64,000 nucleotides of DNA from Stegostoma tigrinum (Eukaryota), in NCBI RefSeq assembly GCF_030684315.1, contig NC_081382.1, forward strand, positions 10,603,267 to 10,667,266, given 5' to 3'. Numbering within the stretch: the stretch's first letter is position 1; the number at the start of each line of letters is the position of its first letter. The notes under the pieces were generated by a model. That model saw only the letters and a list, made by a program, of their open reading frames with translations, did no database searches and was not told where the DNA came from. The position numbers were made by a program, and so were the translations under genes. Positions 1 to 64,000 of this stretch are shown here, piece after piece.

Positions 1-249
1 TAAAGAGTTTCAGACTCAGCGCTGGAAAAACTTACAAAATCCTCGAGTCCACAGATGCCACTTATCAAATTTGCTATCAATTTCAGAGGCTAAGGGCTGT
101 AAACACAGAGGAAACAACAGCAGTCTCAGCATCCGCACCACATTCCTCCCCTAAACCTGCACCATGTCCAACCTACCCACAAAATCACAGGTTAAAGCAG
201 TTCAAGAATGAAACATTTCAATGGATATCCCCCTCTCACGAAGCTTATC

Positions 250-1320
250 TTACAGACAGCTCCCTTCATGTTTAAAACATCTCAAGGTCCTTTATAAACA
301 CAATAGAAAATAAAATGCACCACTAAGCCATGGAATGAGAAGCTCAACTAAAATAAGTTTCAAGCAGTATTTTAAATGACGTCGAAGTGACCTTTTAGAG
401 AAAGAATTCCAGATCTTAGGCCCTACATAGTCAACTACAAAGCCACCAATTACAACGATTAAAACTGGAGATGACTAAAAGGCAGAAATAGGGATACATT
501 GATATCCCGGATGGTTGTGTGACTGGAGGAGATTACAGAAATTGGAATGAACGAGGCTATGAAAACCATGAAGAAAATTGGTACAAATTCAGAAATTGGT
601 TGTAGTATATCTTTAAATAGATATTGTGATAATAATGTATTCACAACAAATGCAAGTCACCAGACAGGCAGCTATATAAGGTACCACTTGATTAACAGTG
701 AGCAGTCAACCAACTTAACATTATCAAAAACTCTTCAAGATTGTATCTGTTACTTCATCTTCATGAATAAAGGATCTAATGCACAGTTTACCAATCCCAC
801 TTACGTGATTTGTATATTTGTGTGCAGTAACTACAAAAGTGAAGTCAGCAGAAGCGGCAATCTGCTCAAGGATTGGAGACGAAAGGGAGATTGGAAATGA
901 GGGCAGCATTTTTCCAAGAGAGAGGAGAACAAAGGATTGTGTTTTGAAGAGGTGATGACAGCAAATTTGGAGAACAAGACAGAAATTGTTAAGAAGTAGT
1001 TCTAATGAAGTCAGCTAACATGAAAAAGAAAAGGATTTTGGACAGTCAGTAGTTCATTGGATGAAGAAATAAAACATCAATAGATAGGTCTCATGGATGC
1101 TATCACTTAGTAGATGGAGGAGAGTAAAGAATGAAAGGCAAAAGCTCAGCTAGGCCTGATCAAAGTCTGAAAGGAGATTTTGCCTGTTGGGCTGGGAGAA
1201 GAGAAGGACATGGCAGTGTTCCTGATTAGATGGTCTTAGAAACAAACCGATCCGTGACCTCCTCAACCATATTTTTCAAGATGAAGGTGGAGGTGTATGG
1301 TTAACAAGATGGTTTACAGT
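250..1320 (-). mobile_element. Old, degraded L2-like LINE fragments
   Basis: Purine-rich sequence resembling the reverse complement of L2 3' regions (e.g. agaattccagatcttagg; ggagacgaaagggagattggaaatgagggcag); no intact ORF. Confidence 0.4.
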
Positions 1321-1341
1321 AGAGTAACGAAGGCAGTGCTT

Positions 1342-3660
1342 ATAAGACCATAAGATCATAAGACATAGGAGTGGAAGTGAGGCCATTCGGCCCATCACGT
1401 CCACTCCGCCATTTAAATCATGGCTGATGGGCATTTCAATACCACTTCCCTGCACTGTCCCCATAGCCTTTGATTCCTTCTGAGATCAAGAATTTGTCGA
1501 TCTCTACCTTGAAGGCATCCAACATCCCGGCCTCCACTGCACTCTGCGGCAATGAATTCCACAAGCCCACCACCCTCTGGCTGAAGAAATGTCGTCTCAT
1601 TTCAGTTTTAAATTTCCCCCCTCTAATTTTAAGGCTGTGCCCACGGGTCCTAGTCTCCCCGCCTAACGGAAACAACTTCCTAGCGTCCACCCGTTCTAAA
1701 CCATACATTATCTTGTAAGTTTCTATTAGATATCCCCTCAACCTTCTAAACTCTAATGAGTACAATCCCAGGATCCTCAGCCGTTCATTATACGTTAAAC
1801 CTACCATTCCAGGGATCATTCGTGTGAATCTCCGCTGGACACGCTCCAGGGCTAGTATGTCCTTCCTGAGGTGTGGGGCCCAAAATTGGACACAGTATTC
1901 TAAATGGGGTCTAACTAGAGCTTTATAAAGCCTCAGAAGCACATCGCTGCTTTTATATTCTAACCCTTTTGAGATAAACGACAACATTACATTCGCTTTC
2001 TTAATTATGGACTCTACCTGCAAGTTAACCTTTAGAGAATCCTGGACCAACACTCCCAGATCCCTTTGCATTTCTGATTTGCAAATTTTCTCACCATTTA
2101 GAAAATAGTCCATGCCTGTATTCTTTTTTCCAAAGTGCAAAACCTCACATTTACTCACTTTGAATTTCATCAGCCATTTCCTGGACCACTCTCCTAAACT
2201 GTCTAAATCTTTCTGCAGCTTCCCCACCTCCTCAGTACTACCTGCCTGTCCACTTATCTTTGTATCATCGGCAAACTTCGCCAGAATGCTCCCAGTCCCT
2301 TCATCCAGATCATTAATATATAAGGTGAACAGCTGTGGCCCCAACACTGAACCCTGCGGGACACCATTCTTCACCGGTTGCCATTCCGAAAAAGAGCCTT
2401 TTATCCCAACTCTCTGCCTTCTGTCAGACAGCCAATCCTCAATCCAAGCCAGTAGCTCACCTCAAACACCATGGGCCCTCACCTTGCTCAGCAGCCTCCC
2501 GTGAGGCGCTGTATCAAAGGCCTTTTAGAAGTCTAGATAGATAACTTCTACTGAGTTTCCCTGGTCTAACATACTTGTTACCTCTCCAAAGAATTCTAAC
2601 AGGTTTTTCAGGCATGACCTTCCCTAACTAAAACCATGCTGACTTGTTTTAATCTCACCCTGCACTTCCAGGAATTTAGAAATCTCATCCTTGACAATGG
2701 ATTCCAGAATTTTACCAACTACCGAGGTTAGGCTAATCGGCCTATAATTTTCCATCTTTTGCCTTGATCCTTTCTTAAACAAGGGAGTTACAACAGCAAT
2801 TTTCCAATCATCTGGGACTTTCCCTGACTCCAGTGACTTTTGAAAGATCACGACCAAAGCCTCTGCTATTTCCTCAGCCACCTCCCACAGAACTCTAGGA
2901 TGTAGCCCATCGGGGCCAGGAGATTTATCAATTTTTAGACCCTTTAGCTTTTCTCACACTTTCTCTTTTGTAATACCTACCGTACTCAACTCCGCCCCCT
3001 GGTTCTCCCTAATTGTTGGCATACTACTCATGTCTTCCACTGTGAAGACTGACGCAAAGTACTTATTAAGTTCCTCAGCTATTTCCTTATCTCCCATCAC
3101 TAGCCTTCCAGCATCAATTTGGAGCGGGCCAATATCTACTTTTGCTCTCGTTTGTTTCGTATGTATTGAAAGAAGCTTTTACTGTCATTTCTAACATTAC
3201 TAGCTAGCCTACCTTCATATTTGATCCTCTCCTTCCTTATTGCTCTCTTTGTTATCCTCTGTCTGTTTTTGTAGCCTTCCCAATCTTCTGATTTCCCAGT
3301 GCTCTTGGCCACTTTATAGGCTGTCTCTTTTTCTTTAATATATTACCTGACTTCCTTTGTCAGCCATGGCTGTCTAATCCTACCCCGGATAATCTATCTT
3401 TTGTTTGGGATGAACCTCAGTACTGTGCCGTCAATTACACCCAGAAACCCCTGCCCTTGTTGCTCTACTGTCTTCTCCGCTAGGCTCTGCTTCCAGTCGA
3501 ATTTCGTCAATTCCTCTCTCATGCCCCTGCAATTACCTTTATTTAACTGTAACACCATTACATCCGATTTTGCCTTCTCTCTTTTAAACTGCAGACTTAA
3601 CTCTACCATATTATGATCGCTGCCTCCTAAGTGTTCCGTTACTTTAGGGTCTTTTATATT
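1342..3660 (-). mobile_element. Young 5'-truncated CR1-clade LINE (end of APE endonuclease, RT, 3' UTR, microsatellite tail)
   Basis: Tail ataagacc-ataagatc-ataagac at 1342; ORFs 3394-3822 (HLGGSDHN), 2624-2881 (NYRPISLTS), 1436-2374 (GVPQGSVLGP, FADD, LVRPHLEYCVQFW). Confidence 0.95.
1436..2881 (-). pseudogene. CR1 ORF2 reverse transcriptase, disrupted by in-frame stops
   Basis: ORFs 2624-2881 and 1436-2374 are in the same frame, separated by TAG (2624-2626) and TGA (2462-2464); typical non-LTR RT motifs. Confidence 0.9.
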
Positions 3661-4271
3661 TGTCTCTGCATTCTCCAAGGGTGACCCACACTGTGGGCAT
3701 TGTCGTAAACGCGAAGGGGGCAAATACACTGGGTCAACCCTGTCCTCACAGCAAGCTTTTGCTGTGTCATGGAAAGGAAGTGAGAAATGTTGCAGCTTTC
3801 TCCTGCCTCTCAAACAGCTCAATGAGTGTGGAACTGGATTATCCAGAATTAATGAGATAATTGTGATTCAGCTTTCTCCATATTTCTTTCTGTATTGTTG
3901 TAAAAACAAGTTGCATCTCTAAAAGCTCTTCGTACAAAACTATATTTGAGTGATGTTGCTAGATTTATATGGAGGCCTCATAGTAATTGAAGGAACGCAA
4001 AGTGAGATTTCAGCATGGTGGCTTAAAAGTTTGAATCCAGTTTCCTTTTCAAAGATTTCAAGATAAAATGTTGGTGATTGAAATCGAGATCATAAAGCAG
4101 AAGGCACATCATAAAAAAAAATTCTCTATGTTTTCACTAATGCCTGTTAGGATTAGAAGCATGATATTCTTGACATATTTGGCCTACAGCAATGATTTGA
4201 AAAATCAGGCCCTGCCATATTGGTTGCCTGTAAGTGACTGAGGACACGCTGACAGGAGGCCAAAGCGGAGA

Positions 4272-7200
4272 AACATAGAAGATAGGGGCAGGAGGAGGCC
4301 ATTCAGCCCTTCAAGCCTGCTCCACCATTCTTCATGGTCATGATTGATTGTCCAACTCAATAGCCTAACTTTCTCCCCATAAGCTTTGATCCCATTTGCC
4401 CCAAGTGCTATATCTAGTCACCTTTTGAATACATTCAATGCTATGGCATCAATTACTTCCTGTGGTAATGCATTCCACACGTTCACCACTCACTGGGTGA
4501 AGAAAGGTCTCCTCATCTCTGTCCTAAATCATCTACCCTGAATCCTCAGACTGTGACTCCTGGTTCTGGGCACACCCACCATCGGGAACATCCTCGCTGC
4601 ATCTACCCTGTCTGGTCCTGTTAGAATTTTATATCTCTATGAGATCCCGCCTCATTCATCTGAACTTCAACAAAAACAATCCCAGCCTAGTCAATCTCTC
4701 CTCATACATCAGACCCGCCAGCCCTGGTATCAGCCTGGTAAACCTTCGCTGCACTTGTTCAAGGGTAAAACCATCCTTCCTCAGAAAAGGAGACGAAAAC
4801 TGCGCACTATATCCCTTGTGTGGTCTCACCAAGACCCTGTACAACTGCAACAACACATTGCTGCTCTTGTACTCAATCTCTCCCAATGAAGGCCAACGTA
4901 CTATTTGCCTTCTTTACCGCCTGCTGCACCTGCATGCTTACCTTCAGCGACTGGTGCACAAGGATGCCCATGTCCTGCTGCATGCTCCCCTCTCAAAATT
5001 CATAGCCATTCAGGTCGCGACCTGCTTTCTTGTTTTTGCCTCCAAAGTGAACAACCTCACATTTATTTAAATTATACTGCATCTGCCATTGATTTCCTGA
5101 CTCAGCCAACCTGTCAAGATCAAGGATTTCTGAAGGATTTCTGCAGCGTCATCACAGTTCGCCCTCCCCCTCCACCTACCCCTTCCATCTGCAAACTTGC
5201 AGATGTTACATTTTGTTCCCTCAACCAAATCATTAATATATATTGTGAACAGCTGGGTTCCGAACGCCAATCCCTGTGGCACCCGATCAGTTACTGCCTC
5301 CCAATTTGAAAAGGAACCATTAGTTCCAACTCTTTGTTTCCTGTCTGCCAACCAGATTCCTATCCATCTCAGTACACTTCCCCTAAACCCATGCACTTTA
5401 ATTTTGCGCATTAATCTCTTGTGTGTGGTTTTGTCAAACACTTTCTGAAAATCCAAATATACTACATTGACTGGTTTACCTTTGTCAACTCTACTAATTG
5501 CATCTTCATAGAATTCCAACAGATTTGTCAAGCATTCATGAATCCATGCTGACTCTGTCTGATCCTGCCACTGCTTTCTAAATGCTTTGCTATAAAATCC
5601 TTTACAATGGAATCGAGAATTTTCCCCACTTCAGATTTTAGGCTCAAAGTTTATAATTCTTTGTTTTCTCTTTATCTCCTTTTTAGAACATTGGAGTTAC
5701 AATAGCCACACTCCAAACTGTGGGACTGTTCTAGAGTGTATAGAAGCCTGGAAGGTGATAACCAAAGCATCCACTATTTCTAGAGCTAATTCCTTAAGTA
5801 CTCTGGGATGTGGATTATCTGGCCCTGGGGACTTATTGGTCTTCAACACCAACAATTTTCCCAGCACCATTTCTCTACTAATATCGATCCCCTTCAGCCA
5901 ATCCCTCTCACTAAATCTTGCATCCCCCAACAATTTTGGTATCTGATTTGTGTCCTGTTTTGTGAAGACAGAACCAAAGTATATTTTTAGTTCCTCAGCC
6001 ATTTCTTTGTCCCCTATTAAATATTCACCCATTTCTGATTGTATGGGGCCTACATTTGTCTTTACAAATCTCTTTCTCTTCATGTACAAATTGAAACTCT
6101 TAGTGTTAATCTTAGTGTTCCCTGCAAGCTCACTTTCGTACTCTGTTTTTCCCTTCTTAATCAGAGCCTTGGCCCTTCTATGCTGAATTCTAAACTGCTC
6201 CGAATCCTCAAATTTATTATTTTTCTTGGCCAATCTGTATACTTGTTCCTTGGATCAGATACTATCTCTTATTTCCCTTGAAAGCCATGAATTCACCCTC
6301 TTACCCATTTTGCTTTTGTGACAGATTGGAATAAACTTGTAGATCCACCCTGCATCCCTTGAATGTTTGCCATTACCTCTCTACCATTATTCCTTTAAGT
6401 AACTCTCCCCAATCTATCAAGGCCAACACATGCCTCATATCTTTGTAGTTCTCTTTATTAAGGTTCAGCATCCGAGTCTCCAAATCAACAACCTTACTCT
6501 CCATCTTGATAAAAAATTCTATCATGTTATGGTTGCTTTACCCCTAAGGGGTCTCACACAGTGAGTTTGGCAATGAATGCCTTCTCCATAAGACCATAAG
6601 ACAAAGGAGTGGAAGTAAGGCTATTCGGCCCATCAAGTCCACTCCGCCATTTAAATCATGGCTGATGGGCATCTCAACTCCACTTCCCTGCACTCTCCCA
6701 GTAGCCCTTGATTTCTTGTGAGATCAAGAATTTATCGATCTCTGCCTTGAAGGCATCCAACATCCCGGCCTCCACTGCACTCCGTGGCAATGAATTCCAC
6801 AAGCCCACCACTCTCTGGCTGAAGAAATGTCATCTCATTTCAGTTTTAAATTTACCCCCTCTAATTTTAAGGCTGTGCCCACGGGTCCTAGTCTCCCCGC
6901 CTAACAGAAACAACTTCCTAGCGCCCACCCCTTCTAAGCCATACATTATCTTGTAAGTTTCTATTAGATCTCCCCTCAACCTTCTAAACTCTAATGAGTA
7001 CAATCCCAGGATCCTTAGCCGTTCATCATACGTTAAACGTACCTTTCTAGGGATCATCCGTGTGAATCTCCGCTGGACACGCTCCAGGGCTAGCATGTCC
7101 TTCCTGAGGTGTGGGGCCCAAAATTGGACACAGTATTCTAAATCCTTACACAGCACCCAGTCTAAGATGGCCTGCTGTCTAGGTGGTTCCTCCACATATT

Positions 7201-7530
7201 GGTCAAGAAAACCATCCCGAATACCCTCCAGGAATTCCTCTTCAATAACATTGTGACTAATTTGATTTGCCCGATCTTTGTGCAGATTAAAATCAACCAT
7301 GATCACTGATATTCCCTTGGTATATGCATCTCTAATTTCCTTTTTAATGTCATTCTCAATATCACCACTGCAGCTTTGGGTGTATATCTGACACCTGTTA
7401 ATGTTTTTTGCCACTTGGTATTGTCATGCAGACTCCACTTTGTTAGAACTAACATCCTTTCTCAATGTTATGTTAATTTCTTCTTAAACGAACAATGCCA
7501 CTCTGCCACCTTTTCCGTTGGATCACTTGT
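4272..7530 (-). mobile_element. Older CR1-clade LINE (second subfamily), frameshifted, interrupted by a nested CR1 at 6588-7142
   Basis: ORF fragments 4656-4886, 5067-5531 (VYLDFQKVFD, KFADG), 5697-6233 (KSPGPD), 7143-7414 (VDFN, ILDWVLC); 3' UTR starting aaacatagaagatagg. Confidence 0.9.
6588..7142 (-). mobile_element. Nested 555-bp 3' fragment of the young CR1 subfamily
   Basis: Near-identical to 1342-1902; flanked by tcc/tcc (6585-6587, 7143-7145); host LINE resumes across it. Confidence 0.92.
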
Positions 7531-7597
7531 TTCAAGAGAAAGAAGTTTGTTCTTAGGCAGCATGAAAGCCAAGTTGAAACAGTTAGGTTTTTTTTAA

Positions 7598-7727
7598 GAG
7601 ATATTAGGAACTGCAGATGCTGGAGAATCTGAGATAACAAGGTGTAGAGCTGGATGAACACAGCAGGCCAAGCAGCACCAGAGGAGCAGGAAGGCTGACA
7701 TTTTGGGCCTAGACCCCCCTCAGAAAA
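7598..7727 (-). mobile_element. Penelope-like pLTR fragment with degenerate hammerhead
   Basis: Reverse complement of the terminus found at 9098-9222; T-rich direct repeats (tttttttaa) on both sides. Confidence 0.8.
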
Positions 7728-8060
7728 GATTTTTTTTTAAAAGGCTGTTGTCAAAAGTACCCAATAGTACAGCTTCGAATTCTGTTTAACCATTTCATGC
7801 AATTGTATGTTGTATCATTTTGACTTAATCATTCAACGTCTGCCCTCTCCTGTCTGGCAACCATTAAAAAATATCGCCAAAATAATATGAGAATCTATGA
7901 TGGTAACTCCAAGACAAAGAATGTAAATGTATATTTGCACCTTTTTCATTTCTGGTTTTGGTATCTCATGTCGCCCTCCTTTTACTTTCAGCTGTGCTGC
8001 AGATACATTCGTGATCACTGGTATAGCAGAAGCTAGTTTCCATTTTTTCTCTTGACTTAC

Positions 8061-8274
8061 TTCAGTAGACCTATATGAGAATGCAGATACTAGAGCACTC
8101 TCTAGTTTTAAAAAGATACAATTCCACATCGTGTCCAGCTCACAGCTGAGTCAATGCAATGTCTCAGAAGCAGGTAAAACTCAATATCAGAACACAAACA
8201 TTCTGGGAAGCTGGAAAGCTCAACAAATACACATCTTTGCTGATGTGCATAGTACGTAGAGTGGAACAGAAAAT
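8061..8274 (-). other. Candidate exon (214 nt), no full-length open frame
   Basis: Minus-strand acceptor ctctctcttttctccAG and donor GAA|GTAAGT in non-repeat sequence. Confidence 0.4.
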
Positions 8275-8738
8275 CTGGAGAAAAGAGAGAGTGCGTTGCC
8301 ATTAGTTGAATGAAGCCCAATAAGTTTGCACTATATGGTGTCTTTTCCTACCTAATAGGTCTGAAATTTCACTGCTCGTATGTAGTTTCTATTTATATTC
8401 CCCATCCACTTTCATTTCATTCTGTACCATTATCGAGCTTTTTTTAAAACTGGTTCCATCTGAACCTCTTTGAAATTGGTTTCTATTGTTCTCGAAAGCT
8501 GATACCAGCTGGTCACTATTCGCTTTAGTTTGGCAAGTTTTCTGTCAGACCTGATTTCTCCAGCTGTGGATCAGTTTAGAATGTCCAATTTTGGGCCCCT
8601 GGTTGCTTGACTGTACTCCCAATCAGAATCATAACTGGGACTTTTATTTTATTACTTATAAGGAACAGCTCATATACTATATACGGTTCTGAATCCTTAA
8701 TTTCATCCTCATCTCCAAAACCAGCTTCTTGATATTGT

Positions 8739-9222
8739 AGAAACGGCAACTCATATTCCGCTTGGGAACCCGGCAGCCCAATGGTATCAATGTGGACTTC
8801 ACAAGCTTCAAAATCTCCCCTCCCCCACTGCTTCCCAAAACTAGCCCAGCTTGTCCCCACCTCCCTAACCTGTTCTTCCTCTCAGCTATCCCCTCCACCC
8901 ACCTCAAGCCGCACCTCCATTTCCTACCAACCAACCTCATTCCTCCTCCTTGACCTGTCCGTCCTCCCTGGACTGCCCTACCCCTCCCTACCTCCCCACC
9001 TGTACTCTCCTCTCTACCTATCTTTTTTTCTCTCCATCTTTGGTCCGCCTCCCCCTCGCTCCCTATTTATTCCAGAACCCTCTCTCCATTCCCCTCTCTG
9101 ATGAAGGGTCTAGGTCTGAAACGTCAGCTTTTGTGCTCGTGAGATGCTGCTTGGCCTGCTGTGTTCATCCAGCTTCACACTTTGTTATCTTGGATTCTCC
9201 AGCATCTGCAGTTCCCATTATC
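8739..9222 (+). mobile_element. 5'-truncated Penelope-like element (GIY-YIG C-terminus, C-rich tract, pLTR with hammerhead and tail)
   Basis: LIFRLGTRQPNGINVDFTSFKI; homologous to 31225-31709; 12-bp TSD tcttgatattgt at 8727-8738 and 9223-9234. Confidence 0.92.
9098..9125 (+). ncRNA. Minimal hammerhead ribozyme motif (Penelope-associated)
   Basis: CTGATGA-A-GGGTCTAGGTCT-GAAA-CGTC; core intact, stem II with G-U pairs. Confidence 0.65.
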
Positions 9223-10204
9223 TCTTGATATTGTGGCTTGTTTTAGAGACAAGGGTGAAATTAAGGCATATCAGATCTGGAGGAAGTTACTTTTTAAATG
9301 TTTGTTAGTTGTAGCTAAGTTTCATCTCCAACATGTGAACATTCTTATAAAGATGTAACACAAAATTGGAGTTGAGGGCCAAAGGACTTGCTGGCTGGTT
9401 GTGTCACCCTTAAAGAAAATGTGTCACATATCAAGTCAGCTGTCTCCTGTTGAATCCTTGTAGATTTCATGAAAATTGACCAAACTGTCTGGTCACGTGA
9501 TTGCTTTGGCCCTTTTAAGACAATGGTTTTGGTCCAATTTTCAAGTCTATTTCAATCCATAAAAATCCCAGATATTTATGGCTAGTAGAATATAAAAATC
9601 AATTCTCCATATTTTATGTAATCATGACAACTTTCCAATTCAAATAAGATGATTTGCTTCATATTTAGATCCTTCAAAGTTTAGGATCTAAAATGTGATG
9701 ACATGAATGTGGTAAAAGTTCTAATTACTGACCAATCATTTCAGTGGGATCACAAAATTGCTTTCAGTTCCACACGAAAAAAAAAATTTGGTAACATTTT
9801 AACAATGTGAAACTTTTTTATTAATTAAATCTCAGGTCAATAATTAAGAAGGTCTTGTATCATTATGTGATGTTCCCAATTCCCTGTTGCAAGATCAGTC
9901 ATTACATTTTCATAAATGTAATTGTTATGAAATTTGGCTGACAGGAAAGCTGTTTGAACTTTGCAACATGATAGAAAAATCAGTGCTCAATGTACTAAAG
10001 TAACATTAAGTCTATTACAGTACCATGGCGACCAAAATAGAGACAAGGGAGCAGGTTAGGCCCACTTTTACCCCATTTGGAGAGCTGGAAGGAAATACTA
10101 AAGCCAGAAACAATTTTTATTTTTGATACACACAGTTAAATGTTTTGAACTGAAATGTAATAATGTCAATGTTGAATGTGAGAAGCGTGTGCTTTCATTA
10201 AAAA

Positions 10205-10660
10205 ATTCATTCATGAGATGTGGGTGTCAATGGCTGGGCCAGCATTTATTGTCTAAGTCCAATTGCTCAAAGGTTATTTAAGACCACTCTCCTATAAGCT
10301 AGATTAGATAAGGATAAAATAGTTTCACTCTGTAAAGGACTTCAGTGAACCAGCTGCATGTTTTTACATTTGACAGCATTTATGTGGCTACTATTGGGTT
10401 TTCTTTTGACTCCAGATTTCACTTTTTTTTAAAAAGACATCATCTGCTATTGTATCAGAGATAATGGGAACTGCAGATGCTGGAGAATGCAAGATAACAA
10501 GTTGTGGAGCTGGATGAACACAGCAGGCCAAGCTAAGATCTGCTTGGCCTGCTGTGCTCATCCAGCTCCACATTTTGCTATCATCTGCTATTGTGAGATT
10601 TGAGCCCATAAACCCAGATTCCCAGATTACTGTCCCAGTGACAATACCACTGAGCCATCA
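10205..10660 (-). mobile_element. tRNA-derived SINE (family B), interrupted by a Penelope fold-back
   Basis: ttcattcatgagatgtgggtgtcaatggctgggccagcatttatt tail; tRNA-like head near 10595-10660; homologous to 37058-37702 and 45183-45520. Confidence 0.7.
10454..10579. mobile_element. Fold-back (inverted pLTR) Penelope mini-insertion lacking the hammerhead
   Basis: Arms inverted about taagatct; exact 15-bp TSD atcatctgctattgt at 10439-10453 and 10580-10594. Confidence 0.88.
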
Positions 10661-10946
10661 TGTCCTCTGTGCATGCTTTGAAAATGAAGAGTGTGATTGG
10701 TGTACTTCCACCAGACCACTGACTGCCTTCATGTATAAATTCTTTCAGTATTCAATCTCGCTTTCTCATTCCAAACAATGCACTCAGTGAGGAACTCTGT
10801 AAAATTTCACTAACTTTGTTTCCAATTTCCACTCTCTATGCACTTGATCTCTGATGTTTCAGTTCCTCCCTTAATTTCTATACCACCACTTCTGATGATG
10901 AGATGTAAAACAGGGATCCACTCCAAGTCAACTGTCTGTTATAGCT

Positions 10947-11170
10947 GAGGAGACAGGTAGTGGAAACTGCTGAAGCTGGAGAATCTGAGATAACATGGTG
11001 TAGAGCTGGATGAACTCAGCAGGCCAGGCAGTGTCAGAGGAGCAGGACAGCTGATGCTTCGGGTCTGAACCCTTTTTCTGAAGAAGGGTCTAGGCCCGAA
11101 ATGTCGGCTTTCCTGCTCCTCTGGTGCTGCTTGCCCTGCAGCGTTCATCCAGCTCTACACCTTGTTATTT
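10947..11170. mobile_element. Fold-back Penelope mini-insertion with central hammerhead motif (11078-11105)
   Basis: Inverted arms; CTGAAGA-A-GGGTCTAGGCCC-GAAA-TGTC; TSD ctgtct(g/c)ttatagct at 10932-10946 and 11171-11185. Confidence 0.88.
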
Positions 11171-11499
11171 CTGTCTCTTATAGCTATCTTGAATAAGCTT
11201 CTTCACACCTTGTTTATCTAAAAATTCTATTCCATTTTCCAAGTTTCTGAATCTTCGTTGCATCGATTTTGACATTATATGCCTCGAGGTCTTCCTTTCC
11301 TCAACTGAGGGTTGTCTTTTGCCATGACCACTGGGGTCCTCGGCTGTGTCTGCCCAACTTCTTTTATGTCTGGCCCCTGCCTTTTCCTTACATCCAAAAC
11401 AGTATTAGGATTCTCAATGCCCTCAAATACACCCAACCAGCTTCCATATTCAAAAGATTGTTGTATAACACATTTTTTGCTTCCGTTAACATGATGACT

Positions 11500-11960
11500 G
11501 TTCTACCAAACACATCTTCCACTTCTTTCTCCTTTCATCATTTCATAGGGACTGTTCTCTCCATGACACTCTGGTTTTCTCATCAATCAATTTGTAACAT
11601 TTTTTTGTGCCAACATTAAAAGCAGAAATTGCTGGAAACACTCAGCAGGTCAGCCAAACCCTGCAGAGAAAGAAATAGAGTTGATCTTTTACATGAAATA
11701 TGACTCTTTGCCAGGAGCCCCTATTCTTCAAACTGCACTTTTCCATGCAAGCACAAGAGATACAATGCATTATCAACCCCGTCACCTCTTCTTGTTCCAC
11801 CACCTAGGCTCCAAAGGCACTCTATCATTAAAGCAATGATTTACTTGAACTCTTTTCAATGAAGTGTACTGCAATCACTGTCTATAATTCAGTGTGTTCT
11901 GCATGGGGAACTCCAACAAGGAATGCTATGGATTGCCTGTACATCTCTGACATAAAGACC
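11500..11960 (+). mobile_element. Highly degraded Penelope-like GIY-YIG region with a family-2 pLTR fragment (11618-11715, minus) inside
   Basis: Weak similarity to 30860-31060 (ctctccatgacactctggtt; gtgtactgcaatcactgt). Confidence 0.45.
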
Positions 11961-12324
11961 TCAAGCCAATGAATGCTGTACAAGCCATGCTGCGTGAGTG
12001 CAGTAGGAGATTGTCGGGGCAATATGATGGTTGATACCTCCTCCCACCTTCCCTGTTCACCTCCACAGCGCTCAAGAATGACAGCAGTATATATACCAAC
12101 ATGTTGGCAAATACTCACTGTTCAAACAGACAGGAAATCAGGCCCATGGCCTTTTGCAGTGAGGATATGTTGAATTGTCTTTCAGAATAGTGGCCCATTG
12201 GTGTCAATTTCATTGTGAGCTATCATTAATTGTGCTTCATGGAGAAGGCCATCATCAATCAGCAGTGACCAATGACATGGTCAAGATTGTTTGTAACCAG
12301 GATTTGTGTCCCATGTAATAGGAA

Positions 12325-12448
12325 AACAGAGAATTGCAGATGCTGTTAATCTGAAATAAAAACAGTGTTGGAGAAACACTTCAGATCTAGCAGCATCTGT
12401 AGAGATAGAAAGAGAGTTAACGTTTTGAGTTCAGTGACCTTCCATCAA
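12325..12448 (-). mobile_element. Penelope-like pLTR, family 2, degenerate hammerhead
   Basis: Homologous to 27045-27175, 33175-33306, 40748-40862; minus strand reads gatggaaggtcactgaactcaaaacgttaac. Confidence 0.65.
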
Positions 12449-12521
12449 TTCTATTTCTTTGAACACACTTTAGACATTAAGACATGACCACTTGTTTGAA
12501 GGACATGCAGTGTTTTTTAAA

Positions 12522-12634
12522 ATTCATCCATGGGATGAGGGTGTCACTGGCTAGGCCAATATTTATCACCCATCCCTAATCGTCCAAAGGGCCATTTGAG
12601 TCAGCCTGGATCTAAAGTCACATGTAGGCTAGAC
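12522..12634 (-). mobile_element. SINE family B 3' fragment
   Basis: ttcatccatgggatgagggtgtcactggctaggcc matches other copies. Confidence 0.7.
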
Positions 12635-12866
12635 TGTACGGTAGAGTAGGAGACTGCATGTCATTATGCAAGACTAGTCTCTAATAATATGAAAATAGGC
12701 CTGTTAATCTGGTCCAATCAGGGAGCTCTGGCTGGCATTTATAATCAGGACTGTCAGAGGTTCTGGTCATTCTGAGAGCTGGCTCTGAGGGAGCTAGATT
12801 GGTGTCAAGGGCTCTCCATATATAAGTAAATAAATAAATAATACTGTCCTCTTTAGACTTATTTCA
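12635..12866 (+). mobile_element. Solo-LTR-like element
   Basis: TG...CA ends, CCAAT (ggtccaatcaggg), TATA-like tttataa, AATAAA; homologous to 40007-40225. Confidence 0.6.
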
Positions 12867-12969
12867 TTAAAAGTAGAATGTACATCATCCCTACTGAAAG
12901 TGAAACCGAAATAAAATGGATTCCAGAGGGATGGACAAAAGAAACAAAATGGGGGAAGTCAGAGATCAC

Positions 12970-13790
12970 ATTTTGAGGTTGTTGAACTCAGTTTTAGACA
13001 TAGAATGCTGTAAAGTGCCTCAAACATTATCTACCTCCTATGTCCATTAGGCTTTACAGAAACACTACCACGTGTGATCGGCTTTGGACAAGGTGGTACA
13101 CTGAAAATGACAGGTGAATAACAGGCTGCTGTTTCATCCGGAAGGAATGTTTGAAGCCTTGGACAGTGAGGATGGAGGAGGCAAAAAGGTAAGTATTTCA
13201 CCATCTATGATTGGATGGAAAGGGGTAACCACATGGCAGGGGTACAGAATGAGATATTCGGGGTAATAGAGAAGTGAACTGGTTAAAGAGAGAAAGGTCT
13301 CCTCAGAATTCTTACAGGAGAGGGCAAATGAAGACATGTGAATTAGCATTGTGCTGGAGATGGTGCAGGATGATTCTTGGAATATGGATCCTGAAAGAAT
13401 GGACAAAGCAAGGGCAAGAATAATTTTATCATGGTTTCTGGAAAGAAGCAGAGGGGTTAAGGGCAAATGTTTAGGATCTATAGGCCAGACACACAGGTGA
13501 GTGACATGTATACCACTGTGGAGCGGTTGGGAGTGGAGAAACTTCAATCAAGGGAAAAAGAAAGACCTGTCAGAAGGGCAGTTGTGGAAGATAGCATCAC
13601 TGGGACAGGTAAGTCAGAGTTGGAGAAACTGTGAGGTTGGAATGAGGTGCTCACAGGCAGCAGAGTACAAGGAAGCCCAGTCCAGGTAGCTGTGGGAGTC
13701 AATCGGTTTATCATCAATTTTAACAAATGGTCAATCCTCAGAAATGTAGACACAGAGATCAAGAAAGGGAAGGGAGAGTTCAACTTGGGC
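12970..13790 (-). mobile_element. Degraded Penelope-like element (RT C-terminal region to GIY-YIG end)
   Basis: Minus strand reads LPFLDLCV...KPIDSHSYLD, matching 30410-30500. Confidence 0.7.
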
Positions 13791-13809
13791 TTCAGAAGTT
13801 AGTGATAGT

Positions 13810-14140
13810 GAGTGCTCTTGACACCTAAGCCAAATTGACCTTGTGTGGAATCAAAGAACTCTAGCTAAACTAGAATCAACGTGAACTGGCTAGACTCATT
13901 TCTAACACAAAGGAAGATGGCTGTGGTTATTGGATGTCAATCATCTCAGTTCCAGGGCATCTCTGCAGTAATTCCTCAGTCCTCAGCCCAACCACCTTTA
14001 AGTGTTTCATTAATGACCTTCCCTCCATCCTCGTGGGATGCTCACTGTTGATTGCGCAATGTTCAGCCCCATTCCTAACTCCCTAGATACTGAACCCGCA
14101 CATGTCTGTATACAACAAGAAATGGGCAATATCTAAGAAT
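13810..14140 (+). mobile_element. Non-LTR retrotransposon RT fragment (CR1/L2 group)
   Basis: Decayed ALD.K.FD.VW, VPQ..GP..F..FINDL motifs; related fragment at 19915-20100. Confidence 0.7.
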
Positions 14141-14445
14141 TAAAAGCCTGAGTGAAGAGGAATAAACCATTTGGGATTGGTTAGCAACATTGGGGGTAAC
14201 AGGAATAGTTATCAATTCATTTTATTAATTAGCGTATATGCCTCCTGGTAGGACCGGAGCTGGAATGATTTATTGTTAATTGTAATTGCTGAAGTCCACA
14301 GCGGCTGAAGTCTACAACCCATGAACAACATGTGTTTTTTTTTAAAGGACAGTTGAATGGTTGTGGAGGCTCAATTGAGAAATTGTAGGTTAAGAATGAG
14401 GGTTCATCCTTGTGTGGTAATTTGTATCCTTTGCAATATCCTTAC

Positions 14446-14570
14446 TTCTGCCCATTTATTTATCATCTGGATAACACACCTGGAAACCTGTTCTTGTTCT
14501 TCTGCCAATCTTTCTTTCAAAGTTAGCTGCTTGATCATGGACGAGGTGAGCTTTAATCTCTGATTCTCTC
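14446..14570 (-). other. Candidate exon (125 nt)
   Basis: Acceptor catttccccAG, donor GAA|GTAAGG; one open frame ENQRLKLTSSMIKQLTLKERLAEEQEQVSRCVIQMINKWAE, not recognised. Confidence 0.3.
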
Positions 14571-15384
14571 CTGGGGAAATGTGTGACTTTTGCTCAGTAA
14601 TGATAAGCAATGATATGGCTAATATCAGAGACACATAATTTGGATGATCATATTATGTTATGTCTCAGTATGTCAGTATGGCTTTAAGAGACATGTTCAG
14701 ATATCATCAATTTGTCATAGCACGTGACCTGAGAGTATCAAGATCTCCTGGTCCATAAACTCAGGGATCACTTGAAGTATGGCACACTGCTGAAAGCATG
14801 TGATTCTGATCCAACCTGCTGGCTTAATATCGGGCCAGATGCATACGTACCTATGAATATAATGTTTGTATGTACATGTTAAGCTGTACTAAATGTCTGT
14901 TGGATTCTTCAGTATCACAATGTCCATGTCCAGTTCCTACATTAAACATAAGCATTGCCTGAATAGGTAAAACACTTTGCTGGAGGTAAATCTACGTCAA
15001 TTACTCATGTGTGCCATTTCATACTATTTCATAGCTTTGTTTGATATTGACACAGGAATATGGCTATCTCCTCTGAATCAGTTGCAAACAATAAAAATTG
15101 GGATCAAACATTTTAATTTGAAATGCAAATCTTACATTTGTGTACTGGCAGGGCTTTGTTCCAGCAAGAAGTTTAATAAATATCGACATCTTCTTAGAAG
15201 TGCGGACATATTGTCCATTGACACGACATGTTCATTTATGGTAAATAATATTATTTCAAGTAAAAGCATGGAGGAGGGAATTTCCTACTTCATTGACTGA
15301 TTGTTTTTTTAAAAATGGCATTTTATAAGGGAGTAATGCAAACTGCATGGGCTTCAGTTATGAATAAAATGAATCCTACCCTAC

Positions 15385-15535
15385 CTCTTTCATGTATGTA
15401 GATCAAGAGATGAAGTTTGCATTTCTTGCTTGGATTCTGAACAGGCCAGGAAGATGCTGACCATCAACTCTCCAGTTCATGAAGGCTGTGAACATGGACA
15501 CAAAACCAGGAATCAAGATGAACATGGCTAGTGTA
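15385..15535 (-). other. Candidate exon (151 nt), no full-length open frame
   Basis: Acceptor poly-T-cacAG, donor GAG|GTAGGG. Confidence 0.35.
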
Positions 15536-16657
15536 CTGTGAAAAAAAAACTTTGAATCACATAAATCGTCCAACAACTCCTGAGTGAATTGAGCTGCTGA
15601 GTGAGAATCTCAAACCAGACCAATTTATGTGTGTTACGGATAAATGTACCTGCCAAGCAAGAGCAAAAATTTTGTATCCCTTGTGCTGTTGATTGACTGG
15701 GCGATTCATATTGCAAATTAGTAGACAAGTTGCTTTGTTGTTCAAAGAGATTTTAATAGGCAGCTTGTTGTCACCGTGCCAAATTTTTATCATATTTTCT
15801 GCTTAGTAGAGAGATCTGTTTGAACAAGTGTACAACATAAACACTGAGAAGGCAACTAATTGCAAAAATGAGAGACTTAATAAATGTTGCGAATTTCTCT
15901 GCCTGAAATATTATTTTCTCAGTTGTGATTACATACCCAAAACAAATTAAATTGTCTTCACTCTGTTTGTATTTTCAGAGACAAACTGAGTAAAGTATGA
16001 AATTCCCTCACAGTAAGGTGGTCTCAGAAGCAGTCTGTGTGTGGGCAGAGACTTAAAAGATAGGAATTACTGGCTTGAATCACATTCAACGAAATTGAAT
16101 TAGTGCATGAATGCAATGATTTGCCTTGCTTTAAAAAAATGTATGGTTGGTTGAGAAACATTTGATTAAGAGATAGATCTGATCCCTCATAATTGATACA
16201 AAGCTACTTTTTTTTTCTGGTTTACTTCAACAGCCTCATGTCTTAGTTGCAGTAAAATAACTTAATCTAATGATTCTGGTGCTAAAATATTCGATCATAC
16301 TTTGCAGTTAAAGACATCTTTAACACAGTTTGGAAAGGAAGGTATAGCATTTTAGCACTTTAGAGATTTATTGGAGCTACTAGGCTCTTTTATATATTGA
16401 ATGGCATGAGTTCTTAGCAACAAGTTACAGCATAGGAAATTTTAAAAATAGATTGGCTGTTCAGAAAATTAGCTTTTACCCAATCAACTGAATGTAACTG
16501 AATGGTAACAGCAACTTTACAAAATGCTCATTCTGAACTTGAGCAAAATTGAGAAATTATTATTTTTCTGAATTGGCAACCAATTAAAAATTCATTGATT
16601 TCTACAAAAGGCAAAAATGGTCCACCATCAGGAGACCTTGCATTTTATTTAATAGGG

Positions 16658-16741
16658 TCAAAAATTACATGACGCCAGGTTATAATCCAACAGGTTTATT
16701 TGAAAACACAGGCTTTAGGAGTGGAACCCCTTTGGCAGGTA
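16658..16741 (-). mobile_element. Penelope-like pLTR fragment, family 3
   Basis: Reverse complement of 47715-47800 (ttcaaataaac..gttgga.tataacctgg). Confidence 0.6.
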
Positions 16742-16938
16742 GAGTGATTTTAATAGAGAGACTAAGATGACGGATTTGGCAGGTTTCTAGCCCTTCACCA
16801 AGAAATTGTGAGATAAATCAGGGAGAATTAAGTGATGCCAAGGTTATTTTTAGTAGCCTGAAGGTTGTAGCAGGAAGGAAAATCACTGACAAATAGAATA
16901 AGATTAAGGGAAATGGGTAGGAGAGGGGAGGTGAGCAG

Positions 16939-17560
16939 GTTTAGATTTAGATATTTTTATTGTCACATATACTCAGGTATAGGAGTACAGTTAAGTGTAC
17001 AATACCACCACACATGGTGCCATATGAGGGACCTAAGAGATGGCAGCGGTGTAGCAGCATTGCGTTCAAGCTCTTGAGCTCATTTGCGTCCTTCTGCTTT
17101 ACTTCCATTTATTTTTGCATTTTGTTTTCTCCCCATTTATCTTTCAAGTCTCTCGCTTCAGCGAGGCACCACTTATATGTCCTGGCTGAGCAGGTTCTGA
17201 CGGCAGCAGGAGGAGTTCAGAGGCGACATCTTCAGCGACAGCGTTGTTGGTGATGGCATTATGGCTTCATCGGGTCTGCAGCGTGGAATCAAGCCCATAG
17301 GGGGCAGGGTAGGGGAGAGGTGGTGGGAATGAGCAGTGATTGAGGTCCCCATATCTACAGTGGCAAGAACAGGCAGCCAAGGTCTCCCGGAGAGCCAGCT
17401 AAGAGGAAGGGTTTAGGGCCCCAGCAGGGCTAAGCACACAAGAAAGGCTGAAAATTTAAATACATTTCATTGTTTTTCAAGCTAACATTAAGAAGGATTT
17501 TACTGTTAACTATTTCTTTATTTTTCTACTCATACAATGATGATCTTGAATGTTTAACTT
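16939..17560. mobile_element. Unclassified interspersed repeat: minus-strand LINE-type tail (16939-17025) abutting a GC-richer element starting agatggcagcgg
   Basis: tttagatttagat...ttattgtcacatatactcagg...gtacagt resembles the tail at 63010-63060. Confidence 0.35.
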
Positions 17561-18351
17561 TTAATTTTGTTCCTGTTTTGCTACTATGTACATAGTGAGG
17601 AAGAAAGTGTTGAGAAGCCTATTTAGAATTTTAAAGGAACAAACATACAGAGGAATATTAACCATAAAAGTAAAAACAGAATAGGTTGGAGCATAAAGAT
17701 TGATTATTAGGTATTCTTGACGAAGAGCGTCTGCGACAAATTTTGTGGAAAGTAACAATCTGTACAAAAGTTTAAACTAGGTACAAAAGAAGCAGGGCAT
17801 CCCTATAGCCTTCCACTCAATGGTTTCAGTTCCATTTGATCTGAAATCATTGATGATACAGTCTAACTAGTTGTGCTATATACTACAGGGCAAATAGAAA
17901 TAGTAAGGAAAAGAGAAAAATAAATGCTTCACCTGAGATCAGGGAGGAAAGTATGTCCACAAGCTTTCATTGTTTCACAAAAGAACATGGAGCAGATCAA
18001 ATTGCAAATGATACAGATCAATTAAGTTCAATATTTAACGCAACAGTAAGTCCATCATCCAGTACACCTGTCATAATCTTAAAAAAAGTACACTCTATTC
18101 TCAATTAAGCAGAAGATGTGAATGTTATGTATCCCAAACAAATTACTACAATCAACTTGCAATCATCAACATTTTCCGAGTTAAATAGCATAGTTGCTTT
18201 CCTTCCTTTCATTGAATTATAACTGGCAAATCTCTGATTACATTACTGTCATATTCCAAGCAGAATCTATGAGTATAAACCTCAGAAGACCAAGCCTTGT
18301 TTGGATAGAGGGAATGGAAAAGTCCCTGCTCGGATGATGGTTGTGTATCGA

Positions 18352-18460
18352 TATTTTCTAACTAGCCTGTTCAGAGATGTTATGACACACATTGGAGTCA
18401 GTAGGATACTGACCTTCTTGTTCAGAGTTAGGGACACCATACTGCACTACAAGAACCCCA
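18352..18460 (-). mobile_element. Short tRNA-derived SINE (family D)
   Basis: Homologous to 53105-53220; minus head gggttcttgtagtgcagtatggtgtcccta. Confidence 0.6.
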
Positions 18461-18964
18461 AGAGTGTGAATTAATAATACCAGGTTCATAGCAAATTAGC
18501 ACTGCTTGAATAATGTTGTTGCTTAAGAATTTCGACAGAATAAGAATTTGTATTTGTTATTCATGACTTAAACGAGAGGGAGAGAAACAGTGCTGCCCCC
18601 CAGTGTTGACATCCCTTTCTCTTCCTAAAGTAAATAAATGATTCAGATTTTAGTAAAGACAAGTAACTAAGGAGTTTGTCACAGACGCAGTAAGGAGTGT
18701 GATTAATAATGGAAGATACTTGTTGGTAAATTCAAAAGGATGCAAGGTACACAGGTTGGGCAAATAGTTTGTGATGAAATGTAATTACTTATATTTAGAC
18801 ATTAAAGGTTGGACTGAAAAGAAATATACCAAACAACATCGTACAGGTGGAGGTGTTTCAGTCCAAGAACATATGCCTGCTCTTTGAAAGTGTTAGCTGT
18901 TTAGTGCTACTCTCCTTGTTCTTTTTCTAACTCTTTCAAAGGATATGGACACCATAGGTGTTTG

Positions 18965-19610
18965 TTGCTCATTCTAATTTCCCTTGAGAAGGTGGCATTC
19001 ATCCATCTTCCATGAACTGCTGCAATTCATTTTGTGTAGCTAGATTCACTTTACTATTTGAGCATAAGTCCCTGGCTTTTGACTCAGTGAAGGGAAGGAT
19101 CTGAGCATAACTCCTCATCAGTATGGTACTTAGCTTGGAGATAAACTTGCAAGTGGCTCTTATGCTGCAAGTGTTAGGGGTTATGGGTTTGGAACATGTT
19201 GACCAAGGAACTTTGATGAGTTAACACAGTACATCTTCTACGCAATATTTATTGCTGCTACAGTGCATTGGCAGGAGAGGAAGTGATTGCTTCATTAGTG
19301 GATGGGAGGCCAATAAAGCATGCTGTTTTAGTCTGAATTATTTTGAGTTCTTGAATGTTGTTGGGGATAAATTGATCAGGCAAGCAGAAAGCATTCCATC
19401 ATACGTCTGACTTGTGTGTTGTAGGCAATGAACCTTGTTCGAGATGGTCTATGCTTGACACCTGTATGGCAAGACTATTACCCATCACTCATCAAATCAA
19501 ACCTGTATGTTGTCCAGGTTTGGCTGAATCCAGTGACAGACTATTCCAGTATCAGAGGAGGTGTTAAAAGTAGTGAACATTGTACAATTGTCAGAAAACA
19601 TCCCCAGTTA
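18965..19610 (-). mobile_element. Degraded LINE 3' region (same family as 13810-14140)
   Basis: tttcccttgagaaggtgg tail, shared with 58980-59065. Confidence 0.55.
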
Positions 19611-19611
19611 G

Positions 19612-19858
19612 AACAAAAGACGTAGGAACAAAAGTAACCATGAAGTTTGCTCCACCAGTAAATAAGATAATGGCTGAACTGATGATCCTCAATACTATTT
19701 TTATGCCTTGTTCCCTTAGCCCTTGATTCTCCTAAAGTTAAAACTAAAAATTTTTCTGTCTCGGCCTTGAATACACCTAATGAGTTAGCAGTTACAGCCC
19801 TCGGCGGTCAAGAATTCCATAGATTCACAATCCCCTAAGGGAAGAAATTTCTCTTCTG
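19612..19858 (-). mobile_element. CR1 3' UTR fragment
   Basis: agaattccatagattcacaatccc...gaagaaattt matches CR1 3' ends elsewhere. Confidence 0.65.
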
Positions 19859-20949
19859 TTTCAGTATAATGGATTCAGTCAAGAGGTCCTTATGTCAAAG
19901 CTGCATTTGACTGAGTTTAACACCAAAGACCCCTACCAATAATGAAGCCAATACCTTTCAGGGAGAACTCTACCAGTTGGAGTCATATCCAACACAATGG
20001 AGGATGGTTTCGTTCTTGTAGGTCAGTCACTTGCATCCCAGGGTATCTCTGCAGAAATTCCTCATGCTCAAATATATAGAAATGTTTTATCAATGACCTT
20101 ATGCTAAAGTGAAGGCCATCTGCCTGTCAACAATTATCTGATTGGCTGCTGCCTTGATAGCTGAACAGCTAATGAATGATACTGGCAGAAGCCCTTGGAC
20201 TGCTGCAAGTGGCAGATGGTACTTACTCATTTGTAAAATAGCTAAAGCCTGAAGAAAGCAGGTTTTGTTTTTGTTTTTGTTTCATTAGTTGCTATAAACA
20301 ATAACCTTTGTCCAATAACTAAGAAACTTTAGAGTTAATGTACCAATTATCTGTACCTCTGCAAAGTATTGAAAAGAATCTGAAAAAGAGAAATCAAAGA
20401 CCAGGAAATCCTGGAAAGCCAAAGAATCATCTCTGTGAACAGAGTGGATTGGGCCATTCAAACTGCTTTATGCAATCTGCAGCAATATTTACTTTTGTCT
20501 ATCTGCATCTGTGTAGACTGGCTTTAGAAGGGGCTTTAGTGCATTCCATGTCAACAGTTCATTTTTTAAAATTGTGGTTAGACTCCATTAATTTGCAATC
20601 AATAAAAGTTCCTTTCAAGTACAGAAACCTGATTTTGGTTACCCTGGTTCTATCCCGCAAATACATTTGGGACATTACATAGATTAATAACATTTTTATG
20701 ACTCTGAGAATAAAATTCCAGTGGACTAACCCAGTGAGATTTGGCATTATTCTATTCATAAGGTACCAAATATTCTACCAACTGGTCACAAAGTTATTAA
20801 AATGCTTAAATTTATAAATGAAACTATAGTTGAGTGAAATAATTACACAATTATTTTAAGCACATTAAGATGAGCAGAACAGGTGCTGTATTACAGCTAT
20901 AGTATGTGGGAGCTATTGGATGCTGGTGTATTTGGGGCATAAAAATCTA

Positions 20950-22430
20950 TGGTAATGTTTGAGACTCTAGAAGTTTTGGACAAGAGAAAGGGAAGCAAAG
21001 ACAGTAAAGGAAAGTGTAGTTGAAGGCATTGATGCTGTTCTCTGCTGCAAAGAATATGATCCCAGATGGCTGTGTTACCTGTTCCATGTCAGGGCTTGCA
21101 ATAGTTGCTCAGGGCTGAAGTGGAACTTTGAATGGGAATGACACGGACAGGGCAAAGAAGGAGCTTTTGCATAGTCTGTATGAGGTTATAGACACCAGAT
21201 GAGGAAGCAGAACTCAAAGGGTCAAAATCTGTGGACAACTACCTCAGCCACATGCAAACCAGACTAGAGAAATGAATGCATGGCCCAAGGACTGCTGGAG
21301 GAGAAGTGAGTTCCAGTTCTTGGGGCACTGGCACTCTTACTAGGGAAAGTGCGATGTGCATCATTTAGTTAGTATCCAGCTGACTTGTGCTGGGCCAGTG
21401 CTTTGGTGAGCTACATAACTACAGGATGGATTTTAAATTAATTAGTGTGGGCAAGGTATCAAACTTGGGAAAATACTATAAAGAGTCGAGGTAAATTAAA
21501 AATGAAAGGTGGTATTATAGCAAATGATAAACAGACTGAGAAAAATCAGTAGATTGTACCAAATCTAAGAATAAATCAACAGATAAGACTGAAGAATACC
21601 AAAAGAATAAAACCAAAGGCTTGGAGATAGCAAGAACTGCAGATGCAGGAGTATATGACAACACAGTGTGGAGTTGGAGGAACACAGCAGGCCAGGCAGC
21701 ATCAGAAGAGCAGGGGAGTTGATGTTTTGGGTCAGGACCCTTCTTCAGAAAGGAAGGATTCTGAACTGAAACATCATTTTTTCTACTCCTCTGACACTGC
21801 CTGGCCTGCAATGTTCCTCCAGAACAAAGGCTCTGCACGCAACATTCAAAATAAAACACATGAACTGAGAGCAAAAAAGGAAATAATTAGGTGTAGCCTG
21901 GGAGCCATTAGAGGAAAATGGCTGCAGAACAACAGAACTGTTCAGTTGAATATTAAGTGGTTTTGGAAATTTAGGATGGATGGGAAGTGAGGAAGAAATG
22001 CAGGGGTGTCTTCTTTAATTAGTGAAGTGATTTTCATGATAGCGAGGGATAACACAATTTCAGGAAATCAAGATATAGAGGCAATTTAAGTAGAAATGAG
22101 AAACGATAAAGGCAAGAAATCACTTGATGGAGTGACGTACAAGCCCCCCCAACATTAACCACGTGGTGGGGCAAAGCATGATGGAATAATTAGTGGGAGT
22201 CTGTCAGAAAGGCGTAGGCGCTAATTACGGGATATTTTATCCACATATCAATTGGAAACACCAAATGGGCCAAGATAATGTAAATGAGGGCTTCATAGAT
22301 TTTTTTCAGGATGGCTTTTGGAACAGTATCCTGTAAGGCTGGTATTATGCAATGATCTCAAAGTGAAGGCATCTCAAGGTGGGGGCAGTCATGATATAAT
22401 TTAATTTTACATTCAGTTTGAAGATGTACA
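20950..22430 (+). mobile_element. Degraded CR1 5' region: ORF1 (SGNH esterase-like) and start of ORF2 endonuclease
   Basis: MNAWPKDCWRRSEFQFLGHW (ORF1-like) near 21272-21335; ELRAKKEI...AIRGKWLQ...QLNI (APE N-terminus) in ORF 21643-21990. Confidence 0.65.
21622..21824. mobile_element. Fold-back Penelope mini-insertion nested in CR1
   Basis: Inverted arms; minus-strand ctgaagaagggtcctgacccaaaacatc; TSD caaaggct at 21614-21621 and 21825-21832. Confidence 0.8.
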
Positions 22431-22682
22431 GAGCACAACTGACAATACTAATTCATCAGTGTAATTCTTAACACACTCAGCAAATCTTGACAAGTGCAGA
22501 ATCACCTTCAATGCTGAATAATGTGTCGCAAGTTTTACCACCATAGGCCGGTTGGGGACAAGCAGAACCTTGCTCATGGCAAACTGTGAAGGAATGTCCT
22601 GTTTAATACGTTCTGCCAACATGTTCCTGAGACAAATTCCTGCCACACACCAGCGCTGAGATTGATATACCTTATTTGTGTG

Positions 22683-23228
22683 ATAGAGTCATAGAGCACA
22701 GAAACAGACAGTTTGCTCCAAACAGTCCATGCCAAACATAATACCAAACTAATCTAGTCACATCTGCCTGCTCCTAGCCCAGATCCTTCCAAACCTTTCC
22801 TATTCGTATATCCATCCAAATGTCTTTTAAATGTTATAATTGCGCCCACATCCACCACTTCCTCAGGAAGTTCACTCCACACGTGAATCATCCTATGTGC
22901 AAAAATATTTGCCTCTTATGTTTTTTTTAAATCTCTCTCTTCTCACCTTAAAAATGTATCCCCTTGTCTTGAAATTCCCCATTTTAGGGAAAAGACAATG
23001 GCCACCAACAGTCTCCATGCCTCTCATTTATTTTATAAACTTCCATCAGGTCACATCCCAACCTCCTACACTTCAGTGAAAACAAGTCCCAGCGTATCCA
23101 GCCTTTCCTTACAACTCAAACCTTACACGCCCAACAACGTCCTGGCAGATCTCTTCTGATCCCTCGCCAGCCTGATAATATCCTTCCTGAACCTGGATGG
23201 CCAGAACTGGACATAATGTTCCAGAAGA
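22683..23228 (-). mobile_element. CR1/HER1-type LINE 3' fragment
   Basis: atagagtcatagag tail; gtcttgaaattcccc, ccagaactggaca motifs. Confidence 0.8.
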
Positions 23229-23746
23229 GCATTTCTTAGCTTGTTGGCAGTATTCAGTTATTGGCAAATAAAACAGCTGTGTGAAATAACCAGCTCCACT
23301 TGCAGTTCAAACGTTTGAGATCCGTTAGTCTTCCAGGATAATCTGAGGTAAATTGGGCACTTTTTAGAACCATGAGTGACAACCTTGTAGTGTGTGTGTG
23401 ATATACAGCGAGAAAAGATCTGAATGCAGTCAATCTTATTTTACAGGATGGCTTTGATGCACCCTATTTCGGTTTCGATTTCAAAGTTTACCAGAATGCC
23501 TCATATGTAAGTTGTAGGCATTGGTCACTTTTCCAGTCACTGGTGTTACTCATGGTTCACCAGGTCCATGACACATTAGATTTGAAAAATTCAGTCTGTA
23601 CTTAACCTGAGAGCCTGGGTCTTCAGAAGCACTGCTCTTCCAAGAGACCCTCACGATCTTCGTCTTGTAGCGTTTAATTGTCCTGCATTTGGCTAAATGT
23701 GTCTGCTTATTATTGATGTTTACTATGGCTGAATGTTTAAGGATGG

Positions 23747-24094
23747 ATCATAGAATCCCTACAGTCTGGAAACAGACCTGTCAGCCCAACAAGTCCACAG
23801 TGACCCTCCAAACAGCATCCCACCCAGACCCATCCCCCTACCCTTTCCCTGTAACTGTGCATTTACCATGGCTAGACCACACACCCTTGAACACAATGGG
23901 CATATTTGCATGGCCAATCCACCTAACCTGTACATATTTGGACTGTGGGAGGAAACCGGAGCACCCAGAGGAAACTGACACAGACACAGGGAGAATGTGC
24001 AAACTCCACACAGACAATCATCAAGGGCAGGATTGAACGCAGGTAACTGGCACTGTGAGGTAGCAGTGCTGATCACTGAGCCACTGTGATACCC
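23747..24094 (-). mobile_element. HE1-type V-SINE, full length
   Basis: tRNA-like head (tggctcagtg A-box), V domain gtgtggagtttgcacattctccc, CR1-derived tail. Confidence 0.9.
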
Positions 24095-24151
24095 ATACTG
24101 TACTCAGAAGGTTAAGGAAGCTGTAGATAGACCAGAAGCCTATTTTATTTG

Positions 24152-24376
24152 AATTCATTCAAGGGATGTGGATGCCATTGGCTAGACCAGCATTTATTGT
24201 TCATACATAATTACCCATTGGACTGTTAAGAGTCAACCACATTGCTTTGGGTCTGGAATCACATATAAGCCAAGCCAGTTGACGTCACCAGATTTCTTCC
24301 CTAAAGGACACGAGTGAACTAGGTGTATCTTTCCAACAATTGACAACGGTTTCATGATCATCATTAGACTCTTAAT
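24152..24376 (-). mobile_element. SINE family B fragment
   Basis: Matches 37058-37258. Confidence 0.75.
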
Positions 24377-24599
24377 GTCAAGAAACGTCTCTCCCAGCCG
24401 CGGTTTTGTTGATGCCCAGCTGCAACTTGGAGTTGGAAGGTTCTGCAGTCATATTCTAATGCAGAGTTGTAAGTGCACAGTTCTAAATTGATATTTGGGT
24501 GCAATGCACAGGTACTAACTTTTTGATAAGATATTAAACTATAGCCCCACCTGGAAAACATAACAGACCTTGTGACACTATTCTGACAAAGAAAGGTAT

Positions 24600-24797
24600 G
24601 TATTCCACTCAGCCCTGCCCAATGTTCATCCTCAATCAAAATCTCTAAAATGTGTCAGCTATTATGTTGTGGGACCTTAATAAGAAAAATGATTGCTCAA
24701 ATTTCTGTATGACAATGGTGATTCCAAAATAACTTTATTACATGTAAAGGCAGCCTGAGATTGTGAAAGGTGCTATATAAATACAAGCCTTTCTTTC
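24600..24797 (+). mobile_element. Deu-domain SINE (SacSINE1-like) 3' part
   Basis: gtgaaaggtgctatataaatacaag tail; similarity to 60030-60230. Confidence 0.55.
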
Positions 24798-27044
24798 CAC
24801 AGGTAAGAAAGAAACTGTGAGCATTGAGAATGATACCGTTTGGTCCTGGAGATGGCGGGCCAGAAGCATGGAGGAAACAAAATAAGCCAAGACAGTAATG
24901 TACTAAAAACCCTCCACTTTCTTATCTCCACCACAATTAAGCATTAGTAGGAAGACCCAGTGTCAAACTTCTCACTTGCCTACTAATTGGCCCCTGGGTG
25001 CCCAATTAATCTGGGCTGGATAGGGGTGAGGGTAAGTTTGGAGCAAAGGAGGGATGAGAGGACCAGGGCAGGATTCTCAGTGCTTCATCAAGGGCAAGTT
25101 ATGAGTCACAGGTTCAACAAAGGTCCTTGCTTTTGACCCCTCTGTCATCTCTCTCCCCACAAGGCCACATCCACTTCACAACACCATACAACTCTTTCAT
25201 GGACTCCTCAAGACACCAACCTTTGTGTTGCGGACAGTTCTATGAGACCATTAGGCAAAGCCTCCACCATGACATTGCCAAACAACAACGTTGCCACCTT
25301 CTGATGCCAGAACATCCTCAAACAAGCTCCTAACCTTGGAGGGAAGATCACTGTTAACCATTTAGAAACCTGAACATCCAGCAGGCTTTCACATCCTGAT
25401 AGGCCAAGGGCTTCTTGTCACAATTCCCTTCAGATTTTGAACTTAGCCCATAAAAAAGATGATACTGCCTTGAATATACATTACCTCCAAAACTCGCCTT
25501 TCACTCTTTACATCTTCACCACAGCAGCAAGTTCGGAAAAACTTTCCATGTCATGTTAAGTAGAAATCTCATTGAAAGAGCCTTGTCTAAAAATTACAAG
25601 CAATAAACCATCTCTTATACAATGAAACATGCCAGATTTAACTCGGAAATCGACATGTTGCATTTGGCCAACATTCACATGAGCCCTCATCCACTCCTGT
25701 TATTGTTGAGGTTCCCCCTTAATGTGTTAGAAATATACTGTAAATGATGTTGGCACTTAGTCACAAGTGTATTTGAATCAAACAGACATAACAAGCCTCA
25801 GCACTGATTTGATCCGAAGGCTTTCCAGAATCAGTTTTAACTTAACCAAATGCCACAGTTTTCCACTGTATTTTTATTCATTCTGATTCCCTCTGAATTG
25901 ACTTCATCTGCCCTGCTTACATTTCCTTTCATTTAAATTGGCTGCAGTCAACTCACATCCATCTCGATTCCAGCAGAGTCTCAATCATCTTCATTTCCTG
26001 AGCAAAACTGACTGATAAAATGGGTTTGACAATGAATTGCTGTTGGCTACAGCTTCTTAATGAAACTGCTGTTTACTGATATGGACAACTTCACTCATTA
26101 ATCTATTCACTCATTCGTTCATCGTTTAGATGGGGGAGAAGGAAAAATAGCACAACCATTCCAATGACAGGATGAAACCTGCCCGCAGCTGCTTCTCCTC
26201 ATTCCATTTGCTATCTATTCTCTAACAACAGCTCCATTTATGCTGCAGATAAAGTACAAACAAGGCTCCGTTCACTTGCCATTATTTATTGTCATTGGAA
26301 ACATCTATTTCCCAAAAATAAATGAGTCTACTAATTACTTAAGGTTTCGATAAATACCAAAAAGCCTCAAACACATTGAGCTAAAGTAACAGTACATTAC
26401 TCATTGAGGAAGAGAGAGAGAGAATTGTTCATACATTGGGATTATCTTCAGCTAAGAACTGGATGGTTTTATGTACGGGGCTGGTACCATTATAAAACAG
26501 AAATTCAGTTCTAAATGAATGCTTTTATGGAGGTTTAAAGGCTATTATTCTGCTGTATCTCATGTCAGTAGCTCATTTGTTGCTTATGTCAACTGTTTTT
26601 GCTCAAAAATAAAATCAATACCGCATTTTGTTCAAATTATGATTGTACAAAAATACATTGTCTAAGTTCCCTAATGGAAACATTGGGAAAGTTCAATCCA
26701 ACTAATTATCAACAAAGAGAAAATTGGTTTTAGTTTAATGCTCCATTAAAAGTCAATATAAAAGCTATTTAGCTGAATGACCTGGGTCAGCAGGAAGCAT
26801 GGGGGGTATATCAGAGGGTGCCTGCATTGAACTGCAATAAGACAATGAAATGTACACTGTTATGCAGTACACTCAGAAAACTGCCAAATTAGTTTGCAAA
26901 TCTTCTGATATCAACTTATGGCAATCCCCTTATGCAGAATTTCAGGAACTGTGAATTGGGTTTGAGGGTAAGTGGTCATTGTCGGCAGGTAGTCTCTCCG
27001 TCCGGGTGACCATTTTATACAGCAGATTTCTGTCAACAAGACAA

Positions 27045-27175
27045 AAGCCAAAAGAACTGTGGATGCCATAACTCAGTAACAAAAACAGAAATTTCTGGAA
27101 AAGCTCAGCAGGTCTGGCAGCATTTGTGAAGAGAAATCAGCATGCATATTTCAGGCCCAGTGATCCTTCCTCAGA
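27045..27175 (-). mobile_element. Penelope-like pLTR family 2 with hammerhead-like motif
   Basis: Minus strand ctgagga-a-ggatcactgggcct-gaaa. Confidence 0.7.
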
Positions 27176-27704
27176 TCCTTCTCAGGATGTCACAGTGAAG
27201 TCTTAAAAAATAAAAGGTCAATGTAAAATATAAAAACAATTTATCTGCTGATACTTTTTATTCATTACTCAGTATTTTACATTTATGACACATAAAATCC
27301 TCTGTCACTATATGCATGACTAAGTGAGATTTATTCACCTTACAGAAGTGATTTTAGCCTATTTCCACTTGCTATAACTTGTCACGATAAATTTTGGGTA
27401 TTGAAACCTCCCATTCTAACCTCATCAATTATAAGTCTGTGGAATAAGCCAGATGAGGCTAAAACAAAGAGCAAGTTTACAATTTTTTGTTAAAGCTTCC
27501 AAGCCCTTCAGCTCGAAAGAGTTGTGATGCAGAACCAACCAACTCCCCAGGTCAGGGTACAATGTTGCCACCAATCCTCCTTTCTACTTGAGAACAAAGC
27601 CCATAATCAAGTTAATTGCAAGTTAAGTGAATGCAAACTTGTTGATTGATAGGGCAACTGATCTTCTTTTCCTGACTAGGTTGATTAAATTTTTGTTTGA
27701 AAGC

Positions 27705-27910
27705 AAAGTCACCCTGGTCTGATTGGGTCACAGGGCTGCTGTCTCAATAGAGAGAGATGCCTGGTGATTGTTTAATCTGTGGGTCACCTGTCTCAGGCAA
27801 TGGAGAGATTGGAGAGGAGAGACATTTGTGGTAACTTCAGTTAGTAAGGGAACTGAACTCCTCTTGTTGGCATCACTCTGCATCACAAACCAACTGACTT
27901 AACCAACCAG
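27705..27910 (-). mobile_element. tRNA-derived SINE (family C)
   Basis: Homologous to 32005-32200 and 49905-50090. Confidence 0.65.
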
Positions 27911-28221
27911 TTGATAGTGGTAGAGGATGAACCCCACTGAGTCTTAGCAAGAAGACGTGGTTGCTTTAACGCTATATAATTTATTGCATGTTAGCAATCA
28001 GTATAATTTACACAGTCCTTAGCTTTTATGTCAGACTAACCAATTAGGAGTTACCAAGGACCCATTGGGGTAGTTGCAGGAATCTTTTCCTCCAAACAAG
28101 ATGGTTTAACATCAGATTTGATAAATATAATGTATTCTGCACCCTTATCTCTCAGAACCATTACCTTGACCAACAGGTGCCTTTGTTGAAGATAACTACC
28201 ATCATCCTAATGAAGTAGATC

Positions 28222-28398
28222 TCCCCCTGCTTCCCTATTTATTTCAGAATCCCCTTCCCCTCCCCCATTTCTGAAGAAGGGTCTCGACCCCAAACATCAA
28301 ACTTTCCTGCTCCTCTGATGCTGCTTGGCCTGCAGTGTTCATCCAGCTTCACATCGTGTTATCTCAGATTCTCCAGCATCGGCAGTTCCTACTATCTC
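28222..28398 (+). mobile_element. Penelope pLTR fragment with tail and mutated hammerhead (28271-28298)
   Basis: ctgaagaagggtctcgaccccaaacatc...cctactatctc. Confidence 0.85.
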
Positions 28399-29112
28399 AA
28401 TAACCAAAGAGATTTGCCTCTGCTGATTATCCCTCAATGACTGATCATTCCCCAACTTGTTGCCAACATGTTTGCTGCAGATATGATAATTAAATAGCAA
28501 TATCTAAGGCAAGGTAACATTCCTGGGAATTGAGGATGGATAGATTATTAGAAAGGTGGACTGGAGGTGGGATTTATAAATCAAGTAGCCTATGTTCCTG
28601 CTAGCTGCAGACAAAACAAATGTTGTTCCTCGCTGTCAGCGCTTAAAAACAAGGCTATTTAATCTGATTAGTGACATTTAAAATATTGCCTGTTCCCACT
28701 CAGGATGTGTGATGTGCAATCAACTTGAACAGGACATTTACAATTCAGCATTCTTATCAGAAGTCAAAACAAATTTTCACAATTGTGTTATAAAGAATAT
28801 GGTATAGAGAATTGATGGTACAAATGAAAAGGAGATATATTATTTCAGTCAATCAATCTTTTTATAAGCTGTAATTAAATGCCAACTATAACTGTCCATT
28901 AGGAGCTGATTGATGAACATTTAAAAATCAATTACAAACAAATGAACAAGGCGTGGGTATAGGCCATTCAGCCCCACAAGTGCACTCTGCCATTTCAGAA
29001 GAACATGGGTCAATGATCACAATTTCAAACACACATTCCTGTTAACCTCTCCCTATCATTAATGATTAAGAATCTATCAACTTCTGCCTTTAACATGAAT
29101 GATGCAGCTCAC

Positions 29113-29472
29113 AGTAGCCTAGTGTGGCACAGAGGTTAGCACTGCTACCTCACAGCACCAGGGAGCCAGGTTTGATTCCACCCTCAGGTCACTGTCCGTA
29201 TGGAGTTTGTACATTCTCCCTTTGTCAGTGCAGGTTTCCTCCCGGTGCTTTAGGTTTCTTTTACCCCACAGTCCAAAGGTGTGTAGTTTCGGTGGATTGG
29301 TGATGCTAAATTGTCCATCCTGCCCAGGTATGTGCAGGCTGGTTGGATTAGCCATGGGAAATGCAGGTTTACAGGGATAGGGTTAAGGGTGTAGGTCTGG
29401 ATGAGATGCCTTTCAGAGGTCGGTGTGGATTTGATGGGCCAAATGGCCTGCTTCTACACTGTGAGGATTCTC
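29113..29472 (+). mobile_element. HE1-type V-SINE
   Basis: ggttagcactgctacctcacagcaccaggg head, V domain, tail. Confidence 0.88.
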
Positions 29473-29751
29473 AGGTGTAAATGTCGAGGCTCAGGGGCAA
29501 GGAGGTAGGTTAGAGGCAAATTTCAATGTTCTCCACATGGGGGAGATGGGTGGAAAGGGGTTGTCTGAGTAATGAGGGTAAGACAGGGTTAGTAGACTCT
29601 GGATGGTACCTGGTGACCGGATAAACCCAATGTGGATATTTAGATCCTGCCATTATTTGCTGTTCATTAAGCAAGAGCTGGAACAGGAAAATGGGAAAGT
29701 GTCAAGGGTGGGCACAGTCAGTGTCAATTTGATATGAGAAAGCACAAGATC

Positions 29752-31709
29752 TTGTTCCCCAACCTCACACCGCCTGCTTCTATCTCCTTCCCAAAATCCA
29801 CAAACCTGTCTGCCCTAGTCAACCCATTGTCTCCACTTGCTCCTGCCCCACCATCCTTATCCCCACCTTTCTGGACTCCATTTTCTCTCCCTTGTTCCAG
29901 GAACTCCCTACCAACGTCTGTGACACCACCCACGCCCTCCACCTCCTCCAGAACTTCCAATTCCCCAGTCCCCAACACCTCATTTTTACTGTAGACATCC
30001 AGTCCCTATACGCCTGTATTCCCCATGCCGATGGCCGTTAAGGCCTTACACTTCTTCCTGTTCTGCAGTCCTGACCAGTCCCCATCCACTGAAACCCTCA
30101 TTTGCCTAGCCGAACTCGTCCTCACCCTCAACAACTTCTCTTTTGATTCCTCCCACTTCCTACACAAAACGTGGGTGGCCATGGGTACATGCATGGGCCC
30201 AAGCTATGCCTGCCTCTTTGTAGGTTACATGGAACAATCACTCTTCTGTACCTACACTGGCCCCAAACCCCACCTCTTCCTCCGTCACATTGATGACTGT
30301 ATCGGTGCCGCCTTATGCTCCCACGAGGAGCTCGAACAGTTCATCAACTTCACCAACACCTTCAATCCCAACCTCACGTTTACCTGAACTATCTGTAACG
30401 CCTCCCTCACCTTCCTGGACCTGTCTGTCTCAATCTCAGACAACCACCTAGAAACTGATATCCATATCAAGCACATCGACTCCCACAGCTACCTAGAATA
30501 CACCTCCTCCCACCAACCTTCCTGCAAAAATGCCATCCCCTATTGCCAATTCCTTCGCCTCCGCTGCATCTGCTCCCAGGATGAGGCATTCCACTACTGA
30601 ACACCTCAGATGTCCTCATTTTTGAAGGACTGCAACATCCCCCCCTCGCAGTGGTTGAGAACGCCCTCGACCGTGTCTCCTGCATTACCTACAACTCATC
30701 CCTCACACCCCGCCCCACAATAACAACCAAAGAGAATCCCCCTCATTCTCACGTACCACCCTACCAACCTCTGGACCCAACGCATCATCCTCCAACATTT
30801 CCGCCATCAGAATTCAACCCCACCAAAGACATTTTTCCATCCCCACCCTTGTCTGCTTTCTGGACGGACCACTCTCTCCGTGACTCCCTTGTCTGCTCTG
30901 CAGGAAGTGCTACACATGCCCCTACACCTCCTCCCTCACCCCCATCCCAGGTCCCAAGAAGACTTTCCACATCAAGAAGATGTTCACCTGCACATCTGCT
31001 CACGTAGCGTACTGCATCCGCTGTACCTGTTGTGGCTTCCTCTACATTGGGGAAACCAAGTGAAGGCTTGGGGAACGCTTTGCAGAACATTTACACTCGG
31101 TTTGCAATAAACAACTGCACCTCCCAGTCGCGAACCATTTCAACTCCCCCTCCTATTCCTCAGATGACATGTCCATCCTGGGCCTCCTGCAGTGCCACAA
31201 TGATGCCACCAGAAGGTTGCAGTAACAGCAACTCATATTCTGTTGGGAATCCGCAACCGAATGGTATCAATGTGGATTTCACAAGCTTCAAAATCTCCCC
31301 CTCCCCCACTGCATCCCAAAACCAGCCCAGCCTGTCCCCGCCTCCCTAATCTGGTCTTCCTCTCACCTATCCCCTCCTCCAACCTCAAGCCGCACCCTCA
31401 TTTCCTACCTACTAACCTCATCCCGCGCCCTTGACCTGCCCGTCCTCCCCGGACTGAACTATCCCCTCCCTACGTCCCCACCTTCACTCACCGTTACTGT
31501 CTCCATCCCCGCCTCTTTAACTTGTCTGTCTCCTCTCCACCTACCTTCTCCTCTACCCATCTTCGGTCCGCCTCCCCCTCTCTATTTATTTCAGAACCCT
31601 CCTCCCTCCCCCATTTCTGATGAAGGGTCTAGGCCTGAAACATCAGCTTTGTACTCCTAAGATGCTGCTTGGCCTGCTGTGTTCCTCCAGCTCCACACTT
31701 TGCTATTAC
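29752..31709 (+). mobile_element. Penelope-like retroelement, 5'-truncated and pseudogenised (RT + GIY-YIG + pLTR with hammerhead)
   Basis: RT motifs VAMGTCMGPSYACLF and LRHIDD (ORF 30025-30387); VAYCIRCTCCGFLYIGETK (~31004-31060); ctgatgaagggtctaggcctgaaacatc at 31617-31644; TSD cacaagatc at 29743-29751 and 31710-31718. Confidence 0.93.
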
Positions 31710-31729
31710 CACAAGATCCATGTTGGTTG

Positions 31730-31886
31730 GGGGGCAATTTAGCACTGCCAATCCACCTAACCTGCACATCTTTGGACTGTAGGAGGAAACCAGAACATCT
31801 GGAGAAAACCCATGCAGATACAAGGAGAATGTACAAATTCCGAGGGTGGAACTAAACCCGGGTCCCTGGTGCTGTGAGGCAACAGT
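31730..31886 (-). mobile_element. HE1-type SINE, partial
   Basis: ccaatccacctaacctgcacatctttggactgt. Confidence 0.8.
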
Positions 31887-32004
31887 GGACTGTGGCAGAG
31901 TTATGTAGAAAGGTTAATGGACATTTGAAGAAAGAATTACATGTGGCAAAGACTTGTTTTAAAAATTAGACACTGGTATAGCACAGATCTGAAGGTCAAT
32001 TAGT

Positions 32005-32200
32005 TCAGCTGATTAGCTAGTTAGTTTCAAACACTGAGTAATACCACCAATGGGGTTCAGTTGCAACACAATGCTCTGCTTCTCAAGCTCTCCGTCTCCT
32101 GAAATGTGGCCATTCTCAAGATAAATCATGACTAGTCATCTCTGTCTCTCTAGTGAGAGAATAACCCTCAGGCCTGGTAGATTATGATGACCTAAACTTT
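32005..32200 (+). mobile_element. tRNA-derived SINE (family C), degraded
   Basis: Similarity to 49905-50090. Confidence 0.55.
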
Positions 32201-33174
32201 AGCTCAGATTCCCATGCAGAGTGTGTAATATTAATATGCAATAAAGATTTCTTTTGAAGCTTAAATCTGAAAATATTTCTTGACCTTGCCTTTTCTTTAA
32301 CCACACTGTCTTGAACTCAAAACCTTGCTCGTGAGCTTACAACTGCACAATGAAACGGGCTGCACTTCTGTTGTTTTTTCGGTCATTGTTATAACCTCCG
32401 CCCCTCAGCAGCATCTTGAGGTTACCACAAAAATAAATTTGCTCAGTACATCAGCACTCACTGGTGTGAATTTCAAACATGACTGTTTTAAAGAAATACA
32501 GTCTCAAATTTACCCTTCCCCAACACCAATTCCACAATCCCGCCAATATTAGCATATTAATTTACAAGTTTACATTTGTTTCGTGAATATGAACTATTTA
32601 GTGCAGAGCATACACAAGTATAGGTGGCTAGGGTCCTGTTGTAGAATACCAAACCTGGAGCAGCTTCCACAAAAATTTCATTGCAAAAATTCTAGACACG
32701 TCTTTCAAGCTTAGCAAAGAAACCCAGAGGCTATACAAGGAGAGAAATAAATATGTACTGAGTGAGTCAGCCAGGCTTAGGAGGTCTCACAGATAGTCTA
32801 CAATCTGTTCCAAGTTAACTGATCTCATCTGGTATGCATATGAACACATCTCAGTCGGACTATGGAAAGGAAACATCTACCAAAGTTCAGAGTTCTCATC
32901 AATCTCCAGTAATTCCTGTTGACAATGTGTTGGAGAGCAATGAGAACTTTGAAGATGATGCACTCATTGGATGATCTCTCAACCCAATCCCTTTGTTGGC
33001 CTGCTAATTGACACTATCTTTGATTAAAGAGTTGTATAAGTCACTGAGTGGATTGCCAAGGGCCCATGAGACTGGGGAAGAAACATTTTCTGGATACTTG
33101 GTCCAATGCTGCATTTTGTGACAAAAGGATATCTCAAAACACTTTCCAGCCACCATAGCATTTTTGCTAAACAT

Positions 33175-33306
33175 AAACAAAAGAACTGTGGATGCTGGAA
33201 ATCAGAAACAAAAGCAGATATTGCTAGAAGGGCTTAGCAGGTCTGGCAGCATTTGTGGACAGAAATCAGAGTTAATGTTTTAGATTCAATGACCCATTCT
33301 CAGAAC
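33175..33306 (-). mobile_element. Penelope-like pLTR family 2
   Basis: aaagaactgtggatgctgg...cagcaggtctggcagcatttgtg as at 27050. Confidence 0.7.
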
Positions 33307-33514
33307 AGAATAATTCTTATTGTTGAAAAGATGACAACCAATTTCACTCAACAAACTTCCTCAAACAATGCGATAATGAACAGAAAATCTAACTGAGGGA
33401 TAAATAGAGGCTGAAATACCAGGTAAAGCTTACTGTTTGATTGAAATACTCTCAAGGATCTTGGACATCTATCCAAACAGGCTGATGGAGAATTGATTTC
33501 ATATTTAAAATCAT

Positions 33515-34035
33515 AGTAATAGAGTTGTTCAACATGTAAACAGACCCTATGGCACAACTTGACATACCAATCAGGTTTCTTAAACTGAACTAGTCTAATT
33601 TGCCAGCTTTTGGCCCATATCCCTCTAAAGTATTTGTATCCATGTACCAGTCGAAATATCTTTCAAATGCTGTAAAATACCCAGCTCTACCACTTCCTCT
33701 GGTGGCTCATTTATATGCACACTACCTCTGTGTGAAAAATTTACCCAACACGTCCATTTTAAATCTTTCCCCACTCACCTTAAACCTTGCCCACTAGTTT
33801 TGGAGTCCCCAACACTGGGGAGAAGACTTTTGCTATTCACCCAATCCATGCCCCTCATGATCATATAAACCTCTATAAGGTTACCTCTCAGCCTCCACCG
33901 TTCTAGGGAAAAATGTTCTAGCTGCTCATTCAAACTCAAACCCTCCAGTCTTTGAAACATTCTTGTAAGTCTTTTTTGTGCCTTTTCCAATTTAACAACA
34001 TCCTTCCTGTTGCAGGGCGACCAGAACTACATGGA
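33515..34035 (-). mobile_element. CR1/HER1-type LINE 3' fragment
   Basis: ORF 33775-33990 FSLERWRLRGNLIEVY. Confidence 0.85.
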
Positions 34036-34040
34036 GTTTT

Positions 34041-34352
34041 GGAGCTGCACGGTAGCTCAGTGGTTAATACTGCAGCCTCACAGCACCAGGGACCCGGGTT
34101 TGATCCCAACCTCGGGCGACTGTCTGTGTGGAGTTTGCACATTCTCCCTGTGTCTGCGTGGGTTTCCTCTGGGTGCTCTGGTTTCTTCCCACAGTCCAAA
34201 GATGTGCAGGTTAGGTGGATTGGCCATGCTAAATTGCCCATAGTGTTCAGGGGTGTGTGGGTTATAGGGGGAATGAGTCTGGGTGGGATGCTGCAAGGGG
34301 CGGTCTGGACTTGTTGGGCCAAAGGGCCTGTTCCCACGCTGTAGGGAATCTA
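34041..34352 (+). mobile_element. HE1-type V-SINE, full length, well preserved
   Basis: A-box tagctcagtgg, B-box ggtttgatccc, V domain, tail gggcctgttcccacgctgtagggaatcta. Confidence 0.92.
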
Positions 34353-34906
34353 AAACAAAAACATGGCCTTATCTGAAGGACAGCATCTCCAACAGTTCAC
34401 GCACATATAATGCTGTGCTGGAATGTCAACCTTAGTTTACATGTTTCATCACTGATTCTTATCCCTAAAAATGGAAAGCCTCAGATATCCCAATTTGCAT
34501 CCCAAGGCTCTTGAGAGTACTTGGGGACGAGTGACAGGGGTGGGGTGATTGAAGATAAATGAAAATTGTTAAAAATCTGTTCAAAATTTCTGACAAGGTA
34601 GTTCTAGGAGTGGATAAAAACACCTGCACTTGGCAATAAAAATCTTCAGTAGCAGCAAATAAACCTGCTATATTGCAAGTTAATACAATGAGAGGACCCT
34701 GCTGTCAAGAAATGAACTCATTAATTTGGCCTAGGACTTGCCTGATAGGTACAGGTATTACTTATGCCATCATTCTCCTTCTTTTCAATTTGTTTTTAAT
34801 GAAGACGTTAGTTTGCTCTGGTCGTGAAATGCGCTGAGGATTAGGCACTATGTTATGTGTTAAAGATTTCAAGTGAAGGCTTGGAACATGATGGCACATG
34901 GAATAG

Positions 34907-35432
34907 ATCACAGAATCCCAACAATGTGGAAACTGGCTTTATAGCCCAACAAGTCCACAATGACACTCAGAGCCTCCCAGCCTGACCCACCACCCAACAA
35001 CCCACCTAATCTACACATCCCTGAACACTACGGTCAATTTAGCATGCCCAGCCCACCTAACCTGCACAGCATTGGACTGTGGGAGGAAACCAGAGCACCC
35101 AGAGGAAACCCACGCAGGCCCAGGAACAATGCGCAAACTCCACACTGTCGCCTGAGGGTGGAATCAAACCCAGATCCCTGACACTGTAAAGCAAAAGTGC
35201 TAACCACTGTGCCAAATATAGAATCACAGAATCCCTACTGTTTGGCACATCAGGTCCATACTGACCTTCTGAAGAGCATCCCAACCTTCTGAACAGCATC
35301 CCAACCAGACACATGCCCACTACCTTGGCCTGTAGCCCGGCATTTCCTTTGGCTAAGCCACACAGCCTGCATCCCTGGACTCTCTGGGCAAATTAGCACA
35401 GCTAATCCACCTAACCAGCACATCTTTCGACA
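34907..35432 (-). mobile_element. Two tandem HE1-type SINEs (34907-35213 full; 35219-35432 partial)
   Basis: Both reverse-complement 34041-34352; second has an internal duplication accttctgaa.agcatcccaacc. Confidence 0.85.
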
Positions 35433-37057
35433 TTAAGCGTCAAAACAGAAACATTAAAATAATTATATTGAAGTGGAAATAAATGCAGCTTTGGAGTACA
35501 TATTGTAAATTCAGAGCAGGACTTGACAGCATAGTAATTTCCTCAGAAAATAAGAGATATATATTTTACATACTACCAATGAATTACTAAATATATTGTT
35601 GAACATAAATTTTTGAAAGAATTTCCAATGACATTTAAAATATACTTGCTCAGGGTGATATTTTGCAGTATTAATGTACAATTTTCTTCCTTTACTCTAC
35701 ATGTATAACTGCTTCCTAGGAAATAGTTTCATAATCACATTTTGATACTTTACTGAAGGCCAGCATTAACATGTTGAGCAGAGGAGGTCAGCAAGTCAAA
35801 ATGATCATGCAGGGCAACACTTGACTCAGGTTCATACTTGCACATTCCAGCATTGCTCACTCATTGCAACCAGAAATGGGAATCCAAGCCTAAACCAGAC
35901 AAAATAAACTTATGGTGAATTCATGACAACCCTACCCCACAATTCTAACTAACTTGCCATGAATGCTTTGTTCAATGCCTTAGCTACTGAGTAATAATTT
36001 GTTCAAAAGGTGATAGAATACACCAATATCAATCTTTGTCTTAATGCTAGATTTATTTACAGAATGTAACTTTGTAAATGTCTATCTCTTTGTGAACTAA
36101 CAGCAAATGTCCCAGGAGTTGCACTCAATATTTTTTATCAAGTCCCGTTAGCACATATCAAGAGTGACTTAATTGATCAATATTTTGAACCTGTGTGTCC
36201 AGAATCTTAATAATGCAATTAAAATTTTGTGGTATGAGACAGGAACTTTCCAATTTGATTGGAGTAGGCTGTTCACAATAAAGGGGTGACTAGCGAGTGG
36301 GATACTTTGAAAAGTGAGATGACAAGAGCTCAGAGGCATTATGTTCCTGTTAAAAGTAAAGGGTAAGAGCAGTAAGCATAGGAAACAATGGATGAATAAA
36401 GATATTGAGGATATGTTCAAAAATAAGAGGGAATTCTATAAACAGTTGGGATCGAGTGAATTTCTTGAAGACTGCTTGGGGTGTCAGGGCATTCTTAAGA
36501 GGGAAATCAGGTGGACAAAAAAAATATGAGATCACCTTGACAGATAAGGCTAAGGATAATCCAAAGAGACTCTACAAGTAGATTAAGAGGAAAAAAGCCA
36601 CCAGAGAGAGAATAGGTCCCTTACAGATAAAACAAGGTTGTCCAGGTAAGGAAACACAGGAGACAGGAGAGACACTAAACAAGATGTTTTGTCAGATTTT
36701 ATTGTGGAGAAAGAAATGGAGACTAGGAGAAATAAATATTGATGTCTTGAAAACAGTCCACATTGCAGAAGAGGAAATGCTGGAGGTCTTCTAAAACGTT
36801 AAGGTGGATAAGTCTCTGGGACCTGAGCAAATGCATCCCAGATCTTTGTGGGAAGTTAAGGAAGAAATTGTGAGGTGCCTAGCAGAGATATTTGCATCAT
36901 CTACAGCCATGAGTGTGGTTCTGGAGGACAGCTAATGTTGCTCCCTTTATTTAAGAAAGGCTGCAGGGAGAAGCCCAGGAGCTATTGATCTGTGAGTTTG
37001 ATATCTTTAGTGGGTAAGTTGTTTGTGGGGATTCTGAGAGATAGGATCTATATTTTT

Positions 37058-37702
37058 AATTCATTCACAGGATGAGGGCATCATTGTCAGACAGCATTTA
37101 TTGCCCATCCCTAATTTGCCCAGAGGACAGTTAAGAGTCAGCCACAATGCTGTGGGCCTGGAATTACTTGTAGGCCAGACCAGGTAAGGATGGCAGTTTC
37201 CTTCCCTAAAGGATATTACTGAATCAGGCAATCAGCTATGGATTCAAGGTCATCATCACTATAGAATCCCTACAGTGTGGAAACAGGCCCTTTGGCCCAA
37301 CAAGTCCACACTGACTCAGAAAGCATCCCACCCAGACCCATCCCCCTATAACCAACCTAATCTACACACCCCTGAACACTATGGGCAATTTAGCACGGCC
37401 AGCCCACCTAAACTGCACATTTTTGGGATGTGGGAGGAAATCGGAGCACTCAGACGAAACACGGGGAGAATGTGCAAACTCCTCACAGACAGTCACCCAA
37501 AGGTGGAATCAAACCTAACAGCAGTGCTAACCACTGAGCCACCATGTCGTCCAATTCAATATATTAAATTCTTAATTCCAGCTATTTATTGAATTTAAAT
37601 TCAACCATTACCATGGCAGGATTTGAACGCAGGTCTCCAGAATGTTGTCTTGGTCTCTGGAATAACAGTCCAACGATAATACCACTAGACCATTGCTTCC
37701 CC
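37058..37702 (-). mobile_element. SINE family B, full length, nested in CR1 and itself interrupted by HE1
   Basis: Head ggggaagcaatggtctagtggtatt (minus); continuous across 37259-37552 when compared with 45183-45520. Confidence 0.85.
37259..37552 (-). mobile_element. HE1-type SINE nested in SINE B
   Basis: atagaatccctacagtgtggaaacaggccc tail to ccactgagccacc head. Confidence 0.9.
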
Positions 37703-39774
37703 CACAATGCCCTTGGAGAGGCAAGGAATAATTAGGGTAGACAGTATGGCTTTGTGCATGGGAAATCACTTCTCACAAACTTGATTGAGTTTTTGTTTGA
37801 ACATGCAACCAAAGAGATTGATGAGGGCGGAGTGGTAGACATTGCCTACATGGATTTTACTTAAGCTTTTGTCAAGATTCTGCATGGTCAAGTAATTAGT
37901 AAACTTAGATTACATGGGATTCAGGGAGAGCTTGCCAATTGTATACAAAATCAGTTTGACAGTAGAAGAAGAGGGGAGGTGCGAAGGGTTGTTTTTCAGA
38001 CCAGAGGCCCATGACCAACAGTGGTCTGCAAGGATTGGTGCTCAATTCATGTTTGTTTGTAATTTATAGAAACAATTTAGATGAGAACTTCGGAGGCATG
38101 TTTAGTAAGTTTGCGGATAATGCCAAGATTTGTGGCTTGGTGGACAGTGAAGAAGATTATCTAAGATTACAAATGGATCTTGCTCTTGGGCCAGTGGGCT
38201 GAGGGATGGCAGATGGAATTTAATTTGAATAAATGTGAGGTATTGCATTTTAATAAAACAATCAAGAGTGGGACTTCTACAAGTAATGATAGGGCCCTGC
38301 CTTGTATTGTCAAACAGAAACACCTATATGTTCATTAGCATGCCTTCATTGCTTTTGCCATTGAGTATAGGAGTTTGGGCATCATGTTGAAGTGGTATAG
38401 GACATTGCTGAGGCCACTTTTGGAGTACTACTGATAGCTCTGGTCACCCTTCTATTGGAAGGATTTTATTAAATTGGGGATGGTTTAACAATAATTTACC
38501 ACGAATTTGCCTGGAATCAGCAGTTTGATTTATAAGCAAAAGCTAGATAGGCTGGGACCTTTTTTGACTGGAGCACAGGGGTTGAGCGTTGACCTTTTTG
38601 AGGTTTATAAATTAACGAGGAGCATAGAAAAGGTAAATCGCAAGGGTCTTTTACCTAGGGTGGGTAAGTTCAAAACTATGGGGCATACTTTTAAGGTTAG
38701 AGGGGAAAGATTTAAAAGGGACCTGAGGAGCAACATTTTCACACGGAGGATGGGTCATTAATGGAATGAACTGCTAGTGGAAGTGATAGATGCAATTTCA
38801 GTTATAACATTTAAAAGATATTTGGTTAGCTGTATGAATAGGAAAGGTTTGAAGGGGTATGGGCTAAATGCATTCAAGTGGGGCCAGTTTAGTTTGGGAA
38901 ACTTGGTCAGCATAGACGACTGGGACGAACGGGTCTGTTTCCATGCTGTATGACTTTATGGCCCTGTAACATATATTTGAAACCAAGCCGACAAACTGTG
39001 TACCTCATGGAAGGAAAAGCATTTTGTTTACAGAAGGATAAAACTACAGAGTTTGTTCTGAAGGTATATTTCAGGCAATGCAGAGGAGAGAAGTTATGCA
39101 TTTTCTCAGTTAATGTGAAGGTCATGCTATTCCAGTATGAAAGAAACAGACTTACTTTTGCAATCTGACTGGAGTTTCTAACCCATATCCTGTTTGTCAC
39201 CACAGCAAACAGCAACCAACTTAATCACCTACCATGAGACATTAGCCACATGTCTTAACTCATCTACTTCTGTAAAATTTGTCGCTTCCAGTTTTGATTT
39301 TTTCTAATGCTTCTCTGATTGCCATGCTGCACCACCTTCCAATGATTTAACTTTATGCAAAACTCTGGTAGCTATATTCCATGCTTCAGTGAATTTTTTA
39401 CCAATCATCCTCCTAAATGATCCAGGTTATCTAAAACTTCATATTTAAACATGTTCTTGTTTCCAGCAATATATCCCAGGAACCTACCACGCTCCTTTCA
39501 CATTCGCTGCCTCCCTTCCCAAACCATCTCCTTTATTGACTCCAACATTTTTACTCTTCCTTTCCCCTCACCTCCTTACCCACAGTTACTGATATTCTCT
39601 CAAGCTACTTGGGCTTCACTCACTGGAATTATTTCTTTTTCTCACCTCCTTCATGATCCTCCTGAAAGCAAAAATCTTTGACCAACATTCTGGTTAGTCT
39701 ATCCAACAAAGACAAAAGTTGCATTTGTTTACCACCATTCATATCCACAACATTCACTTTAGGTTATTTGCTGG

Positions 39775-39910
39775 CATACAGTGCAGTATTGAGAGAATGC
39801 TATACTTACAAAGTTACTGTATTTTAGATGAGACATTAAGCTGGTCTGGTTTCTCAGGTGGATATGAAAGATCCCAAGGCACTATTTTGTAAAATAGCAG
39901 AGGCGAGACC
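39775..39910 (+). mobile_element. Deu-domain SINE fragment
   Basis: gatgagacattaag...ctcaggtggatatgaaagatccca. Confidence 0.55.
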
Positions 39911-40006
39911 TGCAAATGTTGTATCAATGGAGTGTATATGTTCATACTGAAATATTAGATGGGGAGGTTAGGGCACTTATCTATGAAGCAGTTTCCATAC
40001 AGAGGG

Positions 40007-40225
40007 TGAAGTAACTGTGCAGAGGTCACCAAGTACCTTTTATTTACATTTGCAGAGTGTATGGTATTGGTCCAGCTTCCTCAGAGCCAGCACTCAGTGT
40101 GAAAAGAACTTCAGACATTCCTGGTTATATCTGTCAGATAGAGCTCCCTGATTGGACCAGGTTAACAGCCCCTATCAGGGAACTCATATTCTATGAAGCC
40201 CACCTGGCTGACCTCTCTACAATCA
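40007..40225 (-). mobile_element. Solo-LTR-like element
   Basis: Reverse complement of 12635-12866 (ctccctgattggacca, ctcagagccagc); TG...CA ends. Confidence 0.6.
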
Positions 40226-40747
40226 CTGTGAAAGGGTTGGTCTGTAGATAGAAGACAAAACTCTACACTTAGTACTGGGTATTGTGAATAAAGCTATGTG
40301 AAAGTCAAGTCATCTCCTGCTATTTTCCTTTGGTCAGACTGTTATTATCAGATGAATGTTATCCTCTCTATCCTGGCCCAATGTCACACACATGGATTAG
40401 CTGCTCATCCACAGATTTTTAATTATGAGAGCTTGCTTCATGCAAATTGACTGCCGTCTTTTCTATATAATAACTGTTTTGAGTTTGCTTGTCTTTATTC
40501 TGTCAAGGGATGTCCTGGCAAGGCCAACATTTGTTGTCCATCCCAGTCACACTTACAGTGAGTGGCTTGCTCGGCCATTTTCGAGGACCTTTTTGGGATT
40601 GGTGTCACAAAAAAGGCCAAGCCAGATAAGATTTGTCAGCCAGTTGGATTTTTGTTTAAAACAATTGATGATCATTTCATGTGCACTATTATTATGGATA
40701 GCATTATATCCCCGATTTGTTAAGTGAATTCAAATTTCAAAAAGAAG

Positions 40748-41070
40748 TTCCAAAGAAGGGCCACTGGACCTGAAAGGTTAATTCTGCTTTCTCTCCACAC
40801 AGATGCTGCCAGAATTGCTGAGATTTTTCAGAAATTATGTTTTTGTTTTTGATGTCAGAATCTAACTTTTTTTTCAAATTTCATCATGATGTGATTTACA
40901 CTCATGGTTACAGATTACAGGTCTCCAGATTATTAATCTATGCACATTAACACAATGCTTCTGTGCTCCTCTAACAGAAGAGTTATATTGGACTCAAGAT
41001 ATTAACTCGGTTCCTCACTCCACATCTGGTGCCAGAAGCATATGTTTTTCACGCACTTTCTGTTTTTACC
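40748..41070 (+). mobile_element. Two degraded family-2 Penelope pLTR fragments (40748-40862, 40975-41070)
   Basis: aagaagggccactggacctgaaaggttaattc; ctccacacagatgctgccaga. Confidence 0.55.
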
Positions 41071-41404
41071 TTAAATTAATTTAGTGACTACACATTTTGT
41101 TATAAATTTGGTTTGAGATAATGAGTGCTCATGAAAGGCAATATGTTAATAGAAAACTTCTGTTTATTTTTACACCCAAGTGACCGGTCCCACAGGTACC
41201 ATGATTTCATACAGAAATTACTTTGCAATCTGTAACTGTACAATAATATCGGCAGAGACATATCATTAAATTGGAATATGTTTCTGATGTAAACAATCCT
41301 CTGAACCCAGTTTGCACACAAACCTTTTCAAGAATCTTCATCAGCCCTTGTTACCTCACCCAGCGATTTTCTCCTGCATTTTACTTTGATAGTCAGCCAG
41401 CATG

Positions 41405-41855
41405 AGGTGTATAATGTGGAGAGTGAGGTTATCCAGGTTGACCAGAGAGAAAAGCAGAATATTTAGTTTTGAAAGGAGTGCAATTTGTAAATGTTGCTGT
41501 TCAGAAGATCTCTGATGTATCTGCACAAGAAACGCCAGAAGTTAACAGGCAGATACAATAAGTATTAGGAAGACATTTGTCATGTATTATAAATGTAATA
41601 GGAAATCTTGTGTTAATTGGGCAGGGATTTATTGAGAGTATACTTGAAGAACGATGTATAATTGTTTTTCCCCTCCATATTGAAGGAGGGATATACTTGC
41701 ATTCGAGGCAGTTTTCATTAGATTGGTCCCCAGGAAGCAATAGTTGTCTTATGATGAGATACTGAGTAGGTTGGGGTTATATTCTCTTGAGTTTAGTAAA
41801 ATGAAAAGTAATCTATTTGAGATATACAAAAATCTGAAAGGGCTTGGAAGGTAGG
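41405..41855 (+). mobile_element. Highly degraded CR1 ORF2 C-terminal fragment (tail remnant near 42490-42600)
   Basis: GLYSLEFSKMKSNLFEIYKNLKGL readable near 41775-41845. Confidence 0.65.
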
Positions 41856-44229
41856 CACAAGAGTAATGGATAGAATCTTGTATTCCTGGAGTCAGTGAGG
41901 CAGGAAGGACATCAGGTAAGATAGGGACACACCCATTGACTAATATAATCCTACCCTTACCGGTGCAGAAAGACCAAGCTTCCAACTCCTGTATTGGCAT
42001 AATATAGGTGTTAAGGACCACTTAAAGGCATCAGCTTACTGTCACTCATATTAATGCAGTGGGCCCACCAAAATGTGACATGTGCACAATAAAAACAATG
42101 AGTGAGGGCTCCTTGACAGATGGGGTGAGGGAGTTGAGTATCCTCCATCAAAGGTACCCTGTGCTTGATGGAGGCCATGCACATATGAAAAGCAGCTGTT
42201 CATTGGGAATCATTTCTTGATCTTGCTGCCAAACCATCCTGTCGTTGCTTTCAAACATCCTGTGTTCCCCTCTCTCCATGATACCCACATACACCAAAAC
42301 CTTCACAGTTAATTATTTACCTTGACTCTGAATCCCCTTTCATGCAGCAGCAGAACAATTCCAATGGCAGGTACTGCTGATCTCTGATGAGTTGGCACTT
42401 CTTAACAGGCAGGATTTAGCACCCTGGAAATCTATTGCGGGGGAGATTCCTACTTAAGTAATTTATAACAAGGCTAAAGTAGTCAGATATTTAATTGCTC
42501 AGGGATTCAGGAACCTGTAGAGAAAGGCAGGAAGTTGGAGTTAACTCTATTAGATTAACCATGGTTGTATTAATTGGTGCAATTATTCTATCTCTTAGTT
42601 ATGAATGATCATGAGCAGTCAAAACAAGAAAAGGAGGAACTTCCAACAATAATCTCCAAACTAGGACTGGGGCCTGAAACTTTATTTCAGACCCTTATTT
42701 GATTGAAAGTGACCCACTTGCCACTAGGTACCTCCTGTGTGGAGATTCCTGGATGGGGGCATCCCATAATGAAGGAGAACAGGAATCCTCGAATCCAGAA
42801 GCAAACAAAATCTTTGTTGAAACATATGCTATGTCCGTGAAGTAAGTGGCCAGCAGCACAACCAAACAGCTCCTGCTGAAGGGTAAGTATGTAAGGTAGA
42901 TAATGGGGCAGTGCACCAGGTGGGTAAGGTGGGCAGGGTGCCAGGTAGGTGAAGTTAGTAGGTTTCAGATGGTTAGGTTAACAGATGATTGAGGGGTAGG
43001 TTACTAGGTAGATAGGATGCCTAGTGGGCTGAGGACAAGGTGCCAGGTGGATACATGAATGGCAACAGTAGACCAAAGATTCGGGCCAGGGTGGAAGTGG
43101 AAGTGGGAGAAAGTGGGACCGTTGTCAAATCAGGTCAGGAGGGTGGTGTTAGGTCTGACAGTGTTCCGTTGTGAGGACATAGGAGTGTGGTAGGGGTGGG
43201 AGATTATTTGGGTTGAGTTAGTGTCAAATTAGGTGTTCACATTAATAATTACCCAGGAGCCAGATTAAATTTTCAAATCTCTAACCATTCCAGGGTAACT
43301 GTTGTATTTACCTGAGTTGGAGACCTCCAATGTTTTTGACTTTAAGAGGCTTCAATATAGGGTAGGATATGACAAATTTAAAATTTCAACTTTCCCATGG
43401 AATTGGCTGCTTCGAAGATATGACGTAACCCCAAAGCACAATAGTCTGTTTTGCTCGAATACATCAGAATATCTGAATTCTTGAGTTTTGGATGACAACA
43501 GAAAGTGCAAGAGCATATCTCTAATATGACCAATGTCATTTGAGGATCAAAATTAAACTACACCATTTTTTGTATTGCCCCTCTATTTCTCTTGACAATA
43601 TAATACAAATACATGAAATTAATTATGGTTTATTCATGTACCCTTTAAGGATTCTTCTCTTTGGCACACTACATGCACATTTGTTAATCAGTATACTCCC
43701 AATTCACCAATGACAGAAAAATCATGTTGAAAATATTTGAACTATTTCTGTCTTGGTCTTTTTTTTTAATCTTTGACGTGAGGAGATGAAACTTCTAATG
43801 CTTTTACATTCATGATCAGAAAGCGTCCCTGTGCACAAGTAAAGTCTTGAGACAATCTGTTTAAGTAATTTATACTTGTGATCTGCTTCTGATTAGCCAG
43901 TTGGAAGATGCTGTTGTTTGTGATAAATTTAGGACCACAGAGTATTAAAAAAAACTATGATTGATGTTTCTTTTGCAACATATTTCTTGATTAGAAGGGA
44001 AACAGAAACAAATCTCCTTCACTAGTTTTAATCCTTGCCTATAGTATTTTTCTATGAATTACAGAATATTCTCTTCTGTTTTCAACTGAGAAACTGTTGA
44101 CATTTTAACAAGTAACCTCTATTTTCATATCAGCACTGTAAGAAAATACCCCTCAAAAAGCAAGACTATCATGAAGTGTCTCTTAGCGTAAGTTTAGGGA
44201 ACATTTATGTTTGACCTTAGCTTGGTGGC

Positions 44230-44590
44230 AACACACACAACAACTCATGGCATGTTGTAAGATTAAGTGATTGGGGATGGTACATTTAGTCCAATATGAA
44301 GGAAATGCGAAAGTGTCAATGAGACTGTTTTTCAACTGAGATGCTAAGCCAAAGCTTTAGTGAACATCAATGATTATTCCACAGAGATGAACGCTAGGGT
44401 TTCCAAGTATGTATTTAAACTTATGATCCTTAAACAACTAAACAGGTGATTTGGTTGAATTGATTCTGGTGAGACCTCTCTGTGTGTAAATTATGCTGTC
44501 ATGATTTCTACTTCAGAACAGTGACTACATTTCAGAAGTATGTCTTTGGCTGAAGAATGCTTTGGGACATCCAGATATTGTGAAACATGT
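44230..44590 (+). mobile_element. Deu-domain SINE, degraded
   Basis: cagtgactacatttcagaagta...ggctgaagaatgctttgggacatcc. Confidence 0.55.
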
Positions 44591-45182
44591 ATGCCTCATT
44601 TTTTCCTAATGTACGTGAAAAATAAATGAGCTCAGATCCTGGCAACCATGAGGGAGGAAAGAAGATTTCAATTTTGTAGATATAATTGCTTCAAATTTTA
44701 ATCAACAAAACAGTACTCGCACAGAAGTAATGAGAAAATGATGATACATCTTTGCTTGTGAAGGTCCGACTGGCGCATTGGATATCCTTGGGCATTTGTT
44801 TCTGGCTCTTATCTGAATATTGCTGACTGGGTATGCCAGTAGATTCTGATTAAATCAATAAGAACAGAGCAAGCTTGGTTTCTTTTTTTTAAAAAGTTTC
44901 CTTTGTATTATTTACATATTTTCTGTTGACTTTCACTATTCTTCTCCTGAAGGCATTGGCACGATTCTATGGCTGCTGGATGCCCTCTGATACATTGCGT
45001 ACGTAACCATTATGGCTGTATGATTTCTGTCAGCACTTGAATCCACATGGTGGAATTATAGGCATAGTGCTATTTTCAATAGACACGTTCTTTTCCAATT
45101 GGGTTTGTTAAACCATACCAGGATTCTCTGATTTTCCAGTTCGAGAGCCTGAAACCCATTCAGCACTAATTTTTATTTTTTA

Positions 45183-45520
45183 TTTATTCATAGGATGAGG
45201 GCATCAATGGTTAGACCAGTATTTATAGCCCATCTCTATTTGTCCAGAGGGTAGTTAAGAGGGTACCACATTGTTGTTGGTCCAGACTCACACATAGGCT
45301 AGCCCAGATAAGGATGTCAGTTTCCTTCCTTAAAAGACAAATGGGCTTTCCTGGCAATTAACAATGGATTTGTGGTCATCATTAAACTCTCAATTCCAGA
45401 TTTGTATTGAATTCAAATTTAACCATCTACCATGGCAAGATTCAAATCCAGGTCCCCAGAACATTACTTGCATCTCTGAATTAACAGTCAAGCGATAATT
45501 CCAAAAGACCATTGTCTAGC
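45183..45520 (-). mobile_element. SINE family B, full length
   Basis: Colinear with 37058-37702 minus the HE1 insert. Confidence 0.82.
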
Positions 45521-46669
45521 CTAAATGACAAACTAGTTGTTTATATTTGAAAGGTGGTAACACATTTCAGCATCTGTCTCTTTTTTATTCATTTTGCACT
45601 AATTGGTGAATGAATGATGCATTTTGAACTTTGAATTTTGGATGGGTGATGAATTTTAGCCCATTGCTCCTGTGTCAGATCTTTCAAAGATCTATGCCCT
45701 TATTCACACACGAGGCCTTTCACCCTAATTTGAGACATGATTTTTCCCTTTTGGCGCTGAGTTAATTACATTTCGAAACCAAAAGCATTGAATCTGCTTC
45801 CACCATTCTTTCAGAGAGTGTGTTGCAGTTCACAATATCATTATCATCGAGCACCTGTAGATCCCGATATGAATCGCTTGACAAATCATTACCACTCAAT
45901 AGGCAGCTCGGCATCTCTGAAATATTATTTTATCACTTGGAATCTACTCCTGGGGCCATGGTGTAAAAAGGCTTGTTGGGGATAAATGGATTCATGTTAT
46001 AAGGCCAGAAGGATTGTAACAAAATCAATGAGCATCTATTGCAAGGTGGAAATAATCTCACTGTCCAATGCTGTGATGATTACTGAATCAAACAAAATGG
46101 TATTTCATTGCAAGAAATCTGATGTTATGCAACGTTCCAACAACAGATATTTTAAAAGCAATGCAATTCTAATTTTCAAATTGATTCCTGTGACTTCAAA
46201 ATTCTTCCTTCGGTTGAACAGATTTTCCATGTGTGTGCTGAGGGGCTTACAGTAATCCAATACAAAATAAATTGATACATCCTCCTTTTCAAACATGTAC
46301 TAGTATTAACGTAAAAGAAAGCTCTGCCCTCACTGCTTTAAAGGATTGCATAATGGTAGGCCCTGAAACAGCAAGAAAGAGGAAAGAAACAATGTAGTAA
46401 GGATAATGATGGGAACAGATTATTGATACACATTCAGAACAAATCTCAGAATGAAGATCCAAGCAAAGTCAAACTTTATGTTAGTTGCATGTGTTTTAGA
46501 AACTCTATCAGAGTCAATGATTTCTTCTTACTTTCAGGTATTTTTCAATTTCAAGTGGCTGTTTTTCCTTTAGTAGGTATGTTAGGTCAGAAACTTTCTG
46601 ATTTATTATAGGGTCAGATTGCAAATTGATACTTTGCTATGCTACTGAGAGTAATATGAGTGTTGACTG

Positions 46670-46937
46670 GATTAGATTCCCTACAGTGTGGAAACAGGCC
46701 CTTTGGCCCAACAAGTCCACACCACCCCTTGAAGCATCACACCCAGACCCCATTCCCCCATAACTTACACATCCCTGAACACTACGGGCAATTTTAGCAT
46801 GGCCGATCCACCTAACCTGCACATCTTTGGACTGTGGAAGGAAACCGGAGCACCCGGTGGAAACCCACGCAAACACGGGGAGAATGTGCAAACTGCACAC
46901 AGACAGTCGCCCGAGGCTGGGATCAAACCCGGGTCCC
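46670..46937 (-). mobile_element. HE1-type SINE missing the first part of its head
   Basis: Near match to 34087-34352 reverse complement. Confidence 0.9.
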
Positions 46938-47835
46938 TACCATGGCAACCTCTACAAGACATGTCAAACCATCGACATGGACTCTGCTGGCACATATAGG
47001 AACCCAACCCACCGTGTACTTGGTAGATGCAGATGTGACTTGGCCAATGTAGTCTATCTCATATGCCGCAGGCAAGGATGTCCTGAGGCATGGTATATTG
47101 GTGAGACCATGCAGAAGCTATGATAATGGATGAAGGGATACCACATCATGATCACCAGACAGGGGTGATCCCTTCTCATGGGGGATGTTTCAGGGGTCAA
47201 GGACATTCAGCCTCTGATATTTGGGTAAGCACCCTCTCAAATTGAACTTCAAGAATCACAACAACACAAAATTGTTGAGTAGAGGCCGACAACCAAGTTC
47301 CATACCATGATGATGGCCTCAATCATGATCTAGGGTTCATGTTGCACTANNNNNNNNNNNNNNNNNNNNNNNNNNNNNNNNNNNNNNNNNNNNNNNNNNN
47401 NNNNNNNNNNNNNNNNNNNNNNNNNNNNNNNNNNNNNNNNNNNNNNNNNNNNNNNNNNNNNNNNNNNNNNNNNNNNNNNNNNNNTGGATGTAGTTGGAGG
47501 CACTTTCTGTTTTGCTCAAAAAATCTGACCCCAGTTTAAAACATAGATAGATTCTGAGCAAGACCTCACTTAAAATCTAGAAAGGAATCTAGATTTTGCA
47601 ATTTAAACAGTAGCTGCCTTCCTAACCGATTAAAGATTCAACAACAGGCAGCCAGTTTTATGGTTGTTACCTTTCTGCTTATAAACTCTGGGTCTATACC
47701 CTCTCTCACACACAATGCCTCAGGCAAGAACTGAGCTATGACAGCTAATGTTTTCAAATAAACAGTTGGAGTATAACCTGGTGTCATGTGATGATTGACC
47801 TTGTCCACCCCAGCCCAACACCAGCATCTCCACAT
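46938..47835 (+). mobile_element. Penelope-like element family 3: GIY-YIG region and terminal repeat, spanning the assembly gap
   Basis: NVVYLICRRQGCPEAWYIGET in ORF 46827-47123; terminal repeat 47715-47835 matches 16658-16741. Confidence 0.8.
47350..47484. other. Assembly gap (135 N)
   Basis: Run of n. Confidence 1.
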
Positions 47836-49029
47836 CTGTTTTTCTCTCCACGGATGCTACCAGACCTGTCGAGTTTCTTCATCACTTGTTGTTCTTGTTA
47901 CAATGGATGTAACACTTGTTGTCTTCTTGTTATACTTTTAAGACTGACGGGAGCAAACACGAAAAATACAGGCAGCATGGACTAGAAAGTTCCGTGAAAC
48001 GCTAAAGTTTATGCCCCATTTATTTTATTGTATTTTTGCTAAGTCGGTACACATTTATTGAGAAAATTTTGTGCATTTGGACCTATGACTGTACCACTGC
48101 CACATTGATATAAAATAAGAATTATCGATTTTTGAATATCATCAGCCAGTTTACTATTTCAGTTTTTCAGAGACTGGAGTGGTTTCAAAATGAGATCAAG
48201 AATTACCTTAAATAGGCACAGGCATCACCCAATTCATACAGATTGATTTCATGAAATCTGGCCAATATTTACAAAGGAAAGCCTGAGCTGAAATTCACAT
48301 ATTCCTGAAGGGCATCAAAACCAAACAGGGCACATCCTGTGTGGTTTGTAAAGGCCCTTATATGATTTACACCATTATGATAAATTTCACATGTTAGAGA
48401 CAGAACATTGCCTGCAATTATCAAGGCTGGACGCAATGAAACATGTAAGCTGATACTTCAAGTTGTTCTCACTTTGGCAGAAAAAAAATAGGATTTAGAA
48501 TGCAGAATTGAAACAGAACTAACCAATCATGGTACAAAGTGTGGAGCTGGATGAACAGGCCAAGTAGCATCTTAGGAGCACAAGGGTAATAGGTTAAAAT
48601 CAGCATGCCTTTATCCTTTTTTTTCTCAGTGTCTTCAGATAAGAAAAATGCTCTTATTTCACTCCAGAAAGCCTTATGTTTGGCTCATTATTGCTACGCA
48701 AGATAATAGTTCACTATATGTAATGAGACAATGGCACAGCTTCTTGTTAAAGAAGTACTTAAATAATTTTTCTGCTACCAACCAACTGAGAGACTGAGAA
48801 AGGGGAACTGATTTATTACTCCTCATCTGGTAGGAACACTTTCCTTAAAATTATTCTATATTGTGGTACTCAGCAACACCTTCCTGATTTTATATTTCTA
48901 GTAATGCTAATTATTCTAATTTTTACTCAGATTTTCTCTATTGTTATCCCCATGTATCAATTCCTTGATGGATGGTATCACTAGGAAGTCACTAACATCT
49001 TCAATCCAATCAGTATTCCTCAAAAAACA

Positions 49030-49198
49030 AACAGTCTAGGTGGTTTGGCAATGCTAAATTGTCTGGAGTGTTCAGGGATGTGTAGCTTAGGCGGGTTATA
49101 AGGGAATGAGTCTGGGTGGGATGTTCCAAGAGTCGGTGCGGGCTTGTTGTGGCTGAAGGACCTGTTTCCACCTGTTTCCACACTGTAGGGATTCTATG
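49030..49198 (+). mobile_element. HE1-type SINE 3' half
   Basis: atgctaaattgtc...ccacactgtagggattctatg. Confidence 0.8.
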
Positions 49199-49698
49199 TC
49201 CCATATGCATGGAAGCATCAGCACCTACAAGTTCCCTTTCAAGCCACAGAATGGGAGCTATAATCACCATCCCTTCATTTTTGATAGGCCAAAGCCCTGC
49301 ATTATCCCCCTAAAAGCATTGTCACTGTTTTCTAAGCTGTTGATGTTGCAGGCCTTTTCTCTCTGAATGATCTGCTTCTCTCTGAAAAAAATCCTGTACA
49401 CTCTGTTTGACCTTCTGTTTTTCTGCCTCCTGTGCCAAATGCACATCATTACATGACAAAAGTAATTTACTTGCTCTGTCTCATACCACTGTTTCTCATG
49501 CACAGCATGTTCATATTAAAGGTTTTGTAAATTGCCAAAATGTCAAAAACAAAACTTAAGTCAATCCCAGCCATTCATAAAACACAATGAAACTCTGCTA
49601 TGTCCTTCCCTTCTTAACAAACACGAGATAGAAATACAAATCACACTTACAATTATCCATGGTTCTGCTGCAAAGCTAAAAAAAGTGAATGGTGGTAT

Positions 49699-49831
49699 CT
49701 GAAACTGCTTGAGAAACTCAACAGATCTGCCAGCATCTGATGAAGAGATGTTGGACATAAAACATTAACTTTGTTTTCTCCCCACAGATTCTGCCAGACC
49801 TGTTGAGTTTTGCCAGCAATTTGCAGTTTTC
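49699..49831. mobile_element. Fold-back insertion of family-2 pLTR with degenerate hammerhead at 49737
   Basis: aaactcaacagatctg inverted with cagacctgttgagttt; ctgatgaagag...aaaacattaac. Confidence 0.6.
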
Positions 49832-49904
49832 TTACATATGTTTCTGTCCTCTTTAAAACAAATGTTTCCAAATAATAATGTATAATAATAATCAAGTCAT
49901 CTGT

Positions 49905-50090
49905 TGCTTGGTTAGCTGGGCAGCTGGTTACTAATGCCTAACAGCATGAGTCAATTCCCGCACCAGTTGAGATTACCATATAGAAGTCTCTTTCCTGAGA
50001 TTCTCCTTCCCTGAGGTATGGTAATCTTCAAATTAAACTACCAGTAATATCTCTCTAATAGAAAGCAGGGTTATTGCAACTTCACCTTTT
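49905..50090 (+). mobile_element. tRNA-derived SINE (family C)
   Basis: tcaattcccgcaccag B-box-like; ccctgaggtatggtaatcttca. Confidence 0.6.
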
Positions 50091-50164
50091 ATATCACAGT
50101 CTTTCATCATAAATAACAAATTTGCCCTTCATTGTGGCTCTGATTCCTTACAAACAAATGTTTC

Positions 50165-50356
50165 AGAGATAGTAGGAACTGCAGATGTTGGAGAGTCTGA
50201 ATTAACAAGGTGTAGAGCTGGATCAAGACAGCAGGCCAAGCAGCATCAGAGGAGCAGCATTTCTGAAGAAGGGTCTAGGCCCGAAACGTCAGCTTTCTTG
50301 CTCCTCTGATGCTGCTTGGCCTGCTGTGTTCATCCAGCTCTACACCTTGTTATCTC
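50165..50356. mobile_element. Fold-back Penelope mini-insertion with consensus hammerhead
   Basis: Inverted arms (aacaaggtgtagagctggat / atccagctctacaccttgtt); tail on left arm only. Confidence 0.9.
50263..50290 (+). ncRNA. Minimal hammerhead ribozyme motif, best-preserved copy
   Basis: CTGAAGA-A-GGGT(CTAG)GCCC-GAAA-CGTC with palindromic ACGT in place of stem III. Confidence 0.75.
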
Positions 50357-50429
50357 AAAGGTTGTGGAGGCTGTTTGGAAGGGGAGAGGAAGGTGGAGAG
50401 TGGGTCACAAGTGGCAGTGGAGATAGGGT

Positions 50430-51243
50430 GAAGCCATGGGCTGAGAAATGACAAATGGAGTTAAATGCGGAAAAGTGTGAGGTGATTCACTTTGGAAGGA
50501 GTAACAGGAATACAGAGTACTGGGCTAATGGTAAGATTCTTGGCAGTGTGGATGTGAAGAGAGATCTTGGTGTCCATGTGCATAGATCCCTGAAAGTTGC
50601 CACCCAGGTTGATAGGGCTGTTAGGAAGGTGTACTGTGTGTTAGGTTTTATTGGTAGAGGGATTGCGTTTCTGAGCAATGAGGTCATGTTGCAGCTGTAC
50701 AAAACTCTGGTGCGGCCACACTTGGCATATTGCCTACAGTTCTGGTCGCCGCATTATAGGAAGGATGTGGAAGCATTGGAAAAGTTGCAGGGGAGATTTA
50801 CCAGGATGTTGCCTGGTATGGAGAGAAGGTCTTATGAGGAAAGGTTGAGGAACTCAAGGCTATTTTCTTCAGAGAGAAGGTTAAGAGGTGACCTAATAGA
50901 GACATACAAGGTGATCAAAGGATTAGATAGGGTTGACAGTGACAGCCTTTTTCCTTGGATAGAGATGGCTAGCAAGAGGAGACATAGTTTTAAACTGAGG
51001 GATGATAGATCTAAGACAGATGTCGGAGGTAGTTTCTTTACTCAGAGAGGAGTAAGGGCATGTAATGCCCTGCCTGCAACAGTAGTACACTTGCCAACTT
51101 TAAGGGCATTTAAATGGTCATTGGATAAACATATGGATGATTATGAAATGATATAGGTTCGATGGGCTTCAGATTGGTTTCATTGGTCAGCGCAACATTG
51201 AGGGCCAAAGGGCCTGTACTGCACTGCAATGTTCTATGTTCTG
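50430..51243 (+). mobile_element. CR1-clade LINE 3' fragment with open 233-aa ORF2 C-terminus (50455-51156)
   Basis: KCEVIHFG, LYKTLVRPHL, RRLRGDLIETYK; tail gttctatgttct. Confidence 0.92.
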
Positions 51244-52077
51244 ATACATAGGTTTTAATGATTAATTTTGTGCCAGTTCATAGCCAATTAGTGATCTATG
51301 CAAAGACACATTAATTTCCCTCTGATGCTTCCCTAGCTCTTGTTAACTTAGAAAAGGAAACTACAATTTATCTTTCTTGAATCCAAAGTGAATGGCCTCA
51401 TGCTCAGATGCATTCACTACCTGTCTGCTACAAGTGTGCTAAATGATATATTCTGTCTATATACTTTTCTAACATGTCGCTCCTTTGCACACCACCCACC
51501 TTACTTCCACATGTAGTGTTATCTATAAGCATCCAACTTATCAATGAATATGTTGATAATCTTACATGCCAGCGTAAATCTCAAGTGCTCATTATTTTCT
51601 TCACCCTGCTAAGCTGTATGCAAACTCTTTGTTCCCACACTCTAACCCCAACATTCCAGTTAATTTCCAGCCCAAGTAAGGCAGTTTTATTCAGCTAAAT
51701 TAGTGCATTTCCCAATTATAGGATATCCTAAAGTGTTCAACAGCAGTGAGATATTTTTGAAGTGTACTGACTGGAATAATGTAGGGAAGATCGCAGATAA
51801 TTTGTGCTTCCACACGTAGCAATGTGATAATGTGTCAATCCATTTTGTGATATCAAATGGAGGGATGATCATTGGCCTTCAACCTAAAATGACCTTTCTA
51901 TGAAACAATAACTCACTAATTGTCAAATAATTAAAATTTGGAGTTAAAGTGTAAGTTTTCCAGGGAACTTGTTAGGCAAGTTTTTCCACATTCAATTCTT
52001 TCTGTTGTGTGTTTATCCTGTGACATATTGATTTTTTTCTTCGTTTTGCTTGTGTCCCTACATGCAGCTTTGTGACA

Positions 52078-52413
52078 AGGGGCAACACTGTAGCTCAATG
52101 GTTAGCACTACTGTCTCTCAGTGTATAGCAAAGTTTTGATTCCATGCTTAGGCAACTGTGTGAAGTTTGCACTTTCTCCCCATCTCTGTGTGGGTGCTGT
52201 CCTCTGGGCGCTCCGGTTTCCTAACACAGCCTAAAAATGTGCACGTTAGGTGGATTGGCCATGGCAAATTGTCTGTAGTGTCCAGGAATGTGCAGCCTTG
52301 GTAGATGAGCCATGGGAAATTCAGGGTTACAGGCATGGGGTGGGTCTGGACGGGACATGCTTCAGAGGGTCAGTGTGGAATGGCCTACTTCCACACTGTC
52401 AGGATTCTATGAT
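52078..52413 (+). mobile_element. HE1-type V-SINE
   Basis: tagctcaatggttagcact head, V domain, tail. Confidence 0.85.
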
Positions 52414-52761
52414 TGTAAGACAACTGCAACCTGGGCAGTATTCCAATCAATTGGTACTCATTGATGCTCCCTGGCTTTGCCTTCTGTTTCAGCAAAGCAT
52501 AGTTTCCATTCAGCATAACTACATATACATGGAGCAAACCACATGTATGAACTCATGTCTCATCTATAAGTAACATTCTTAGGGTTTGACTGATCTAACT
52601 GCATTTTGTCCACCGGTTAGTTTTGACAAGAATTTAACCCCGTGTATCAAAGCTCATGATGTGCTCTGCAATTAACCTGTGATAAACACATTGATCTCAA
52701 ATTAAGATACTGTGGTCAGTAATAAGATGGTTGAACTTACACAGTACCTTGCCAAAGAAAA

Positions 52762-53065
52762 AAAGCTTATATCTTGCGCCTTTCACAATCTGTGGCATCC
52801 CAAAGGGCTTTAAAGCTAATTGAGTACGTTTTGATGTGCAGTCACAAAAGTTGGAAGCTCAACAGATTTAGGCAGAGTGAGATCCCACACACAGTAATGT
52901 GACGACAGTCAGACAATCTGTCTTTGGTGGTGTTGGATGAGGGAACGAGTAAAACTCTCCTTTGTAATCTTCCTGGACTCATTTTCTTCCACCTGAGAGA
53001 TTGGACTGGACTTTGACTTAAAACCTCACTGAAAATATGACACCTCCAGCAGTGCAACATTTCGT
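52762..53065 (-). mobile_element. Deu-domain SINE
   Basis: gcgcctttcacaatc...catcccaaagggctttaaagc; ttccacctgagag. Confidence 0.65.
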
Positions 53066-53104
53066 CAGTAAAACACTTGTTTTTTTTGCTTTTAATTTAA
53101 CACA

Positions 53105-53220
53105 TTTTCCTAATCAACCTGTTCAGAAATGCTATTGCATACCTCTGGAACAGATGGGTCTTGAAGCCAGATCTCTCAGTCCGGGAGTGGGGACACTGTT
53201 ACTCTACCACAAGAGGGCCC
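53105..53220 (-). mobile_element. Short tRNA-derived SINE (family D)
   Basis: Homologous to 18352-18460. Confidence 0.6.
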
Positions 53221-53479
53221 TTAGGGCAGCATTGGTGGATCAGGTGGATTATGAGTTTCAAATGCTGTAACCCCTAATCATAAAGTAGTGCCACACAGTT
53301 AAGCTATGGAAAATGATGTTTCAGTCAGCTACAACCAGAAAATGTTGAATTCAAATTGCGTTTTTAAGATAGAAAGTGCTTCATAATGTTTCATAATGCT
53401 TCACTAAAGCATGTTTGGATGTTGAGATAGGATGTTATGAGAATGCACAGCATAGAAAGAGGCCAATAGTCTCATCATA

Positions 53480-54290
53480 AAGCATAGAATGTAAAATATA
53501 GAACAGTAGAGTACAGAACGGGGCCCTTTGGCCCAGCATGTCTATGCCGATCATAACGTTATCCTAAACTAATCCCATTTTCCTGCACATGGTCCATATC
53601 TCTCCATTCCTTGCCTGATTAAGCACCTCTGAAAGGTAGGTATCTTAAAGATAAGTGATTCTTGAAGGTAGCTTAAAGGTAGGTATCGTATTTGCTTCTA
53701 TTACCTCTCTTGGTCCTGTGTTCCAGGCACATACTACACTCTTGGAAAACAAAACTTTCTTTATCCCTTTAAATTTTTCATCTTAAACCTATACCCCTTC
53801 TTATTTGACATTTTCACCCTGGGAAAATAACTCTGACCATCCAGCCTGTCTACACCTCCCACAATTTTATGTACTTCTAATGGGTCACCTCCTCAGCCTC
53901 CATTGGTCTGGCAAAGACAATCCTACCTCTCCTTATAGTTAATACATGCCAATCCAGCCAACATCCTGGTCAACATCTTTTGCACCATCTCCAAGGACTC
54001 CACATTCTCTTTATCATGTGGTGACCAGAACTGTGGACAATACTCCAAATGTGGCCCATAAGTAAAGTTTTATACAGCTGCAACATGACTTGTCACCTTT
54101 TATACCCGGTACCCTAAGTGATGAAGACATACATGCAGTACCACCTTATCCATCTGTTTCGGCCAATTTCAGGGAGCTATGGGCTTGCATCTCTAGCTCC
54201 ATCTGTATATCAATGCTCCTAAGGGCCCTGCCATTTACTGTGTACTTTCCTCTTGCACTTGACCTCCCAAAAAATGCGTCACGCTTGCCT
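53480..54290 (-). mobile_element. CR1 LINE 3' fragment
   Basis: catagaa/tagaacag tail; gaccagaactgtggacaatactccaaatgtgg. Confidence 0.8.
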
Positions 54291-54489
54291 GTTCCTTTGA
54301 TCAAACAATCCAATCTACTGTTCTGTTTGCATTGCTCAGAAAGTTCTTCCTTTACAAATAATCATCCAGCTCCCACTGGACAGTTATTGAATTTTTAATT
54401 TTCAGACAATGCATTCTGAATCCAAGCACAGTACGTATGTGTTTTCCTCATGCTGTTTCTAATTATTTTGTCAATTACCTTAGATCTCA

Positions 54490-55790
54490 ATCCTTTGTTC
54501 GCAATCTCCTCTGCAATTGGAAATTAACTTTCCTTATTCCCACTTTCAATACCATTAAACACTGAGCACGTCTCTGAAATCTTCCCCTAACTTGCACTGA
54601 TCTAAGGAGCAGAGCCATAAGTTTCTTGAAATAACTGAAGCCCTTTATCCCTATTATCGTTCTGGTTAATTTCTTCTGCACCCTCAGGTCCCAAGATACT
54701 TCCGAAAGTGTGGTACACAGAACTGAACCCACTATATTAGTAGATAACAAAATGTGAGGCTGGATGAACACAGCAGGCCAAGCAGCATCTCAGGAGCACA
54801 GTAGCTGATGTTTTGGGCCTAGACCTTTCATCAGAGAGCCCGAGAGTCTAGGCCCGAAACATCAGCTTTTGTGCTCCTGAGATGCTGCTTGGCCTGCTGT
54901 GTTCATCCAGCTCCACACTTTGTTATCTTGGATTCTCCAGCATCTGCAGTTCCCATTATCTTTGACCATTATACTAGTACCTACCTTATCTTTTACAATG
55001 GCTCAGCGTCACTTCCTTGCAAGTTTTTGCAAGCATGCCTCTTTTTATAAAGCTGAAGATCTGATCAGCTGTTTCAACAGCCTTGTCACCTCATTCTGCC
55101 ACCTTCAAAAATATACGTTCATGAATCAAAGTCTCTGTTCCTGGGCTCCTCCAAAACTATAACCAGTCAATTTATATTACCTTTCTTAGTTTTTCTTCCC
55201 AAAGAGCATCACTTTTCAGTTCTCTCTATTAAATTTAATCCTCAACTTGCAATCTTCCTGTTCTGTGGCAAAAGGGAATATTGGGAGATAAGAACCAGAT
55301 TTCCTGCAAATTCCATCTCCTCTTCCCTGAGAAATCTCAGAGGCATCCCATGTGAACTGGGTGACTTTTCCACTTGAGTGCTGCCAACTTTTTTAGCTCT
55401 TTCAATCTAACTTTGATGGAATCCTATTCTCATCTCCCTGCGAACGCATCCTATAAACTGGCATTAACAGATCCATCCCCTTTTGTGAAGATGAATACAA
55501 TGTATTCATGTAACTTCAGTTTTTGAAAAATGTTCCCTGTTAGTCTTAAGCACTCTTTTTGACCTCTTAATTCCTTTTTCAATTCTCCCTGTAATTTATG
55601 CATTCAACTTGCTTCCATACTGATTTAAAAAGCTGAAATTCATGAAATAATTCCTTTCTCTGTCCCATTTTAATCTCTGTACTGTTTCTCAATAAAGGAA
55701 CTCCAGTCTTGGATGTTTTTCCTTTTCCTCATCACGGAAATGTATGTCTCACCCATACACAAGACCAACACAACTTTGACCAACCTCCTT
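54490..55790 (-). mobile_element. Old CR1 fragments hosting a Penelope fold-back
   Basis: LRVQKKLTRTIIGIKGFSY in ORF 54487-54771; further decayed ORF2 upstream. Confidence 0.6.
54743..54965. mobile_element. Fold-back Penelope mini-insertion
   Basis: Inverted arms, tail on right arm; TSD ccactatattagta / ccattatactagta at 54729-54742 and 54966-54979. Confidence 0.88.
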
Positions 55791-55798
55791 TCATCATT

Positions 55799-56017
55799 GA
55801 TGATAACAAGGTGTAGAGCTGGGTGAACATAGGAGGCAGCAGGAAAGCTGACGTTTTAGGTCTGGACCCTTCTTCAGAAAAAGTTTTCTGATGAAGGGTC
55901 CAGACCCAAAACGTCCACTTTCCTGTTCCTATGATGCTGCTTGGCCTGTTGTATTCATCCAGCTCTACACTTTGCTTTCTCAGATTCTCCAGCATTGGCA
56001 GTTCCCACTATCTCTCT
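55799..56017. mobile_element. Fold-back Penelope mini-insertion with two back-to-back hammerhead motifs
   Basis: cccttcttcagaaaaagttttctgatgaaggg centre; TSD tcctttca at 55786-55793 and 56018-56025. Confidence 0.88.
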
Positions 56018-57679
56018 TCCTTTCACAATTTACTGTTTTACCTGACAATCTTTGATTCCAGTCCATTTGAGTCAGATTGAAAGGCTATGAGAAATGGAAA
56101 GAGTAATCATGGATGATGGAGATTTTATTGAAAACTATTATCTTTTTGTAGGATTTGAAAAGCTGAAAAATGAAATGGAGAGGCTTAGGGATTTTGGGAA
56201 GATTTTCGTGAATCAGCCTTCCAAAGCTAATTGCCACCAACTTTACAAATCATGCTTCAAACAAGTGATACGAGTGATGAGCGATAATTTCCTTTCTTGT
56301 CAAATCCTTATTTGCTTTCTAAAATAAATTAATTCAAAATCTGATCCCCACAAGAAATACCACTGCATTCAAAACAAAGTTAGTCTTGTCAAAACAAACC
56401 TCTGACAATATGCTGTACTTCAATGCTTAATTTGTTGCATTCCTAATAAACACCAAAGCACCATATAAACAGGCAGACAAATATTACACTGGGTTGTTTA
56501 AAATGTAAATAGCGTCACAAGGCTATAAACGGCTAACTCCATTTGATTCACATCAAATATTGATGTAAGAGACAAGAACATGACGGAGCTCACTAATTAT
56601 TTTTGTTGACTGTTACATGTGTCCTTGGGCTCCATAATGGTTTTCACAGCATGCATCTACACTCATAGGCACTACTGTTCCTGACATTGTATGGGTGAGG
56701 ACATTAGTCATGCTGAACCATGCAGAACAATCAGAGCATGAGGTCAACGAGCAAGTAACAACAATTCAATACAATAGGTGCTATTTTGGAGTTCAATGAA
56801 CTCACCAGCACCCTGTCTTAACCTTGGTCATCCTAACAGATATTCAGCAACAGGAAGGAGTTCCAGCAGCATTATAAAAAAAAATCAACCACAATTGATA
56901 GATTAGTTGTCAGTTGATTTATTTTAGCTATGCCTTTGATTTCATACAATCTCTGTAGTTGTTTCAAATTGTAAAGATCAAAATAGAGATTCTTTTTTCC
57001 TGGTGAAAAGACTTCTCCAAAAACAGTTGAAACCCACAGTGCTCCAGAAAATGACTTTGTCTATTGAAGAATGGCATGGCTTAATGAATAAAGAGAGGAC
57101 ACACTGAGCATGGCAAGGTGTTGAAAGGGGAAGAGCTCTTGAGTCCAATTCCACCAAAAGTATTCAGAGAACATTTTTTCTACCTGCATCTCAAATAGGA
57201 CAACAATGTCTGATACTTGTACTTGACTGGGAAAGTTTTAACTAAAATCTGCCAACCGCTATAACCTCAGAAGGAAAAAGAAGAGGTTTCACACTGCTGG
57301 TGGCTGTGAAGATGATCAGAGTTTTGAATTTAATGCATCACAATCCTGCCAGGCTAGAACTGTTTATATTTGCAACATCTCACAGTGTGTTGGTGGTTTA
57401 GGAAATTCACTCCACCTCTCGATTCAATGAGAGCTAATTACATTTCCCTGTGTCTTGCCAGAGGCAAGCAGGTGGAAAAAGCACATGGGGCTGAATTTTA
57501 CTAAAAATCAGCACCATCTCAATTTCACAGAGTTTTTTTTGGATTTTCTTTCGGTGAACCCTAGGAAGTGTTCCCTCATAATTTGACGCTGCTACTACCA
57601 TGATATATATTACTCCTCTACACCACTGCTCTCATACTGTCTTGAATCTGCCAATGACATATATTCTCGATGATGCAGC

Positions 57680-58620
57680 AGTCCAAAGATGAAGGTCACA
57701 GAATCAGGATATGGGGGTAGGCCATTTTGGACTGGGATGAGGGGACATTTTATTCTTAGAGAGTATAAGCCTGTGGCATTCACTACCATATAAAGCAGTT
57801 GAGGGCAAAACATTAAATGTTTTCAAGAGGCGTGAGGTACAGTTCTTCGGGTGAAAGGTATCAAAGAATATGGGGAAAAGGTAGGGTCATAGTACTGATT
57901 AGGATAATCATGATCCTCTTGAATAGTGGATCCAATTCAAACAGCTGAATAGTCTACTCCTATTCCTATTTTCTGTGTTTGCATTGTAGGTACACAGCGT
58001 GGTTAAGAAAGCATTTAGCGCACTTGGCCTCATTGCTGAGACCTTTGAGTATAGGAGTTGGGATGTCACGTTGAGATTGTACAGGACTTTGGTCAAAACT
58101 CTTCTTGCAGCACTGTGTGCAGTTCCGGTCACCCTGTTATAGGAAAGATATTGTCAAGCTGAAGAGGGTTCAGAAAAGATTTACCAGGATGTTGGTAGTA
58201 ACGGAAGGGATAGTCTTGTAAAATTAGGTTGGACAGGCTGGAATTTCTTTAATTGGAGTGTAGGAGGTTGAGTGGTGACCTTATAGAGTTTAATAAAATC
58301 ATAAGGGGTATAGATGAGGTGAATGGCAGGTGTCTTTTCCCTCAAGTGGGGGTGTTCAAAACTAGAGGGCATATTTTTTCAGGTGAGCGGAGAAAGATTT
58401 ACAAAGGACATGATTGGCAACTTTTTTTCACACAGATTGATTCATGTGTGGAATGAACTGCCAGAAGAAATGGTCGATGTAGGTACAGTTAACAACATTT
58501 TTAAAAGACATTTGCGGAAGTGCATGACTAGGAAAGATTTGGAAGAACACGGGCTAAATGCAGGCACATGGGATTAGTTTAGTTTGGGGTTAGGATTGAC
58601 GTGGACTAGTTGTACTGAAA
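57680..58620 (+). mobile_element. Two adjacent CR1 3' fragments (57680-57980; 57985-58620)
   Basis: ECRRLSGDLIEFNKI and VWNELPEE in ORFs 58253-58577. Confidence 0.8.
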
Positions 58621-58974
58621 TGTCTGTGCCTGTGCTGTCCTTGTGTCCGCCTATCCCCCAAACTCCATTACATATCACTCAGTACAACTTAGTACAAGTC
58701 AGTGATGGCTTTCAGCACCTCCAGACAAGCTTCCACTACAGAGCAACCTATAAAGGGTCGATACAGTGCACCAATTTAGTTTGGTTATTTAAAACTAGTG
58801 TAAATACATTAATATGTTGATAATGTAAATATGAAGTTGCAGTTGAAGACAGGGCTAGACTTAGAAGACTTTTCTTCTATTTTGGAAGATTCCAATTGGT
58901 GCCTACACTTTTGCAAATATCCAGCCTCACCCATCTGGTCCTTTTTTGGCCAAAAGGCCAGTTGCTGGTCTTTT

Positions 58975-59066
58975 TGTTTTATTCACTTAGCGGATGTGGG
59001 CGTCGCTGGCTGGTTAGCATTTATTGCCCGTCCTTAGTTGCCCTTGAGAAGGTGGTGGTGAGCTGC
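58975..59066 (-). mobile_element. LINE 3' terminus shared with SINE family B
   Basis: ggatgtgggcgtcgctggctgg..agcatttattgcccgtcc.tagttgcccttgagaaggtggtgg. Confidence 0.6.
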
Positions 59067-59789
59067 ACTGGCAAAGACTTGTGGATTTCCATTTAGTCTG
59101 TACCAGTCACTTCTCTGAGGAACCTCTTTCTGTTCTGTCCATTGCCAATAACCAGCATTTCATAGGTTCTTGAACTAGCTCCTTATGCCCACTTTTCTTT
59201 TGGACTCTATTGGCATTCTCCATGAGTGCTGGGAAAACCATTGAAGCAGGTGATTTCTGTCAACAGTTTAAACTGAGAAATAATACTTTTTATCCGCAAA
59301 GATGGATTTTCATATTGAATTTCAACATAGAACAACCACAGCTTCTCACACAACCAAACTTTCCTTGCAGGTGGCATCTCCAGATGGTATGTGGGAGGTT
59401 AATAATTATAGTACCGAAACATATCAACTCATAATTATTATTCCAACTCCAAGTATAACATAACCTTTTCTCACTTGGTTAATATTTCTAGTTAAGGAGT
59501 TCAAGGACAAATGAAACAAACATGTATGTTTTCAATCAGCTTAATGATTCTTTATCTTTTGTGTGCATTTCACGTAATACCAAGGTCTCTTAATTAGCAG
59601 TAGCGATGTATAGGTGACTGCAAACTATTGACTGTATGAATGTAAGCAATCAGATTTAATGTAAAATGACCATAAAACTTTGGCTTTAATTATTATGCTT
59701 TATTTAAAAACAGCTGCTTACAGTTCTTTGTTATTTGGTCGAATGATCAGATGGAGAACATATGAAGATGCTTCCAATTGCTATATTGA

Positions 59790-60232
59790 GCATTAACTGC
59801 TCAGTTCACTGTACCTTGTGTCTGAGCCACAAGGCTCTAGGATCAAGTCCGACACTAAGGTTTCAGTACAAAAATCTCTGCCTGACATGCCAGTGCAGCA
59901 ATGGAGCAAAACTGCACTGTCAAAGGTGCCGTGTTTTTGATGAGACATTAAAATGTGCTCCAATCTACCAGCCCAGGTGGATGTAAAACATCCATGTTTG
60001 AATTTTTGAGTGACAACAAGGTATTCTGTCCATAGTGCCCTGACCAATATTTATCACTCATTCAACATTATCAAATCAGCTAATTTGGTCATTATCATAT
60101 GTTTTGGCTGTGCTCGTACTGGTTATCATGTTTCCTATATTACATCAGTGATTACACATTCAAAAAACATTTCATTGGAAGTACTTTGAGACATATGGTG
60201 CTCATGAAACATCCAGTATATATTCAATACTC
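59790..60232 (+). mobile_element. Deu-domain SINE (SacSINE1-like), near full length
   Basis: tRNA-like head, gcactgtcaaaggtgccgtgtttttgatgagacattaaa...caggtggatgtaaaacatccatg Deu-like core. Confidence 0.7.
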
Positions 60233-60321
60233 CTTCCCTCATTTCAATGTTTTGCACTGCCCATAGCACAGTATATTTTAAATGAAGAACATGCAGAAGA
60301 CAGAACATTAACATATATCAA

Positions 60322-60593
60322 AGGGAGGCATTGTGGCCTGCACCAGCGACCTGGGATTGATTCCAGCTTTGGACAATTGTCTGTGTGGTGGTTGCAACTC
60401 ATTCTCCCCGTGTCTGAGTGAGTTTCCTCCAGGTGCACTATTTTCCTCCCACAATCCAAAGATGTGCAGATTGGATGGATTAGCCATGGGAACTGCAGAG
60501 TTACAGGGATAGGGTTGGGGTGGGGGTGCGGAGCTCTATGGATGTGAATTCAATGGGCCAAATGGCCTGGTTCCACACTGTAACAATTCTATG
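60322..60593 (+). mobile_element. HE1-type SINE with internal deletions
   Basis: V domain and tail. Confidence 0.8.
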
Positions 60594-60674
60594 GCCCCTA
60601 CTGTCTCATTTCTATCCATTAAATTTCAATTTGTTTTCAGTGGAGTTGATACTTCAGACTCAGAGGGCTCCAGT

Positions 60675-62000
60675 TTCATAAATCTATGCTGACTCTTTTC
60701 TCTCTTGTCTCTGTTTTTCCCGTGCTGTGGTATTAAATCTAATTTCATCCCTACTACCAATGTCATGCTAACTGATCTATAATTTCCTTTTTTTTCTCTG
60801 CATTTTCTTTAAATTGAGAGTTTACATTAGCTGGTGCCTATTGAATCTTGAACGATGACCATCAATGCATTCGGTATCCCTCGGACCATTCCATTAAATA
60901 GTCCAAGATGTAGATTATCAGGCCCAAGGGATTTATCAGCCTTTAATCCCATTAATTTCATCAAAACCAATTCCTTAATAATACTTGTATTCCTCAGTTC
61001 CTCATTATCACTGGGTCATGTATTGCTCAACATTTTTAGAATGTTATTTGTGTCCTCCTTTATGAAGAAAGATTTGAAATAGATATTTAATTAGCCTGAG
61101 AATTTGTTCCCTATTATAACTTCCACAGTTTATAACTGAAGGGATCTACATTTGTCTTCACTCAACTTTTTCTTGATGTACCTAATAAAGCTTTGACACT
61201 CAGTTTGAATTTTCCCCAAAACTTATTCTCATACTCTATTTTACCCTTAATGATCAACCCCTTTGCCCTCCTTTGCTGTCATGTAAACAATTCCCAATCT
61301 TCGGCTCTGCTGGTCTGTTTGGTCAATTTGTGTGCCCTTTCTTTTGATCTAATTTCTATTGTTAGCCATGGCTGTGCTATCTTTTTCATTTTAATCTTGG
61401 GCCAGAGAGAAATTAGCAATTACTGCAGTTCCTCGGGGAAGGTTGTGGAAGCAGATACTAGAGTGGCTTTTAAAGGACATCTTGACAAATAATTGAATAA
61501 GATGGGAATAGAGGGGTATGGTGCCCAGAAAGGCAGAGGGTTTTAATTATGATGGGCAGCATGTTGGTGCAGGCTTGGAGGGCCGAAGGGCCTGTTCCTG
61601 TGCTGTAATTTTCTTTGTTCTTTGTTCCTTTATGGACTCTTTAACTGTTTTCCCTAAACCTAATCCTGTCACCTATTCACTGTCATCACTTTAAGTAATG
61701 TTCCCCAATTTATCATAGCTATCTCACACCTCATAACCATCGTGGTTTCCTCTAGATTCAGAACCTTTGTCTTGGAATCAACTGCATCACTCTCCATCTT
61801 AATGAACAATTCTATCATATAATGTTCAATCTTCACAAAGGGACCTTACACAATTAGGTTATTCTCATTCCCGGTCTAGGATGGCAGTTTCCAGGTTGGT
61901 TCCAGAAAACAATTCAGTACACAGGAATCCAGGAATTCCTCTTCTGTGGTATTGCTATGATTTGATTTGCCCAATCTATATACAGATGAAAATCACCCAT
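60675..62000 (-). mobile_element. Degraded CR1 ORF2 5' half (related to 5540-7310) with nested plus-strand CR1 tail at 61434-61623
   Basis: ttatcaggcccaagggatttatcagcc (KSPGPD region); nested piece flanked by gttcct at 61428-61433 and 61624-61629. Confidence 0.75.
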
Positions 62001-62450
62001 AAATGCAGCAGTAACTTTATTGCTTGTGTCCCTGAATATATTACTGTTAACAGAAGCTTGTTTGAAGTAAATTAACTTCTGCATTTGCTGACAAAAATTC
62101 CATTACTGCACTTCAGAAAGTAACTCATTGGCTGTGAATCACTTTGGAATCTTATGAGGACATGAAAGTTGATATACAAATGAATGTAATTTCTTCTTTT
62201 GTTTTGTTCTTTACTTGTATCTTGGTCTTCATATTGATTCATGTGAGAGACTGAAAGGTGTTGTTCATAAATGTTTGCTCTCCTTTGGCATTTTGCTTAA
62301 GTTGCCACTCTTCTGGAAGTTGAATCATTATCACAGAAGTTAACTTCAAAACCAATCATTCTTTTCATGTAGAACAACGCGATTGTGCTTCTGAGGTTGA
62401 AAATGCATTTTGCATGAGAAATTCATTTCTATCAAGTAAACTTTTAATTT

Positions 62451-62613
62451 GTGGAGCTAGTAGGAACTGCAAATGCTGGAGAATCTGAGATAACAAGGTG
62501 TAGAGCTGGATGAACACAGCAGGACAAAGGGTCTAGGCCCAAAATTTCAGCTTTCCTGCTCCTCCGATGCTGCTTGACCTCCTGTGTTCATCCAGCTCTA
62601 CACCTTGATATCT
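62451..62613. mobile_element. Fold-back Penelope mini-insertion
   Basis: Inverted arms; exact 10-bp TSD cttttaattt at 62441-62450 and 62614-62623. Confidence 0.88.
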
Positions 62614-63009
62614 CTTTTAATTTTGGGGGATGTTTTTGATTTTTAAAAGTATTGTTAATAAGCTTTTTGTATTGTTGGGGCGAGGGGTAGCAATTGTTGA
62701 GGGGGAGGACACAAGGAAAGGTAATGTAAATAGATTTTCAGGAGTTCACTGTCAGCATATGTGATAGCAGATCGGGGAAGTTGGGAATTAGCAAGAACCA
62801 GGTAAGAAAATATTTGACAATATGCTGGCTAAACTCTAATTGCATTTGTCTTATGACTTTAGAAACATTGTTGATTGTTTTTGGTTGCTTAAGTTAATTT
62901 TACATAAGTTTGCATGCATTTCTGAATGGCATTGTTAATGGGCTTTGCAAGGATGTCACTTACAACCACTGACCTTTACATCTGAACCAACACACTGCTT
63001 AAGAATAGT

Positions 63010-64000
63010 TTGATTTAATTTATTTATGATGGTCACATGTACCCAAGTACAGTGAAAGCTTTGTCTGCCAGCAGTACAGGCAGATCATAGTAAGCAAATA
63101 CATAAAAAACATTGAGTGCTTAGACGAGAGAGGCAGACAGGTTACACTGCACAGGAGCTCAGCAAAGCAAGATCAACATTAACAAGGTCAAAGACAAACA
63201 GTGGGCTGGAAGAACACAGCAGGTCAGGCAGCATCTGAAGGAAAGGAGCAGTCAATATTTCAGATTCTACCCTTCTTCAGTACTGGATGTGGGGGTAGTG
63301 GGAGCTGCAGAAGAAGGGGGCTGGGGGAGGGGTGGAGATGGAATGGTGGTGACAGGTGGACACTGTTGGGTCAATGGGAGTGATGAATCCAGTTGATGGC
63401 TGGAAGGGAGGGTGAGAAGGTGTAATGAAAAGGAGGAGGTGGGGCTGGAAGGAGAGGCAGAGAATCGTTGGGAAGGTTGCTTGAAATTGGGGAACTCAAT
63501 TTTGAGTCCTCTGGGTTGTAGGGTGCCCATGCAGAAGATAAGGTGTTGTTCTTCAGATTTGTGTTCCGGGTTGCGATATTATTTGGAGTTAGAGATTCCA
63601 TTCAGCATTTTAATCAGGCTGTGGGAAGAAGCTGTTCTTGAACCTTTTGTTGCGTGAGTTCAGGCTTCTGTATCTTCTGCCTGATGGAAGAGGTTTTTCA
63701 GGGCGCATTACCAGGGTGGGAGGGGTCTTTGATGATATTGACAGCCTTTCCGCAGCAATGAGAGGTGTAATTGGAGTCCATGGATGGAAAGTTGGCTTCA
63801 GCGATGGTCTGGGCTGTGCACTCCACCTTCTGCTGTTTCTCATGGACCTGGGCAGAGCAGTTGCCGTACCAGGCTGTTATGTACCCAGACAGTATGTTTT
63901 CAATGGTACATCTGTAAAAGTCAGTGAGGGCCCCTATGGATGTGCCGAATCTCCCAAGCCGCCTGAAGAAAAATAGATGTTGTTATGCCTTCTTGACCAT
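63010..64000 (-). mobile_element. Rex1/Babar-like LINE 3' region, interrupted by a Penelope fragment; continues beyond the window
   Basis: LPSGRRYRSLNSRNKRFKNSFFP in ORF 63610-63843; tail gtcacatgtacccaagtacagtgaaagc. Confidence 0.75.
63188..63590 (-). mobile_element. Penelope-like 3' fragment with hammerhead-like motif
   Basis: GTLQPRGLKIEF in ORF 63267-63530; minus strand ctgaagaagggtagaatctgaaatattgac. Confidence 0.75.

Follow-up and report, generated by a model that had tools for sequence, protein, structure and literature searches.

Seven ORF-less fold-back insertions of a putative Neptune-type Penelope-like element in Stegostoma tigrinum, possibly formed by priming from both target nicks

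A 64-kb stretch of Stegostoma tigrinum DNA (the window, meaning the whole stretch analyzed) contains seven fold-back insertions, each with an antisense arm followed by a sense arm, head-to-head (7/7), and with 126 to 224 bp between the TSDs. These fold-backs appear to have been left by separate integration events of a Neptune-type Penelope-like element (PLE) and carry no ORF. The explanation that we favor, with a probability of roughly 0.55, is that both target nicks would prime reverse transcription at internal sites close to the 5′ end of an ordinary transcript and that the resulting cDNAs would be end-joined.

Both arms derive from a terminal region of ~130 nt that also is found in the long copies at 29752-31709 and 8739-9222 (Table 1). 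An arm HMM seeded with seven window copies, three of which were themselves arms, gave the arms scores of 38 to 133 bits, compared with a best score of 6.3 bits in five shuffled windows. When inverted repeats within 400 nt are ranked by length across the whole window, eight of the top nine belong to the seven fold-backs. The inserts consist of the terminal ~130 nt only and lack the ORF-bearing direct copy; thus, they represent a variant of the PLE inverted-pLTR signature. They account for 7 of the 12 young insertions in the window, and their density of 1 per 9 kb, which comes from this one window, has a 95% interval of 2.8 to 14.4 per 64 kb. The preliminary description had listed seven insertions of 125 to 225 bp, made of two 3′-terminal Penelope fragments joined head-to-head, and all seven were present in that form. 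Five of its start coordinates were exact, whereas copies 4 and 6 begin 2 and 5 nt earlier, respectively. Its figure of ~1 per 9 kb has to be read with the interval above, its inventory overlooked an older eighth fold-back and three single-arm young copies, and it left the shortness of the arms without explanation.

Table 1. Fold-back insertions and related Penelope-like features in the window (hammerhead cores and promoter motifs are predictions)
Feature	Position	Strand	TSD	Details
Fold-back copy 1, subfamily A	10454-10579 (126 bp)		10439-10453 / 10580-10594, 15/15	Tail arm - (~10458-10533); short arm + (~10533-10582)
Fold-back copy 2, subfamily B	10947-11170 (224 bp)		10932-10946 / 11171-11185, 14/15	Tail arm -; short arm +; host site is the remnant of an ancient PLE ORF
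Fold-back copy 3, most diverged	21622-21824 (203 bp)		21614-21621 / 21825-21832, 8/8	Tail arm -; short arm + stops ~18 nt early; junction ambiguous
Fold-back copy 4, subfamily B	50163-50355 (193 bp)		50155-50162 / 50356-50363, 7/8, at background level	Tail arm -; short arm +, in which the minimal hammerhead core at 50263-50290 is intact
Fold-back copy 5, subfamily A	54743-54965 (223 bp)		54729-54742 / 54966-54979, 12/14	Short arm -; tail arm +; junction filler of 4-7 nt
Fold-back copy 6, subfamily B	55794-56017 (224 bp)		55786-55793 / 56018-56025, 8/8	Short arm - (lacks 16 nt internally, has 8 additional nt ahead of TSD); tail arm +; junction nearly symmetric
Fold-back copy 7, subfamily B	62451-62613 (163 bp)		62441-62450 / 62614-62623, 10/10	Tail arm -; short arm +
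Eighth fold-back, older, different pLTR family	~49678-49840		Possible 9 bp, 8/9, weak	Degraded tail arm - (49678-49739); short arm + from hammerhead core (49736)
Broken 5′-truncated PLE	29752-31709	+	9 bp	RT core, thumb, Cys linker, GIY-YIG (two Cys between motifs); ends at short start site, without tail; no inverted arm
5′-truncated PLE 3′ end, tailed	8739-9222 (484 bp)	+	12 bp	Without inverted arm; minimal hammerhead core at 9098-9125 intact
Single-arm ~130-bp copy, tailed	7597-7728	-	Probable, T-rich	Shares 5′ boundary with fold-back arms
Single-arm 178-bp copy, tailed	28221-28398	+	Not found	Extends to -50
Single-arm ~50-bp fragment, tailless	48534-48584	-	Not found
TATA-like box (-34) and initiator-like motif (A at -4)	31583-31616	+		Relative to hammerhead C 31617
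TATA-like (-35) and initiator-like (A at -4) pair, subfamily B long copy	28236-28270	+

The parent probably is a Neptune-type PLE, as judged by its linker and by the host being a vertebrate. Its best protein matches are from carpet sharks, and the copy at 29752-31709 aligns piecewise to shark proteins across RT, thumb, and EN, which, together with the Cys motifs, bears out the Penelope-like origin proposed earlier. The linker of the window copy between RT and EN contains CxxxCxxC at ~30900, and the translation at ~31000-31140 has two Cys between GIY and YIG plus two downstream His, i.e., the CCHH motif given as a criterion for EN+ PLEs in the accessible text of PMC8557442. A CX2-5CxxC linker, which is a mark of the Neptune/Nematis clade, was seen in 3 of 14 named relatives, including the best match, and most of the others stop before EN. 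P0001 carries RVT_1 (under the curated cut-off) and GIY-YIG, while Pfam gave no matches for five window fragments taken alone, in which the ORF is broken.

A tail is present on exactly one arm in all seven fold-backs, an outcome with a p value of 0.008 at best under independent choice. The tail measures ~33 to 35 nt in six copies and ~52 nt in copy 3. Six short arms end 91 to 94 nt downstream of the hammerhead C and that of copy 3 ends at +75, while tail arms finish at about +126 to +131. The spread points to two clusters a few nt wide rather than two exact bases. TSDs are 8 to 15 bp long and 50 to 90% AT, and those of six copies exceeded a background of 1,491 random site pairs (P ≤ 0.009 each; copy 4, P = 0.31). 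The flanks of copy 2 are colinear in an old PLE ORF and overlap by one TSD, which may serve as a proxy for an empty site, with a left-flank match that is weak and was read by eye from translations. The central junctions differ in all 21 pairs (19/30 identical in the best pair) and show 0 to 3 nt of microhomology or filler in a reading of the seven by eye. The two arms agree in subfamily in six copies, the short arm of copy 3 being ambiguous, and the true pairing of arms beat permuted pairings overall (P = 0.002; within subfamily B alone, P = 0.09). Unique junctions, variable TSDs, and asymmetric ends together indicate that each copy arose independently. On these points, the earlier claims of six recognizable TSDs of 8 to 15 bp, a unique central junction per copy, and independent origins were confirmed; the two fixed priming positions became two end classes; the other arm was ~33 nt shorter in six copies and shorter still in copy 3, as had been claimed; and shared subfamily diagnostics stood overall, without extending to copy 3 or to subfamily B alone.

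The core, with helix II and a palindromic minimal helix III, is a predicted PLE minimal hammerhead. Its exact pattern occurs only at 9098 and 50263 and is degenerate in the other aligned copies. Pairing in helix II is 90.6%, against a maximum of 68.8% in slid positions, and covariation analysis of the hammerhead gave 0 compensatory changes, with no excess over shuffles. Rfam returned no matches at the gathering score in the window and 44 weak matches in copy 4, none from a hammerhead family. Many sub-threshold matches of copy 4 were to miRNA families.

Ten of the 14 arms, with 5′ positions read by hand, start within -6 to +7 of the hammerhead C, a clustering with a P value of 0.009 under a fitted exponential, 0.016 under a uniform, and 0.25 under a short-mean exponential null. 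A start at the hammerhead core likewise is seen in the solo at 7597 and in four solos of the older family. None of the 14 arms starts at the hammerhead cut (+28), which is consistent with uncleaved RNA as the main substrate of Poseidon PAc in vitro (PMC11167929). In two of the three young long copies, a TATA-like box lies 30 to 31 nt ahead of an initiator (A at -4); the pair arose in 4 and 11 of 100,000 shuffles and has a window background of ~4 × 10^-4, values that apply to motifs found post hoc in related copies. Copy 9224 has its initiator at -10, and no TATA match was found in the older family D copy. The TATA-like/initiator pair predicts an RNA 5′ end near the hammerhead core. The tail arm of copy 3 may extend, with a gap, to -28, past the predicted start, which would move the contrast with single-arm copies from P = 0.045 to P = 0.22. 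The short arm extends further 5′ in four or five of the seven fold-backs, by ~40 to 47 nt in copies 4 and 7, and neither arm is contained in the other. A lead of the short arm is not significant (P = 0.11), and the copy 2 tail arm possibly starts at -2 instead of +6, which would make the two arms tie.

In the favored model, transcription from the pLTR promoter would begin a few nt ahead of the hammerhead core, as the motifs and end points suggest. The RT-GIY-YIG protein, probably a dimer, would nick both target strands 8 to 15 nt apart, the stagger given by the TSDs, and leave two 3′ ends; both-strand nicking is known in vitro from another PLE. Both 3′ ends would prime reverse transcription within the RNA, the first using the downstream start cluster and the second a site ~33 nt upstream of it, as suggested by the end points here and by two internal sites used in vitro elsewhere, with the one-of-each coupling read from 7/7 inserts. 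Because the start sites lie only ~100 to 130 nt from the RNA 5′ end, both cDNAs would run out early, ending at or before that end, mostly on hammerhead-uncut RNA. The cDNA 3′ ends would then be end-joined, with 0 to 3 nt of microhomology or up to ~7 nt of filler as observed at the junctions, and the gaps filled by a presumed repair route, to give TSD, inverted arm, junction, direct arm, and TSD. Such copies would be dead-on-arrival by-products and, if transcribed, imperfect dsRNA hairpins. The strand beside each TSD is that of a target-primed cDNA on both sides in all seven copies. Evidence on the mechanism comprises seven to eight events in one window. The geometry and the in vitro precedent thus fit the earlier claim that both nicks prime reverse transcription, and both arms may be RNA-templated, but snap-back or pLTR collapse would give similar products. 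Overlapping arms from one RNA would need strand displacement or two RNAs, a point against the model, and no window copy shows a pLTR running into an ORF start, so a 5′ pLTR is a hypothetical template.

The in vitro precedent is Poseidon PAc of Anolis carolinensis, with which both target strands were nicked and extended (Frangieh et al. 2024, PMC11167929). Its tail, which lies downstream of a hammerhead, is delimited by two internal RT start sites, RNA downstream of these sites is required, the protein is a predicted dimer, and targets are AT-rich. Start-site use showed no difference between strands, so one tail per insertion is not predicted by that alone. PAc belongs to a different clade, the main text of that paper is without double-primed fold-backs, whereas here one tail is present in 7/7, and the later steps were left unvalidated.

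Earlier papers favor self-priming for head-to-head Penelope repeats (PMC3846280) or EN-mediated resolution for the tail (PMC8557442), as far as their accessible text goes. Applied here, one cDNA (or an antisense template) would snap back and be copied, making one arm DNA-templated, and the tail would come from a short separate priming event or from endonuclease resolution of an intermediate. The common subfamily of the arms and the nearly symmetric junction of copy 6 agree with this unlikely route, and a snap-back from the short-arm cDNA predicts a short arm further 5′, as seen in four or five of seven, but the asymmetry of copy 3 is the opposite. A snap-back from the tail arm leaves the extra 5′ sequence of the short arm in copies 1, 4, 5, and 7 unaccounted for, and the seven junctions, with 0 to 3 nt of microhomology or filler, show no priming stem by eye. 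Collapse after insertion, in which a canonical inverted pLTR plus pLTR-ORF-pLTR loses the ORF between its direct pLTRs in a solo-LTR-like manner, would yield a product of identical appearance, including 5′ ends bounded by the transcript start. The accessible text of PMC3846280 describes the canonical layout, one-sided tail, and 9- to 10-bp TSD in Adineta Pen2/Pen2a and ascribes solo pLTRs to recombination or deletion. However, the window is without any pLTR-ORF-pLTR copy or long copy with an inverted arm, both ORF-bearing young copies directly adjoin their TSDs, and 7 of 12 young insertions would have had to collapse over only ~100 to 130 bp of homology, so we hold collapse to be rather improbable.

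It is more doubtful still that the inserts had a near-perfect palindromic center at the start, so that the junctions are later hairpin-tip deletions rather than cDNA ends, although the insertions would still be independent. Long palindromes acquire central asymmetry, no arm is clearly beyond -6, and copy 6 is nearly symmetric. However, non-palindromic solos (7597 and four older ones) begin at the identical boundary, which therefore needs no palindrome, and end-joining would account for the filler at junctions 5 and 6. A MITE- or SINE-like unit, with one fold-back master amplified whole, would go with inserts that are small, locally dense, and built of long inverted repeats, but the difference between all 21 junction pairs, TSDs of 8 to 15 bp, ends asymmetric by ~33 nt, and the same layout in two subfamilies and an older family make this very improbable. 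MITEs likewise are short and non-coding with long inverted repeats, whereas the fold-backs derive from a retroelement end and are without symmetric TIRs, fixed TSD length, or common internal sequence.

In L1 twin priming with 5′ inversion, two nicks prime cDNAs that are end-joined, leaving an inverted and a direct segment between TSDs. Those segments are successive, mostly non-overlapping parts of the RNA, whereas here the arms copy one stretch from start sites 33 nt apart. The fold-backs resemble EN+ PLEs (Drosophila virilis Penelope, Adineta vaga Pen2/Pen2a, and Craig et al. 2021, Fig. 2), whose published layout, in the accessible text of PMC3846280 and PMC8557442, shares an inverted 5′-truncated head-to-head copy, a 30- to 40-bp tail that often is one-ended, and a TSD around the whole insert; their pLTRs also carry TATA/Inr-like motifs. 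The copies described there keep an ORF-bearing direct copy, whereas here the arms are ~50 to 130 nt, ORF-less, and found in 7/12 young insertions. Our literature searches did not turn up the ORF-less form as the commonest insertion type. Minimal hammerheads of PLE pLTRs, opposite-strand pairs in Schistosoma mansoni among them, have the same core layout, with an extra base before helix II, a G-C closing pair, and a palindromic C-G replacing helix III (Cervera and de la Pena 2014, PMC4209133). The accessible part of that paper notes dual opposite-strand motifs 100 to 700 bp apart and many solo motifs and describes the pairs without TSD, tail, or junction analysis, whereas here the two cores either abut or include one that is cut short. 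Animal non-LTR retrozymes (Li et al., bioRxiv 10.64898/2026.07.22.740005) likewise are non-coding, hammerhead-bearing, pLTR-derived, and present in a chondrichthyan, but they form head-to-tail tandem units with their own cycle, whereas the fold-backs are head-to-head with unique junctions. No retrozyme-type tandem array was found in the window, where Tandem Repeats Finder gave only two short unrelated arrays, and the assignment was rejected.

Predicted folding gave hairpins with z scores of -6.7 to -20.5 and a longest unbroken helix of 13 to 44 bp. Fold-back RNA, if transcribed, is a predicted dsRNA hairpin and candidate siRNA/ADAR substrate, and the insertions could be a dispersed dsRNA source; siRNA from Penelope inverted repeats has a precedent in Drosophila (PMC3681739). 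In annotation, such inserts are mistakable for MITEs or microRNA precursors. What they retain is just the informative portion, namely a pair of start sites, a pair of cDNA ends, one junction, and one TSD, and because they are minimal and seemingly common, a genome-wide count could separate the models without bench work. Countable predictions are one tail per insert, 5′ ends that pile up at the predicted transcription start, and a short arm that equals or exceeds the tail arm in reach. As a tentative extension, which we consider possible rather than probable, the fold-back would be what a dimeric PLE RNP makes by default in vivo, with two subunits on the start sites of one RNA and one nick each, the tail-primed RT trailing and displacing the leading cDNA, and both halting where the capped 5′ end lies, shortly before the hammerhead. 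If so, shark genomes would contain natural records, numbering in the thousands, of how nicks are staggered, how start sites are coupled, and where the RNA 5′ end lies, and most jumps of the element would plant hairpins that silence it.

Self-comparison and a profile search agreed on seven head-to-head pairs of the ~130-nt terminal region (pLTR) of a Penelope-like element (PLE), at the places where the preliminary description had put them. Each fold-back consists of a tail arm with a ~33-nt tail and a short arm without it. The arms scored 38 to 133 bits against the profile, compared with at most 6.3 bits in five shuffled windows, and when the closely spaced inverted repeats of the window were ranked by length, eight of the top nine belonged to the seven copies. 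The ninth, at 49702-49822, came from an eighth fold-back, which is older, belongs to a related family, and had been overlooked in the original set of seven. Fold-backs made up 7/12 of the young insertions in the window. The earlier figure of about one per 9 kb matched this count, with a 95% interval of 2.8 to 14.4 per 64 kb that refers to this window alone and does not imply a genome-wide rate.

Repeats and other features in the window (arm positions are counted from the C of the hammerhead core)
Feature	Position	Strand	Length between TSDs (bp)	TSD (bp)	Tail-arm 5' end (hand-read)	Short-arm 5' end (hand-read)	Remarks
Fold-back copy 1	10454-10579		126	15	+51	+40	
Fold-back copy 2	10947-11170		224	15	+6	-3	
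Fold-back copy 3	21622-21824		203	8	-3	+5	
Fold-back copy 4	50163-50355		193	8	+35	-5	
Fold-back copy 5	54743-54965		223	14	+7	-4	
Fold-back copy 6	55794-56017		224	8	-4	-6	
Fold-back copy 7	62451-62613		163	10	+53	+6	
Young single-arm copies (n = 5)	8739-9222, 29752-31709, 7597-7728, 28221-28398, 48534-48584						
Older related pLTR family, solos	12327-12451 (-), 27050-27177 (-), 33178-33306 (-), 40747-40874 (+)						~125-130 bp; hammerhead-like start, tail, all begin at core; 11-bp TSD at 40747
Older pLTR family, fragments	11613-11694, 40978-41068, 47837-47913						
Ancient PLE ORF remnant	~10740-11920	+					RT end, thumb, linker, EN start; split by copy 2
Degraded PLE thumb/linker fragment	13078-13784	-					head-to-head with the ~10740-11920 remnant
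Third PLE family	63196-63860	-					degraded EN C-terminus, C-rich tract, pLTR without tail
LINE RT fragments	1348-7423, 50452-51156, 60888-62000						
SINE-like family (at least 10 copies)	23743-24088, 29124-29471, 31732-31887, 34048-34353, 34903-35214, 37261-37516, 46668-46938, 49032-49197, 52132-52413, 60340-60590						~250-340 bp
Old dispersed repeat	22683-23229, 33519-34031, 38346-38959, 58030-58636						~450-550 bp; 67-72% identity between copies
Assembly gap	47350-47484						135 N

Short arms ended at +91 to +94 in six copies and at +75 in copy 3, and tail arms ended at approximately +126 to +131. The long copies shared both clusters, with the copy ending at 31709 in the short one and the copy ending at 9222 in the tail one. 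Exactly one arm carried the tail in all seven fold-backs (best-case probability under independent arm choice, 0.008). Thus, the two fixed end points ~33 nt apart that had been proposed held as two clusters with a single tail per copy, but the clusters are several nucleotides wide and the short arm of copy 3 deviates. Tested against 1491 randomly drawn pairs of sites, six of the seven TSDs, the number recognized before, stood above background (p ≤ 0.009), with p = 0.31 for copy 4. By eye, several arm ends had 1 to 3 nt in common with the TSD start, and most tail ends carried 2 to 4 extra bases, perhaps more in copy 2. No TSD was found at 28221-28398, at 48534-48584, or for three of the four older solos, and that of the eighth, older fold-back was weak. 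A search at the DNA level for uninterrupted paralogous empty sites of nine insertions found none, and a protein-level proxy was obtained in copy 2 only. This copy sits within the ancient PLE ORF remnant. When each flank was aligned on its own to shark proteins, the end of the left one and the start of the right one fell within a shared stretch of a few codons; the two flanks thus overlap by one TSD, with no loss of target sequence. The right match was strong (E = 6e-12), and the left match was weak and aligned by eye.

The seven fold-backs are real and were formed independently. As the preliminary description had stated, the central junction differed in every copy; all 21 pairs were unlike, and no junction common to many copies appeared when we looked for one. 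Read by eye, the junctions had either microhomology (0 to 3 nt) or filler (at most ~7 nt). In copy 5, three non-matching C's followed the 5'-most base of the short-arm cDNA (54836-54842), a single case; reverse transcriptases add C's opposite a cap. Two young subfamilies, A and B, were set apart by nine columns defined from the single-arm copies, and both arms belonged to the same subfamily in 6/7 fold-backs, with the copy 3 short arm ambiguous. The true pairing of arms exceeded random pairing when all seven copies were tested against 5040 permutations (p = 0.002), but private variants common to both arms within subfamily B were not significant (p = 0.09). Within-copy arm identity was 75 to 93%. 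All seven copies folded more stably than shuffled sequences (z from -6.7 to -20.5), with a longest unbroken helix of 13 to 44 bp.

The ORF of the 1958-bp copy is broken; it spans an RT core, a thumb, a Cys-rich linker, and a GIY-YIG domain. Of 312 candidate proteins, 217 matched its RT fragment at E ≤ 1e-10, and among the named matches those from Rhincodon (78%), Stegostoma (74%), and Chiloscyllium (66 to 71%) were best, which suggests a carpet shark as the host. The EN pieces were 91% identical to a Rhincodon protein with RVT_1 and GIY-YIG matches. Pfam returned no family for five ORF fragments from the window, and the domain assignment therefore rests on relatives. The linker has the CX2-5CxxC motif, which the available part of PMC8557442 gives as a mark of Neptune and Nematis that is absent in Penelope/Poseidon, and from this linker and the vertebrate host we provisionally call the parent a Neptune-type PLE.

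Applying a minimal hammerhead definition (from the available text of PMC4209133) to the repeat, we found the exact core intact at 9098 and 50263, and helix II was paired in 90.6% of cells across 16 copies. Compensatory pairs were absent in the helix II covariation test, and the window had no Rfam match at the gathering score. For copy 4, the E-value mode listed 44 generic hairpin-type matches below the gathering score, none from a hammerhead family; they were not accepted as evidence of a miRNA. Of the 14 arm 5' ends, 10 lay within -6 to +7 (p = 0.009, 0.016, or 0.25 under three different nulls). A reach beyond -10 was clear in none of the fold-backs versus 3/5 single-arm copies (p = 0.045), a contrast that falls to p = 0.22 if the copy 3 tail arm is read to -28 in one gapped alignment. 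The solo at 7597 and the four older-family solos also began at the core, without evident shared upstream sequence; since these are not palindromic, the boundary is independent of the palindrome. The short arm reached further 5' in five copies and the tail arm in one, with one tie (p = 0.11; copy 2 may also tie), and the eighth fold-back was asymmetric in the same direction (+48 versus -1).

All three long copies had a TATA-like box at -34/-35, and two of the three had an initiator-consensus A at -4, 30 to 31 nt downstream. Such a pair arose in 4 and 11 of 100000 shuffles, and the window background was ~4e-4 per 5-nt slot; the comparison is post hoc and the copies are related. The copy at 9224 had its initiator at -10, and a family D copy lacked a TATA match. 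Going by these motifs, transcripts would be predicted to begin at the point where the arms stop. We rejected hammerhead cleavage as the origin of the arm 5' ends: none of the arms started at +28, and 10/14 included sequence upstream of that position. We considered a splice junction because the D. virilis Penelope intron ends at hammerhead helix I (available part of PMC4209133), and we did not favor it: by eye, the acceptor-like site falls near -24 rather than -4, and the short arms of copies 4 and 5 match genomic upstream bases. The tract itself, a pyrimidine run ending in CAG ~24 nt upstream of the hammerhead, resembles a splice acceptor and overlaps the TATA-like box (9040-9075, 31570-31595, 28221-28250).

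The geometry, end clusters, TSDs, and independence of the fold-backs were observed here, and two-strand priming and two start sites have been shown elsewhere. In vitro, a PLE protein from Anolis cuts each target strand and extends it; its RT starts at two internal sites that bound the genomic tail, it needs RNA downstream of these sites and uses mainly uncleaved RNA, and it is predicted to form a dimer (PMC11167929). By analogy, with a transcript starting at approximately -4, the start sites would lie only ~100 and ~130 nt from the RNA 5' end; short cDNAs would thus be expected, and long copies would need a tandem template. Both nicks of an 8- to 15-nt stagger would prime, one per start site, and joining of the cDNA 3' ends would give the observed insert. 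We assign a probability of roughly 0.55 to this reading, internal priming at both nicks near the transcript 5' end with cDNAs that run out and are then joined. The priming at both staggered nicks proposed before fits the geometry and the TSD stagger, but we infer where the RNA starts, that one site is coupled to each strand, that both arms were copied from RNA, and by which route the ends were repaired. Only tentatively would we regard the fold-back as the default in vivo product of a dimeric PLE ribonucleoprotein with one subunit per start site.

Snap-back self-priming, proposed in the available part of PMC3846280, would make one arm DNA templated; in its simple version, starting from the tail arm, it does not account for copies 1, 4, 5, and 7, and we consider self-priming rather unlikely. 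That a full element collapsed by losing what lay between its direct pLTRs is improbable in our judgment, and a fixed palindrome that later suffered central deletions appears more improbable still. Because each copy has its own junction, TSD length varies, and the two ends are asymmetric, an amplified MITE-like unit is disfavored and keeps very little probability.

Among the other repeats, the 484-bp PLE copy landed in the loop between two ~31-bp inverted arms that were already there (8695-8725/9236-9266, 84% complementary). The 13078-13784 fragment may form one unit with the 12327-12451 repeat. The LINE RT fragments, which we take from their motifs to be CR1/L2-like, include a pair of 558 bp (1348-1905/6586-7143) that is 94% identical. 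The working of L1 twin priming is similar to that proposed for the fold-backs, but there successive RNA segments are copied.

PLE insertions are already known to have an inverted shortened copy, a tail of 30 to 40 bp on one side, and a TSD (PMC3846280, PMC8557442, PMC8969392, and PMC2377424). In the accessible text of these further sources, Schistosoma has hammerhead pairs on opposite strands 100 to 700 bp apart (PMC4209133), Drosophila has siRNAs matching Penelope inverted repeats (PMC3681739), and retrozymes derive from pLTRs but are head-to-tail (bioRxiv 10.64898/2026.07.22.740005). A link to the Eulor/UCON hairpin repeats was unsupported in the part of PMC5753468 available. Our literature search, which covered mostly titles and abstract beginnings, found no account of ORF-less fold-backs as a main class of insertion in sharks, nor of 5' ends that cluster at a predicted start; the ORF-less form may already be on record in Repbase, Dfam, or subscription journals and be known to repeat curators. 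Overall, the fold-backs make open steps of PLE integration countable.
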